The position numbers and the translations under genes were made by a program. From Paraspadella gotoi (Eukaryota; Animalia; Chaetognatha): 64,000 nucleotides of DNA. How positions within the stretch are numbered: position 1 is the first letter of the stretch; every line of letters starts with the position of its first letter. The notes under the pieces were generated by a model that did no database searches, had not been told where the DNA came from, and worked only from the letters and a program-made list of their open reading frames with translations. This document shows positions 1 to 64,000 of the stretch, piece after piece. The stretch covers positions 13,552,015-13,616,014 of the forward strand of contig CM119267.1 of the NCBI GenBank assembly GCA_051294375.1, given 5' to 3'.

Positions 1-1200
1 CTTTTTCAGCAGGTTTAAGAAAACTTAATATTAGAAAATAAAAGTTTTCAACATTTGTTGAATAATTAGGTTAAAAAAGTATCTAAGCACTTTTTAAAAA
101 CAAATTTTATTATTATAAATATAGTTTTAAAAAATAATATTAAAACTTCAGAATATTTTAATTTTATCATATTTTTTGATATGATAGAGAACAAAAAGTT
201 AAATAAAAAATATATTTACAACTTTTGAAAATTCTTACGTTTTCTTGGTCAAAATTTAGAAAAACTAACAAAATTATCAAAAAATAATGATGATAATAAT
301 TTTTAATTGTTTTAATAATGATGATAATAATTTTTTTTTAATAGTTTTAATAATGATGATAATAATTTTTAATTGTTTTTTCACCCACTTATGAGCAGAA
401 TATCAAAAAAAGAATTATACTTTGTGCAGACAACTTTTTGCAAGCTACCCGAATCCGATCTTAAAAGTAAAAAAAATCTAAAAAATTTTTTTTAACCATT
501 TCCATCTATAAATAAATAGAGGCGGAAGAGGAAGAAGAAAAGGTGTCTCGAACGAGAATGGGGAAGAGAAATGGGGGAATCCAGTGAAATATACTCATCC
601 CACTATCTGTTATTTTTTTTAAAAAATGTATAAATTTTCGTTTGAGCAGGCGCTCAATTAAAATTTTTGACCCAACTTAAATCATGTCAGAACATCGAAT
701 TATTATAAATTATTATTATTAAACGCGCTTGCATGAAAGCCGAAACATGTCCTGCTATATTACAAATGAAATCGTTGTTGTTAAGACTTCGTCTTTATTT
801 TCATTTATCTAAAACAACGAAAAGAAAGAACTTTCCCAGTGATAAATTAACTCATGAGTGGATGGGGGGATTGACTTAAAAATGTGGGTAGAAAAGTGTG
901 TAATTGAGCAGGAAATCAAGTTTTGGAATGGTCCGAGTGGAAATGAGTTTAATTAAAAAAAACAAAAAAACCTGTTTTACTAATTGATTTTGCTTCTTTT
1001 TTCATTAATAAATTTATTAATCAGTTAATCAATTAGTCAATTAATTAATAATTATTAGACACTAGACAGTAAAGCGTAGTAAAAATTCTAAATTTAACTA
1101 TATACTATCAATATAAACTATCAATTTCGTTGCGTTTTGAAATTTGGGAGAAAAAAAAAACAATTTATTTGTTTTTATCAACGAATTGTATTATTAATAA

Positions 1201-1238
1201 GACATGTTTCGACTCTTGAGTTTTAGAGTCTTCATCAG
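1201..1238 (-). ncRNA. Minimal hammerhead ribozyme
   Basis: CTGATGA-A-GACTC/GAGTC-GAAACATGTC on the minus strand; inverted partner at 1938-1972 (+, truncated). Confidence 0.75.
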
Positions 1239-1972
1239 GTATGACAATCAATAATTTCTTACTCTTTAACATTAGGCAAGAACAGGCAATCGCCCACCTC
1301 ACCGTCAGGTGAGAGGAGGGCCGTCGGCAGGCCTCTCACCGTCAGGTGAGAGGAGGGCCGTCGGCAGGCCTATCAGGCCAGAGAGATATTCGAGTGGCGT
1401 TAGGCATTTTGCCAGGAGGATCATTACCAGGTCCCGAAATGTCATACTCTACAGTCATATCTTCTCAGCCCATGACAAGCCAATGACCCGAGCCTATCGC
1501 CAACGTCCCACCTTTGCCCGCCCGGGGGAGGGCCAGCTCATTTTGAGCTCTTTCTCTCAACTTAATTTCACTAACTCTTTACTTACCTATCCCTCATCAC
1601 TTATTCTTCTATTTCAATTTCAACTTCTTAAACTCATTAATTTATTTTCCAATGTTACTATTAGTTTAACTCTTAAGTTTGTTATTTTATTTCTTTATCA
1701 TTGTTATACATTACAAAAAATGTAAAGATTTTCTCTTACCCTGTCTCTCTCTCTCTCATTTCAAATTTCACCCAACTTACTTCTTCCCCTGATCTTACCT
1801 TCACTTGTCCTCATATCTGACCACTGTCCTTTGCTCAATTCTTTGTTGGAAACTCCCTCTTTTTTCTGTCTCTCTCTCTCTCTCTTTCTCTCTCTCTAAC
1901 CTAATGTTAAAGAGTAAGAAATTATTGATTGTCATAACTGATGAAGACTCTAAAACTCAAGAGTCGAAACAT
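1201..1972 (+). mobile_element. Penelope-pLTR-like hammerhead element with ~75-bp inverted termini
   Basis: 1201-1275 is the reverse complement of ~1899-1972. Contains a GC-rich ORF remnant, a CCAAT region, (CT)n and the conserved GACCACTGTCC...TGTTGGAAACT block. Confidence 0.65.
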
Positions 1973-2776
1973 TAATTAATAATCACTGATGGTATGTTGT
2001 TAATAATTGACATTTAATATTTTTGTATGTAACTTTCACTATGCCCTACTAGACAGCCTTCTTTAAATTAAATTAAAAATAAAATTTTTCTTCATCCCCA
2101 AAATTTTCACTTAGCCTAAGCTCTTGTCCTGACAGTAAGGTTTCAGATTTTTATCATTCAAGAGATGGTATATTTCCATTTTCTTTTTCCTCCGATCATA
2201 TGAACCGTGATTACTCTTAAAAAATTAATAAAATTCTTATAAAATAATTTTATTTTAAATATATGAAATAAATATCCAATAAAATTTTAATTTAAAAAAA
2301 TAGAATTGATTTTAAAAGCCTGGCTTCTTTTGTTTAAAATTACCCTACCAGTTTTTTTTAATCCTAGCCTACGGGAAAGTTTTTTTTTATACCCCTTGGA
2401 ATTACCATTAGGGGTAAGTTTTATTGTTCCCAAAAGGAATTAGGATTGGGAGCGCCCCTTTAAAGGTCAAAAATCTATTCACCAAGGGGTAGCCAAGACG
2501 GTATATCTCGATCTTTGAACGTTCTTGAACGTTATATTTTATAGTTTCTTATGAATTAGTTCATAATATTTTATTCATGATTCCATTTTAAACGTGTCTT
2601 TTGTTTTTGTTGAATTGTAATAGTTTAGTTTTTACTTGTTTCCCGTTTTCTTTTACACTGTTACTATTTTTGACTTTTTCCATACGGTAAAAAGTAGCTA
2701 AAATTAGCAATCCCCATCTTACCCCATGTCCCCGCCGTCTTCCCATAGTACAACTTACTCCACAACCCCACAACAA

Positions 2777-2835
2777 GAGGGAAGGGGCGTCTAACCCACT
2801 GGTAGTGACGGCCGAGAGTCCGATCCAAAGTTTAG
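2777..2835 (+). ncRNA. Degenerate twister motif
   Basis: GAGG-GA-AG-G-GGCGTC-TAA-CCC-AC...CCGA-TCCAAA-GT-TTAG; several broken pairs. Confidence 0.35.
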
Positions 2836-2909
2836 AACATTGAACGAAAAAAAAAAATTAATAACCAAACTAAACTAAAACTTTCAGGGTTAAACGTGTA
2901 CTTCAATTA

Positions 2910-5900
2910 TTACTGATCACTACCATATCCAGATAAGGAAGTTAATCTTCTTTTTCGTGTTCTTGTTGTTAGCATGGGATTAATAAATGGTTCAAGATCT
3001 TTGTTTCCTTTATGAGGTTCAATGCCATCTATTTTAGGCTTCAACTGAGGCTCTGTTAACTTGTTAAATTTTAAGGATAAATCTGATTTAGGCTTAATTT
3101 GAATGCAACCGTTATATTTTTTAAAATGTCCAGTATTTTTTTCAGGCTTTGTTTATAGTTTTAAAAAGTTTAATTACGTGTGACAGTATTTTTTATGCAA
3201 TGTATTTTTTTTTTTCAAATTAAAACCTTAAAAATTTCTTGAGAGGTATTGATGACTTAAAAAATACATTCAGATTCGTCAGTAAAAAATCATAAAAGCA
3301 TAATATGTTTTAAAATTGGTACAACCAATATAAACTTATCCATTCCAGAGGAGGATTTAGCCTGCCATCCAATTCTCCTCTTCCTCTTCTTTCCTCCTCC
3401 TCCTTCTGCCCCTCAGTATATTTTGTCTAGCGATACATTCTCTCGTTTCTACTCTTCGCGAAATATACCATTATTTTCCCTCTATTTCTTCACGCCTTCA
3501 ATACCCCTCAAGCATTCATTTAATAAATTAGTTATCTTTCCCCCGACTTGGGACAGGCTTTGGTGATTTAAGGCCTCCATCACACTTACAAGATAATGAA
3601 TTAGAAGGTCCAGAGTACCTGGCTTTCCTCTTAATGAAGTAGTATATTTTCAAGAATGTTTCAATTGTAAAAAGGACAACCTCCCACAATGCTCAGAGGC
3701 ACGGATCATCTCACTGGCTTTAAGCTAAGAGCTTAGACATACATATTTTATCAAATATAAATCTTAATTATCCTTCATTTAAACACGATTCATGTTGAAA
3801 TCTGTCTACATACGCAAATGATATGTATAAGCACTTATACATTTAAAAATTTGTACCGCCAATCAGTTTGACGCAAATACTACCACAGTAACAGAAAACT
3901 ATAATCAAAGCCAAAATTTTCAACCTGAGAGTTTTTTACAACACTTTCTAAACCTCCAATGGATTCTTGAAGATTTTTACTATTTGAAGGTTGGTAAAAG
4001 TTATCCTTTAAGTTGTTTTTAGCATCTTTCTGGAACTTTTCCAAAGATAATTCGGTTTCCCCTTCAATAGAGCAATACAAAGTTGCTTCAAAATCATACT
4101 TCTCTTTTCCTTCCGACAATGATTCTGATTTCTCCTCAGTAATATTTTGATCACTTACATCAAATTTTAAATTATTAACTTTTCGCAAACAGCTAACACA
4201 AGATTTTTCAGGCTCAGCTTTAGAAATGATAGATATCTCTGAAAAGTTTGTAATATCAGCTTGGGATAGAGCTTGCTTGACAACAACCGAATTTTCCAGC
4301 GAAGCAATATTATTATGGCTTTTCCTAACTTTGTCGTCTTCAGATTCATCAGAGCTAACGCAAATAATTTCAATCGAAAGATTAGGACCTTCTTTAACGT
4401 TACTTTTTTTTAAAGTACCAACTATCTTTGCTGGAGCAACTTTATCGAAAACAATCGTGGATTTAACATTTGGCTCGGGGTCTTCCTCCATAAAAGCTCC
4501 CGGAGAAGACATTACTTTATAAATTTTTCCCTCAAAAGACGGTGATTTTAATAATGTTGGAGACAGAGGATCTTCTAAACGAGGAAGGTTGATTAAATTA
4601 GTGAAAGAACTCGAGGGCAATTCTAAATTACGCGTGAGTGAAGAACAAGGCATGGGCAAACTTGATAATAATGACCGATTAGGTGAATTCGGCAAAGATC
4701 TAAACGATCTATCTTTACTATTATTGGTTATGCTGCTACTTATGGTAGTATCTGAAAACCAATTTGAAGGTAAATGGTCCGTCTCATTTTTTTCCTGTTT
4801 AGCGTGGCTATCCAATGGTGGAAATGCGTTTTTATTTACGTGGACTGGGTTAATCCAAGAATTCTCTATATTCCCATTTTGCCGAATAGTGCTTGGTTCA
4901 CGCGAAAACTCAGTACCAAGACTGACTGTTCCTGACAAAGATTTGCTCCGATTGCAGCAAATGTTTTCATCTGAAAGAAAAATAAGAAAATAGTTACTAG
5001 TTACAATGCATTGCTCAAAAATAATACTTAGTAGTTACCGTTTGTTTTATTCAGCCCTGGTTTCGTCAGACTGGTGCAAACTTGAGAAATATCTGGTCCG
5101 CGAACAGTATTATTAAAATCAACGGTTGTGGCTTTAGTAGAACCAGCAGCATATCCTTCCTATCAGTTGAAGATTATTTCAACAACTTTTTAAAAATGAA
5201 TCAGTTATACACCACATAAAAATGTTAAACTGATTCATTTTATTACATTCTTTTGATTACATGGTATGTATGTACATTGTATGTATATTGTATAATGTTC
5301 TAAGTACCTAAAAATAATGAAGTAAAATGACGATATTTAGAAAAACCACTTTAGTTTTTAGAATAGAAATATATCTTTTCAGCTCGGGATAATGTTCGCT
5401 TTAATTCTAATTAGGTACAAATTTTTATATATCTATTCACCAGTTTCTCTGTCGACTAATTTGTATTAAATTTTAACAGTGAAATTGTGGCGAATCCTAA
5501 ATTCGCCTCCTGTATAGCTTGGTGAAACTCAGCTCGTCCCATTGGCTTGGACAGCTAAGTACTCATTCACCAACCGTGAGTTCCGGGTTCAATCCCCTCA
5601 CCGTCACGCTGGTTAAAGTGTGATGGTGTCGGCATAAACACGCCAGTGACATGTGGTGGTCACTGCAGGTCCAAAGCCCTGGGCGCCAGCTGTCGGGAGA
5701 TGCATCACACCCTGGGCATCACAAATGTCCCCTCGATGGCATAAAATTCAGAAAAAAAAAAAGATTCAGAGCTTAAAGCATTGAGATTCTAACCCATATA
5801 AAGACCTTATTCTTAGTCATTTTAAAATAACATAAGAGTGATGGAGGCCTTAAACCACCAAAGCCTGTCCAAAGTCAGGGGCAAGATAGCTTATTTATTA

Positions 5901-6777
5901 AATGAATGGATAATTTTTATATTGGTTGTACCAATTTCATAAAAGGTATATATAATTATAAACCATTAAATTAAATGTGTTTTAGCTAAATGTTGTACAG
6001 TACAGTTTTAAAGTAAAAGCTTGAGAGAAACATTTTCTAATGGTGCAAGTTATGTTGAATATCAACCTGAGGGTTACTTGGAGCGTGTACGCCGGAATAT
6101 ACATTATCAAATCGATATGTTGAAAGGCGCGCCATGGAGTTCGATTCATTTCCCTCCATTAGACTGTTGTGTGGCGGTTTTTCCTCCAGCTTGATATCTT
6201 CCCGACGCTTGTGCGGCTGAAAAGAATGAATCCGTCGAACCCCACTTCCAAACGCCATTCGGGAATTTTGTGAAAACCCAGCTGCACTGAAATCGGATAA
6301 GCTCGTCACGCCCTTAACTGATCTTTTTTGCCGAGAATAAATCTTGGGACAGCGGGAAACAGAAAAGGCTCCAACATCTTGCAAGTAATCCCCAGCCAAG
6401 TAATCCCCAGCCAAAGACGACAGGGTCTTGTCGGACGCTTGATTGTAATATTTGTACGGCCTGCGGGAAAAGCGTGTACCTCCCATTCCGCCCGTAGGAG
6501 AAGGGGAACCAGAAGATGAATAAGGGGACGAAGAATGGAAAGAAGGATAACTTGAACAACCGCTTGCGAAAAGATCTGCATCACGTCTGAACGTTAAACG
6601 ATTGACGGAAGGGCGTGTCACGGGGACGACTTCGGGACCACAGCTGATGCGCTCATTCAAAGCTTGTGATAGACGGGTGCGCGATGACAGCGTCTGACAG
6701 ACGTAGGTTTCCTCTTCAGCGTCACTCGTCTCTGTCAGGTCAACAATTAACTCTCGGCCGGGTGGAGGCGTCGACAT
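2910..6777 (-). CDS. Spliced gene for a ~700-aa Ser-rich, probably disordered nuclear protein with SIM-like motifs; exons 6777-6067, 5159-5039, 4970-3925, and a tentative last exon ~3147-2910
   Basis: ATG at 6777 (MSTPPPGRELIVDLTETSDAEEE). GT-AG introns are phase-compatible: CAG|GTTGAT, TAG|GAAGGA, AACG|GTAACT, TTTCAG|ATGAAA. Exon 2 reads EGYAAGSTKATTVDFNN... and joins ORF 3880-4938 in frame. The last exon reads ...TTRTRKRRLTSLSGYGSDQ* (NLS-like). The last acceptor is uncertain. Confidence 0.7.
3542..3584 (-). ncRNA. Second copy of the compact twister motif
   Basis: Reverse complement reads TGT-GATGG-AGGCCT-TAA-ATC-AC-CAAAG-CCTG-TCCCAA-GT-CGGG; shares downstream AAGATA.CT.ATTTATTAAATGAATG with the 5837 copy. 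Confidence 0.55.
5488..5762 (+). mobile_element. tRNA-derived SINE family 1 with internal twister
   Basis: 5' hairpin GGCGAAT/ATTCGCC, B-box GGTTCAATCCC (5586), A-rich tail. Other copies at 44877-45850 (split by a MITE) and 38797-39720. Confidence 0.75.
5608..5690 (+). ncRNA. Type-P5 twister ribozyme, apparently intact; predicted cleavage 5635/5636
   Basis: P5 GCTGG/CCAGC; P2 GTGT/ACAC; GA-TG-G; P1 TG-TCGG-CA; T^AA; T2 GC/GC; P3 AGTGAC/GTCACT; P4 CAGG/CCTG; L4 TCCAAA with T1 CA/TG. Confidence 0.85.
5837..5879 (+). ncRNA. Compact type-P5 twister motif (short-repeat family)
   Basis: GT-GA-TG-G-AGGCCT-T^AA-ACC-AC-CAAAG-CCTG-TCCAAA-GT-CAGG; T2 AC/GT, T1 TG/CA, P4 CCTG/CAGG. Confidence 0.65.
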
Positions 6778-7083
6778 TTTCGACGGCTCATTCACTCATA
6801 ACTGTCACTTCAAGTTGATTTCGCTAAACAGGAAAGAACATTTGACATGACCAAATAAGTCAAAGAAAATAGAACTTAAACAAAAAACTATGAAATACCG
6901 TCAAAAGTTCAATTATAACATAATTGCTACCAGAACGTCTAACTAGATATGTATCCACGATTTAAATTTCAGACGTATCGTTACTATCAGGTCTTCAAAA
7001 TAATGAAAAGGGAAATAATTTAACAATAACTTGCCCCAGTAGACTAATAATGTAACAAACTGAGAAAAAGCTGTTCTCGACTC

Positions 7084-7260
7084 TCACTCGCGATAGTATC
7101 CACGACAGGGAATTAGCGGACGCATCGAAGGAGAGGAGTCGGGTGAGGTTCGACCAACGTTCAAGACCCGACGGTGGGATCCCCTGCCCAGCATCATGTA
7201 AGGATTTCTTTTTAACCACCGATCGAAGCATTCTTCAGATACGCAGGCTTCATCGTTCAT
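7084..7260 (-). CDS. Candidate 58-aa uORF or microprotein in a GC-rich upstream exon
   Basis: ATG at 7260, MNDEACVSEECFDRWLKRNPYMMLGRG...YYRE*. CpG-rich island with GTGAG donor-like site near its end. Cannot be joined in frame to the main ORF (in-frame stops after the acceptor at ~6824). Confidence 0.3.
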   Translation of the reverse strand: MNDEACVSEECFDRWLKRNPYMMLGRGSHRRVLNVGRTSPDSSPSMRPLIPCRGYYRE

Positions 7261-8127
7261 GCGACGATTCTCGTTCGGCTTAGACTGTTTCGTTTGAGGG
7301 ACGTCACACTCATAGTAAAGACAAGTCGACTGACGCTCATAGGGAGGAGAACGGTATTCTCTTGACAATTTAAGGAAATTGGAATGTCAAAATCAGAAGT
7401 TAATTTAATATAAATGAAAATATTTAAAAAGTTCAGTTCGCTTAATTTTAATTTCGTTGATTAGAATATTGGTACCTGAGTAAATCATGATATGATTGGT
7501 GATTTAGGAATTTTATCTTTTGTTTTATTTATTTTTAAGATTTTTTTTCGGGTAACTTTACCATTCAACGTCCGCAACCAACTTTAGCTACCACCGGTCG
7601 GTGCTTTGTTAATCCATTTAATTTTGTTTTCCCTATAATTTTATAATAAAAATAATTGTTTTAAATTTATTTTAATTGCTATTTTCATGTTTGAGTTAGA
7701 AAATGAATTGTTTGTTTACGTACGAGTTTTATTAACAAACAAATTTCAGCTTCAATATAAGCTTTAATCAGCGCAAAAACGAATTTATTTGTGAAACAAA
7801 TACTTTAACAGACTTTTTCTTTCTTCAAACTTCAAAGTCTGTGAAAATATTTCTTTCACAAATCAATTCGTTTTTGCGCTTATGAAAGTTTACATTTAAG
7901 CCGAAACATGTCCGATATTTATATTTTTTAATAAAACTCGTACATAAACAAACAAGGAAAGGAAAGAAAAAAAAAAAAATTTTATGTTATATTTTTTAAA
8001 CGGTTAGCTATTGGGTTATGGTCGGTTAGGGATTAGGGTTTGTTAGGGATTAGGGGTGGTTAGGGATTTGTAATAAAAAGTTTTTCTACCCTTACCAATG
8101 TCTTTTTTTATTTTTGAGTAGCGAGAT

Positions 8128-8736
8128 TAGAGCCAAACTTTGTCAATGGGGTGGGTCAGAAGTTTGATTTGGGAACCTTCCCAAATGAAACTTCATACAT
8201 TTCTGAGAAAGCTTTCAAAGGACCAAAATTTTCTAAAATGGCAAGAAGCACTAGTAATTAATTTTTAATATTTATTTATAGATAGGAAATGACAAAAAAA
8301 TTTTTTTAAATTTTGTATTTTTAAAAGCAGATTCAGATAGCTTATTAAAAGTTGTCTACACAAAGTATAATTCTTTTTTCAATATTTTGATGATAAGTGG
8401 GTCAGAATTAGGAAAAACCTAAAAAAATCATCATCATCATTATCCGATGATTTTAATAGTTATTGCTAATTTTTAATAATAAAACATCAAAATTTTAAAA
8501 AGTTGTAATTACATTTTTTGTTTAACTTTTTAAGCTCTATCAGAATCAATTAAAAAAACTTAAAATATCTAAAAAAATTTTTTGACATTATATAGCAATA
8601 TAATAATTTTAATTAACAAATTACTCATGATTCGGAACATTTTTGAAAAAAAATATTTTAACACAATAACTAATACTAATAATGGATTCGTTTAATGCTG
8701 TTTCCATTAAAATTTAAATTTGGTCGGCTACCGCTA
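8128..8736 (+). mobile_element. ~600-bp TAG...CTA element with 7-bp TSD
   Basis: TSD GCGAGAT on both sides; copies at 23209-23761 (-) and 47669-48276. Confidence 0.8.
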
Positions 8737-8929
8737 GCGAGATTTCTATACGTCGCTGATAAGAAGCGGAAAAAAAAATAACCGACCGCAAAATCCCGAT
8801 CGGCGAATGTAAAAAGCCTTTTTTAGTCGGATCTGCTGCAGATCCCGACTCTATAATTCACTTTGTCGGTCCGTCAAAAAAAAGGAGAAGAAGATTTTTT
8901 AACTGCTTAGATTACATGGGACAATTTTA

Positions 8930-9733
8930 CAAGCGCCGGTAAAAAAAAAAGTCATTTGCAAACCAGTATTTATTTCATTGATTTTAAGAATTAGTTGAGT
9001 AGAAAATATTAAAGTCATTTGTGTTCAAATTTTATATTGATCATTAAGATATGCCTTGACAATGACTGGAGAAATTGAGCTTTTCATTCAATTTTTTTTT
9101 TAACTTTTAACACTTTTTTAAAAACAAATATATTATTAAGATATTAACAATAAAAGTGAATTATCTAAAATTTTTAAATCTTATTTTAAAATATATAAGC
9201 TGTTTAAATTATTATAAACAATAAATAATTAGTATATTATATATATTATATAAGTATCATGAAAGATCCTTAAAAAAAAAGGATTTAAGATAGCCAATCA
9301 CAATTTGCTAAAAATCTTTATTTCACCCTCCAGCTATTGATTTTTGGAAAGATGTTTCGTTTTTAAATATCCTAATTAAATTAAAGCTAAGCCGGTTAAA
9401 TTTTATACTACAGTATTCGTAAGTACGTATATTATCTTTAGATTGGAAAAGGCTTTCAGAAGATAATAATATTAATATTATTTTATTTCAAATTTCTTCA
9501 GAAAACTTACTGAAAGTAAGAAAAAAAAAATCGAATTTAAAAAAAGTGAGTTTAAAAATCAAAGACGATTTTCAAATCCATCTTCCAGCTATCATTACTG
9601 AGGCATATCAAAGACGATCCTGATAAAATTTTAACACAAATGACTAATATTTCTATCTAATTTTCTACTAATTCTTAAAATCAATGAAATAACCACTGGT
9701 TTGCAAATGACAGCGTTTTTTTAGCGGCGCTTG
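8930..9733. mobile_element. Tc1/mariner-type MITE
   Basis: Long imperfect TIRs CAAGCGCC...GTCATTTGCAAACCAGT, flanked by TA on both sides. Confidence 0.75.
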
Positions 9734-10599
9734 TANNNNNNNNNNNNNNNNNNNNNNNNNTCGGGCACTTCATGTCAGAACATCGAATTATGATAAATAT
9801 ATGCAAAAAAAATTGATATCCGTCCGTCCGTCTGTCCCACCTTTGCCAAAAAAATGTTGTGTGTAGGTAGGGAAGTGTGTGATTGAGCTGGAATATGAAG
9901 TTTCGAGGAATCGTCTTAGTGGAAATGAGTTTAAAATAGAAAAAATAAAAAAACCTGTTTCACTAATTGATATAGCTTCTTTTTCTTTTATATTAAATTT
10001 AATGCAAGATGTATTAATTAATCAAATAATTAAGCAGTTAATTAATCAATAATTAAATAATCAGTCAATCAATTAAGTCAATCGTTATCTGCATTATTCT
10101 TATCGTCATCATTGCTTTATGTCGTGGTTAGTGATGAAAAAGACCTAAAAAATAAACATTTGGGATCAAATTAATTAATTACCGAATGATCGTGGGCAAT
10201 CCGACATTGCTCCAAACTTGTTTCTTTATACCATTTACCTTCGCTTTTCTCGATTCATGCCAAACCATAAGTCTGGGGTTGACAGACCTATGGAAAGCAT
10301 TTGATAATACAACTATTTTCTTTTAACAAAAATTGATAAAAGTGAATGAAGAGAGCTCGTCTCATCTTTATGTGTAGTCTCCATTTCGGGAAGTTCCCAA
10401 ATAATAAACCTTCTAATACCCACACTCCCACTCTGACTATTGTGCGTTTGCCTCCAATATCTACTTTATACGTCACAACTATAATCAAAAACAGAGCATT
10501 AGGTATTAAGAGTCTCGGTTTAGGTATGAAAACTATATTTTTAATTATCAAATCTCTTATCTCATCCCCATAATACACGCATAAACATTGAAACCCTAA

Positions 10600-12830
10600 A
10601 ATCACTTAACCGTATAATCTTACCCGAACGCATTAATTAACCAATAGGGTCTAACCTCCGGCAGACTTATTAACCGTTTAAAAAAATCAAATTAATACAT
10701 TAGATATTAATTTGTTATATACGTGTTCCTTCTTAGTGGTATTGGTTTATGTCTGTGATATTTTCTAGTTTAAAAAATAATAACTATTCGACATGTTTCG
10801 GCTTAAATGTAAACTTTCATAAGCGCAAAAACGAATTGATTTGTGAAAGAAATATTTCACAGACTTTGAAGTTTGAAGAAAGAAAAGTCTGTTAAAGATT
10901 TTTGTCACAAATAATTCATGTTTTTGCCGCTGATTGAGCCTTATATTGAAGCATGAAATTTGTTTGTTAATAAAACTCGTACGTAAACAAACAATTCATT
11001 TTCTAACTCAAACATGAAAATAGCAATTAAATAAATTAAAACAATTATTTTTATTATAAAATTATAGGGAAAACAAAATTAAATGGATTAACAAAGCACC
11101 GACCGTGGTAGCTAAAAGTGGTTGCGGACGTTGAATGGTAAAGTTACCCGGAAAAAAAATCTTTAAAATAAATATAAACAAAGATAAAATTCCTAAATCA
11201 CCAATCATATCATGATTTACTCAGGGTACCAATATTCTAATCAACGAAATTAAAATTAAGCGAACTGAACTTTTTAAATATTTTCATTTATATTAAATTA
11301 ACTTCTGATTTTGACATTCCAATTTCCTTAAATTGTCAAGAGAATACCGTTCTCCTCCCTATGGAGCGTCAAGTCGACTTGTCTTTACATGAGATGTGGA
11401 CGTCCCTCAAACGAAACAGTCTAAGCCGAACGAGAATCGTCGCATGAACGATGAAAGCCTGCGTACTGAAGAATGCTTCGATCGGTGGGTTAAAAAGAAA
11501 TCCTTACATGATGCTGGGCAGGGGATCCCACCGTCGGGTCTTGAACGTTGTCGAACCTCCCGACTCCTCTCCTTCGATGCGTCGCGCTAATTCCCTGTCG
11601 TGGATACTATCGCGAGTGAGAGTCGAGAAACAGCTTTTTCTCAGTTTGTTACATTATTAGTCTACTGGGGCAAGTTATGTTTAAATTATTTCCCTTTTCA
11701 TTATTTTGAGACCTGATAGTAACGATACGTCGTGAATTTAAAATCGTGGATACATATCTAGTTAGACGTTTCTGGTAGCAATTATGTTATAATTGAACTT
11801 TTTGACGGTATTTCATAGTTTTTGTTTAAGTTCTATTTTCTTTGACTTATTTGTCATGTCAATGTTCTTTCCTGTTTAGCGAATCAACTTGAAGTGACAG
11901 TTATGAGTGGAATGAGCCGTCGAAAATGTCGACGCCTTCCACCCGGCCGAGAGTTAATTGTTGACCTGACAGAGACGAGTGACGCTGAAGAGGAAACCTA
12001 CGTCTGTCAGACGCTGTCATCGCGCACCCGTCTATCACAAGCTTTGAATGAGCGCATCAGCTGTGGTCCCGAAGTTCGTCCCCGTGACACCCTTCCGTCA
12101 ATCGTTTAACGTTTCAGACGTGATGCAGATCTTTTCGCAAGCGGTTGTTCAAGTTATCCTTCTTTCCATTCTTCTTCCCCTTATTCATCTTCTGGTTCCC
12201 CTTCTCCTACGGGCGGAATGGAGGTACACGCTTTTCCCGCAGGCCGTTACAAATATTACAATCAAGCGTCGACACAGACCCTGTCGTCTTTGGCTGGGGA
12301 TTATCTTGGCTGGGGATTACCTTGCAAGATGTTTGGAGCCTTTTCTGTTTCCCGCATGTCCAAGATTTATTCTCGAGCAAAAAAAGATATCAGTTTAAGG
12401 GCGTGGACGAGCTTATCCGATTTCAGTGCAGCGGGTTTTTTCACTAAATTCCGAATGGCGTTGGAAGTGGGGTTCGACTGGCATTCATTCTTTTCAGGCG
12501 CGCACAAGCGTCGGAAGGATATCAAGCTGGAGGAAAAATCGCCACACTAAACAGTCTAATGGAGGGAAATGTAATCGAACTCCATTGGCGCGCCTTTGAC
12601 AAATATCGATTTGATATGTTTATTCGGCTGTACACGCTCCCAGCTACACCTCAGGTTGAATATTCAACATAACTTCACCATTAGAAAATGTTTCTCTTCA
12701 TCAAGCTTTTACTTTAAACTTTACTGAGACAACATTTAGCTAAACAACATTTTAATTTAAATGGTTTATAATTTATATCTTTAATGAAACTTGGTTACAA
12801 ACAATATAAAATTATCCATTCATTAATTGT
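10600..12830 (+). other. Inverted, indel-rich duplicate of ~5895-8070 (5' part of the SIM-motif gene); probable assembly artefact or pseudogene
   Basis: Near-identical reverse complement with many 1-nt indels that fragment the ORFs (11894-12550); lies beside the 25-N gap. Confidence 0.85.
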
Positions 12831-13594
12831 TATTATGTAGACTTTAAAATTTTAAAATAAAAAAAAAATTAATTTCACTATATATTCAATTTAATTATAT
12901 ATATATAAATATAAAGTATATTCTTTTATAATGCAATGGGGAGAGGGATGTTAGTGTTCTCTTCTGGAAATAGTGTAGATGTACATAATTATATTTCACT
13001 GGCAGAAATAGCATATGATCACAATAACATAAGATAAGAAAAACTGTGCTCCATATCCCTCTTGAATACTTATGGAAAACATAAAAAAAAAAAAAAAAAA
13101 TTAACAAATTAAAAAAAAAAAATTTTCAGACCATGCTCACAGAGAATTATAATTTTGATTAAAAAATAAATAAATCAAAAAAATAAAAACATAAGATTGT
13201 GATAAAATCGATTGGGAAAAATCTGATTTTTTTTCAAAATGCAAAATCATTTCACAAGTTCCTTATTTATAATTCTCAATGAGACATGTTTTTTTAGAAA
13301 ATTTCAATATTCAACTTTTTAATTAAATAAATTTTAAAATTTTAAAATATTTTTATACCTAAAGTTCTAAGAAGATGATTTTTCCAAAAAAGTTACTTAG
13401 ATATTTTTTAAAACGCCAAACAAGTCACAGCCACAAAATGAATAAAAAAAATAGAAAAAAGCAATATTGTTTTGTCATTCTGATTTAGAGATATTTGGTT
13501 GATTGTTATGCCTTAAATTTCCTTTAAATGAAAAAATAATATATTTAAAAGATAGTAGTAAATTGAGTTTGAATATAACTTTTTTACTGAACAA

Positions 13595-14000
13595 GTTTGT
13601 TATGATTCTTTCTTTTCGTTGTGTTTATAAATTAGGAAAAACAGTTTTTAAAGGTCAACAACGATTTTTATTATTAGATATAAGTCGGACAAGTTTCAAC
13701 TTTATTAAGAGTCTTCTTCAGCGATCTTTAACAATCAACAATTTTCTCTCTTTAACATTAGCTTTGAGAGTGAGAGAGAGAGAGAGGGAGGGAGATTCCA
13801 ACAAAGAATTTAGAAAGGACAGTGGTCAGATGTGAGGACAGGTGAAGGTAAGGACAGGGAAGAAGATAAGATAAGATTGGTGAAAAATTGATAGAGAGAG
13901 AGAGAAGCAACAGAGGCAGAGAAAATAATTACAACAGAATAATAAATGGAAAAAACTTAATACTAAACTAGTAATAACAAAAGAAATTAATAATTTAGTT
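13595..14000 (-). mobile_element. Penelope-pLTR-like hammerhead element, reverse orientation
   Basis: Reverse complements of the conserved block, hammerhead and ACAACGAAAAGAAAGAATCATAAC tail. Confidence 0.6.
13688..13721 (-). ncRNA. Degenerate hammerhead ribozyme
   Basis: Reverse complement TCG-CTGAAGA-A-GACTC...AAGTT-GAAACTTGTC-CGA. Confidence 0.55.
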
Positions 14001-14384
14001 AACTATTAAGAATTTCACATTTCATTCTTGAAAATTTTTGAGTTGAAACTTGAGTTTAACCCAGATGAATTACAATTACGATGGTTAGAAATTTTGTCAC
14101 CGTTTCAAGCTACTTTTAGCCTGATTTTTTACATATTTTGATTATCTTTGCGATCTTACTGATGAAAAAAAGTCATGGTAAAGAGAGCCTATGTTCGTTC
14201 GGAAAAGCCAAGAGAGACAAGCCACTTGATAATCCATTCTCTGCGTTGATATGCTAACCCTCACTACCCCTAATCCCTAACCACCCCTAACTCAATTGCT
14301 TACCGTTTAAAAAATATAACAAATATATATATATATTCTTTTATTTTGATGCATTATTTGTTTAAGGTACAAAATGAATTGTTT

Positions 14385-14610
14385 ATGTACAACGTGTTTT
14401 ATTAAGAAATATCAATTTCGGACATATTCCGGCTTCAATGTAAGCCTTCATAAGCGCAAAAACGAATTGATTTGTGAAACAAATATTTTCACAAAGTTTG
14501 AAGAGAGTCTGTAAAATATTTGTTTCATAAGTCAATTCATTTTTGCGCTGATGGAGGCTTACATTAAAGTCCGAAATTTATGTTTTTTAATAAAACTCGT
14601 TGTACATCAA
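14385..14610. repeat. Palindrome of two oppositely oriented decayed hammerheads (also 7715-7950 and 10790-10990)
   Basis: ~105-bp arms; GCG-CTGATGG-AGGCTT...GAAA on + and GCG-CTTATGA-AGGCTT/AAGCC-GGAATATGTC on -. Confidence 0.65.
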
Positions 14611-14639
14611 CAAACAATTGATTTTCTACCTCAAACATA

Positions 14640-15539
14640 AGGCATTCCTGGAGATCAATGCCCTCTGGAGGTCTATGGGAAAACGAAGAGTAAGGTTTTT
14701 CTTTAAAAGAATTAACGGAAAAAAGAAGAACGAAATGGAACGGAAGAGGATAACGTTTCGGGGGAAAAAAAAGGAATTCAGATATCATAATTTTTTTTTA
14801 ATATTTTTTTATTTTTGTTATATAAAATTGGTACAATCAATATATATTTAGGTAAAAATTAAGGTTAAAATAAATTATGGTTAAGAATAAATTAAGTGTA
14901 AGTTAACTAAAAAAATAAATTAAGGTTTAAAATAAGTTAGGGTTAGGGGTAAGTTAGGGGTAGAGGTAAGTTTAGATTAGGGGTAAGTTAAGGGTAAATT
15001 AAAGTTAAATTTAAAATTAAGTTTCGGCTTAAGTATACAATAATTTAACATTTCCAAAAAAAATATTTAAATATTAATAAATTTATAAAAAATATAATAA
15101 TAACATTTACAAAGTAACAGTTTTTATTTATGATTACAATGGTCATTTAATAATTCGGAGAGAGTGAGAGATATCAAGGTTAAAATTACCTCTCTCTCTA
15201 TCTCTGAAAGTTAGTATCCAAATATTTATTAAAACTATTAAAACTGGTTGATGAAGGTTCAAAAAACAAGAACCAAAACATATATATCCGAATTATTAAA
15301 TGATTGTTGTTATCACAAATAAAAATTTATTTTATAAAGGCAATAAAAAATATTATAATTAATTTTTTTAAAGAATTAAAAAAAAATCCTTAGCTCGTAA
15401 AGCTTAAAAACGTTTTTAATATCATTGTTGTTACGGTATTAAATTTTCTTTTCCATAAAGAAACAAACTTTATTTTTTCCTCTTCTTTCTCTTTGTTTTC
15501 CCATAAGCCTCCAGAGGGAATTCAACTCTGGGATCGCCC
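14640..15539. mobile_element. PIF/Harbinger-like MITE (truncated copy at 16050-17520 with a 640-bp insert)
   Basis: Imperfect ~45-bp TIR ending GGGATCGCCC, 3-bp ATA flanks; empty site visible in the related repeat at ~7680; carries a decayed hammerhead (15248; 17225). Confidence 0.6.
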
Positions 15540-18500
15540 ATAAAAATATCAATTAAAATAAACTTAAAACTATTATTTATTATAAAATAAAAAAATTTGT
15601 ATATTACTGTGCAAACTAAGACTCGACGCTAAAGCGAAAGGGAAAACAAAATTAAATGGATTAACAAAGCACCGACCGCTGGTATCTAAAGTTGGAAAAA
15701 AAAAGTCGAATAAGAATTTAAAGATTGTAAATAAAATTTTAAAACATTTAATTAAATTTATATTTATGATTAAAAAATATCCTACTCCCGAAAATATAGA
15801 CTGTTCCCAGACAAATATAAATCTTATGTTCTTTGATTTCCATTATCCTAAAGCGCCCTCTCAAAACATTTTCAGTTTCGCTTTCCCAGACAAAAGACAT
15901 TTAAGTACAGTTTTGTAAGTTTTAAGATAAAATTTTGCGGGTGTGTAAAAAAGTGTGTAATTGAGCTGGATATACAGCTTTGATGGAATCGTCCAAATAG
16001 AAATGAGTTAAAATAAAAAAAACCTTTTTAATTATTGGATTATGCTTTTTCTTAAGGAATTAACGGAAAAAAGAAGAACGAAATGGAACGGAAGAGGATA
16101 ACGTTTCGGGAAAAAAAATAAAGGAATTAAGATATCATAACTTATTTTTAATATTTTTTATTTTTATTATATAAAATTGGTACAACCATTATATATTTGG
16201 GTAAAAATTAAGGTTACAATAAATTATGGTAAAGAATAAATTAAGAATCTCTGAAAAGGTATCCTAACCGGAAGTAAAGTGACGAGAATGTGGGAAACTA
16301 ATATATTGACGGAAGGAAAATCTATACTGAGACAAAAATGAGGGTAAAAAAAGGGAGAGAGTCTAGTAGGAGAAGAGAGAAAGGTGAACTGAATCTCGTG
16401 AACGCGGCCCCGAATCCCTGGGAGGAGGATGAAGAGGAGGTGAATGAGAAGGAGGGGGTAATAGACCCGCGTCTGTCTATCACCTTATATACTGGGCCCC
16501 TCTCTTGGGTCAAGATGGCGTATCAGGCCTTGAATGGCGTGAGACGTCATCGTGCTGGTGCGTAGTGAGAGTGCCTAACCGTGCAGAGACCGTGAATGAG
16601 AGGAGGGGATAAAGAAGAGAATGGGTTTGGGTGTGGGGTACAGTTCATCATATAAAACAAATCAAATTGGGGGGGGTCACAGTCTTAATAGAAACAGGTG
16701 GGGTTGATGATGATATTTGAAGCAAGGTGATTAAAGTTTGTATTTGATTGTGGTGATAATTTGGCGATATAGTTGAGGGGGAGAACATAGAAAACAAGAT
16801 GATTGGGGCGGAGTGGTGATATATCATGGTGATTAACATTGGTGATTAGTTTCAGTTCATTTGTTAGATGATATTGATGATTATGTAAATGTAAGTTAAC
16901 TAGAAAAATAAATTAAGGTTAAAAATAAGTTAGGGGTAAGTTAGGGGTAAGTTTGGGTTAGGGGTAAGTTAAGGGTAAATTAAAGTTAAATTTAAAATTA
17001 AGTTTTGGCTTAAGTATACAATAATTTAACATTTCAAAAAATAATATTTAAATATTAATAAATTTATAAAAAATATAATAGTAATATTTACAAAGTAACA
17101 GAGTTTTTATTTATGATTACCATGGTCATTTAATAATTCGAAAAGAGTGAAAGATATCAAGGTTAAAATTGCCTCTCTATCCCAAAGTTAGTATCCAAAT
17201 ATTTATTAAAACTATTAAATCTGGTTGATGAAGGTTCAAAAAACAAAAAGCAAAACATATTCGAATTATTAAATGATCGTGGTTATCACAAATAAACTTA
17301 TATATCTATCAAAGGCAATGAAAAAAAATATTATAATTAAATTTTTTAAAGAATTAAAAAAAAATCCTTAGCTCGTGAAGCTTAAAAACGTTTTTAATAT
17401 CATTGTTGTTACGGTCTTAAATTTTCTTTTCCGTAAAGAAACGAACTTTATTTTTTCCTCTTCTTTTCGTTTTCCCATAACGCATAAGCCTCCAGAGCGA
17501 ATTAAACTCCGGGATCGCCCATTTTTCATATGTAAATGTAAGCTGTATTAAATAATTATTAATTAATTTATATATTTATTTGTTAATTAATATTTTTTTA
17601 TTTGTTTGTTAATGCAGAAATGAGTATAATAATAATTGGTTATTTTTTAAACTCGAATTTGGCCTAAGATATTGATGTGAAATGTCCTCTCTCTCTCTCT
17701 CTTTGTACACTTGACCAGTTATTATTATCTTTCCCTCGATTATGCTCTAAGGTCATTGTTTACTTAATTGACAAATATCTTCTGTAAACACTCTAGAATC
17801 CCGCTCATAACAAGTCGCTTACCAATTATTTCTAGATCTCTTCATTGATGAGCCCGACTTCCGAACACAACAGCAACAACACTTTCAGGCGATATGCCTC
17901 AATCTGGCGATACACTTTCCGCCAACAACACATCAGGCGACATGCCTCAACTTGGTAATGAACTTTCCACCAACAACAATTCACTGAAGAGACGTAACAG
18001 ACGGGACACGGTGCCACATGCCTCCAGGAAAATATCCTGACCCAGTAGCGGGTAATCTAATTTTAAAAGAAAGGTTCAATAGTAAGCGATCTGAAGGGCT
18101 TATACAGAGAAAAACAACATTCCAATCCAAACCTATCTTTTTCTATGGTTTACCTATCTTTGACGCCTTTTCGATGTAAACATTCTTTATTTATATTGAT
18201 ACAGTTCCTTATTAAATGTACATAATATAATTTGTAATATGAGATCATGAAGCTTTTTTATCCTTCTTTCAGAAAACCTTTTTGCGGTATTTAACATTTT
18301 TAAGCATTATTGGATGTAAATTTACTATTCATTTTGAGGAAAAAGACAAGTTTTTAATATAATTGGCTCGTTTAATTATAATTGATAATATAATTGGTTT
18401 TACTTATCTTTAATACATAACAAAGTTTTAGCATGAGCATGTCGTTGCGGTTTTTCTTAATCTTTAAAAATGGAGAGAAATGATTTTTTCATTGTATTTG

Positions 18501-19039
18501 TACAGTCCCAAATAATTATTTTTATATATAAGAAATTAATTACAAAATGATTAAAATTTGGCTTACCTTTAAGTTACTGGTTTAAATAGGTTTAATTTCT
18601 ACGCAAACGGTCAACTATTTTAATAGTTAGGACTATCATTTATTGATAATAGTGTATTGCGGTTTTATGCGGTTTTGAGTTTTAACAGAGAAATAAGCTT
18701 TACAAGGAAACGGGTCAAATCGTCCAAATTACTAAGAAATTAAATACAAAATGAGGAAAAAGTTAATTTTACTTTCAGTTACTCGTTTATTAATGTTTAA
18801 TCAAAGAGAACACTTATATTATTCTTAACAGTCAGGACTGTGATAAACTAATCCTTATGCTTTGCGGATTTATGTGGTTTTAAGTTTTGACAGAATAATA
18901 AGCTATATCAGGAGAGCAGTTAAATCTTTGAATTTACTAAGAAAATAACTACAGATAAAAATTTCAATTCAAATAACGATGAAGATAATCCAATTAAGTA
19001 ATGAGCTTTTATTAACAATCTATAATAGCAAAATTATAT

Positions 19040-19086
19040 ACAATGTTTGAAGAGAGACAAAGCAAATCTGACAAGAAAAAAAAATA

Positions 19087-19120
<34 letters not shown>

Positions 19121-19239
19121 AGAGAGAAAAAGCGAATCTGCCAAAAAAATAGAGAGAGAAAAAGATAGAAAGAGAGAGAGAGAGAGAAAAAAAAACAAAA
19201 AAACGAGAGAGAAAAAGCGAATTTGACAAGAAAAAAAAT

Positions 19240-19284
<45 letters not shown>

Positions 19285-20160
19285 AAAAAAGAAGAGAAAA
19301 AAAGCGAATCTGACAAAAAACAAAATATAGAGAGTGAAAGAGAGAGAGAGAGGAGAGAGAGAGAAGGAAAGAGAGAGAGAAAGAGAAAAAAAAATAAAGA
19401 GAGAGAGAGAGAAAGAAAAAAGTAAGAAAGAAAGAGAGAAAGATACAGAGAGAGAGAGAGAGAGAAAAAAAAGAGAAAAAAAAAATTTGACAAGAAAAAA
19501 AAATAAAGAAAAAGAAAGAAAGAAAGAAAGAAAGAAAAAAAGAATAAAAAGGAATGAGAGATAGAGGGAAAAAGAGATAAAGAAAAGATGAAAAAGAAGA
19601 GACAAAGAAGAGACAAATAATAACAACAAAATTATGTAATGTATTTATGAAACCGTAAGTTTATTTATTAATTTCTTAATTAAAATGTTATTTGCATATT
19701 GCAGTATTTTAATAATAAAAATCTTCAGACTATATATTATTGTTTAGTTAAAAAATAGAGAGAGAGAGAAAGAGAGTGAGAGAGAGAGAGAGAAAAAAAA
19801 GAAGAGAGAAAAAGCGAATCTGACAAAAAAAATATAGAGAGTGAAAGAGAGAAAGAGAGAAGAGAGAGAGAAAGAAAAAAAAATTTGAGAAAAAGAAAAA
19901 AAATAGAGAGAGAGAGAAAGAAAAAAGTAAGAAAGAAAGAGAGAAAGATACAGAGAGAGATAGAAAAAAAGAGAAAAAAAACGAATTTGACAAGAAAAAA
20001 AATAGAGAGAGAGAAAGAGAGAAAGAGAGAGAAAAAGAAAGAAAGAATAAAAAAGAGATAGAGGGAAAAAGAGATAAGGAAAAGAAGAAAAAGAAGAGAC
20101 AAATAATAACAACAAAATTATGAAATGTATTTATGAAACCGTAAGTTTATTTATTAATTT
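19040..20160. repeat. AG-rich low-complexity tandem duplication
   Basis: (AG)n/A runs punctuated by GCGAATCTGACAA; two blocks end in the same GAAACCGTAAGTTTATTTATTAATTTC. Confidence 0.85.
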
Positions 20161-20198
20161 CTGATGAAGACTCGAAAAATAAAGAGTCGAAACATGTC
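20161..20198 (+). ncRNA. Minimal hammerhead ribozyme core
   Basis: CTGATGAAGACTC...GAGTCGAAACATGTC. Confidence 0.75.
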
Positions 20199-20538
20199 CG
20201 TATATAAATAAAATCAATGAAAATATTTTTCAAAACTTTTAATTTTTTTTTTAGCTTCCATCAAGAAAGAACAAAAACCAAGATAATGAAATTATCAATA
20301 AAGATATATAATTTAAAGAATTGCTGAGTCAATAAATTTTGAGCAGAAATGAAGGTGGGTGGGCTGGGGGCATAAAGAAAGCCATTTTGCTGGTGGGTCC
20401 GGAGAAGAGCGGGAGTTTAACCTGGAGGTCTCTCTATACAAGCTTTCTCAGTGGAGGCGATTGGTGGGTCCGGAGAAGAGCGGGAGTTTAACCGGGAGGT
20501 CTCTATACAAGCTTTCTCAGTGCGGGAGGGGGGGATGC

Positions 20539-20745
20539 ATGGTGGACTAAAATCCACCAACCGTTCAGCGCGCCATTGGTGCCAGAGGCAAGTCATTCGC
20601 CTCCCAACCCAAAGGTCCAGGGTTCTAGCTCGGTGGTCGCAGTTAAGGGGCGGGGCGCTTAACCCGCCTGTAACACGGTGTTACAGCCTAATCAAGCTCA
20701 GGGACTGATTATATTGAATGGTTCGGTCACTAACAATAATAATTA
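20539..20745 (+). mobile_element. SINE family 2 copy with degenerate twister (20640-20707)
   Basis: Colinear with 21361-21570; retains the TCAGG half of P4 and a CAGT/ACTG P5. Confidence 0.7.
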
Positions 20746-20758
20746 CTGTTCTCTGTAT

Positions 20759-20845
20759 TGGTGAGCCCTTCTCGTGAACACACAACCTTTTCATTCTCAA
20801 CACCCACGGTGCGCTGCCCTTCTACCGACCAAGCGCCACGAGCTT
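20759..20845 (-). pseudogene. tRNA(Trp)-like decayed sequence ending GGGCTCACCA
   Basis: Reverse complement AGCTCGTGGCGC...GGTAG...GGGCTCACCA; acceptor halves pair and CCA is encoded. Confidence 0.4.
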
Positions 20846-21017
20846 CAATATCTACCCTTGCAACAGGCTCTTTCATCTACAAAGGATTAACACATATGCA
20901 GAATTTATCATAATTCGATGTTCTGAAATGATAATATGATTTACTAAAAGATTTATGGGTGGGACCGATGGACCGACAAAGTGGATTATAGAGTCAGAAT
21001 CTGCGATAAGCAGATCC

Positions 21018-21265
21018 TGTGGCAGTATATTCACACTGCCTCATGTCCATTATCGTTCATCCAATCTCATTGGCTCAGAGGGGGAACACACCATCCCAGG
21101 CATTGTTCCATCCTCAGTCCTAACGACTTCCCTCTGCGTTGGCAAAGCGAAACCATCCTAGTGTAACCGCGCCAGTGACTGGAGGCGTCACTGAGGAAGC
21201 CCCCAAAGCCCACAGTGAGTTGCCCCATCCCATTGGGCATGACAGGCAACCCGGCTGTTGCCATA
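21018..21265 (+). mobile_element. Solo LTR of the same family, with a twister motif deleted in loop L4
   Basis: TGTGGCA...TGCCATA, high similarity to 58101-58358; flanks ATCC/ATAC (4-bp TSD with one mismatch) inside a HINE terminus. Confidence 0.75.
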
Positions 21266-21360
21266 ATACAACTAAAAACTTGCTTGGATCAGAATTTTTT
21301 GACTTCACTACAAGAAAGTAAAAATATTATATTTTTCATTTTTTGTGCTTTAAAAATGGT

Positions 21361-21570
21361 ATGGTGGACTAAAATCCACCGTTCATCAGCGGCCATTGGT
21401 GCCAGAGGCAAGTCATTCGCCTCCCAACCCAAAGGTCCGGGGCTCTAGCCCGGTGGTCGCCTAGCAGTTAAGAGGGACGGGGCGCTTAACCCGCCTGTAA
21501 CATGGTGTTACAGCCTGATCCGAAGCTCATATTGAACGGTTCAGTCACTAACACATAACAATAATTACTT
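21361..21570 (+). mobile_element. tRNA(Gly)-like SINE family 2 with internal twister motif (21473-21529)
   Basis: 5' hairpin GGTGGA/TCCACC, A-box-like TGGTGCCAGAGG, CGCCTCCCAA anticodon arm, B-box-like motif. Twister AGG-GA-CG-G-GGCGCT-T^AA-CCC-GC-C-TGTAACA/TGTTACA-G-CCTGA-TCCGAA-GC-TCA. Confidence 0.7.
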
Positions 21571-23208
21571 TCTCTTCAATGGGTTATTTCTACTTTTTTT
21601 TACGGGGTGTCTAGGGAACAGTGGGCAATAGCCTGAATAAATACATGAAAATTTTTTTTCATGCTCCTAAGATATTATACTAATTAACAAATATAAAAGA
21701 AATATTCCTCTCAAATTTTTACACAATGAGTTTCAACCCAGGTCAGAGAAAGTAAAATTATGCCTTTTTTATATATTATTTAACCACATTAGTTTCGACG
21801 ACCTTTTCATTTTCCAAAAACTGAACCAGGCATTTACAAAATTAATAAAGTTAGGGCTAAAAAAGGTAAGGAAGTTAAAAAATGAAAGTGGTTTAGAGGT
21901 TAAGCGTCAAGGATATAAATACTATATTATAAATAGGGTTAGGGGTAAGTGTAGTTAAAGATCAAGTTTTCAAGAGTAGGTGTGGTTATGGGTTAAAAAA
22001 GAGGCGGCTGAGCAGTAGGTGAAAATAAATGTTCAACCATTATTTTGTAAAACAAATCGGGCGGATAAGCGGAAGAACCAGAGTTAGATACATGGGAGGA
22101 GAGAGAGAAGATACGGAAAAAAAGAAGGAAACAAGGTAATCGGAGAAAGTGAAGGGAATAATAGAGATTTAAAAACGAAAAGATTTTTAGGAATTTCTTT
22201 TCTTTGAGCTGAGATTCAATCATATTTAAATAAATAATAATAAATATAAAACAGTAAAAGAACTTATTTTCGAGTTTAATTTTTAGCAAGTGCAAAGTCT
22301 GGAGAGACATTATTGAAGGTACTTTTGTTTTACTTTTAGCCCGCATAAGCGAGCAGTTTGATCGAATGCGACCTCTCTAAACACTGTCAACATTCCCAGA
22401 CAAAAGACAAAGTGAAACTTGAATCAGACTGACAAAGTGAGGTAAAGACTAAAGTGAAGTAAAATGAAGTCAAGTAAAATAAAATAATAAAGTAAATATA
22501 TATTAAAAAAAAATTATTCTGATTGATATATTTAGAAAAAAAAATCCAAGAAAATCTCGGATGGCGATAATAAAAGTTTTTAGAGGGAAAAAAATAATCA
22601 GAGAGAGAGAGAGAGAGAGAGAGAAAGAAGCAAAATCGTTTTCAGCAGCAGAAGCACCCAGAAAAAAAGAAAGAAATCAAAAGTCAGCAGCAGCAGAAGA
22701 AGAAAAGAGAGAAAAAGAATACGCCCATTCAGAGCCAGCTGCAGAGAAAGAAATCAAAAGGCAGCAGCAGAAGCAGCAGGAGAAAAAAGAGAAAAAGAAT
22801 AAGCCCCTGCAGAGCCAGCTGCAGACTCGTTTTTTTCCCTTTCTGTATAATTTATACTATAAATCAGTGACTAGGGAAAAGAGAGAGGGAGAGAGAAAAG
22901 TAATTAAAAGAGAAAAGAGAGAGAGAAAGAAATAGAAAAATAAAAGAGAAAATTGGTTTGTTTTGATAAAACGTAAACAAAACATTTAATAACTGTCCAG
23001 ACTCAATTTTAAACACATCGATGATAAGAAGCTGTATATAAATTTTCAGCTTCATACACCCAAATTTAATCATAAAAAGGCGATCTATAATTTGGAACGC
23101 CGACAACGACGACGACTACGCCACTTATGCGCAAAAGTGTTACAATATCGTCGCAAACGCAAAGCGATTGCGACGATAAAAAAATGTTTTTTAAAATTGC
23201 AATATAAC

Positions 23209-23761
23209 TAGCGGTAGCCGACCAAATTCAAATTTTAATGGGAACAGCATTAAACTAATCCATTATTGGTATTAATTATTGTGTTAAAATATTTTTTTTG
23301 CAAAAATGTTCCGAACCATGAGTAATTTGCTGATTAATATTATTATATTGCTATATAATGTCAAAAAATTTTTTTTGATATTTTAAGTTTTTTTAATTGA
23401 TTCTGATAGAGCTTAAAAAGTTAAACAAAAAATATAATTACAACTTTTTAAAATTTTGATGTTTTATTATTAAAAATTAGTAAAAACTGCTAAAATCATC
23501 GGATGATGATGATGATTTTTTAAGGTTTTTCTCAATTTAAACCCACTTATCATCAAAATATTGAAAAAAGAATTATACTTTGTGTAAATTTTTTGACATT
23601 TCTTATCTATAAATAAATATTAAAAAAATAATTACTAATGCTTCTTGCCATTTTAGAAAATTTTGCTCCATTGAAAGTTTTTTCAGAAATGTATGAAGTT
23701 TCATTTGGAAAGGTTCCCAAATCAAACTTCTGACCCACCCCATTGACGAAGTTTGGCTCTA
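23209..23761 (-). mobile_element. 7-bp-TSD element copy
   Basis: TSD ATATAAC/ATATAAC. Confidence 0.8.
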
Positions 23762-24807
23762 ATATAACTAAGCATTGAATGAATAGTTACGGAATTACTT
23801 TTCATATTTAACTACGTAAAATTAAAATAATTCTGAATTCATTAAAAGTTCAGGACTCAATTATATTAAATTCTCGCCGATAGTTGTGTGCAAAATTTCA
23901 GCCTTTGCGAATGATTACTTTAATAGGTTCAATTGCCACACAGACATAGTAGAAAGAAGCACATTCAAAGCTTCATAATTGTCAAAAATATAAAAAAAAT
24001 GTATAACCACTCAGCAAAAGTAAAATTTTGCCCGAATTTAATCTTTTAATCAGTAATTATTTGAAGTGAGATTTTGACATGCAACTTTATGAGATTGCGA
24101 CGCACATCCTTCGTATAATGAGAGATTATCATCACGAAGACGACGGAAATTGACGATCGCCTAATAATAAGAATTTTAGTAAAAATTATATAGCCCATTA
24201 AAAATAAGAAGTTTTTTGATAAATTAATTTTCTATTCGTTATTCAAACTGAGTAGCTATACAAAAATTATTTTTCTTAGCTAGATAATCTAAAAAAATTT
24301 TACAAACTACAGAACGAAAGTAACACCCTGACCCCTGATTAAGCCTTTAGGCTAAGTTGTCAGTCGAGTTCATTTCTTTTACATCTAACATAAAAAACTG
24401 GCTTAATGCTTAAATTTATAACTCGTCTGAAATGAAAAAATGAATTAAACGACGTATGTATACCTTTTTATCAACAATAATTAACATTAACGTTTAATAG
24501 CAATCCCAAAGCCACACAACAAATTTTTTTGCAAATTAACCAAACTTTTTAAAGCGATTATGGATATTTATCATCAGTCTGTACTTTAAAGAAATGTTCA
24601 CGAGACGGCCTTGAAAGATGTGAAAACGAAACATTAGGATAAAAAACCAAAAAAAGTTAAAAATATAGTAATAACAAATTGTAATTAAAAAATCGTTGTA
24701 AACACAAAAATTTGTTTTTCCTAATACCAAAATACAACGAAAAGAAAGGAATATAACAAAGTCCAGTAACTACAAAGAAATTATTATTAAAAATCTTTGT
24801 GTATAGA

Positions 24808-24845
24808 CTGATGAAGACTCTAAAAATACAGAGTCGAAACATGTC
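24808..24845 (+). ncRNA. Minimal hammerhead ribozyme core
   Basis: CTGATGAAGACTC...GAGTCGAAACATGTC within a short partially tandem unit (24680-24910). Confidence 0.75.
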
Positions 24846-25146
24846 TGTCAAATTGTCACTAAAATTCGTTGTCAAAACAAATAAAAATTGTTTTTCTCCT
24901 AATATATTAAAAATCTTAAAAGTATAGTGATTTCGCCAGACGTTACTATCAAAGAAAATTAATAAAAAAATCCGGAAAAAAAAAGAATGATTAATACGAT
25001 AACTAATTATTGATATAATAGTAATTGATTGATGTAATAATAATTTATTGATGTAATATAATGCGGCGCAAAAAAAATAGCCACTAATTAGCATTATTAG
25101 CATACCACTTTTTTAAAAATTTTAATAATATATACATTATGTATTA

Positions 25147-26010
25147 CGTAGTGGAGGCCCCGTCTCCACCACGTCTGCACAATGATTCCCATCTCCACTC
25201 AAAGAGATAGGCTGATACTCTTGCGCAGGCAATGGGCAGACGATGCCTCTCCTTCAACTGCAGCAACTCATTCCCTTCCTCTGTAGAGTGAGCGCCGCCC
25301 AAAGCGACGGCTGCAGGAGGAAGGGGGGGAGGCCACCACTCCTGGCGCAAAAGAGGCAAGAATGGACAGTCGCCCACCTCGCCAGCAGGCAAGAAGAGGG
25401 CAGTCGGCTGGCGTACCAGGCCAGAGAGACATCAGAGTAGCCTTTGGATTCTTCCCGCAAGGAAGTCTCTCAAACGCTGCACAAGTTAGCTTCACCAACC
25501 TGTCCTCTCAGCCAATAACACACCAATGACCCAACCTCATCGATCCAGCCTTTATTACCTAACATTTATTTTTCTAATTACTTAGCTATCCCTTACAATA
25601 AATATTTTACATTTCTTATTTTCTATTTTCGACTTCACTAATTTATTTTAGTAATTATTAACATTATTCATTACTAAGTTTACACATTTTAACTTTGTTG
25701 TACATTTTACAATGTATTATATTTTTCAAGCACTATGTATCTCTCTCTCTCTCTCTCCATTTCAATTTGTTTTCATAAACTATCTCTGTCCTTACCTTTA
25801 CCTGTCCCTAATAAAAATTGACCACTGTCCTCTGTGTTGGAAACTGCCCTATCTCTCTCTCTCTCTCTCTCTCATTCTTTTTGCACAAAAATCATTTCAA
25901 ATTCACAAATTGAATTGGTGCTGAAGAAGGCTCGTATGTGAGTAGAAACATGTCCGTTTCCCTATGATATAAAATCGTTGTTACAACTCTTTTTCAAAAA
26001 CTTTGTTTTA
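25147..26010 (+). mobile_element. Penelope-pLTR-like hammerhead element (longer copy)
   Basis: GC-rich segment homologous to 1274-1400, conserved block, (CT)n, hammerhead, ATAAAATCGTTGTT. Confidence 0.65.
25921..25954 (+). ncRNA. Minimal hammerhead ribozyme (weakened stem II)
   Basis: CTGAAGA-A-GGCTC...GAGTA-GAAACATGTC-CGTT. Confidence 0.6.
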
Positions 26011-26207
26011 AATAATATATATACATGAAATTAAAAAGTATATCTCTTTTAAAGAGCAATCGATTGGTGCAATAAAAATGTTAATTTGTTCAGGCAGTAA
26101 AATATAGCAAGATTCTAAAGTCGAAATTGGGAAAAAAATATTTTTAAAGGTTAGAATTGATGACACTTATATTTTTGACTGATGTTTAATAAGATTGTTT
26201 ATAATAT

Positions 26208-27520
26208 AACAAGTTTGAGCAAACAATGTCGGATCTGCCTAATTAATTATAATTTATATTCAGCTTGTCATTATCGATGTCCTTAAAATTGAGTCAGGAC
26301 AGTTATTAAATGTTTTGCTTACATTTTATCAAAACAAACAAATATCCTCTATTTTATTTTATCTCTCCTCTCTCTCTCTCTCTCTCTCTCACTCTTTTTA
26401 TGCAATTGCGACGATCCTTATGCTTTTAAGGATTTTTTTAACTTTTCAACTTGCATAATTTTTTCAACTTGCATTCCGTCAACTTTATATCTAACTTCTT
26501 CACTCACTTTCCTACCGGCTCACAAAATTTCATCTCAATCTATCATGAGTTAAAAAATAAAAAAAGATTTCAAGTAAATGTGGACTCATGTTTTTTCATT
26601 TAAACTCTTTCCACTGGTACGTTTCCACCAAAACTTATATCAAGCTTCGTCACACATTTTCCTACCACACACAAAATTTCAACTCAATCTATCTATCATT
26701 ATGATTAATTAGAGTATTTATTAGTTAAAATAAGTAAAAGATTTTAGTAAATGCGACTTATGTTTTTCCATTAAAATAATTTTCACTCACACGATTCCAT
26801 CGAACTTATTATTCCAGCTTTATCACACACTTTTCCGACCCACACACAAAATTTAATTTCAATTCAACAACCAATCACGAGTTATTGGGAGCTTTTTACT
26901 AAGGTGGGACGGATGGACGGATTGATGGACTAATTAATTAATTATTGATTTAATTTATTTTACTAATGATTATTTTGATTCATTAATACATCCTGCCATT
27001 ACATTTATATAAAAGGAAAAAGAAGCATAATCAATTAGTGAAACAGGTTTTTTTTTTTTTACATTAAACTCATTTCCACTCAAACTATTACATCGAAACT
27101 CTTGATTTCCTGTTCAATCACACACTTTCCTACCCACATACAAATTCCAGGTCAATCAGCCATTCACTCATGAGCAATTGGTGTTCAAATAGTGAATATA
27201 TTTTTTTTTTTTTTATTTCAACTCATTTCCACCGGACGATTCCATCGAAATACTATCAATATCCAGCTCCAATCACACCACTTAGCTATCCACACACAAA
27301 ATTTTATTCAAATCCATCGATCCGATCACGAGTAATTGTTTTTTTTTTGCTAAGCTGGGACGGACGGACGGAGGGACGGACATTTTTTTTGCATAATTTA
27401 TCATAATTCGATGTTCTGACATGATATAAGTTATTGCCCGACAATATTGAGGGGGCGGACCGACGGACCGACAAAGTGAATTATAGAGTCGGGATCTGCT
27501 GACAAGCAGATCCAACTAAA
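26208..27520 (-). mobile_element. HINE-like element
   Basis: Same termini and tandem core repeats as 55698-56775. Confidence 0.75.
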
Positions 27521-27580
27521 AATAAAAAAACAGTTTTTAGTGTGTGACAACTAATTTTTCTTTATTGACAAAGAAAGTCG

Positions 27581-27617
27581 GACATGTTTTGACTCTGTGG
27601 TTGAGAGTCTTCATCAA
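27581..27617 (-). ncRNA. Degenerate hammerhead ribozyme
   Basis: Reverse complement TTGATGAAGACTC...GAGTCAAAACATGTC, flanked by ~30-bp inverted repeats. Confidence 0.55.
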
Positions 27618-28413
27618 TAATGAAAAATTCGTTGTCACACACTAAAAACTGTTTTCCTTAAACTTAAACACAACGAAAAGAAAGAATCATAACAATATAA
27701 AAATGATAAAATCATAATGGAATTTAACATATAAAAAGGTTAGCAATAAATTTGCTTTCCTTTTCTATAAAAATATTTTTTTAATTTCTACCAAATAAAT
27801 AATTTTAATAAACAATCATTTTTTTAATTTATCTCAAAATCAAAAAGTAATTTTAAGACAAAAATAAAAAAATTAATCCTAATATAATTGTAAGAGTTTA
27901 TATTAATCTGCTTCAACACGAGATGTAAAAAAGATTTGAAAATAATCACAACTGCTTTTTCCTTACTTTTAAAAGATTATTTTTCCATATAGTTTCTCTA
28001 CTTATTAGAATATAAATTAAGTTAAAAATGGTTGACACCTATCCCTAAAGATATTTGATACTGAATTTGTTTGACTAATATCATATTATAAATATTTAAT
28101 AATAGGGGAAAGTCAGACTTTTTTTTGAATTAATTTGTTCTCATCAGATTTTTTGTACTAATCAACTTAAACATCCTATAACTTTCAAACACTTTGCTTG
28201 ATTTTAATAGGACTTAGACCAATCGCCTCATTTTCAATAAGCTTTGTTTTATGTTTTTATATCTTTATGAAATTCAGCCATCCAATATAGCTTTTAGTTG
28301 CGCCGCGAGTACTCGCGGAGCAACTCTATAAGTCACTTTTCGGTCGGTCGGTCGGTCTGTCCTACTTACGTTAAAAACGCTTAAAACTTGCCTATAGTTT
28401 GTTGCTCATTTGT

Positions 28414-29203
28414 TAACAAGTATGAGCAAACAATGTGGGAACTGCCCACGATCATTATCGGTAATTAAATAATAATTAAATTATTCAAATTAATTAATTA
28501 ATTAGGCAATTAATTAATTTGATCCAGAATGTTTGTTTTTAGGTCTTTTCGTCACTAACCATGACAAAACCAATGACGATGAGAATAATACCGATAATGA
28601 TTGACTTGATTTATTAACTGATTACTTAATTATTTACTAATTAATTGACTAATTGATTAATTATTTGAATAATTAATACATCCTGCATTTACATTTGATA
28701 TAAAAGGAAAAAGAAGCATGATCAATTAGTAAAGCAAGTTTTTTGTTTTTTTCCATTTAAACTCATTTCCACTAAAACTATTCCATCAAAACTTGATTTC
28801 CAGCTTAATCACACACTTTCCTACCCACATACCAAATTCAAGGTCAATCGCCCCATCTACAATTGGGGTTCAAATAGTAAAATATATTTTTTTGTTTTTT
28901 CTATTTAAACTCATTTTCATTCGGACGATTCCATCAAAATTTCATATGCAGCTCAATCATACACTTCCCTACCCACACACAAAATTTCATTCAAATCCAT
29001 CCAATAACGAGTAATTGGTGTTTTTTGCTAAGGTGGGACGGACGGACAGACAGACAAGGAAATCATTTTTTTTACATAATTTATCATAATTCGATGTTCT
29101 GACATGATATAAGTGTGTGCCCGACAATATTGAGGGGGCGGACCAATGGACCGACAAAGTGAATTATAGAGTCGGGATCTGCTGATAAGCAGATCCTACT
29201 AAA
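28414..29203 (-). mobile_element. HINE-like element
   Basis: Same termini and core repeats. Confidence 0.75.
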
Positions 29204-29647
29204 AATCAAATCTCAGCGACTACTGGCGCCGCCTTTTGTTTTTAAAGAAAATATATAAGTAAGACAATGAAAAATAACGGGCAAAACGGTCTCGTGCTGA
29301 TTTTGTCCCTTTAAAATTGTTTCTGAGCCAAATTAATTGTTACTTTTGGTAATATGTGCGATATACACTACAGGACATTACTGTGTCTGACCATAACCCT
29401 TGACCATCAACAAAAAAGCTCACTAGATCAAAAGTAGTAAAAAAGATGAAGCAATTTTAGACCATTGCTTTTATAAATGCAAAAAGAATATTAATATTAA
29501 TAAAACAAAACTAACGATAACTTAATAGTTAACCGAGACCAAAATGTATATTTTTTACCCATCATTTCTTTAATTTATATGAATCATTAGCTTGTAATTA
29601 ATCAATTAATCTGTAGCGATCAGACCAACTTGCTATTTGTGAACAAA

Positions 29648-29720
29648 TTGCCCCCAAGCCAGGATTCGATCCTGGGATCTGAACGCTGGGTCGCCAGGGA
29701 GCTAACCTTGCAACCGATAG
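29648..29720 (-). pseudogene. tRNA-like SINE head
   Basis: Reverse complement has the T-arm CCAGGATCGAATCCTGG and a degenerate A-box. Confidence 0.35.
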
Positions 29721-30449
29721 ATTTTGTTCTAAAACCCAGTTAAATAACTTAAACTCAGAACCTAATGATTTAACCATCGTTCATCAGAGGACTCTCGATT
29801 GAATCTTTAAAAGGAGAAGAGGATTAATAAATATACAAATTGTAAATAAACTACAACAAATATTTATATGGGTCTTATTTCATATTAAATGCAACGTTAA
29901 ATATGCTTATAAAATCTTAAATAAATGAGTTTCTTATACTACTACAACAGTTTATCCCATTTTAATAACACCGTTATATGCTGCCAAAAATCGCCATTTC
30001 CGACAAAGAAAGAATGAGACATAACAAAAGAAAAGGTTACCATCATACGAATGCTAACAGACTTTATTAACACTAAAATAGCAGTACCCACTTGATTTTT
30101 TGTTATTATTTTTTTCGTTATCTTCTATATGTCCTCTATTATATATCTAGTCTTTAAAAAAATAATTTTCTATAATAATTCCTATAGTTTAATTTTTTTT
30201 TCATCTTTCATTCATTCATCATTCATTCATCAATCCCAAAAAATGTAAACAATTTGTTGAGCAATACTCAAAATTTAATTTTGACTAAAGACTCATAAAA
30301 AAAAACTAACTTGTGACTATACAAAACATCAAAAAAGTTGTAAATACGAAATAAAAATATATATATAATCAACTAAAAACAATGGTCAAGGTGGTGTTCT
30401 ACACTCGCTGCATAATATAGTTTATTACACTCAATAGACTGACCTATTT

Positions 30450-33400
30450 TACGCTGGCAAAACAACTTGTTCCAAAAGTCAACATCGAATAGCTTAATCG
30501 CACTGAGATTGGTAGCCTTCCACAACACATGGATATTTTCATCTCTATTGTTAATTAGACCAATAGTACTTTCTATCTATTGATCCATCAATGAATGTAA
30601 AGTTCCCCTCGACCATCTTCATACAACGATCCCACAATTTGTCTGAAAGTTTCCTAGAAAATTCTGGGTCGTTTCTGTCGAGGCAATTGCGATGACTGCT
30701 CCTTCTCTCTCACAGACCTTCCAGCGCTTCGTCAAATTATCAATATTATGCTCCTGTATACATCCATCCAGACCAATTTATATCCTTTAAACCATGGAAG
30801 AAAAATAATTATTACAACTAATAAAAAGTTAATATTCATTCAAAAACAAGCTTATTCTCATCGCCAGCGCGGACGAATTGTCTCAAACGTGAGTAGCCAA
30901 GAAAAAGATTTGTGTAATAAAGAGGAAACGTTTTATTCGTAAAAAACATGTTTCTTCGGAACAAAACACTTTGTGAGTTTTAAATAACACAGCACGACTG
31001 AAATTAACTCAAAATGGCCGTTAAAAATATTGACCGAAAAAAGGGGAAAGACGCCGACATGAAGGCAAAATACTTAAACATATTATATTAAATTTAAATC
31101 CAAAACCTCAGTTACGGTGATTAAAAAAAAAATTTTCTTACCGTCACCCAGAGTCCACGGTGCCAAGTAAACCGCCCTTTTTTAAAACAGACTTTTTCTG
31201 CTCCATCCCAAGAACAGTTTTGTCCCTTGACTATAAATGTAGACACGGAAACTCGCCGTCTCATGGGGACAACGAGTTCATAATGTCGTTCAAATCCCGT
31301 TTTTCAATCATTGACTTTCAACAAATGAGGAGCGTGAAGATCATGCATCACCAGCGTCCAAGAATTGTTTAATATCTCTTCGTGATGAAAGCGAGCAGTC
31401 TGTGTTGCCTTTCAATTTTCAGCCTCAACCTTCGTGCCAAGCAGTTGGACGAGTTGGCCCGTTGCAATCCCAGACCCAAGATTGAGCTTCGTTAGCGCTG
31501 GTGCCATCCGTCCAAGAATGTATTTTTGCATAATCTTGAAATTTTCATTTATTATTTTATTTATTGCAGTATGTAATGTTAAGTAAAATACCGAAAGAAA
31601 TTTTCTGACCAGAATTTGAAGTAAATGTGTATGTAAGCCTCTCGTTTTTGGTTCGGACCCGAGATTGAGATCACCACCCAAAATTTGCACAATATTTCGT
31701 GCATCCGACAAGACATTTTAAAGAGTGTGCCACTTGTAACAGCTGATTCAATAACCAAAAGGGATAAACTATGGTTGGCATGAATTACAATGTAGACCCT
31801 ACCTTTCGTTGTATTCTTTGTTAATCTACCAGGTGGATCCCACGATGAGTCCATTGAATTGGAGGGACACAAACATGTTGGATTCACGATCGAAATAATT
31901 TTCTCATCGAAATTTGAATTTGAGTAAAAACAGAAATTAATTTCTGATACAACGAAAATCGATCACTTCTTCGAAACTCCAAAAACGCACCAAGGCTGCA
32001 AATAGTAAATGGTCAAAAGAAGAAAATTATTTCAATGTATAAAATATTAATTATTCACTACGGTGAGAATAAAAAGCAGAATAACAAAAGAGCAGAAGAA
32101 TTTGTAAAATTTTTTGCGAGCAGAAGTTATTTTCTTTTTCACTTGAAATCACATTCTTTTTTTTCTAAAACTCCTGTCATCTGAATGAAATTCTGAAAGA
32201 AAAAAAACGTAGTTTTGTTAAAAATATTTTCTTTTGTATTGTAAATATTATGAGACGTGCAAAAAACCCAAAAACTAACTCAATGTTTGACTTTTTGCTA
32301 AAAATTCATAACTCCCCGGTTGTGTCCCATTGTTCAATGCTAATACGTTAATTCAAGCACAACACATAAAGAATATGGAGCAAGAAACCTGAAATTGTTT
32401 ATTACTAAAGAACACTATATTTAAGAATTCTAAATAAATGATAATTTACATCATAATTTGATTTTCGCGCGCTATAAGCATTATTAAGTATACTAAAGGA
32501 ACCTGATCTGTATACAGTAGGTAACAATCACTTAGTGCAAAAACCGGGACTTTTCTCTTAAACTTAACCAAACCTAAAAAAGTCAATAAGTCTAAACTGA
32601 AAAAAGAGCAACTTTGGAAAATAGGGCTAAACACTGTTTTTTTTTTTCTTTAGACATTTAAGTTTTGTCTGTTTAAGCAAGTCCGAATCTAAGAGATTTT
32701 TTTTCAGTTGAATTCCACATTTTATTCAAGAAGTCAAAGTGAATTCACAGAGAAAAGCTTCCAATCACCAAATTTTCAGCACGACAGAAAAAAATATCGT
32801 ATTTCCATGTGCCGAGTATCTAAAAAAGACGCATTGGTCATCATCCGCGTAAGTCGACTAACAATGTTTCAATCCTGTATGTTGAACATTTTATCATAAG
32901 CTATTTTGGATCCAGTTGTAAGACAAATTGCTAGCGAGATATAATTCATTTTATAAACAAAATATTTTTCGACTCATAAAGGTGAAGCAATTATTATTCT
33001 TAGCACTAACCCCCTTACCAGAGCGTCAGTGTTATTAGCTTCTCTATTTGCTGGTTTGAATTACCTGCGTTTCGCCAATGCGCTTTCTTCCGATGTCCAA
33101 TAATATTCTCAGTTTTCAGTAAAGGATTCGTTTTGACATTCGCTCCAATGCAGTTCCGACTGTTTGGTTCAAAAAGAAAAGCCAGATTCCAACAACTAAG
33201 GGGGGGGGTGTGCGAAGAAACTGGTGTTGATTCGTTCATCGATTTCATTCATTCTGATTTACATATGGACATTCTTACATTTTTTAGATCAATACGTTCA
33301 GAAATAAAACATTTAATTATTCATATATTAGTTTAAATATCATATTCAAATTTAGAGAAATGAATTAAATCTAGGCTGCTTACTTGTTTGCTTTTAGTTA

Positions 33401-35200
33401 TGGTCACTATTACTGGTTTTTCGAAGGGCCCCTTTTAAAAGATACAACAATGACTCAAGTTGAATGAAAGGTTGCACAGTGAAATTTCTTTAACCTTGAA
33501 ACAGCGTTGCACAGGGACGTCGACATTGCTACCAGCTTGTTTCTGTCAGAACTGCAATGTAAACGAACCATCATCCAGTTGGGGCAATCAGAACCAAAGC
33601 AAATCGCTTGGGTGTGGTTAGAAGAATTGAACTCAAATCAGTATCATAAGGAAACAAAAAGGATCAATAAACAATTTGTTCATTAGGTTATTTGTTGATT
33701 AAAAGAACTGATTCTTTATCATATTATATGTTAAAAAAAGCAAGTCCATATTGACAACCTCTGACAATTTTTATATCTGGATTTGAACTTCTTCAAATTA
33801 AAAGGTTTTAGATGTTCACAGAAATGAGGAAACCAATAGTGTAATGCGTGGAATCTAGAATTAAAAGAGAACAAATAAATACAATTAAAGTGTTGAAAAA
33901 CATAATTCAAAAACATTCAAACATCATAATTTCTACTGATTTTGGATCCAAAGTTAACATGAGGTTATGTTTGATTTAAAAAAATTATCCAGTGACTTGT
34001 GAAATCTGTATTAAAACAATGCTTAGACTAAATTATTGAAAATCTAAGTTAGAATTGCTTGAATTTTTGCCTTCTGAGAGTTTTCTTTGATTACTAAAAC
34101 CATCTCCAAATCCCATTAACAGTCTGGCACCAACAACACAAGTTGAAATCAGTAATTAGTTTTCTTTGCTTTTCCAAAGTTAAGATAAAAAATCTGCAGT
34201 GGCAATTGAAAATAAATCATGTTAAATCAATTTTAGTGCTATAAAATCTTCCTTGAAATGTTTCCCACTTTTGTGACGTTTCATCAAAAAGTGTTCCTCC
34301 TCCATGGGAATCAACGGTTGCCAGATACCCCCCTTCATCAATGCAAATTTGTTCCGCCTTTCGCCAACTGAGACGTGAGCATGAGGGGCACAATAACAAG
34401 ATGTTTGAAGAGGGACGCGAGGCAGATCTCTTTTCAAGTCGAGTCCTTGTCTATCATTCAATGTTTTGATTTGATTGAAAATTCACAGAGGGCAAGACGG
34501 ATTCGTGCAACTTTCTTTGCGCCAGTGTCCTTTCTTCCTATTATATGGCACCATTTTCGCATATTGCGCAGTGCGGTGGTTTTTACTTTCTGATCTGTCG
34601 CTGTTTAGTTTCCAATGGCATAGGAAGAAAATCCCCAGTGCTTACCAAACCCAAACGACTTCCTCAAGTTAGCATCAGTCGCATCCGATCCGAGCCAGGT
34701 TTGCTCGAATACCCTGAAAGTAGAGGAATTATCAAAATACATAATTTTTGAGTTAGTTATAACAAAATAGGTTCGTTATTCTTTGACAAATTGTTAAAAA
34801 TACCATAAAACCATTACAATTTTAAGTGCATAATAACTTAGATGTCCATTTTATTGACAATGGAGATCTCATTACCCTATCATTGCCGATCCTCATGATT
34901 CATATTCCCGAACCTGAACGTTTGCATTCGCCACCACCCACCCACCACGCGTTTCAAAGTCATTGAATACATCTGACGATAGCACAATAAGATATTATAC
35001 ACGGTTCAAGAAGTTAAAATACACTTCGCTTTGACTTATTTTTGAAGAGAATTTACTCACTCCCACAGCTACAATTAATGATTGTAGTCCAGATCGTGAA
35101 CCCTTCTGTCGTGAGCTCAATTTAGGTGTGTTTTCCTAGGCGCTAGTAGTGTTCAAAGACGTTACAAGAAGTCATGTTCAGCCCACTAATGGCGTTAAAT
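30450..35200 (-). pseudogene. Multi-exon gene with several C-type lectin domains (mannose-receptor-like), heavily frameshifted; pseudogene or low-quality sequence
   Basis: CTLD motifs across frames: TWLG..D...WVW (34640-34710), W..ESC...LCE (34470-34530), SCY...LSWRKAEQICIDEGGYLATVDS/MEEEHFL (34280-34400), WTDGTSANEAQSWVWDCNG (31460-31515), CEREGAVIAIASTETTQNFL (30655-30715). Short AT-rich introns. Confidence 0.6.
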
Positions 35201-37987
35201 TCACTTTAAATAACAAAATGTTATCAATCTATCTAAAGTTGTTTCATTACTTTCAGCCAATGCGAGAATTTAACATGTGTATATCTTAATCAACAAATTC
35301 CTCTTTTTCTCATTCTCATTTTTATTTCTCTCCTTCCAAAAACAGTTAAATTTTAGCTGGCTTGGTTGATTATGGCCTCCACTCAAATTTACAAAGAAAT
35401 AATGACATAGAAATGACATCGTAGCTCTCAATCACAACTTAAGCGATCACTTTAAACCAGAAACCTAAGCTTTTGTTTTCAAATGGTTTAACCACGTTCA
35501 TCCAGAGGACTCTCTCGATTGAAATCTTTTAAACTGTTTTTTTCCTGTTTGACTCNNNNNNNNNNNNNNNNNNNNNNNNNTTTAAAATTGTTTTTCTCTG
35601 TTTACTTTAATGATTGTTAAACTGAATGATTTTCAGTCTTGATTTGTCCTATATGTGAAATTAAATATTCTTATTCACTTTTACTACAGAAACGTTTTTA
35701 TTTCTTTATCCTCAATGTATGAGTTACATTATAAGAAGATGAAACAAAATAAGTGAATCGGATCAAGTATTGTTCTACATCAAAAATGTAAACAAATAAA
35801 CTATCAATTCTCTATCGATTCAAACTCAATCATTACAAATCAATGTAAATAAACTGAATCAAAACAATTCGATATTTAACGCCAAAGATTTTCCTGCAAC
35901 GTCGCCATGAAAGATACTTCAATATTTGCCAACGTCTTAGAACTCTAACGTTACAGTTTGCCACGGTACTTCGTCACGCTGTTGCTGGCCTCAGTCACCA
36001 GGCCACAAATCTAAATAACAATATGACAAATTCATTTTTATTTTTTTTATGAATGGGAAGTTTTCTCTGGCTTACTCCCTTGTGTCATAATTATTTAATA
36101 TTTTAGAGGTATTTCAAAACCTTATATAATTACTATATTTTACTTTTTTCAAATTCTTTCAAACAAAAATATCATAAAAACATTTTATAATAAAAAAATA
36201 AATTGATCGAATGATTTTGAAAAATATTGAAAACTTAAGAAATAATGGATTTCGAGTTAGGAAAAAAATTTTGCAATTTCTAAAAAAATCAGCCTCTAGC
36301 CTTTCGGATTTTTTAGAGGCTGATTTTTAAATTTTTTTGAATATTTTGATTTTCTATGCAAAACATTATTCTCAATGAGCATAGGTCGACGAACTTTTTT
36401 TTCAATAATTTGAAAAAATTTCAAACTTTTCTAATTAGGCTTTTTTGGGGAAATAAATAAATAAATTGTATAACAATGGGTACATCTAAAAGTGATATGT
36501 CTCTAAATGATAACAACATTTTCTTCAAGTTTTATTTTTTGAAATTCAAGTATTGTACCATAGAAAATATGTGAGATACACTTGCTTTGCCGAAATTTTT
36601 AGTTAAAGATTGTACTGCGTAGTTTTTACTTCCTATGATATCACACTTTTTTAAGAATCAATCGTAATTCGTAGTAGTTTTTATATAAAAAAGTGTTATA
36701 AATAAAATGAACAAATCCGAGTAATTGATATAAAACTTGTCAATTTATAAAGATTTGATGATGAGAACCAAATTTAATTTTTTAACTTCCTATATTTCTA
36801 ATTGTAGAAAAAACGACGACTACACAAAGAAGCCATTCTAAACAATAATCACGCCAAGATATTGTTATCCGCTTAAGCCCGTCTGGCGAGATAAAAAAAC
36901 ATGAACTCTTAGCATTAGGTTATATGGCCCCTTACAGAAAAAATCAAGGCCCTCTTAGAACCTGAATCGATTTTCAAATAGAAGAATGAATGATTATATG
37001 ATTAAAAATTCATTGCGTTTATTCTCTCTTTTCTTTGTTTGGTAATTAGACGAGAAAAATAGAATTCATAAAGCTGACAACATGTATAATAGGGTGGACT
37101 GATGAAAGATTGAGTGATTGAACCATTATTTTTTTGCTGCCTTTGGACATTGTAATTAAGAAATTTTAAATTCTTTTAAAATTTTGTTAGTAAACAGTAT
37201 AGTAAATTTCAGTTATTTATGTAATTAATATCCTTATTAACAATCGTTAATTCAAAAATATTTTATTTTATTTTTAAAAACAGATTTGGATTCGCCGTAA
37301 AAAAACTAAGAAACTTTTATAAAATATGTTATACGTGATATTCTAATGGTTTAGATTCAAAAAAAGATAAATACGTTTTTACATATATAAGTTTCTACTA
37401 CAAAGAATAAAAAAGCTTGAATTTTTACCTTTTTTCAAGTTTCAAACGCTGAAGATGACAGAATTTTTGATAACATGTTTTATATTATTTTGATTCAACT
37501 TTTTACGGAAGAATCTGAATCTTATTAAAAGTTAAAAAAAATTATTTTTAAAATTTACTTATTTTATAAGGATATTACTACGAAATAATTATATTTTACT
37601 ATTTCTGTTTCCCGAGACAATATGAACAAAATATTTTTTTGTACTACTTATATCATTCAAATATTTTTTTGTTCTTGAGTGCTCTTTAAAATAAATCGTT
37701 GTTGAATTGAAATATTTTTCTCGTCTGATTAAAAATTTCGCGACCACCCTTTTGGCGGTCTCGCTTTCATAATATCAATAGTACTTTACAATACAGTGCT
37801 ACAATATAATACATAAAATAATACAGGTCAAGATAGCTTATTGAATAAGATGATAATCTTTATACAACTATTGGTTTACCGCCAATTTATAGAAAGGCGT
37901 AATAGAAAAGCAAAGTTAGATAACATAATCGCACAAGGTTGTCTCAATAAAAAAAAACAAATTGACTGAATAGTGAATAGAATGTTA

Positions 37988-38241
37988 TTTATTTCTAGCT
38001 TAAACAACTTTCGTTTCTCGCACCGGTCTTAGTGATTTTCCGATGATGGCAAAGCGACCGACGTGACGTTCAAACCACTCCAGAGGAACTTCGTGAGTGG
38101 CATTAAAAGGACAAACCAAATAGGGGTTTCCCCGATTACTTCGACGGCACTTTAGCAGATGATAGGGAGTCGTTTCAAACGCACGCTGTGACATTCGGTT
38201 AAGGGCATTGAACCAAATTTTCGGGGATCAGAAAGGTTCAT
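37988..38241 (-). pseudogene. Frameshifted second copy of the GTSF1-like gene
   Basis: Near-identical to 44084-44338 with 1-nt indels; retains YHLLKCRRSNRGNPYLVCPFNATHEVP. Confidence 0.7.
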
Positions 38242-41200
38242 GGTTAATACTTTTTTTCCTCACCGATCCCTTTAAACGTTGTAAAGATAAAAAGTTCCAA
38301 CAACAGAAGTCAGTTATGTAAAACTGGACCTGTAGAATATAAAAAAAGTTGCACATGACTTTTTTTGATAAATAAATACTAAACAGACCAATTATATATC
38401 ACTAATCACAGTTCACAATATGGCAAAAAGATTCGTGTTGGCACGTATGACTTGAGTTAATCTCTAAGGTTTTGAATAAATAAATAATAAGTGAATGAGA
38501 CTTAAATTATGGCAATCGAGTAACGAGGAGTTCAACAATATCTTTTTATAGAACTAATTTTATAAATAAGGAGGTATAGATAAGTTAAAATCTGTAGTTA
38601 TCAAAAACCCTATATTGTAAAGAAACTATTCACGACAGTTAACATTACAATAATTCACAAGATAATAAATTTTTATTAATATTCATATTGAAGATCAGAA
38701 TAGCTTTTCAACTATTCACCAGAAGATCAATTATTTATTACAAAAGAAACATCGCTTTTCAGTCATAGAAAAGTAAAGCACATTTTAATGGTATTGTCGG
38801 GCAATCCTAAATTCCGCCTCCGTGTAAAGCTTGTGAAACCAGCTCCATGGCTTGACAGTAATAGCAGGTCATTTCGAGTACCTTTGTGATGAACACGGGC
38901 TAGGAAGAATAGAATTGTGGTGTCCATATATCAAATGGCTATGAGGATTTATCCACCTAAGGCGATAGATAGGCTGTGGCAAAAAATGGTAAAATATTAT
39001 ATTTAATAATTTTTGTTTGAAGTTGCACAGACGTTATCTTTCCACAAAAAACATTTATTACCTCAAAATTATATCATTTATTCATAATTATTGAGCTTCA
39101 TGAACACAGCAGTTAATAGTCAATTTGAAAAATTTTAAAATATAGAAGTAACGATAAAACCATCATCTCATTCTTCAACCATGCTTAATTATTGCAATTT
39201 GATCAATTTTATGTTCTAAAATGTAGTTTTTTTCTTATGTTTAAAACTGTCAATGACTACTAAAAAAATTTTTGAAAAATAAAAAAAAAATTTAAGCATT
39301 TTTTGACCCCCCAGGGGTCCACCCCCAGGGGCCCGTTTCTCTTTGTCAGGGGTTGAATATCAAAATTCGCCTCGATTAGTTCCATTTAGTTATGTCATTA
39401 GCACTCTAATGTAAAATTGTATTAAAATTCCATTGGCGTAGTTTGGTGCGGGAACAGTTTTTGGTCAGCATAAAAAGGCGGTACCAAACATTTTATAATA
39501 TGAAGCCTCTGTACTCGGTTTAAAACAACCGCGAGTTCCGGGTTCAATCCCCTTACTGGTCACGTTTGGTTAAAGTGTGGATTGGTCTGTCCGGGCATAA
39601 AACAGTCCAGTGAATGGGCCAGTGGTACACTTGCAGGTCCCAAGGCCATGAGGCCCCCAACCTGTCGGGAGATGCCTCCACACCCGGGACATCACACATG
39701 TCCCCGTGCCAAGTGTTAATTTTCACAGATCTTAGTTATGTTAACTTTTTTGCACTATTTAACGTTTAGAGGGACTGTATGATAATTTGATACAATGCGG
39801 CATTACAATTTTTAAATTTTATTATTTTACTTTTTGACCAAATATTATCAAAAATTTAAAAATAAATTAAATACTTTGTAGTGAACATTTACATTTTGCA
39901 TTTGCCTAAAAATCAATTATTTATAATATTTTTTTCGAATTCAAAGTTGTACCCCGGTTGAGCAAATCAGTGACACAAATAAGAAATTATTGCCAGTTTA
40001 CTGCATTGAAAATAAACGTAAACTTTTTTTTTTATTAGATAGAGAATGCTGAGACGTTTGTTCTGTTAAAATTTTAATTTAAATTGATATTTTTTAACAA
40101 CTAGAAATTATTAATTTTTTTGCAAGATGTCAAAGCTCGTCAAATATTGATGGCTCATCGCATTCTTTAATAATCAAACACAATGAATAACTTTTATTCA
40201 TATCAAGATCACAGTTAAATACTTTTCAGCCTTATTGACCTCTACAGAGGTCCGGAAGCAGTTCTGGTTGTATACGAAGATTCATTCTCATGCCTTGTGG
40301 CAAGCAATTTTAAGCAGCTTGGGACTGAACAACATTTAAAGCATCAAAATTGGGCTAAACATGATTGTTGATGATGCAGATATTGTTGCGCACTGAGCAT
40401 AATTGCCAAAAGTTTAAACAACATGGGAATTAGGACACATGAAAAAGGCGTAAACGTTACTGTTCCGTGCATAAAAAAAATTCACCTGTTACAATATTAT
40501 TATATTTCTTTTTATTTTTTTTAAACGTTATGTTTCATATTTTGCATATCCAAATATCAATGCAAAATTCTTTTTTTGTTTTTAGATATTGTGACTGATT
40601 ATAGGGTGAAAGATGATAATTTTTTTTTTAAAAAGTTACTTTATTCATATTTATTCATAGAATTGTTAATAGAAAAAAAAATAAAAAAAATAATAGCTTA
40701 CCAATATTAGTGGTTATGTCTCAAATAGAGAACGAAAAAAAACCTCATTTAAAAAATTCGATCGGGAATGGGCGTAACTAAGGCTTACCAATGGCATTCC
40801 TCACGCCGATTGTTCTCTCAAATAATTTTTTTATTAATACATTTGAAAGGGAAAAAAAGAAAATTTTGGGAATGCAGGGTTGCAGAAAAGGGTACAGATA
40901 ATTTGGACCTTATTGACCTGATAACCATGACCTTTTATATCTTGGAAATGGGGCAGTAATGAAATCTAAAAAATTTCATCATTTAAGTCAGGTCAATATT
41001 GAAACCCTTTCCAATGGGCTATTACGAGAAATATTTTTTCTTATTTAAAATGGATAGATAAATAATAGAATTAAATTCCTTGATGCTATATTTAAAAAAA
41101 AATTATCAATACAATTTTAACTCAATAATGTTTTTGCTTTGCTCACATATTGTTACCTGCTATATAATTTTTACAACTTTATTATTGATAAAACAAAGCA

Positions 41201-44083
41201 GATGGTCAAGCTTTAGTTTGCAGGTTAAAAGATAATGAAAAATGACGATTTTTTCTTCAGCAGGACAAGAAGGTAGATGTCCAGATGTTTATATCAAGCT
41301 GAAACAATTTTTGCTATTTATTATTTTTAATATTTTTAAAAATACATTTTATTCAAGCTATAACATAAATTTTTGCTTGTTTTTTACTAACTGAAAATAT
41401 AAGCCAATTATTATCGCAAATTAAAAAAAAAATTTCATAATAAACAAATATGTAATGCAGTTTTCCTTTTTTCAAATTATAAAAGAAAAAGAAAAAATCA
41501 TATGCTTTCATTGAAATTTTCTAAAGCAAAAAAACTGTTTGTCTATACTGTTGAATCTGATTTAAACAAAAGCTTGTGTAAAAGATTTATGGATTTAATT
41601 TAATTAAAACTGCCTTTTAGAAGGTGTCCCATGATTAGGGCCTTTTAATTTGATACCACAATCCTACCTTGCTACCTCTTTCTTTCAAAAAGTTATTTAA
41701 AAAAATAACTTTTTCTTTAATGATTGTTAACTGAATGATTTTCAGTCTTGATTTGTCCTATCTTGAAATTAAATATTCTTATTCACTTTTACTACAGAAA
41801 CGTTTTTATTTCTTTATCCTCAATGTATGAGTTACATTATAAGAAAGATGAAACAAAATAAGTGAATCGGATCCAAGTATGTTCTACATAAATAATGTAA
41901 ACAAATAAACTATCAATTCTCTATCGATTCAAAACTCAATTCTTTACAAATCAATGTAAATAAACTGAATCAAAAACAATTCGATATTTAACGCCAAAGA
42001 TTTTCCTGCAACGTCGCCATGAAAGATACTTCAATATTTGCCAACGTCTTAGAACTCTAACGTTACAGTTGCCACGGTACTTCGTCACGCTGTTGCTGGC
42101 CTCAGTCACCAGGCCACAAATCTAAATAACAATATGACAAATTCATTTTTTATTTTTTTTATGAATGGGAAGTTTTCTCTGGCTTACTCCCTTGTGTCAT
42201 AATTATTTAATATTTTAGAGGTATTTCAAAAACCTTATATAATTACTATATTTTACTTTTTTCAAATTCTTTCAAACAAAAATATCATAAAAACATTTTA
42301 ATAATAAAAAAAAAATTGATCGAATGATTTTGAAAAATATTGAAACTTAAGAATAATGGATTTCGAGTTAGGAAAAAAATTTTGCAATTTCTAAAAAAAT
42401 CAGCTCTAGCCTTTCGATTTTTTTAGAGGCTGATTTTTAAATTTTTTTAGATATTTTGATTTTCTATGCAAAACCATTATTCTCAATGAGCATAGGTCGA
42501 CGAACTTTTTTTTCAATAATTTGAAAAAAATTTCAAACTTTTCTAATTAGGCTTTTTTGGGGAAATAAATAAATAAATTGTATAACAATGGGTACATCTA
42601 AAAGTGATATGTCTCTAAATGATAAAACATTTTCTTCAAGTTTTATTTTGAAATTCAAGTATTGTACCAATAGAAATAGTGAGATACTACTGCTTTGCCG
42701 AAATTTTTAGTTAAAGATTTGTACTGCGTAGTTTTAACTTCCTATGATATCACACTTTTTTAAGAATCAATCGTAATTCGTAGTAGTTTTTATATAAAAA
42801 ATGTTTATAAATAAAATGAACAAATCCCGAGTATTGATATAAAACTTGTCAATTTAAAAGATCTTGATGATGAGAAACCAAATTTAATTTTTTAACTTCC
42901 TATATTTCTAATTGTAAGAAAAAACGACGACTACACAAAGAAGCCATTCTAAACAATAATCACGCCAAGATATTGTTATCACGATTAAGCCCGTCTGGCG
43001 AGATAAAAAACATGAACTCTTAGCATTAGGTTATATGGCCCCTTACAGAAAAAATCAAGGCCCTCTTAGAACCTGAATCGATTTTCAAATAGGAAGAATG
43101 AATGATTATATGATTAAAAATTCATTGCGTTCATTCTCTCTTTTCTTTGTTTGGTAATTAGACGAGAAAAATAGAATTCATAAAGCTGAAACATGTATAA
43201 TAGGGTGGACTGATGAAAAGATTGAGTGATTGAACATTATTTTTTTACTGCCTTTGGACATGTAATTAAGAAATTTTAAATTCTTTTAAAATTTTTGTTA
43301 GTTTAACAGTATAGTAAATTCAGTTATTTATGTAATAATATCCTTATAAAATCGTCAAATTTCAAAATATTTTTATTTTATTTTTAAAAACAGATTTGGA
43401 TTCGCCGTAAAAAACTAAGAAACTTTTATAAAATATGTTATATGATATTCTAATGTTTAGATTACAAAAAAAGATAAATACGTTTTAACATATATAAGTT
43501 TCTACTACAAAGAATAAAAAAGCTTGAATTTTTACCTTTTTTCAAGTTTCAAACGCTGAAGATGACAGAATTTTTGATAACATGTTTTATATTTTTGATT
43601 CAACTTTTTAGGAAGAATCTGAATCTTTATTAAAAGTTTAAAAAAAATTATTTTTAAAATTTACTATTTTATAAGGATATTACTACAAATATATTATATT
43701 TTACTATTCTGTTCCCGAGACAATATGAACAAAATATTTTTTGTACTACTTAATATCATTCAAATATTTTTTTTGTTCTTGAGTGCTCTTTAAAATAAAT
43801 CGTTGTTGAACTGAAATATTTTTCTCGTCTGATTAAAAATTTCGCGACCCCCTTTTGGCGGTCTCGCTTTCATAATATCAATAGTACTTTACAATACAGT
43901 GCTACATATAATACATAAATAATACAGGGTCAAGATAGCTTATTGAATAAAGAGATAACTTTATACACTATTGTTTACGCCAATTTTATAGAAAGGCGTA
44001 ATAGAAAAGCCAAGTTAAGATAACATAATCGCACAAGGTTGTCTCAAATAAAAAAATCAAATGACTGAATAGTGAATAGAATG

Positions 44084-44338
44084 TTAATTTATTTCTAGCT
44101 TAACAACTTTCGTTTCTCGCACCGGTTCTATGATTTTCCGATGATGGCAAGCGACGACGTGACGTTCAAACCACTCAGCAGGAACTTCGTGAGTGGCATT
44201 AAAAGGACAAACCAAATAGGGGTTTCCCCGATTACTTCGACGGCACTTTAGCAGATGATAGGGGAGTCGTTTCAAACGCACGCTGTGACATTCGTTATAA
44301 GGGCATTGAACCAAATTTTCGGGATCAGAAAGGTTCAT
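44084..44338 (-). CDS. GTSF1: Gametocyte-specific factor 1 / Asterix-like double CHHC zinc-finger protein (piRNA pathway cofactor family)
   Basis: Two C-x5-H-x9-H-x3-C fingers: CPYNECH..H..C and CPFNATH..H..C, preceded by DPENLVQ. May splice to an open 56-codon exon at ~42121-41950 (TTTAG|ATTTGT). Confidence 0.8.
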   Translation of the reverse strand: MNLSDPENLVQCPYNECHSVRLKRLPYHLLKCRRSNRGNPYLVCPFNATHEVPAEWFERHVVACHHRKIIEPVRETKVVKLEIN

Positions 44339-44950
44339 GGTTAACTTTTTTCCTCACCGATCCCTTTAAACGGTTGTAAGATAAAAAGTCCAACAAAGAA
44401 TCAGTTATGTAAAACTGGACCTGTAGAATATAAAAGAAAGTTGCACATACTTTTTTGATAAAATAAATACTAAACAGCAACAATACTTCTAATACACTAC
44501 TTCACAGTTCACAATTGGCAAAAAGATTCGTGTTGGCACGTGACTTGAGTCTAATCTCTAAGGTTTGAATAAATAAATAAATAAGTGAATGAGACTAAAT
44601 TATGGCAATCGAGTAACGAGGAGTTCAACAAATCTTTTTTAGAACAATTCATAAATAAGGAGGTATAAAGTTAAAATCTGTAGTTACAAAAAACCTATAT
44701 TGTAAAGAAACTCTTTCACAACAGTTAACATTACAATAATTCACAAGATAATAAATTTTTATTAATATTATATTGAAGCTCAGAATAGCTTTTAACTATT
44801 CACAGAAATCTATTATTTTTACAAAATAAACATCGCTTTCATCATAGAAAAGATAAAGCACCATTTTAAGGTATTGCGGCGAATCCTAAATTCGCCTCCC
44901 GTAAAGCTTGGTGAAACTCAGCTCATCCCATTGGCTTGGACAGCTAAATA

Positions 44951-45658
44951 GCGAAGGTTTCATATTATAAAATGTGGTACCCCTTTTTTGTGACCAGAAC
45001 ACGTTCCGAGAAAACTAAGGAATAGAATTTAATGAAATTTTGCATGCGGAGTACCAGTAGTGATACAAATGGAACTATCGAGGCGAATTTTTACATTCCA
45101 CCTCCAAGGCTGAGATAAGGGGCCCTGTGGGCAAAAAATGGTCAAAATATTTATAAATTTTTTTAATAATTTTTGTTTTGAACAGTTGCACAGACGTTTA
45201 CTCTTCCACAAAAACATTTATTACCTCAAAAATATTCATTTATCATAATTATTAGCTTCATGAACATCAGCAGTTAAAGTCAGATTTGAAATAATTTGGA
45301 AAAATTGGAAGTAAAACGATAAACCATGCATCTTCATTCTTCAACCATGCTTAATTATTGCAAATTTATCAATTTTAGTTCTAAAATGTTTTTTTCTTAT
45401 GTTTAAAACGTCAATGCTACTAAAAAAATTTGAAAAATAAAAAAAAATTGAAGCATTTTTTGACCCCCCAGGGGTCCACCCCCAGGGCCCTGTATCTCTT
45501 GTCAGGGGTTGAATATCAAAATTCGCCTCGATAGTTCCATTTATATAGTCATTAGCACTCTAAATGTAAAATTTCATTAAATTCGATTGGGTAGTTTGGT
45601 GGGAACAGATTTTGGTCACAAAAAAGGGGTACCACATTTTATAATATGAAGCCTTCTG
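44951..45658. mobile_element. Tc1/mariner-type MITE inserted at a TA inside SINE family 1
   Basis: ~45-bp TIR (CA)GAAGGCTTCATATTATAAAATGTGGTACCCC; the empty site AAGTACTC is seen at 5558. Confidence 0.8.
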
Positions 45659-45705
45659 TACTCGTTTAACAACCGCGAGTTCCGGGTTCAATCCCCTTAC
45701 GGTCA

Positions 45706-45792
45706 CGTTGGTTAAAGTGTGATGGTGTCGGCATAAACAGTCCAGTGATATGGGGTGGTCACTGCAGGTCCAAGGCCATGAGGCCCCCAACT
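45706..45792 (+). ncRNA. Degenerate twister in a SINE family 1 copy
   Basis: Same layout; P5 covaries to GTTGG/CCAAC; substitutions in P2/T2 and P4. Confidence 0.6.
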
Positions 45793-47050
45793 GTCGGGAG
45801 ATGCCTCACACCCAGGACATCACACATGTCCCCCGTTGCCATAGTTTAATCTTTTCAAGATCTTAGTTATGATTAACTTTTTTGCACAAATTTTAACGTT
45901 TAGAGGGACTGCTATGATAATTTGATAATGGATTACAATTTTTAAATTTTATTATTTTATTTTTGACCAAATATTATCAAAAATTTAAAAATAAATTAAT
46001 ACTTTGTATGAACATTTACATTTTTATCATTGCTAAAAATCAATTATTTATAAATATTTTTTTCGAATTCAAAGTTGTACCCCATGAGCCAAATCCAGTG
46101 ACACAAAAGAAATTATTGCCAGTTTACTGCATTGAAATAAACGTAAACTTTTTTTTATTAGATAGAGAATGCTTGACGTTTTTTCTGTTAAAATTTTATT
46201 TAAATTGATATTTTTTAACAACTAGAAATTATTAATTTTTTTTGCAAAGATGTCAAAGCCGTCAAATTGATGGCTCATCGCATCTTTTAATAATCAAACA
46301 CAATGAATAACTTTTAATTCAATATCCAAGATTACAGTATAAATATTTTCAGCCTTATTGACCTCTACAAGGTCCAGAAGGGCAGTTGGTTTATACGAGA
46401 TTCATTCTCAGGCCTTTGGGCAAGCAATTTAAGCAGCTTGACTGAACAACATTAAAGCATCAAAATTGGGCTAAAATGATTGTTGAGATGCAGATATGTG
46501 CGCACTGAGCATAATTGCAAAGTTAAACATGGGAATATATGAAAAGCAGCTGTGGCTAACAGTATGATTTGTTTTCTTTTTAAAACATGGGTAGTTTCAA
46601 AAAAAATATAGTAACCAATACAATACACCAACTGTATCAATTTTTTTTAACAAAAGAACTCTCTCTCCCTCTCACACATTTCTTGTAAAGTGAAAATTGC
46701 TTATTTTTCACAAGTGATGAAGTCTTGAAACAAGTCGAAACACTGTTTTTCTAAAAATAAAATCGTTGTTTGTTCAAACTAAAACTTTTTCGAACAAAAG
46801 AACTAAAGTAAATCAGAGGGGAGTAATGCAGTTGTTCTGAAGTTCCAACTTATCACATATCATTTTTTTTTTAAAGTAATTTGTCACTAAAGAAGTCTTG
46901 CAAAAAGACTGACTGTGTAAGAAACCGATGAAAAGATGAAAAGATTGTTCCACACAAGTTCGGGAGGCATTTTAAGCATTTTTATACCCATTTTAATAAA
47001 TATTTTGGTCATTTCAAAAACGTCAATAATTTTTCTATCAAATGGTATAA

Positions 47051-47565
47051 AACAAGTTTGAGCAAACAATGTCGGATCTGCCCACAATAATTAAGCGGTA
47101 ATCTGCTAAATAAATAAATAAACATAAATAAATAAACAAATAAATAAACAAATAAATAGTATAGTAGAAATAATTACAAATAAAGTACAAAGAATTTTTT
47201 AAACTATTATTATTTTTTCCACTAGCATCATTTTTTAAAATTGCTTAATTAATTAATTATGAGTAAGCATAAATAATAAAAATTCAAATCAACTTGACTT
47301 TGGTTTTTTTTCAATTTAAACTCGCACGATTCCATCTAAACTTTATATCCAGTTCAATCATACACTTTCCTAACCAACACAAAATTTCAGTCCGATCCAT
47401 TCATCCAATCACGAGTAATTGGAGTTTTTGGCTAAGGGGGGACGGACAGACAGACGGACGGATATCGTTTTTTTGCTTAATTTAGCGTAATATGATGTTC
47501 TGATGTGATAAAAATGATATACCGACAAGATTTAATCGGAATCTGCTAAGCAGATCCGACTAAAA
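47051..47565 (-). mobile_element. HINE-like element (partial copies also at 640-1050, 8820-8880, 9761-10225, 20895-21017, 48296-48518, 63617 onward)
   Basis: Same termini. Confidence 0.7.
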
Positions 47566-47668
47566 TTTTTCTTAATTTTTGGTAGGTTATGAATGATTAA
47601 TTTTTACTTCGTGTCAATCGATTTGGCTCACGGGGTAGTTAAAAGCACGGATGATAAAGCGCTTATGC

Positions 47669-48276
47669 TAGAACCAAACTTTGTCAATGGGGTGGGTCAG
47701 AAGTTTGATTTGGGAACCTTTCCAAATGAAACTTCATACATTTCTGAGAAAACTTTCAATGGACCAAAATTTTCTAAAATGGCTAGAAGCATTAGTAATT
47801 AATTTTTTAATATTTATTTATAATAAAAATGTCAAAAATTTTATTTTTAAATTTTGTATTTTTAAAAGCAGATTCAGATAGCTTATAAAAAGTTGTTGAC
47901 ACAAAGTATAATTCTTTTTTTAATATTTTGATTGAATAAGTGGGTCAAAACTGGGAAAAACCTTAAAAAATCATTATCATCATCTGATGATTTTAACAGT
48001 TTTTACTAATTTTAAGTAATAAAACATCAAAATTTTAAAAAGTTGTAATTATATTTTTTGCTTAACTTTTTAAACTCTATCAGAATCAATTAAAAAAACT
48101 TAAAATATCCAAAAAAATTTTTTGACATTATATAGCAATATAATAATATTAATTAGCAAATTACTCATGGTTCAGAACATTTTTGCAAAAAAATATTTTA
48201 ATACAATAATTAATACCAATAATGGATTAGTTTAATGCTGTTCCCATTAAAATTTGAATTTGATCGGCTACCACTA
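47669..48276 (+). mobile_element. 7-bp-TSD element copy
   Basis: TSD CTTATGC/CTTATGG. Confidence 0.75.
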
Positions 48277-48567
48277 CTTATGGCAGCGATAATTTTGTCA
48301 ATCAATCAATCAATCCATCCATACAATCATGAGGAATTGGAGTTTAATGCTCAGGGGGGACGGACGGACTGACAGACATAATTTTTTTTGCATAATTAAT
48401 CATAATTTGATGTTCTGATATGATTAAAATCATTTACCGACAAGATTTTGGGGGTGGACCGACGGACCGACAAAGTGAATAATAGAGTCGGAATCTGCTA
48501 ATAAGCAGATCCGAATAAAAAGAAAAGAAAAACCAAAATTTATATTAAGGTTTTTGAAATTTTAAAT

Positions 48568-48640
48568 AACGAGATGGCGGAGTGGTTAAAAACTAAGACT
48601 TCGACCCAGAATGGAATGGTAGGATTCGAATCCTACTAAA
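48568..48640 (+). pseudogene. tRNA-derived sequence (Ser/Leu-like SINE head or pseudogene)
   Basis: GAGATGGCGGAGTGGTTAA (A-box) ... GGATTCGAATCC (B-box); the cloverleaf is not intact. Confidence 0.55.
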
Positions 48641-49002
48641 GGGAAATTTTTACAATAAACTGCTGTCCCAAAAGTGGTCGTAGAGCAATGGCTTACCGAA
48701 GGGGGAGTAGCCATATGAGTACTCGATAACAAGACAAAAACTCGCTTTCAAATTATCATTTGTACTCGAGTTACAGAGCTTGCCGTCTCAGAAATTCTAG
48801 ACGGATGCTACTGTACTTAATAACATAATTTTTGAAAAAGATTTATATTTTCTTTTATCAACTTTTAACGAGGAATCTGAATCAGTTCTCAGAATTTAAA
48901 AAAAAAACATTTGAAAATTTTGACATTATATAAGGGTAGTTCTATATACAAAATAAGCTGACTGGGCTACTATATTTTTTTAAAAAAACAAAAAAATACT
49001 TG

Positions 49003-49039
49003 CTGATGAAGACTCGAAACATAAGAGTCGAAACATGTC
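49003..49039 (+). ncRNA. Minimal hammerhead ribozyme core
   Basis: CTGATGAAGACTC...GAGTCGAAACATGTC. Confidence 0.75.
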
Positions 49040-50669
49040 CTTATAAACTTAATAAATTGTTGTTCAAAAACGAATTTTCGTTACACACCTTAAATAAAAA
49101 AACAAAAAACTACTACTACTACTACTAAAACAAACCTTATATAAAAATATTTTTATTAATAAAATGTTAGTGATTCTCATTCTTTTCTAATTATGATATG
49201 ATACTGAAACAATCTTTTTGGTTTATTTAGATTCCTATTTAAAGTAGGGACTCAAAAAAGCAAAAGACCGCAAAAGATTAAAAATTCGTTAACGACATTC
49301 CTACATTAAAGAAAATTCCCATAACTCCATAACTTTTGACCAACACCATCGACATCGTGTTCTACCAACAAGGATGACAAATTAATATACAGAATTAGAA
49401 TGACTAGAAACATATGCGGAATGAGCAAATATTCTTCCCAAAAGTATTCTAGATACATCTTGCTTAAAAATCCCCCGACACTAAGACAATCACAGTTAAT
49501 AGAATAAAACCAGACCATGACTTTTAAAGCTCAGATAAAGAAATCTTAATTTTTATCTAATATTTTTGTAAAAACTTGTAAAATATAGGTTGATATATGA
49601 AACACAATTTTCAAATGCAAACAAATTTTCGATTGTCAAAACTCAAAGCTAGATATCTTTAGTAGCAGTATCCATTCTCCAGTTAAACAATGGGTTCAAA
49701 TACAAAAAAACATTACCCATTTGGGCTGGTAAACGTTTCTAGATCTCCCTAAACCGGATTAGCATTGAAAACGATAATTTAACAACCATTCAATGCACTA
49801 ATTCCCGCATTTTATGCACTATTTAAGAGTGACAACCATGTATTCCAAGTCTGACAGACCAAAGAGGCCAAGGAAAACAAGCAATAAATATAGAATCAAT
49901 CTCAATTTGTAAGTTTTCCTCGCGTCTGGCAAGAGAAAAATTGAAAGACATGGCGAAAAATTGGAAAAGGCTGCAGATTTTTTAAAAAAGCCAGCAATAA
50001 ATCCTAACGACGTACTACTACTAAATAGACTGAAAGGGGTCAAAACAGCATCTGGACTGTAGGGAACGAGGACAAGAAATAGCAAATGATTGCAAATGAA
50101 AGAAAAATTTCGAAAAAATCCTTAAGAGGAAGGGTCATTCACCATAACAATGCGTAATCATTGATGTATTAGAGCTAATACATCGAGAAATAGATTATAG
50201 TCACCAGTAATCACAAAAAAATAGGTTTTTATTTATATGTAAACATTCTGTTTTCAATCATTTTTTAAAATCGGTATATAATAAAATTGTCATGTTAAAT
50301 GGGCAAGCACATTTTTTATAGATTTGTTTTTCAATCTGGTCGTTAAAAAATTTTGGCCTATTTTGAAGTTGATTTGAATGACCCTTTTTCTTAACGAGAG
50401 TAACTCTGAAACTGTTAGACCTAATAACAAATGAAAAAACTGTACCCAAATTTTGACAATTTTAATAAAAAAAAAATAAAGTAAACGGCCGGAGGATAAA
50501 AAAATGGGCATAAAAGAAAAACAATTTTAAACAAAAAAAAAAGAGAAAATGAGTTGGAGCGGAAAAGAGATTTTTTTTTCATAAAAACAAAACGGGCAAA
50601 GATGGAGGAAGAGGCATAGTCTTGAGTTGCTTTCTTGCGGATGGAATTTTCGCCAAAAAGATATTACGT

Positions 50670-53600
50670 TCACTTTGGAGCGTAGTTAGGAGGTGTATAG
50701 TTAGGCTTAGGGGTTTTGGGAATGGCACCCGTATGCGGCATCGGTGTAATTTCGGGCTTTTCACGTCCATCGTCCATACATTCTGTTTTAGTAATGGAAA
50801 AGGCTTCGGATCCAGCCGTGTGAACAAACACTGAAGGCTGATCATCGGTTCTGTAAAAAAATTTAAACCACTGAGTCACAAAAATTATAAACATATTGTT
50901 TATGAGCTCTACGAAAAATACAAAACTTCCCTTCGGATCGGGGTCGAAGTTTTAAAAAAATCTATCTGTAAAATTTTAGCTAAAATAACCGCATTGAATC
51001 TCTGATTGATGCAATGATAACCAAAGGATTGACTCGATGATAGTCATTCATTGACTCGATGATAGTCATTCATTGACGCGATGATAGTCATTCATTGACG
51101 CGATGATAGTCAATCATTGACGCCATCAATGGAATAAAGTGCCAATGAATGACGTCAGGCACTTTTTTCCATCGATACCCCCTTGCTGCGGCTTCTGAAG
51201 CAGCGGACTATACCACACGCACAAAATTCGTATCTTTTGCTGCTTCCATCGTCGCTTTATGCGTCACTTCTTTTGTCGTAGCTCAATTGCGTGTATGAGA
51301 GAGAGAGAAAGAGAGAAAAAAAAATAGAGAGAAGCTGGACAGACGCTGCAGAGCGAAGTCGTTTTTAGACGAATCAGAAAAAGTTGCGACGGAAAAAAAA
51401 AAAAGAGAGAGCGCGACATATAATTAAAAGAGAGAGAAAAAGAGAGAAACTGGACAGCTGCTGCAGAGCTGACCTCGTCTATATATATAAAAATCTTAAA
51501 AGAATAGGATGGAGTCTGCCTTCAATGATAACCAAATATTGATGCGATGATAACCAAATATTGATGCGATGATGACCAAAAAAATAATCAGAATTATTCA
51601 AAAAACGAACGATGACGCAAGAGATCGTACAGAGAGAGACAGAGAGAATGAGACACAGAGAGAGAGAGAGACAGAGAGAGACCGCAAACAAATATTTAGA
51701 ACGTGTTAGAAATAAAATTGTTTTGTTAAGCATCAATTAACTTTTTTTTTCAATTGAAATAAGATTGAAGTCTTTTGTTCATCTAGTCCAAAATGAGGTT
51801 GAAAACCTTATCTATTGCATATTATTGAAAATGAATGAGATTGATATTGATTGTATGAAATGAAAACTCGTCGCGATAAAGCTAAACTATTTTCAATAAT
51901 AACGGTCAAAAAATTATAATCCCTATTAACAAAATATATAGTTGAAAATACTCAGTTAACGACTATGATATTTTTGACTTCCAAATATTTTTTTTACTTA
52001 TCCAAAGAAATTTTATTTCCTCATGTTAGAAAATTTTAATCTTGAATAAACTTTTTTTGGTTGAGGAAAAAACCAGACTGAGGTAAAAAAAACAAAACAA
52101 AAACACAAAAAGGTCAAAACTGTTTTAATTGGCGGGTCTTTAGGTAGGATAAATGGGGATGGTCAAATAGTATGGGGTAACTTGATTAAAAATGTTAGAG
52201 TTGGTTATTGGACTTTATTTAGCTAAAGTATTTGAAACTTGATATTAAGATGAATAAGATAAGGGTATTGTGTATTGTTTTGTATTGTTAGTCATGTTTC
52301 ATTTATTAAAAAATAAAAAAAATAAATAGATCTAGATATGACAAGATTTCTGGAAAGATAATTATTACTTTTTGTGACAAGATTTCTGGAAAGCTTTAAT
52401 GCTAATTGAGCATAAACCTTAACAATACCATAACTTAAATATAAAATAAATATAATATATATTATATAAATATATATATAAATATAATATAACTATAAAC
52501 CATAACACTAATTCTTAACCATAATCATATGTGTAGAATCAGTCTTTTTACACTAATTAAACATAATTAAATAATTAAATTGACTCTGCCACAAACCATG
52601 ACTAACACTAACTTAATCTTAAACATTATCTTAAACTTCAAAATTAACCTTAACCTTAATTCTAATTTTAACCTGGATTTTTTATTTAGATTTTTAGTTT
52701 TAACTTTAACCTTTATATTTAACGTTAACAAATCTTAAGATAAATGCATCATTTTTAGATATCTATTAATAATCAGTACTGTATCGTATAACTCATTTAT
52801 GGTAAATGCTTGAAGTAGGAGTCTACGTCGTTCTTAGAGATCGAGGAAGACTTTTTCAATGGAGATTTTCGTTCAAATCTGACTACCAAACAATATAAAC
52901 GCTCCTGGTAAAAATTCTGGTAAAATATCGATGTAAAAACACTTGATTCCGATCCTGTTGTATCTGAAGGGCTCGAATTTTTTTTCTCTTGTCAAATCAT
53001 CAACATCTTGATAACAAAAAAGCCAGAACAAATAGACTGCTTCAGTGCTTCTGGACGGAAAAATTTTCTATCTCTGATTTTATATAGAAATGAAAGGGTT
53101 TTTTTCCTTGAAAACAATATAAAAGTGACTGAGGTATGTTCCTGTTCAACAAATGAGGTCCAATTTTGGAATCCTTTGGCAAAGTGTCTGAAGGGCTCTC
53201 AAAATTTTTCTTTACATTTTATTTTGTTATTTTGATATGATACGATCATGGGAAAGTGAATTAGTCCATTTTGGTGAAATTTTTATTTAAAGTAAAAGTA
53301 AAAGGGGAGCTAACGATCGGAATTCTAAGAGTTTTCAACCGGGAGTCAGATTTGTGAAAAATCTTCTATGGGCTCTACTCCCGCTTCGGGTATTTTATAC
53401 AATGATTTTGAAATTTGAATAACTATCATTTATTTTCATCCCACTGATAAATATAGGACATTCTTCAGTTAAAAAAACGGTTGGCTATAGTTATATTTTC
53501 CTTATTACATCGAGCACACTAGGTGAATTTCTATGCCTTCAAAATACGGTAAGACATGATTTCTTCAATCAAATCTTGATTAATTTAAGAAAACAGTATT

Positions 53601-56600
53601 TGCGATTTTTCATGTTAAGGACAACTTTTAAGGATCAAATTGCTCGTAGGAATTTACGCGTCAATCAGATTCACAGAACTCTTCAGAATAAAGATGACAC
53701 TTAAAAATTTTCTTTTTTCCCCTCCATTTTACTTTTTCCTTCTCTTTCTCCCTCTCTGTCACTCTTTCTTTCCCTCCTTTAATACTTCTCTCATCCCTTT
53801 CCTCTCTTTTGCCTTTTTTCCCCTTCTTATTTCTTTCTTCCTTTTTATTTCTGCTTTTCTTTTTCTATCATCGATTCTCTCTCTCCTTTTTTGTCTTTTC
53901 TTTTCTTTCCTTCTCTCTTGTTCTCAACCTCCTCTTAATCTTTTTTCTACTTTCTACTTTCTACTCTCCCTCTACTTTATTTTCACACACTCATTCTCCC
54001 TCCACTTCTCTTTGTTTCCCTCTACAATTTTTTTTTATTATATTTTTAAAAATAAACAGAGTTATTATATATTCTCTCTCTCTGATATTTTTTTCTGAAA
54101 TGTTGATTATCAGGGCTAAAATCTATTATGTTTGCAGAAAATATATGTTATATTCTATGCCTCAAGGTGTTGCGCGTTCTATACGTCGCCCGTTTAAAGA
54201 ATTCGACGAGAGTCTTTGGATAATTATTGTTTTATTAGTATCAATAATGTCAAAAACCCTCGTCGTACTCTTTAAACGGGCGACGTCTTGAACGCGCGAC
54301 ACCTTGAGGCACAGAAAATAACATTTATTTTTTGCAGTAGAAACTTTAATTAACGGGCAGACGCTAACTTGCTTCGATCATAATCGTTTCACAGAAAAAG
54401 ATCGGCCGTCGGATGAATAGGCTTTATCATGGAAAAAAAGAATTTTCGTAACGAATTTATTGTACGACACATATTTTGCCATTGGTTTACTTATACAAGA
54501 ATAAACCTATTCACGATTTATTCGACATTTATATATCTTTGAGATTTTGAAAACCTTGCTCCATATTAAAGCCAGTGCATCCGACCGCCGACACCTTGAA
54601 CGCGCCGCATCGAAAATAATAAATATTTTCTACAATGTTCTTTTATTTTATAATCTCTCCAAATTATTTTTTTTATTTCGAGCCGAAAAGTTTTATTTTA
54701 CGTTGAGATTTCTTCGGTGCAGCCGCCTATTGATTTTATTTCAATTTTAGTCGCCTAGCAAATTTAGTAAATCGACAGATTTTGCGGAAAATATTTTCCG
54801 CAAAATCTGTCGATTCTCAGAAAAAAGTCCTGACTTTTTCCATTGGATTAAAAGGATGCGGTTTATGTTTATTAATCAACGTCAGTATGTATATCATCTT
54901 TTTAAAACTAATAAATGAGTTGAAAATATTCTCAAAAAGTCACAAATAAATAGACGTCTTTAAAAATTATTTGTGGCTAAACGAAACAGGTTTTTTGATA
55001 ATTTTGTAGGTATTAAAAGCTTATAGGCTATATTTTCTGTTAATTTAAACTAATTTGAACAATTTTCGTTTAACAAATTATAATAAAAAACTAGAAATGA
55101 AACTTTTTGACTTTGTCAACTTTAAAATTAATTCATAGGCAAACTATAAATGATTTAAGAAATAAAATTACCCAGAGGCGAAGAAGATAAGGAAGAACGG
55201 ATTTCCCAATTAAAAAATTTATATATAATTTGAAAAAACAAAAGAAAGGCAAAAAAATGTTACAATTAAAATCATAGCTTGTAAAAGTTTTTTTTTATTT
55301 GTATTAAAATTAATATATAGCTTCTCATTAAAAAGGTCTTTTGATTTCACATGTTTTTTTATTGATTCAAAGATTTGTTTATGAATTTCATCTTCAACAT
55401 TATTTACTGCAATATGTAAATTATTATTAAAGCATTTCTATATTATAATGAGTATTATAATCTCATCTCCATATTGCAGTAAATCATAATGAAGTGGAAA
55501 TTCAAAGAAAAAAATACTTGAATCCAAATGTAATATAAAAAATTCAAAGCTATTTCAAAATGAGAAGCCATATTTAATTTTTTAACTTATTATGATTGCA
55601 CACTTTTATAAAACTTCATCGTAATTCATAATAATTTTTATTTAAAATAAAACGGTAAGTCCCAGCCAAAACTATAAAAGCGTAGTGTTTTTATATAAAC
55701 AAGTTTGAGCAAACAATGTCGGATCTGCTTACGATAAGTGGTAATAAGCTAACTTGGTCAACTTGTACTCATAATTTGGTCAACTGACATAATTGTTATT
55801 TTCAACTGACATAATTATAATACGATCAACTGACATAATTGTATCAACTGACATAATTTATCAACTGACATAATTTGATCAACTGACATAATTTTGGATC
55901 AACTGACATAATTTGATCAACTGACATAATTTGATCAACTTGCAGAATTTTGTCAACTGGCATATTTTGTCAATTGGCATAATTTGGTCAACTGGCATAA
56001 TTTGGTCAACTGGCATAATTTGGTCAACTTGCAGAACTTGATCAACTTGCAGAATTTGGTCAACTGGTATTTTTGTCAATTGGCATTATTGGTCAATCAA
56101 TCAATCAGAAAAAAATTCAAATAAATATGTCTTTTGGTTTTCTAATTTTAACTCTTTTCCACTCCTACGATTCCATCAAAAAATTTATATCCAGCTTTAT
56201 CACATTACTTTCCTACCCACACAAAAAAATTCAATTTCGATTTATCTATCCAATTTTTAATAAACATAATAATTATGAGTAAATTTAAGTAAAAATACTT
56301 CAAGTAAATATGACTTTTGTTTTTTCCATTTTAACTCATTTCCACTCGCACGATTCCATCGAAACTTTATATCCAGCTCAATCTCACACTTCCCTACCAT
56401 CATACAAAATTTCAAGTCAATTGCCCTATCCACTCATGAGCAATTGGCGTTCAAATAGTGAAATTTTTTTTTTTCCCCATTAAACCAATTTCCACTCGCA
56501 CGATTCCCTCAAACTTCATATCCATCTCAATCACACAGTTTCCTACCCCACACACAAAATTTCATACCAATCCATCCATCCAATCACGAGTAATTGGAGT

Positions 56601-59600
56601 TTTTTGCTAAGGTGGGACGGACGGGGTACGGACGGACATTTTTTTGCATAATTTATCATAATTCGATGTTCTGACATGATATAAGTGTGTGCCCGACAAT
56701 ATTGAGGGGGCGGACCGACGGACCGACAAAGTGAATTATAGAGTCGGGATCTGCTGATAAGCAGATCGACTAAAAAGCGTGAAGCCGACGCACTGTCACG
56801 AAGCTCACCCGAAACAATATCGAGCCTGGACCGGCTTCGCCGGCAGTCTTGATAAAAATTGTTTTGTAAATGAAACAAACAAATGAGTGTAGGAATATGA
56901 AACATAATTTAAATGTTAAAACATTGTGACGACGACAACGGTCAAAAGAAGCAGAAACGAATTAACATCTCGCCCAAGTCGGACATTCGCCCGTCTGGAG
57001 AGATATTAACGAAAAGTAACTCGCGGCGAACTAAGTTTCAAACAAGAAAATACCCGTGGTGCACTTCGTGAGTGGCGTTGGGCGTAAGTCCCGCCAAGCG
57101 TTGGGCTATATCGAAACCGAGAAGATCCGCGGGTGGGGCCGTTTTAGGTGCGCCCTCTTTCGGCTGTTCGTACCCCACAACAGGAGACATGGGCGGCGAT
57201 ATTAAAAACTGCTTCTCTAAGGGAGGAGGTTTCAGAAACTGTTCCGCCTTTTCGCTCAGTTTCTATAAGCAAAAACAGTAAGTTAAAACTGCTTAATTTA
57301 CAACTTCCCATTGCTGTATAATTATAATTTATTAATATTGCGATATTGAAGTGACCGACAGGACAGGGGGTTCTCCGTGTCCCTCTGACGGATAGCCTCA
57401 GATTTTCCCGTCAATTGCCTTGGTTTCCGGAACTTCGGATTTGGCTTGCTACCGTGGGTTAAACCGGCCCGTCACTTTTGCAAGGACAAAGGGCTAGAAC
57501 CGTGAATCAAGGAGTTCGGTTTGGAACAGTCTCATCAAACGAAGTAGTAGTGACTCACTACAATATACAGAAGGCTTCATATTATAAAATGTGTGTAACA
57601 TTGGTTCGGTATTATTTCCACCGCCGCTCAGTCTGTCCATCCATTTTTTTCCGTTCGCGCCAAATCAATTGGCTCAGAGGGGGAAAACACCATCCCAGGC
57701 GTAGTGTTATATCCACAGTTCTAACGACTTCCCTCTGCGTTGGCAAAGCGAGACCTTCCTAGGGTAACCGCGCCAGTGACTGGAGGCGTCACTGAGGGTC
57801 GGAAGCCCCCAAAGCAACAGTGAGATGCCCCATCCCAATGGGCACACAGAGCAACCCGGCTGTTGCCATAAGTGGTGAGCCCTACTATCGAACATGCACC
57901 TTATCAGGGTACGCTACGACAAACGCCTATGCCCTGCCAACTTCGGGTATGCTACGACAAACGCCTATGCCCCTGGGGTACGCTACGACAAACGCCTATG
58001 CCCCACAACTCGCTCTCTCTCTCCTCTCCCACTATGGTAGCAGTCTTGTCAGACACCTTTCAGGCTTGAGGAACCCGAGTGAGGTCTTGCCCGGAGATCC
58101 TGTGGCGGTATATTCCCACCCCTCCTCACGCCACCATCCGTCAGCCAAATCAATTGGCTCAGAGGGGGAACACACCATCCCAGGCGTAGTGTTCCATCCA
58201 CAGTCCTAACGACTTCCCTCTGCAGTTGGCAAAGCGAGGCCGTCCTAGGGTAACGCGCGCCAGTGACTGGAGGCGTCACTGAGGGTCGGAAGCCCCCAAA
58301 GCCAACAGTGAGATGCCCCATCTCAATGGGCATCACAGGCAACCCGGCTGTTGCCATAGTACCCCTTTTTTGTGACCAGAACACGTTCCGAGAAAACTTC
58401 TGGACCAAATTATTGAAATTTGGAAAATGAACGACCCCTATGTGAATACAAATAGAAATATCAAGGCGAAGTTCAATAATTGACCACTGAGCCGAGATAT
58501 GGGCCCTCTGGGGGGTCACCCATTGGGGCAAAAAATGGTCAAAGATTTTTTACAAATTTTTCAAATATTTTTTTCTTGAACAGTTGCACAGACGTTTACT
58601 CTTCCACAAAAACCTATTTATTACCTCAAAAATGTTAATTTACCTTAATTTTTAGCTTCATGAACATCAGCTGTTCAAGTCAGATTTGGAATAATTTTAG
58701 AAAATTGGAAGTAAAACGATGAACCATGCATCTTCTAACAATGCTTAATTATTGAAAATTTGTCAATTTTAGTTCTAAAATGTTTTTTTTATATGTTTAA
58801 GACGTCAATGCACCTGATGCTACTAAAAAATATTAAAATAAAAAAATAAAAATTTTTAGCCTTTTTTGGCCCCCCAGGGGTCTAGCCCCAGGACCCTGTA
58901 TCTCTTGTCAGGGGTTGAATATCAAAATTCGCCTCGATAGTTCCATTTATATTGTCATTAGGACTGTATATGTAAAATTTCATAAAATTCGATCGAGTAC
59001 TTAGGTTCTGGTCACAAAAAAGGGGTACCACATTTTATAATATGAAGCCTTCTGTACTTATTTTGTATGTTAAAAAATATTAAAAAACATTACCGCATTT
59101 TCAAACTGTTTGAATGTTCACTGTTGTTCAGATAGTACCTGAGCGAAGTAGCATCTTAGCTTTTCGCCCTCGAGCTCCAGGCCGTCGAACTTGTCTCTAG
59201 CGGTGGAGGCTTTCCCACGGGAGCTAAAATCTACGCGGGCACGCCGGAACGACTTGAGATATATAAAGTGAGCATCGCCGTCCAGTTCGAGAAACATGGA
59301 TTCCAGTTGGCGTTTTTTTTCTATGTCCCTGAATGTACATGGTATATTTGAAACCCGCCGCTAGAAAAAATTCACCAAACGAAAACGTGAAAAAGATTAA
59401 CATTTTGAAAATAAATACACAAGATATACTCATTTTTTAGGTATAGATATCAGTTCTTTCGGTTTACTTCTACTTTAACAGGAAGAGGTATAAGAAAGCT
59501 TAGAAAATGATCTCGCTGCTCTATAGACTAATATTTTTTAATAAAAAAAATTTGTTTTACTTTCTGGACGATTTATAAAAAAATCTTTCAAAAAATAACA

Positions 59601-62600
59601 ACAATATTGATATTGCCTGAAACCCCTTAAAAAACTATACTATTTTTTATATGACACAATGAAAGTTAGAGTGGCGTAGTGTATGCAGCCATGAAAAAAA
59701 TCGGTGATTGAAATCGTCATCTCTGAATAGGTTATATGAAAAATCATGGTTTTCTTCATATATGAAAAAAAAATCAATGCTAAATAATATTTAGTAGCTA
59801 GGATATGACTAAATATAGGATAATAAAAAAAAATTAATATATAAAATTTTTTTTTCTTGTAATAGTCCAATTCTACAAACCATTTTATCCGTTTATCTGT
59901 CCACCCCTCATATCTTGTTGGTAAATTACTTGGTTCATCTTAGAATACAACTATAGCCTCCCTTCTCAAGACAAACTAAAAAATATACTGGCATTGTGGC
60001 CAACTTGGAGTAATCTCTATGGAGGATTGGGATTGCTCCATAGCCACCTTCCTCACTCCTCTTAGACACCAGGGCGGCACCAAGAGATGGTAAAGTTGGG
60101 GGAGCACATGTTGAAGGGAATAAAGAGAGAGGAGAGTGAGGAATCAGATTGAGACGCGGAATAATATTTATTTATTAATTTAATATTTTATTATTAATGT
60201 TTTTTGGTAATTATTTAAATAATTGATTTGAGTTAGGATATTTATTGTTTCATTGATTAAATGGAGCTGTATTGGATTAGGGTGCTTTAATTTTGAATTT
60301 TATAGTTTTGTTATCTTTAATTATATTGGGTTAAACAACATTTACTTAGTAAATTTTTTATTTGATTTTAGTTATGGTAATATTATTATTTTGTTTATTA
60401 AAAATAATAATATTAGATTAAAATATTTTAATTTAAAATTATTAGTCAGAATAGAAGTACTAGAAGTACTAGAAGTATCGTTTTGTAAAAATACTGTTTT
60501 GTTGTTTTTAATATTACCTTATTACATCTCTATTATATTGGTTGTACCAATTTCATATAAATATAAGAATGTAAGTATGGCCTTTCAGATAGACTGACCG
60601 ACCATATAACCAACTTAAAAATAAAATATAATCAGTCAGATAGATAACAATATAATATACAGTATTATTTCTGATTAAAAACTAAATTGGAAGATATTCT
60701 ACAACTTTCAAAATAGCGAACCTAATTTTTGTGGAATTGTAACAAGCGATTATAAAGCATATGTTACGCTTAAAGGTTCTATAATTTTTACGAGAGGTCG
60801 GTTTTTTCCTATTTTGGGGAAGTACCTAAAATCAGCCGTTACGGGTGAGTTAGAAATGAGATCCCCCTAAAATATCCTAATTTGTGGTCTTACCTGTAAG
60901 TAAACAAACCGGCATGCCTTGTTCCAGATCTGAAGCCTAAACTTTTATTTTCTCTAAGCTCGGAAAACTTTTTTTTTGCGCAGTAATATAAATTTTTGTC
61001 ATTTCTTCCTTTCGTTAATGGAAAAAAAGATATTTTGCTATTTCTGTATTATGAAAATTTGCAAATTACTTGTTTCACTATTTTCTATTTTTATATTTTA
61101 TGAAGGATTTAGTATTTATTACTATTTAATCTATATTATTTAAACAAATATATATTGCTTTCTTTTTTAAAAATGTTTTATCTAATAATTCAATTTGGGA
61201 AGGGGAAGTCAGTGTTGTCTTCTGGAAATAGAGGGAGCATCTATACAACACAAGGTTAGATTACTATCTGTCCTAGTTTTCTAATAGATATCACACATCA
61301 TTTCTGTTAGAAAGTCATTTATGAAAAATCATAATATCTATATTTTTTGTACGTTCTTTGTAATTGGTAAAAATAATAAAATTTTCAAGTTTGAATATTA
61401 TTTTGCTTATTTCTGTGTGATATTTTTAAACGGATAGCGGCAATTAGGGATTAGAGCTGGTAGTGGAAGTTACATAAAAATTATGAACAACATACCATCA
61501 GTGAATATTAACTTATAAAAAACTATATTTAATATATAAAATTTGAATTATCAGCTTAAAATATAGGTTTTTTTATATTTGATCAACTTAATGAAAGAAT
61601 TTTTTAAAAAAGAGTTATATTTCTTTATATCAACTTTTTCATGACGAATCCAAATCTTTAAAAAAATATTAAAAAAAAACTATTTTGAAATTTTAACATT
61701 TATTGTTAGTATAGTATAATATGGCCTACTGAGTAAAATTATAAAATTTATTATAAAATTTTTTTATACATAAATGTTCATATTAGTATAATGTTGTTCG
61801 TTCCTCACTTTTAGAATTTTGATTAAAGTTAAATTAAGCCAGCTCACTTTGAGCTCTATCTTAACTCTTATACTTCACTATAATAATAATTGCTTAACTA
61901 TCCTCTTACCTCTATTTCCTTCACATTTCAAATTTCACAATTTCATCTTCACTAACTTATTTATTCACAGTAGTTAATTGTTAACACTAATCATTAAGTT
62001 TCAAACAATACTTATCTTTGTTGTACATTGCACAATGTATTATTTTTCAAGTTCTCTCACTCTCTTTCTCTCCTTCTCTCCTCTCTCACCATTTCAATTT
62101 CTTTTCACAAACTGGCTCTATTTGTTTCACCTTAATCTGTCCTCACAATTGACCACTGCCTTTCTCAACTCTGTGTTGGAAACTTTGCCCACTCTCTCTC
62201 TTTTCTCTCTCATGCACATAATTTGTTTCAAATTCACTCACTCTTTTTAATGCTGATGAAGGCTTGTACAGCCGAAACATGTCCGTTTTTTATTAAAATA
62301 AAATCGTTGTTGAAAATTCATTTCAAACTCTTCTAATTATTACACAACGAAAAGAAAGGATTATACACAATGAAAAAAGAGTTATATTTCTTTATATCAA
62401 CTTTTCATGACGAATCCAAATCTTCAAAAAAATATTACAAAAAACTATTTTGAAATTTTAACATTTTATTGGATTAGTACTAGTATAAATATGGCCTACT
62501 ACGTAAATTATAAAATTTATTATAAAATTTTTTTATACATTAATGTTCACTAGTATAATGTTGTTCGTTCCTCACTTTTAGAATTTTGATTCAAGTTAAA

Positions 62601-63295
62601 TTTAGAATATTTACTACGCTTTACTGGTTAAGGATTTAGGCTTGTTAGGGTTAGGGGTGGTTACTGGTAGTGTTAAGGGTGGTTAGGGATTAGGGTTTGA
62701 GGAAGTTAAGGTTAGGGGTAAAATGGTCTCTAGGCGAAAAAATTATAAAAATTATAAAATTGAATCATATTTTTTCCAGCATATTTTTGTTTTGCACCAT
62801 CCTCGTCCGTATGGAATCATGTTTTCAAATTTCTTATTTCTATCCAATATAGTTTTTTGACATTAATAAAGTTTTTCTACCCTTACCAGTGTTTTCTTTT
62901 TTCATATTTGCACAAAGATTTTTAAAACAAATCACCAACCGTAAAATCCCAGATATGAATTACTATTATATGAATTATATTTATTAAATATTTAAACTCT
63001 AGTAAAGATTTTTTTGGTGTCACTCGCGAACGGACACGGGGTAAATACTTAGTCAGAAAAATGTACCCTTTCATCTTGATAAGTGCATGTAGATTTCTCA
63101 AATTTCGTATACAGTTACCAACCTGAAAAAACTAGCGGGAACGTGTACTAGTATAAGCGATTCCAGGACCTCACTGCTATCGCTAGAATCGTAGAGAGAT
63201 TCGAGATCACGCAATTCTTCGTTCGAAGAGGCGAGAGAGGGACTCCGCTTCGTCGCAGCTTCCTCTATCGACTGTCGTCGGAGAGAGTCGCTCAT
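50670..63295 (-). CDS. RCAN: Calcipressin / regulator of calcineurin (RCAN, sarah/DSCR1 family), 250 aa; exons 63295-63123, 59328-59139, 57262-57054, 50850-50670
   Basis: Four phase-matched GT-AG exons total 753 nt. RRM-like FIYLKSFRRARVDFSS...LRCYFAQ; FLKPPPLEKQFLISPPMSPVVG (SP motif); PSVFVH (PxIxIT-like); C-terminal KTPKPNYTPP. Confidence 0.95.
51029..51124. repeat. 22-bp tandem repeat x4
   Basis: TTGAC[TG]CGATGATAGTCATTCA. Confidence 0.9.
54130..54340. repeat. Fold-back palindromic MITE-like element
   Basis: Arms GCCTCAAGGTGT.GCGCGTTC..ACGTCGCCCGTTTAAAGA and their reverse complement. Confidence 0.8.
54770..54815. repeat. Perfect 46-bp palindrome
   Basis: AATCGACAGATTTTGCGGAAAAT|ATTTTCCGCAAAATCTGTCGATT. 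Confidence 0.95.
55698..56775 (-). mobile_element. Helentron-associated (HINE/DINE-1-like) non-autonomous element with internal 18-bp minisatellite
   Basis: Subterminal IRs GTCGGATCTGC/GCAGATC(C)GAC, terminal palindrome GTTTGAGCAAAC, hairpin GGATCTGCT-GATA-AGCAGATC, (GGAC)n tract, tandem core repeats, A/T-run flanks. Confidence 0.75.
55755..56095. repeat. 18-bp minisatellite (TCAACTGRCATAATTTGR)n
   Basis: About 17 degenerate tandem units. Confidence 0.9.
57427..57476 (-). ncRNA. Degenerate twister motif in RCAN intron 2
   Basis: Reverse complement AGT-GA-CG-G-GCCGGT-TTAA-CCC-AC...G-CCAAA-TCCGAA-GT-TCCGG; T1 CG/CG and T2 AC/GT intact, P2 and P4 damaged. Confidence 0.45.
57738..57820 (+). ncRNA. 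Type-P5 twister ribozyme motif (LTR copy 1), predicted cleavage 57765/57766
   Basis: GCGA-GA-CC-T-TCCTAGGG-T^AA-CCGC-GC-C-AGTGAC/GTCACT-G-AGGG-TCGGAA-GC-CCCC; T1 CC/GG, T2 GC/GC. Confidence 0.75.
58224..58308 (+). ncRNA. Type-P5 twister ribozyme motif (LTR copy 2), predicted cleavage 58251/58252
   Basis: Same core as copy 1; P5 GTTGGC/GCCAAC closes the motif; GA is mutated to GG. Confidence 0.7.
61836..62372 (+). mobile_element. Penelope-pLTR-like hammerhead element flanked by ~230-bp direct repeats
   Basis: Same blocks plus ACAACGAAAAGAAAG tail; flanks 61606-61835 and 62373-62602 are near-identical. Confidence 0.7.
62253..62283 (+). ncRNA. Minimal type I hammerhead ribozyme
   Basis: AATG-CTGATGA-A-GGCT/AGCC-GAAACATGTC-CGTT; stem I AATG/CGTT; palindromic ACATGT stem III. 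Confidence 0.8.
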
Positions 63296-64000
63296 GGTTC
63301 AGAGTAGGAGAGAACGGAACCAGGGGGAAACAATTGTCTCTTGGTCCAAAAGGCGTATCAAAGATAGGAAATCATTCGTGACCCGGCTTTTTAATTATTG
63401 AAGAGTCCCTTTAATGTAATTATATAGTTCAAGAAACTTCCTTTTACGGGAGAGGCACCAATTTCATGGAATTATCAACAACAAAGTTAGAGCTAAAATC
63501 GATAGATAATTGATGATTTTTAAGTCCAGAAAAACTGAGCGCATTTCATTTATTAATTAAGGTTTAAAACTTTGTCAATCTGAAAAAAAAAAGTTTGGAG
63601 TAAAACACTTTTTAATAAGTTTGCGCAAACAATGTCGGATCTGCCTACGATAATTATCTGCCTCGATAATTAAGAGGTAATTAGCTACTCCAGATGATAA
63701 ATCCTATATTCTTTTAATTTGTGATCCTAACTGATCATAACTGATCATAACGATCATACCAAACCAGTGGCTGCTACCATGTACGCTGCTACCATTTGTA
63801 AGCGTGACCATTTGAAACCGCCACTAAAAAAAATTAACCAAACAAATGTGAAGAGACTTTATATTTTGAAAGAGATACTTAAAGAAAAGACATTCATTTT
63901 TTATGTGTAAATTTTTTGATAAATGATTTTGTTTTGAGTACGTAATGAGCAAAAAAGATAAGGAGCAAATTCGAGATTTTTATTCAAAAATAAAAGGAAA

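Follow-up and report, generated by a model that had tools for sequence, protein, structure and literature searches.

The window analysed here is a 64,000-nt stretch of the genome of the chaetognath Paraspadella gotoi (assembly GCA_051294375.1, contig CM119267.1, positions 13,552,015 to 13,616,014) and holds copies of six families (A to F) of a twister-like motif. Families A, C, D and E sit in LTRs of 216-258 nt. Family A is found in a 258-nt solo LTR (5486..5743, + strand) with TG...TA ends, a 4-bp duplication (AAAT) and loose contig ends at 5486; its twister (5618-5681, +) has the P1 segment TGTCGGCA at 5627-5634 and a predicted cut after U5635. A second A LTR (44873..45843, +) is split by another repeat into parts 44873-44950 and 45658-45843, with P1 TGTCGGCA at 45726-45733, and an A LTR part with many indels (39526..39705, +) carries a damaged twister. 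The 219-nt solo LTR of family D (21360..21578, +; duplication ATGG) has a tRNA-like head and a twister (+) with P1 GGCGCT at 21481-21486 and a predicted cut after U21487. Another D LTR, at 20536-20757 within the span 20524..20768 (+), is directly preceded by a purine tract, is followed by the PBS-like motif TGGTGAGCCC at 20759, and is the middle LTR of what is either an array or a broken element; the core of its twister (+) is damaged and the P1 GGCGCT (20654-20659) is intact. Family E is a 216-nt solo LTR on the minus strand (57347..57562; TG...CA ends, duplication ATAT) whose decayed twister has P1 GCCGGT at 57463-57468. Family C forms a two-LTR element (57594..58358, +) made of LTR1 (about 57600-57870, with a noisy 5′ end), an internal part (57871-58100) with a PBS-like motif at 57873 (+), and LTR2 (58101-58358). 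The P1 segments of its twisters (+), TCCTAGGG, lie at 57757-57764 and 58243-58250, with predicted cuts after U57765 and U58251 that would delimit a unit of 486 nt. In a decayed C LTR (21018..21265, +) the palindrome and L4 are damaged. Family B is non-LTR-like: a fragment at 5833..5935 (+), with the A-rich 3′ end common to B copies and the variable 5′ ends of the family, includes a minimal twister (5837-5879, +; P1 AGGCCT at 5845-5850, predicted cut after U5851). A second B twister lies at 3513..3590 (minus; P1 AGGCCT at 3571-3576, predicted cut after U3570), and a heavily decayed copy with a broken palindrome at 35340..35410 (minus, approximate ends). Family F is a single decayed motif (2778..2835, +) with P1 GGCGTC at 2786-2791 and a predicted cut after U2792. 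Summed contig depth, which is not copy number, indicates high repetition of families A, B and C.

Only family C shows two LTRs flanking a short non-coding part, A, D and E being found as solo or single LTRs. The two-LTR context invoked by the first-pass annotation is real for this family. Its element is the only one of its kind in the window and its copies are damaged or contain assembly errors. It is confirmed in contigs, where joints with TG..TA ends skip 765-768 nt and loose ends are found at 58358. Each of its LTRs carries a predicted twister, as judged from the fold only, and a 166-aa frame overlapping the element had no Pfam match. The window has TGGTGAGCCC at two places, 2-3 nt past an LTR end in both cases; a purine tract is clear for D and not for C. 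Matching 4-bp target duplications are present at the three solo LTRs (A, D, E), and no clean match was found for the two-LTR C element or the C copy at 21018. The sequence GGTTC at 5586 (A), 57501 (E) and 20621 (D) we take to be box-B-like, and degenerate matches in C and D to be box-A-like, by comparison with consensus motifs; ARAGORN found no tRNA. The absence of a T4 terminator from the LTR was dropped as evidence, such a terminator being missing from 141 of 462 comparable stretches as well. The sequence anatomy makes it likely that the hosts are non-coding LTR elements resembling Helenus, which would amount to LTR retrozymes of an animal that use a twister. They would work like retrozymes, but are not classed among the LTR retrozymes, the motif being a twister and not a type-III hammerhead. 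As for family B, of which the window has fragments only, a look for the linked RT and GIY-YIG gene expected of a Penelope-like pseudo-LTR gave no Pfam match in seven long frames, one of them upstream of the copy at 3581.

Judged from their sequences, the motifs qualify as genuine twister folds of type P5. P2, P4 and the pseudoknots T1 and T2 occur in P5 order in families A-D and are partly damaged in E and F, and the type-P5 features checked (the conserved L1 G-A, the U-A-A cut site and the L4 pattern) are all present. Both pseudoknots covary among families (TG/CA, CC/GG and CG/CG in T1; GC/GC and AC/GT in T2), and these variants recur in metagenomic P5 twisters. A strict descriptor used first returned 24 rows, two true loci and the remainder chance, and a scored scan in which P1 was left unscored was used instead. 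The palindrome loci took ranks 1-9 among its 16 matches at a score of at least 20, and no motif with a non-palindromic P1 scored above them in the window. The best match was family A (5618-5681; 47.1), D (21360-21578) reached 40.9, and E (29.5) and F (28.2), both weak, decayed single copies, fall inside the range of best scores from 12 shuffles (maxima 22.2-35.4). The scan picked a shifted register in four decayed copies, namely 58238, 3581, E and F; one extra T makes the register of the E twister ambiguous. A MAFFT alignment of all 12 motifs placed family B wrongly and was left out. An Rfam search gave no match in the window at the gathering score, the best being to Twister-P5 (RF02684) with 25.8 bits at 5837-5879 (family B; gathering 37.6 bits). 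These unmet thresholds, the damage seen in most window copies and the A-C mismatch at one end of P2 in families B and C would be explained if the folds were structural relics in LTRs that have lost cleavage. We consider this very improbable, because the catalytic G, UAA and both pseudoknots are retained across diverged families and most contigs carry the twister pattern at positions where the window copies deviate.

In all six families the segment between GA-N-N-G and TAA is a P1 of 6-8 nt that is paired to its centre. The first-pass annotation had assigned a palindromic segment to every twister, which holds at the places given above for each family and fails for individual copies, three decayed ones (near 21155, 35384 on the minus strand, and 39575) having lost it. 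P1 hairpins are present in every P5 twister, a self-complementary P1 being built into the P5 permutation. The outer pairs are thereby forced and only the central 4 nt are informative. The five departures from a perfect palindrome are all G-U when read on the twister strand. Among the variants listed for contigs from two DNA runs, no common one falls in the family C P1, and P3 loop variants of this family exceed 20% of summed depth in run X1. The palindrome ACATGT ascribed earlier to the hammerheads of the window was also recovered, in seven of nine hammerhead-like cores drawn from 13 pattern matches.

The controls were 57 microbial and phage P5 twisters with near-canonical P4, found with search patterns that admitted P1 from 2 nt upward; given this composition, the contrast does not amount to an animal-wide bias. 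Their P1 is a stable hairpin of 14-30 nt in 57/57 cases, against 6-8 nt in 6/6 families here. The centre is self-complementary in all six families and in 5/44 even-length controls (one-sided Fisher p 2.9e-5). The families are not independent, given the homology of A with C (z 9.8) and a weak relationship among D, E and F (z about 3); the p value is 6.5e-4 with four families and about 0.003, calculated by hand, with three lineages. Thirteen control candidates had been removed for a P2 under 3 bp or the lack of T2, and the three shortest of these (7, 12 and 12 nt), one of them a misparsed type-P1 twister, are not centre-paired. In viral contigs a relaxed short-P1 pattern found six loci, none a short-P1 P5 twister, and these six were excluded from the control count; none of the 27 loci of a metagenome scan has the animal-type short P1. 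A stable P1 hairpin belongs to type P5 and is lacking here (the forced hairpin has a predicted energy of +2.7 to +6.0 kcal/mol), so the motifs are a variant of that type.

The short P1 could be a shrunken monomer hairpin of 1-2 bp with a tetraloop, or with a 2-nt loop, whose centre was left behind when one or a few ancestors lost the loop, and which plays no role between copies. The forced outer pairing, the reduction of related families to about three independent cases and the paired centre of five controls are compatible with this origin. It is nevertheless unlikely: the families have no stable tetraloop consensus in common, and their centres differ (CG, GC, TA) yet remain complementary. Between the homologous families A and C, P1 differs at 6/8 positions with all four pairs kept, and its innermost pair, impossible in a hairpin, changes on both sides from C-G to U-A. 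A structure test of A against C (four rows, two families, with the structure derived from the same sequences) found 94.3% of 88 cells paired, compared with 32-48% in slid controls, and a two-sided change in 6/22 pairs. In the predicted fold of element C the probability of the own hairpin is at most 0.001, a further point against a shrunken hairpin.

A duplex of P1 from two copies has a predicted energy of -6.3 to -11.0 kcal/mol (-4.6 for the hammerhead palindrome). When constrained, the swapped fold of element C lies 6.5 kcal/mol below the local fold, a gain that is partly built in; in the unconstrained fold, computed without pseudoknots on a noisy copy, the cross-LTR P1 pair probability is only 0.01-0.15. 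The first-pass annotation had proposed that P1 forms between two copies, and the contrast with the 57 controls, the energies and the innermost-pair change between A and C bear out the pairing itself, which we regard as fairly well supported by sequence comparison and modelling. The same covariation and energies are also accounted for if each twister cuts well as a monomer and the palindromes pair for another purpose, either RNA dimerisation and packaging into a helper's particle, or end joining. Retroviral and Ty RNAs have palindromic dimer-initiation signals, and after the predicted cut the palindrome would lie at the unit RNA's free 3′ end. A dispensable P1 also fits this alternative, which we rate as unlikely: the palindrome replaces P1 exactly, even in the non-LTR-like family B, where a signal for an LTR particle should be unneeded, and the gating palindrome of dimeric hammerheads occupies the same site beside the cut.

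On the reading that we prefer, the palindromic P1 probably finds its partner in the P1 of another copy and does not pair with itself, and sequence and modelling leave about an even chance that, in consequence, two-LTR transcripts cut better than single copies. RNA polymerase III would start at the tRNA-like boxes in LTR1 and transcribe on through LTR2, and the two palindromes would form one helix of 6-8 bp in which halves are swapped between twisters. An ordinary active site of type P1 would be built from the 3′ half of the first twister and the 5′ half of the second, and another from the two halves on the outside, in a fully nested arrangement. Cuts at both U^A sites would release a unit RNA (486 nt in family C) with 5′-OH and cyclic-phosphate ends, which would be circularised. 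A helper LTR retrotransposon would then copy it into DNA starting at the PBS, both steps following the proposal made for plant retrozymes. With a single palindrome, neither the circle nor a solo-LTR transcript would have a stable P1, and both would be cut more slowly. Against this scheme, the monomer might be closed by an unpaired linker of 6-8 nt. Among about 1,950 type-P1 twisters, imperfections in P1 did not reduce the fraction cleaved and P1 was termed dispensable, according to the available part of PMC11662667, and Schistosoma twister variants with a disturbed P1 cleave, some at the speed of standard twisters and some more slowly (PMC8501958, in part). That P1 gates cleavage is a proposal, P1 being dispensable in those other twisters. 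We advance only tentatively, as rather less likely than not, a wider scheme in which twisters arrived by convergence at the two-copy switch seen in minimal hammerheads and cut only as domain-swapped dimers. An undescribed group of animal LTR retrozymes transcribed by pol III would thereby count LTRs, two-LTR transcripts yielding the circularising unit and circle or solo-LTR transcripts being spared, and the design, with the same P1 in family B, would also have been adopted by a non-LTR-like element of this genome.

To our knowledge, two-copy control is so far known only from hammerhead ribozymes. We found no published description of this palindromic-P1 arrangement, and supplements of twister surveys might list eukaryotic or animal P5 relatives. 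If correct, this would be the first natural dimer-dependent twister; retroelements would have reached the same control, cutting only with two terminal repeats per RNA, via unrelated ribozymes, and LTR retrozymes, described from plants with hammerheads, would extend to animals. The role of the twister P1, widely held to be dispensable, becomes directly testable with RNAs of 60-90 nt. As the motifs score below Rfam thresholds, standard scans may overlook a large class of twisters in genomes.

Compared with type-P5 twisters (RF02684), the part order, GA-T1, UAA, P2, T2 and P4/L4 are alike, but P1 has 6-8 nt and no loop here, the Rfam model having 14 extra positions, and the host is an animal retroelement. 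Penelope-like-element hammerheads with a palindromic stem III cleave as dimers (PMC6765202, as far as its available text goes). These minimal type-I hammerheads, present also in amphibian retrozymes (PMC6765202, PMC7761336, both in part), share the palindromic, very short helix immediately 5′ to the cut and host elements that put two copies in one transcript; they differ in belonging to an unrelated ribozyme class, in that dimer cleavage is reported for them and only predicted here, and in that the hosts of A, C, D and E are true LTR elements. The Helenus TRIMs and TRIMp3, as described in the accessible part of PMC10886601, are likewise short non-coding LTR elements with solo LTRs, 4-bp duplications in animals and a length range (311-1263 bp) that includes ours, and their tRNA-like LTR boxes and PBS have putative counterparts here. 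That part does not mention a twister, and none was seen by eye in its animal LTR sequences; unlike those elements, LTRs A and C have TA as their last two letters and no purine tract is clear in C, and the likeness is one of anatomy. The Schistosoma Perere-3 T-variants (PMC8501958, in part) also combine a twister of unusual P1 with an animal retroelement, but are of type P1, lie at the 5′ end of a non-LTR element, take the P1 5′ strand from the target site and have no palindrome. Plant LTR retrozymes undergo cleavage in each of their LTRs and give rise to circles (PMC4918200, available portion). They resemble the present elements (PMC4918200, PMC7761336, both in part) in having one ribozyme per LTR, a PBS (a PBS-like motif here), a 4-bp duplication, no coding capacity and a unit RNA between the cuts, predicted in our case, and differ in their type-III hammerhead and plant host, against a twister, a putative tRNA-like promoter and an animal host here, and in their circles, known there and predicted here.

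The window is AT-rich DNA of animal type (GC content per 2 kb of 25–43%), rich in repeats, many copies of which carry indels. No Rfam family matched anywhere in it at the gathering threshold; below that threshold Twister-P5 was found at 5837–5879 (25.8 bits, E 0.32) and twister-P1 at 5632–5703 (22.1 bits). The six P1 segments singled out by the first-pass annotation are all present, each within a twister motif of P5 order: 2786–2791 (family F), 5845–5850 and 3571–3576 (−) (B), 5627–5634 and 45726–45733 (A), 20654–20659 and 21481–21486 (D), 57463–57468 (−) (E), and 57757–57764 and 58243–58250 (C). The parts of every motif follow the type-P5 permutation (P2'-GA-T1'-N-[P1]-UAA-P2-T2-P3-P4-L4-P4') and the pseudoknots covary across families, with T1 pairs TG/CA in A and B, CC/GG in C and CG/CG in D and E, and T2 pairs GC/GC in A, C and D and AC/GT in B, E and F. 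In a scored scan that gave P1 zero weight and allowed 0–30 nt there, the family loci took ranks 1–9 among 16 matches scoring at least 20, a shifted register being picked in four damaged copies. Six window matches reached at least 33, versus one in 12 block shuffles. Families E (29.5) and F (28.2) score within the range of the shuffles and are treated as probable, decayed twister copies. That every twister motif has a palindromic P1, as first proposed, holds by family (6/6) and not by copy, since the palindrome is no longer intact in three other decayed copies.

The twisters of families A, C, D and E sit inside LTR units of 216–258 nt, whose first two bases are TG, or TA in one D copy, and whose last two are CA or TA. 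Single units with a 4-bp duplication lie at 5486–5743 (A), 21360–21578 (D) and 57347–57562 (E). In each unit the stretch upstream of the twister has degenerate motifs of tRNA-like type, box A, box B or both, and two places in the window, both 2–3 nt past an LTR end, hold the PBS-like sequence TGGTGAGCCC. For family C there is a two-LTR element, about 765 nt long with TG..TA ends (57594–58358 (+)), that contigs of sequencing runs X1, X5 and X9 skip as a block; loose contig ends accumulate at 58358. A high-copy repeat with inverted ends (44951–45657; around 57566–58420) hosts this insertion and also interrupts an LTR of family A. Of the family A copies, those at 39575 and 45721 are not independent insertions because both lie inside one tandem segmental duplication (36500–39800 and 42600–45930, about 6.1 kb spacing). 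Families A, B and C recur very often (two alignments contained 7,942 and 13,757 contigs of run X1), most of all family B (5833–5935), whose depth climbs toward the shared 3' end. The B copies share one A-rich 3' end, near 5930, and vary in their 5' ends, which suggests a non-LTR or Penelope-like tail, possibly a Penelope-like one with a twister replacing the hammerhead. No Pfam match was found in seven tested long frames of the window; the serine-rich open frame at 3880–5034 (−), of 384 codons and with no Pfam match, is probably a host gene exon. A large inverted duplication (about 5900–7900 and 10770–12824; several arms 98–100% complementary) may be genuine, or a fold-back created in assembly.

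P1 of a P5 twister is a hairpin, so the ends of the segment are necessarily self-complementary and its informative part is the centre. Control P5 twisters were gathered, by patterns with P1 free from 2 nt upward, from 33 viral, 12 prokaryote and 27 metagenome loci, the last with a T1 variant identical to that of families A and B; 13 candidates were removed because their P2 was weak or T2 was missing, which left 57 distinct P1 segments. All 57 are 14–30 nt long and fold into hairpins at −7.9 to −24.1 kcal/mol; of the 44 with an even length, 5 have a self-complementary central tetranucleotide. P1 in the window is 6–8 nt long with a paired centre in all six families; its predicted energy is +2.7 to +6.0 kcal/mol as a forced hairpin and −6.3 to −11.0 kcal/mol as a two-copy duplex. 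The one-sided Fisher p for the difference in paired centres is 2.9e-5 when six families are counted and 6.5e-4 when four are. Homology between families A and C (z 9.8; z 4.1 outside the twister, on the 3' side) and a weak relationship among D, E and F make three lineages the careful number to use, for which p, calculated by hand, is about 0.003. Judged against these controls, all microbial and with a near-canonical P4, the short palindromic P1 departs from the usual P5 form; the comparison bears on that form and not on animals in general. In phage contigs L021–L024, L015 and L025, several P5 twisters follow one another at distances of a few hundred bases, their long P1 hairpins all different.

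The most direct sign of P1 pairing, at the level of sequence, is one comparison between two families, A and C, from which the structure itself was drawn: their P1 segments align without gaps and differ at six of eight positions with all four pairs kept, the second and the innermost pair by two-sided change, and the innermost pair is not formable in any hairpin. The palindromes are imperfect at five places, always by G-U on the twister strand, an indication of pairing as RNA and not of a palindrome in DNA; three of the five lie at the outer pair, where G-U is frequent in controls too. Among the 40 best-supported entries of each contig variant table there is no common P1 variant in A, B or C, whereas in run X1 variants above 20% of the summed depth are present in the P3 loop of C. 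A contig of run X10 over 57681–57954 has nine listed substitutions, none in P1, and a second matches 5833–5880 exactly; this run is labelled as another organism and may be mixed or mislabelled.

In a two-LTR RNA the palindromes of both copies would pair with each other, nesting the 3' half of the first twister with the 5' half of the second. The inner core would have the usual type-P1 order, its P5 carrying a long insert, and be enclosed by a second core formed by the outer halves. In a pseudoknot-free model this swapped fold is 6.5 kcal/mol lower than the local one for the family C element as sequenced (−221.2 versus −214.7); unconstrained folding gives mini-hairpin probabilities of at most 0.001 and cross-LTR pairs of 0.01–0.15. 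Cuts at both predicted sites would free a 486-nt RNA with ends suited to circularisation, a reaction shown for plant retrozymes, and a circle or solo-LTR transcript would hold a single palindrome, without a stable P1. We infer transcription, cutting, gating and circles for these elements; pairing of P1 between copies is probable, and the chances of a real gating effect are about even. It is quite possible that a monomer cuts well without a second copy: in the accessible text of PMC11662667, P1 is termed dispensable, and its imperfections, length and stability show no relation to the proportion cleaved by 3 h in 1,948 scored type-P1 twisters, while that of PMC8501958 describes Schistosoma variants with disturbed P1 that cleave, two at control speed and three less well. 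Both studies, as far as their accessible text goes, concern twisters other than P5 with a 6–8-nt P1 tether, however, and an end-point assay would overlook rate differences.

The literature searched, which excludes subscription papers such as the one that first described twister, along with its supplement, yielded no description of dimeric or palindromic-P1 twisters or of twisters in LTRs; no new twister forms are reported in the available part of the ribozyme permutation paper PMC10085705. The anatomy of the LTR elements fits Helenus-type TRIMs as described in the available sections of PMC10886601, which do not mention twister; none was found by eye in the animal LTR sequences of that paper. 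In its Data S1, the wasp sequences Helenus-2_SyJa-LTR and Helenus-2_SyUm-LTR both have, downstream of their tRNA-like portion, the core of a hammerhead, likewise without mention in those sections. Ribozyme-bearing Helenus LTRs may recur with another ribozyme class. Plant LTR retrozymes, from the available parts of PMC4918200 and PMC7761336, also fit except for the ribozyme class; a 2026 preprint (10.64898/2026.07.22.740005) presents LTR retrozymes, in the portion available, as elements chiefly of plants that carry type-III hammerheads, and the word 'twister' is absent there. Nine minimal type-I hammerhead-like cores in Penelope-like fragments were seen at 1238 (−), 1938, 13721 (−), 20161, 24808, 25921, 27617 (−), 49003 and 62253, and the ACATGT attributed to them by the first-pass annotation is borne out in seven. 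The proposed twister layout, a palindrome adjoining the cut site, is the same as in the minimal hammerheads of Penelope-like elements, where a palindromic stem III lies beside the cut site and dimers are reported to be needed (PMC6765202, accessible text), the dimeric cleavage that the first-pass annotation had cited for them. The short palindromic-P1 P5 twister in LTR elements is a variation on known kinds: twister, LTR retrozyme and Helenus-type TRIM.

Follow-up and report, generated by a model that had tools for sequence, protein, structure and literature searches.

A putative miniature LTR retrotransposon family with a tRNA-like domain and a type-P5 twister inside its LTR

The window analysed here, a stretch of 64,000 nucleotides of AT-rich, repeat-rich eukaryotic DNA, carries two copies, A and B, of a short repeat family (F2) at the place where the original prediction had put them. 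The copies are 82.5% identical over 229 aligned bases, and no third F2 copy was found in the 64-kb window (BLAST, word size 7, E ≤ 1). In both, a 5′ hairpin comes first and a short tail last, and between them an outer stem encloses a tRNA-like domain followed by a type-P5 twister. The features at the locus are as follows.

20391 to 20537 (+): stretch resembling an internal region, with a 71-bp tandem duplication and two variant TGG 10-mers (at 20391 and 20462), ending in the polypurine-tract-like run
20522 to 20537 (+): polypurine-tract (PPT)-like run plus 2 nt, directly 5′ of copy A; 8 of the 64,000 positions in the window qualify as such
20538 to 20757 (+): copy A, putative LTR flanked by the PPT-like tract and a PBS-like motif, without a target duplication
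20540 to 20559 (+): 5′ hairpin of copy A
20559 to 20567 with 20715 to 20723 (+): outer stem around the tRNA-like domain and twister of copy A, from the sequence and the MFE fold
20568 to 20640 (+): tRNA-like domain of copy A, more decayed, called by ARAGORN at ps75 only
20640 to 20707 (+): type-P5 twister of copy A, predicted cut 20660/20661, broken in L1, P4 and L4
20759 to 20769 (+): PBS-like 11-mer starting with TGG, 1 nt 3′ of copy A
21356 to 21359 (+): left 4-bp target-site duplication of copy B, matching 21579–21582 at 4 of 4 positions
21360 to 21578 (+): copy B, putative solo LTR within another repeat
21361 to 21382 (+): 5′ hairpin of copy B, z −4.47
21389 to 21461 (+): tRNA-like domain of copy B, with a 7-pair acceptor stem, T-arm, weak A box and B box
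21465 to 21529 (+): type-P5 twister of copy B, predicted cut 21487/21488, 20 of 21 descriptor points
21579 to 21582 (+): right 4-bp target-site duplication of copy B; a paralogous empty site has the 4-mer once

Away from these repeats, the window holds two exons with U11-48K-like CHHC zinc fingers on the reverse strand (44087–44353 and 38003–38227; Pfam places two tandem fingers in one of them). They are duplicated within a 5-kb segmental duplication (35601–40430 and 41711–46536) and resemble the piRNA factor GTSF1/Asterix. A calcipressin (RCAN) exon lies at 59121–59360 on the reverse strand (Pfam E 3.5e-14). With the tandem zinc fingers, this exon points to an animal as the likely source of the DNA. 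MITE-like elements of several families, with long internal inverted repeats, occur at 8126–8737, 23204–23767 and 47663–48281 and at 7666–8053 and 14254–14638, and one such family gave a spurious Rfam match to MIR1888 under the gathering score.

To describe the family beyond the window, contigs from six public runs were aligned to copies A and B. In run X4, 11,503 contigs align on copy B, and the family ends sharply at 21360 (71 contigs) and at 21578 (70 and 35 contigs) with unrelated AT-rich flanks; its length is about 230–234 nt. F2 is a high-copy family, cautiously put at hundreds to thousands of copies; since contigs overlap, their depth when added up (about 4 million, compared with about 200–350 for a single contig) does not equal a copy number. 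Run X9 and the DNA run X5 have contigs in common that agree in both length and depth, and X9 is therefore uninformative on expression. Between 21403 and 21522 the changes C>T and G>A make up most of the X4 variants, and many of them fall on CpG sites, which suggests methylation-driven decay of older copies. One contig with a head-to-tail junction of F2 was seen, and exact 24-nt patterns gave no match in metagenome, genome or viral collections.

Both copies do start with the 5′ hairpin that had been reported, and at the z-score listed above 0 of 200 shuffles folded equally well. In the tRNA-like domain the acceptor stem is complete, its pairing being retained by both of the two commonest variants (20% and 26% of depth), and the B box has one mismatch; from this sequence the domain is likely a Pol III promoter. 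It was matched neither by ARAGORN at default settings nor by Rfam, and BLAST against phages returned only 18–21-nt matches (E 8). At the relaxed ps85 setting ARAGORN calls the family-majority form tRNA-Gly(CCC); the background at this setting was 39 calls for 2000 shuffled versions of copy B, and other parts of the window gave 7. We relied on this call alone, since at ps75 or lower the twisters are named 'tRNA' as well and 2000 shuffles yield 554 calls. The anticodon stem keeps 3 of 5 pairs, with CCC in the anticodon position; as this stem is broken, 'Gly' is positional only and does not prove the origin. Of the tRNA-Gly-like head that had been described, the tRNA-like domain stands, with 'Gly' in this positional sense; it starts at base 34, after the hairpin and the outer stem, and not at the 5′ terminus.

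The stems given for the twister in the original prediction (P3 TGTAACA/TGTTACA, P4 CCTGA/TCAGG and T1 CG/CG) are correct, and the L1 (GA..G, UAA), L4 (UC..AAGC), T1, T2, P2, P4 and P5 elements that characterise the type-P5 twister were all found in the family-majority form, with T1 exchanged for a compensating pair. Copy B has an 11-nt deletion that removes the last part of P4 together with the P5 3′ strand. The view that the damage of the two copies is complementary, and that a consensus would be complete, was borne out by the family contigs, which are mostly intact at every lesion site of A and B. At the two point lesions of copy A, 96% and 98% of the X4 depth differs from it (92 and 101 contigs), 52 X4 contigs break off at its L4 lesion, and 71 contigs read past the deletion of copy B, carrying the sequence of copy A.

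The conserved twister nucleotides, whose absence from the consensus would have spoken against the prediction, are kept. On a 21-point descriptor, based on the Rfam Twister-P5 consensus and written after the elements had been seen, the majority form scores 21 of 21 and copy B 20 of 21, with a background of 72 matches of at least 20 and 4 of 21 in 198 shuffled 64-kb windows. The same descriptor missed copy A and the three copies of the sister family F3, and 4 of its 10 matches in the window (scores 19–19.25) look like noise. The Rfam Twister-P5 model (RF02684) matched neither F2 copy at E ≤ 10 and scored two sister twisters at 25.8 and 22.2 bits, under its gathering score of 37.6 bits; a hammerhead was not matched in the window. 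Few core variants reach a frequency of 4%, and CpG decay accounts for most of them. The predicted cut precedes the AA of UAA, as described for twisters in PMC8501958.

Four more twister types (F1, F3, F4 and F5) occur in the window, two of them within LTR-like repeats with the following features.

5486 to 5743 (+): putative F1 solo LTR (the first family of the original prediction), with an intact P5 twister at 5609–5690 and a 4-of-4 target duplication
21018 to 21265 (+): putative F3 solo LTR between copies A and B, with a decayed twister and a 3-of-4 target duplication
57602 to 58358 (+): F3 LTR–internal–LTR arrangement, with one LTR to 57870, a 230-bp internal region and the other LTR at 58101–58358

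The two F3 LTRs are 94.4% identical over 216 nt, and the internal region opens with the PBS-like 11-mer (57873), 2 nt past the LTR; the left end of this element is ill-defined, a clear PPT is missing, and its target duplication matches at 1 of 4 positions. Its internal region contains three 28-bp tandem repeats (57907–58003), and the region before copy A is likewise tandemly duplicated (71 bp). A second F1 LTR (44875–45843, +) is interrupted by a 700-bp element with inverted ends (44945–45662), of which a second copy lies at 58359–59058, and a poorer F1 copy is present in the segmental duplicate (39526–39705). F1 and F3 have P3 and the 3′ portion of the LTR in common (5693–5743 and 58315–58358; 70% over 84 nt), and their 5′ halves differ; like F2, each has a 5′ hairpin and, by eye, an outer stem. 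F4 is a minimal P5 twister (5830–5890, +; 3513–3588, −) with no P3, T2 AC/GU and a palindromic P1, lying in an AT-rich context with no tRNA-like domain nearby; its forward-strand copy opens a 2-kb stretch (5901–7931) that is duplicated at 12824–10770. F5 is an old decayed twister (2762–2838, +), whose L1-P1-P2 core is related to that of F2 (23 nt, E 5e-4).

The statement that F2 is unrelated to the first family holds at the level of BLAST (only 10–13-nt matches, E 0.25). The proposed recurrence of one modular design, made up of hairpin, tRNA-like domain and P5 twister, in sequence-unrelated families is upheld, with compensatory changes in both pseudoknots. The T1 pairs are CG/CG in F2, UG/CA in F1 and F4, and CC/GG in F3, and the T2 pairs are GC/GC in F1–F3 and AC/GU in F4 and F5. 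This covariation of both pseudoknots across the five window types is the strongest support for the twister; it was read by hand, since MAFFT left the cores of the several families out of register with one another. P2 of F2 has 3 nt only on one strand (a bulge or an A-C mismatch), being one base short on one strand as it is in F4 and F5; folding prefers a competing hairpin over P2, and the twister z-scores are −0.1 to −1.5. In our judgement the F2 twister very probably is, or was, an active ribozyme.

The surroundings of the copies bear on the kind of element to which this ribozyme belongs. The empty-site paralogue of copy B is a contig of run X1 (depth 857), and the target duplications of four solo copies from three families match at 4/4, 4/4, 3/4 and 3/4 positions against backgrounds of 0.87% (4/4) and 7.4% (3/4), the ends of the sister-family solo LTRs being assigned from shared termini. 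Across 6 loci the longest flexible flanking repeat is 5 nt. The junction of the PPT-like tract with copy A is itself high-copy, its depth in run X4 being 318,044 in the bin 20523–20533 against 976 one bin upstream, and 2,343 upstream of copy B; this bin holds about 19–20% of the hairpin-region depth in X4 and X3, 9% in X9 and 0.7% in X8. The PBS-like 11-mer occurs twice in the window (20759 and 57873), each time just 3′ of an LTR end. The regions to the left and right of copy A are unlike one another and, beyond the PPT, low-copy; no LTR lies beyond either of them, and a complete two-LTR F2 element was not seen.

F2 ends on its 3′ side without a poly(A) or simple-repeat tail. The LTR termini are TA...CA in F2 and TG...TA in F1 and F3, rather than TG...CA. 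No T4 run occurs inside the F1, F2 or F3 LTRs, and one that lies 31 nt 3′ of copy A could stop Pol III. Reverse transcriptase, integrase and gag were not found by a Pfam scan of the 79 non-repetitive stop-to-stop ORFs of at least 75 aa in the window, 3 of which match host genes. Copies A and B are not the LTR pair of a single element, because B is flanked by a separate target duplication, has a separate empty site and lacks a PPT. A MITE or Helitron-type element was likewise ruled out, since inverted repeats are missing from the ends and the tRNA boxes, twister, PBS and PPT are all on one strand.

Based on these features, we consider it quite probable that the F2 repeat is in nature an LTR of TRIM type. 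The 4-bp target duplication, the PPT before the LTR of copy A and the A and B boxes in the LTR are as in TRIMs, and the short two-LTR form with a non-coding interior (less than about 1.3 kb) was seen for F3, not F2. A hammerhead in each LTR, the mark of LTR retrozymes, is replaced here by a twister. The best reading of the sequence would therefore be a miniature non-coding LTR retrotransposon (TRIM) that combines the tRNA promoter of Helenus with the ribozyme-in-LTR design of plant retrozymes, the twister replacing the hammerhead, in a host that is likely an animal. F2 would most likely act like an LTR retrozyme and be built like Helenus, a member of neither as these are defined.

How such an element may spread can be modelled on the retrozymes. 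Somewhat favoured, in our judgement, is that the F2 RNA is made by Pol III, cut by the twister in each LTR to unit length, circularised, and copied by a Gypsy-type partner. Transcription would start at about base 20–30 of the 5′ LTR and run through the internal region into the 3′ LTR, and the twisters would then cut in both LTRs to leave one permuted LTR plus the internal region, with 5′-OH and cyclic-phosphate ends. An RtcB-type ligase, which circularises animal retrozyme RNA (PMC7229834), would close the circle, a host tRNA would prime at the PBS, and the partner reverse transcriptase would run round the circle. By this the 5′ hairpin region upstream of the promoter would be rebuilt, and solo LTRs, monomers and multimers could arise, as they do by the ribozyme-in-LTR route described for plant LTR retrozymes (PMC4918200). 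Insertion by integrase would produce the 4-bp duplications. A Pol III start at about base 20–30 could not copy the 5′ hairpin, a problem that would vanish if the repeat is an LTR.

Other readings account for part of these observations. The SINE assignment of the original prediction was not upheld, and a tRNA-derived SINE with an internal ribozyme, like the schistosome Sm-alpha hammerhead repeats, and mobilised by a LINE appears very unlikely: the tRNA domain starts at base 34, the ends are fixed without an A-rich or simple-repeat tail, PPT- and PBS-like motifs flank the repeat, the sister F3 has two LTRs, and the duplications are of 4 bp. Target duplications of SINEs are variable and usually longer, 7–20 bp. 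The size, the tRNA-like domain, the high copy number and the mainly single dispersed copies would suit a SINE, together with the one head-to-tail junction contig, and Pol III SINE-like repeats with hammerheads are described in PMC6765202. As pointed out in Kojima 2018 (PMC5786205), a SINE is truncated if its ribozyme cuts downstream of the head. Such an internal cut would destroy a SINE; within an LTR it would be useful. That the repeats are non-LTR retrozymes, or Penelope pseudo-LTR derivatives, spreading as tandem units is extremely improbable. The head-to-tail junction would fit, since animal retrozymes are described as tandem 170–400-nt units linked to Penelope elements, but they carry type I hammerheads, with no PBS or PPT detected in them (PMC7229834, PMC4918200), and F2 has fixed ends that bear no relation to its cut site.

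The twister could also be an inactive passenger, acquired with the promoter from a captured SINE or RTE 5′ end. Kojima proposes that Helenus arose through insertion of a SINE into an LTR (PMC10886601), twisters are described at RTE 5′ ends (PMC8501958), and both window copies are broken. Against this, the family majority is intact with few core variants, both pseudoknots covary between families, and the RTE twisters described in PMC8501958 cut at the element 5′ end, unlike the internal P5 form here, so we regard a passenger as highly improbable. A working twister in a TRIM with linear RNA, in which the ribozyme trims the ends or limits the copy number and strand transfer is that of an ordinary LTR element, would fit all the LTR evidence. 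Cassandra and Helenus are described as mobile without a ribozyme (PMC10886601), and the short P2 may weaken cutting. Cutting in two LTRs would, however, remove the terminal redundancy that linear reverse transcription needs (PMC4918200), and the LTRs here have no T4 terminator; a linear route is unlikely in our view.

If the twister of the putative TRIM does cut in both LTRs, its P1 may matter. In all five window twister types P1 is self-complementary over 6–8 nt and loop-less, with a duplex energy of −6.3 to −11.0 kcal/mol and no hairpin by itself, where the background is 12.4% self-complementary 4-mers in these elements; the five types are not independent, F1 being related to F3 and F2 to F5, and perhaps represent three independent lines. 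This suggests that the twisters could cut as a dimer between the two LTRs, and a short monomeric P1 is possible. In amphibian hammerheads a palindromic tetraloop is described as leading to action as dimers (PMC7229834), and the palindromic short helix that needs dimers there resembles P1 of F1–F5, which lies in a twister instead. More speculatively, a loop-less palindromic P1 would pair the twisters of both LTRs, so that cutting would need both and solo LTRs would cut poorly. The full model, in which animal LTR retrozymes with Pol III tRNA promoters and type-P5 twisters use a palindromic P1 to force a two-LTR strand swap, a both-ends-or-none cut and the release of a circle, is tentative and, on our estimate, somewhat doubtful.

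Among known systems, the plant LTR retrozymes described by Cervera et al. (2016, PMC4918200) resemble F2 in being non-coding, in having a ribozyme in each LTR, and in showing a 4-bp duplication, solo LTRs and multimers and a presumed Gypsy partner; their PBS and PPT compare with the PBS-like and PPT-like motifs next to copy A. They carry a type III hammerhead, whereas F2 has a type-P5 twister and a tRNA-like, putative Pol III promoter in the LTR; their LTRs are 300–400 bp long against about 230–260 bp here, and for F2 a circular RNA is a prediction. The host of F2 is likely an animal, whereas a 2026 preprint (10.64898/2026.07.22.740005) still places LTR retrozymes mainly in plants. Helenus/TRIMp3 (Kojima 2024, PMC10886601) is a TRIM with decayed tRNA-like A and B boxes in the LTR, as in F2, and shares with F2 and its sisters the 4-bp duplications in animals, a PPT, many solo LTRs and several families per genome; its (T)TGG PBS compares with the PBS-like TGG 11-mer of F2 and F3. 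Its internal regions are described as starting with (T)TGG and closing on runs of purines, after which TG follows in some cases; most of its LTRs are TG...CA, and others start with TA or end in TTCA or CATA (PMC10886601). The tRNA part of Helenus usually lies near the LTR 3′ end before a T run (PMC10886601), unlike that of F2, which lies in the 5′ half and is followed by the twister with no T run. The accessible text of that paper describes no ribozyme in Helenus, the word 'twister' occurring 0 times in its main text, and four twister L4 8-mers gave 3 matches in its supplement, in internal regions only and in no LTR, where line breaks could mask matches (PMC10886601).

The schistosome Sm-alpha repeats share with F2 a tRNA or Pol III element and an internal ribozyme (PMC6765202), but these repeats and the animal non-LTR retrozymes differ from it, as described in PMC6765202 and PMC7229834, in the hammerhead, the tandem units, the lack of a PBS and PPT, and the larger duplications. 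In the RTE element Perere-3 (Liu et al., 2021, PMC8501958) a twister likewise serves a retrotransposon, yet Perere-3 is an autonomous non-LTR element in which the cut sets the 5′ end, and the F2 twister is of P5 type and internal to the LTR. A twister in an LTR, or a dimeric twister, was not found in the literature searched, mostly non-subscription, and Repbase or Dfam may hold the family under another name.

Most eukaryotic twisters are without an assigned job. It is hard to see what use the P5 form, which cuts in the middle of itself, would have in a SINE or at the start of a LINE, and a location in an LTR could give it a purpose. If the reading proposed here is true, LTR retrozymes would extend from plants to, likely, animals and from the hammerhead to the twister, and would be joined to the Pol III TRIMs, and solo LTRs of this kind would be prone to mis-annotation as SINEs or tRNA pseudogenes. 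Abundant small circular RNAs would be predicted in this organism, and if the dimer model also holds, the family might represent a natural circle maker built from Pol III, twister and RtcB, and the first natural double twister.

Follow-up and report, generated by a model that had tools for sequence, protein, structure and literature searches.

The 64-kb window analysed here, the whole stretch of DNA under study, carries two recognisable exons among several kinds of repeat. An exon on the reverse strand (44087-44353), which presumably resembles GTSF1/Asterix, encodes two U11-48K CHHC zinc fingers (Pfam E-value of 3e-15); most clusters similar to the zinc finger come from arthropods and chordates, which does not amount to a taxonomic test. 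A calcipressin (RCAN) exon, with relatives at 64-73% identity, lies on the reverse strand at 59121-59360, ~760 bp from a non-coding LTR element at 57594-58358. This element (family 1) possesses 258-bp LTRs with TGT...ATA ends, a PBS, a probable 4-bp TSD and a putative twister ribozyme in each LTR. It is inserted into a copy of a MITE-like element of ~700 bp with 150-bp inverted arms, another copy of which (44949-45659) splits an LTR of another family (family 3). With its calcipressin and zinc-finger exons the host is a eukaryote, and very probably an animal. The features of family 1 are as follows.

57594..57870 (+): 5' LTR, of which 57594-57658 is probably a noisy rendering of the TSD plus the LTR start
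57736..57822 (+): putative P5-permuted twister fold of the left LTR, from pairing analysis, with a weak Rfam twister-P1 match; P2' 57748-51, conserved GA 57752-53, T1 57754-56, palindromic P1 57757-64, predicted cut site U^A 57765/6, L4 57799-57806
57871..58100 (+): internal part without coding sequence, holding a CT run and three 28-mers (at 57907, 57945 and 57976) and lacking a PPT
57873..57882 (+): PBS TGGTGAGCCC of CsRn1 type; tRNA-Trp assigned according to PMC2582038 and an alignment in the supplement of PMC10886601
58101..58358 (+): 3' LTR, 258 bp
58221-58310, within the 3' LTR: second putative twister fold, U^A 58251/2, with changes private to the window copy
58359..58362 (+): GTAC, right-hand copy of the target site, whose left-hand counterpart is found in contig joints of sequencing runs X2 and X9
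21018..21265 (+): solo LTR, with a TSD matching at 3 of 4 positions and a damaged twister

An initial annotation had delimited the element at exactly these ends. At three places in the window (45660 and 59056, both reverse-complemented, and 44953) the host repeat occurs empty, with the positions corresponding to 57593 and 58359 directly joined, so the outer limits are exact. The two LTR-like repeats, annotated as ~260 bp long, are real: the direct repeats 57659-57870 and 58144-58358 share 94% identity across 216 bp, and the right LTR leaves an internal region of 230 bp. The proposed PBS-like sequence matches the PBS of the CsRn1 clade. None of the three frames overlapping the element has a Pfam match (70 of the 101 frames in the window were scanned), in agreement with the annotated non-coding nature, and a coding element was rejected on this ground; a tRNA gene was likewise rejected, as ARAGORN finds none. 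No T4 run occurs within 57660-58358. The absence of a clear PPT is borne out, with purines at only 6 of the 15 positions before 58101. The three internal 28-mers are present, and two of them folded in register give a weak hairpin of -5.4 kcal/mol.

Depth and contig joints were taken from four public sequencing runs (X1, X2, X5 and X9) of one organism; runs with small shares (two other organisms and a biofilm) were left aside. Summed depth in the LTR bin reaches ~1e6 in X1 and X2 (X1 ~1.3e6), compared to 110-198 in the left flank (X1 110), a figure that is not a copy number; family 1 is a very highly repeated family. In X9, presumed to be an RNA run, the host MITE is covered about as deeply as the LTR, as it is in the DNA runs, and this run is not taken as evidence of expression. 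Contigs leave the alignment at 58358 and run into unrelated sequence in three runs (136 in X1, 127 in X2 and 104 in X5, with an agreement of 0.43-0.45), which fixes the 3' end of the family. At the other end, the initial annotation had reported the lack of a TSD and differing LTR 5' ends, both of which are probably artefacts of the assembled sequence. In two of the four runs (X2 and X9) a contig links 57593 with 58100 across three intervening letters, reading as flank, GTAC and LTR start; the joint is short, with a side of 20-21 letters, and may stem from another copy of the host repeat. Together with the GTAC at 58359-58362, this joint indicates that the insertion probably has the 4-bp TSD GTAC. 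The odd left end of the window copy is probably assembly noise, because 57594-57658 aligns to the expected TSD and LTR start mostly via insertions, and because near-duplicates elsewhere in the window (36.4-39.8 kb versus 42.5-45.9 kb) differ by 184 gap openings against 90 mismatches. This indel-dominated duplicate of ~3.4 kb (36400-39800 and 42500-45950) is itself probably due to a long-read copy that entered the assembly unpolished.

The solo LTR at 21018-21265 is a copy of the family-1 LTR with 86% identity. Its annotated 4-bp TSD-like flank stands in that four extra bases are missing from empty host copies; the match between the flanks (ATAC versus ATCC) extends to three of four positions. 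The hexamer AGATCC precedes this solo LTR in the host repeat (21012-21017) and the right LTR in the internal sequence (58095-58100). Among four insertions examined in the window, one has a perfect TSD (5486), one has its TSD through contig joints (57594) and two match at three of four positions. A tyrosine-recombinase or Helitron-type insertion without TSD was rejected in view of these TSDs.

By sequence and predicted pairing, the window carries two further homologous LTR families with a P5-permuted twister fold, both overlooked in the initial annotation and represented by the following copies.

5486..5743 (+): family 3 solo LTR, 258 bp, TGT...ATA, with perfect 4-bp TSD AAAT and a complete twister fold (GA 5622, U^A 5635/6, T1 UGG/CCA); box B at 5586
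44875..45843 (+): family 3 solo LTR split by the MITE, TSD 3 of 4, with a noisy duplicate at ~38.8-39.7 kb
20535..20768 (+): LTR-like repeat of family 2 with approximate ends and a degenerate twister; a purine run precedes it and the same PBS as in family 1 follows at 20759
21357..21590 (+): second LTR-like repeat of family 2, likewise with approximate ends, bearing a twister fold (T1 CGG/CCG, P1 palindrome 21481-21486, P2 pairs 2 of 3)

The three families are homologous along their whole length, and ATTGG occurs at the same place in each. Families 1 and 3 agree in LTR length and in the position of the cut site, 150-151 nt from the LTR start. The PBS of family 2 is the same as that of family 1, and its twister fold is more worn. 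At 20390-20768, a purine run lies upstream of the family-2 repeat, the PBS downstream and two ~63-bp repeats further upstream; judged from this arrangement, the repeat may be an LTR shared within a tandem copy.

Pairing analysis of the family-1 twister gave T1 (CC/GG), T2, a P3 of 7 bp and a P4 of 3 bp, in addition to a P5 duplex of -14.5 kcal/mol (-12.1 kcal/mol in family 3, weak in family 2). These pairings are as first described, with a C-A opposition besides at the first P2 pair, adjoining the cut site. Among the 40 listed of 67 variant rows, none gives a majority variant at this opposition, which seems to be family-wide. P2 and P4 are both complete in family 3 (4 of 4 pairs each), compared to 3 of 4 P2 pairs in family 1. 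The UAA cut loop and the G and A of the opposite strand are present in the left LTR, family 3 and the second family-2 repeat; conserved twister positions are named here by comparison with the Rfam consensus lines only. The sequencing runs show that the deviation of the right LTR from the twister core is private to that copy. At 57756 and 58239, where the window copies break the model, ~98% of X1 depth carries the fitting letter. In the solo LTR at 21018-21265 the conserved G is missing and a 5-nt deletion is present.

Comparison of the families revealed that T1 reads CC/GG in family 1, UG/CA in family 3 and CG/CG in family 2, paired in all three, and that T2 is also paired. Compensatory changes between the families occur in T1, P2, P4 and P1. 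In families 1 and 3 (5 copies), 90.5% of cells pair, compared to 32-43% in slid controls, and 6 of 24 pairs differ on both sides; this count rests on two independent families, with a structure drawn from the same sequences and a shuffle control that ignores relatedness. MAFFT misaligned the fourth twister type (below) and part of family 2, and the four of nine rows left out of the count were scored by anchors instead. A strict descriptor with free T1 pairs has four matches in the window, compared to one low-score match in 30 shuffles; three of the four were known when the descriptor was written, and the top match (family 3) was new. A loosened version is unspecific at score 7 (6 matches in the window versus 28 in 20 shuffles). 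The descriptor pattern had no match in a scan of viral contigs, and the one match in a metagenome scan, which falls within coding sequence of a bacterium, was put down to chance.

Rfam searches of family 1 gave no Twister-P5 match and no hammerhead match, only twister-P1 (17.7 bits, E-value of 0.79), which has the wrong permutation. Family 3 matches Twister-P5 with 22.2 bits (E-value of 0.019 in 441 bases), compared to a gathering score of 37.6 bits, and family 2 has no twister match. The initial annotation had staked its reading of a twister-bearing LTR retrozyme on a covariance-model hit or covariation, and on paired LTRs and TSDs. No Rfam model reaches its threshold, while covariation, paired LTRs and TSDs are all present, and at the DNA level the interpretation as a twister LTR retrozyme is supported. 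A fourth, compact twister type without P3 lies outside the recognised LTRs, at 5837-5879 on the forward strand and ~3535-3588 on the reverse strand. It matches Rfam Twister-P5 with 25.8 bits (E-value of 0.0022 in 441 bases) and has an AC/GU T2 and a perfect 6-nt P1 palindrome; its two copies share only ~76 bp, and it may belong to the tail of some other retroelement.

The CsRn1 clade of Ty3/gypsy elements has a 4-bp TSD, TGT...ATA or TGT...AAA ends and the PBS TGGTGA(G/C)CCC, complementary to tRNA-Trp (PMC2582038). LTR ends, PBS and TSD length of family 1 match this clade in all three signals, its TGT...ATA ends, PBS TGGTGAGCCC and TSD length being common to PwRn1 and AgCR. Unlike these elements, it has neither gag-pol nor a PPT, and no ribozyme is mentioned for CsRn1 in the passages of PMC2582038 consulted. 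Judging by these sequence signals, the CsRn1 clade is likely the helper of family 1, a candidate helper rather than the family to which the element itself belongs.

The closest known architecture is that of the plant LTR retrozymes (Cervera, Urbina and de la Peña 2016, PMC4918200), which likewise have two ribozyme-bearing LTRs, a non-coding centre, a PBS, a 4-bp TSD, solo LTRs and Ty3/gypsy signals. Family 1 differs from them in carrying a twister and a Trp-type PBS instead of a type III hammerhead and a Met PBS, in a unit of ~485 nt compared to ~700 nt, and in its likely animal host, TGT...ATA ends, palindromic P1 and missing PPT. As regards membership of the LTR retrozymes, the two LTRs, non-coding centre, PBS and TSD are in place, whereas the ribozyme class and the PPT depart from them.

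The observed anatomy, repetition, precise ends, TSDs and covarying fold, drawn from a window with one complete two-LTR copy, lead us to consider the following model probable. Family 1 is a non-coding, highly repeated LTR retroelement with CsRn1-type ends, PBS and 4-bp TSD, each LTR of which bears a twister fold predicted to self-cleave, likely paired through its palindromic P1, to release a unit of ~485 nt that would be circularised and copied by a Ty3/gypsy helper. The two predicted U^A sites are indeed 486 nt apart, as annotated. Transcription, from a start within the 5' LTR or upstream of it, would pass through both twisters; the two palindromic P1 segments would then pair into a double twister with swapped strands, and cleavage would follow at both U^A sites. 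The resulting unit, with a 5'-OH and a 2',3'-cyclic phosphate, could be closed by a host RtcB-type ligase. RtcB ligates hammerhead retrozymes in vitro, and engineered tandem twisters make circles in mammalian cells (PMC7229834). The circle would contain one twister with a P1 of 1-2 bp and would seldom be cut again; as a monomer it has a modest predicted fold (57% paired, z of -1.8 versus shuffles). A tRNA-Trp would then prime reverse transcription 107 nt from the junction, with the circle standing in for the terminal redundancy lost by cleavage, and a CsRn1-clade integrase would insert the DNA with a 4-bp TSD. For an element without PPT, this cycle leaves second-strand priming unexplained.

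The strongest alternative, which we nevertheless regard as unlikely, is that active twisters reside in an otherwise ordinary TRIM, Helenus-like and perhaps transcribed by Pol III, whose replication proceeds from linear RNA left uncut; cleavage would then trim read-through or limit expression, and circles would be by-products. Animal Helenus TRIMs (TRIMp3; Kojima 2024, PMC10886601), which are shorter than 1 kb, have 4-bp TSDs, Gypsy-type PBSs including Trp and many solo LTRs, and family 3 resembles them further in keeping a perfect box B; 4 of 500 shuffles attain its best box A+B score. The corresponding score lacks significance in families 1 and 2 (32-403 of 500 shuffles), on which ground clear Helenus membership was rejected, and family 1 also lacks a PPT. 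No ribozyme is described for Helenus in the parts of PMC10886601 consulted, where the word "twister" does not occur, and its supplement has no occurrence of the four L4 motifs or of this PBS variant, in a text whose line breaks can hide matches. The fold itself weighs against replication from linear RNA. Linear strand transfer of LTR elements needs the R overlap; cleavage in both LTRs removes this overlap and would put an efficient twister at a selective disadvantage, in spite of which the fold shows covariation among the three families.

The same covariation bears on a second possibility, that the family-1 twister was captured (for example from a Penelope/Naiad tail), has since become inactive and is kept as a relic by descent only. 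The C-A opposition in P2, the sub-threshold Rfam scores and the damage to several window copies are in its favour. However, compensatory changes in T1, P2, P4 and P1 between LTR families that are homologous over their whole length imply that selection acted after capture, and the majority letters in family 1 fit the model, which makes the relic explanation improbable in our assessment. Least plausible, and in our judgement very unlikely, is that the repeats are Penelope-like pseudo-LTRs of a non-LTR retrozyme inserted by target-primed reverse transcription, with the LTR signals coincidental: animal retrozymes described so far are PLE-derived (10.64898/2026.07.22.740005) and the 6-bp AGATCC before the right LTR and the solo copy could be microhomology, but against it stand LTRs of 258 bp that start with TGT and end with ATA as fixed termini in two families, the 4-bp TSDs, and a PBS located 2 nt past the LTR in family 1 and past a family-2 repeat, all of which match CsRn1. 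Metazoan retrozymes of the non-LTR kind, whose type I hammerheads act as dimers (PMC7229834), resemble family 1 as modelled here in combining a weak helix with a palindromic loop, dimer action and a small circular RNA; unlike it, they are PLE-derived tandem arrays with hammerheads and without LTRs or PBS. The tandem units without LTR or PBS that mark the non-LTR retrozyme or PLE class do not apply here, LTR ends, PBS and 4-bp TSD being present.

The predicted cleavage of the retroelement RNA as a pair draws on the P1 segment, which lies between T1 and UAA. It is fully self-complementary in all four twister types of the window, including the inner P1 pairs, which cannot form in a hairpin; the initial annotation had overlooked this palindrome. 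As a hairpin, P1 would have only 1-2 bp, at +2.7 to +5.6 kcal/mol compared to -8.3 to -11.0 kcal/mol for the duplex. The background rate of such palindromes in the LTRs, given the outer pairs, is 14 of 81 8-mers and 37 of 254 6-mers, so that the joint chance is ~6e-4 if independence is assumed. The innermost P1 pair is U-A in one and C-G in the other of families 1 and 3. In a pseudoknot-free ensemble, P1 pairing between the LTRs reaches only ~0.15, and the hairpin at most 0.001. Because P1 is palindromic, including inner pairs impossible in a hairpin, a double twister may be what cuts two-LTR RNA, which suggests that cleavage would act on both LTR copies together and leave the one-twister circle uncut. 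A precedent is provided by amphibian hammerheads whose loops are palindromic, as their cleavage is efficient in the dimeric state only (PMC7229834). A dimer is not a requirement, since even in the absence of P1 twisters retain inefficient cleavage (PMC8501958). A bolder version, which we put forward tentatively and would rate somewhat below even, is that these families are an old, diversified lineage of animal LTR retrozymes parasitic on CsRn1, in which an obligate strand-swapped double twister acts as a counter that cuts only two-LTR RNA, giving a self-protected circle that replicates without R overlap or PPT. If so, this counter would represent a naturally occurring dimeric twister and the equivalent in nature of the tandem-twister systems engineered to make circular RNA.

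Compared to the type-P5 twister (Rfam RF02684) and the Schistosoma T-variants (PMC8501958), the window twisters share the UAA cut loop, GA, T1, T2, L4 and P5 permutation, as well as the link to retrotransposition. They differ in switched T1 pairs, the presence of P3 and a palindromic P1 of 6-8 nt, in scoring below the Rfam gathering score, and in lying inside LTRs rather than at a LINE 5' end. Twisters are tied in the literature to a Schistosoma non-LTR element and viroid-like circles; a 2020 review describes metazoan retrozymes as lacking LTRs, PBS and PPT; and LTR retrozymes are placed primarily in plants, with type III hammerheads (preprint 10.64898/2026.07.22.740005). Literature searches, in which these and further related papers (PMC7761336, PMC6765202, PMC10085705, PMC12471100 and 10.1101/2022.07.19.500677) were consulted, turned up neither an LTR element with a twister nor a twister acting as a dimer; they extended to few subscription papers, so a prior description is possible. 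If the twister LTR version stands in an animal, the circle-forming retroelement design would have an independent origin with another ribozyme class, and twisters would gain a second biological role beside LINE 5'-end processing. It would also name a testable helper clade, where plant retrozymes have a helper in general terms only, and the palindromic P1 predicts a dimer mechanism. Elsewhere in the window, the long, nearly perfect inverted repeats at 6483-7748 and 10954-12221 are probably a foldback element or a DNA transposon.
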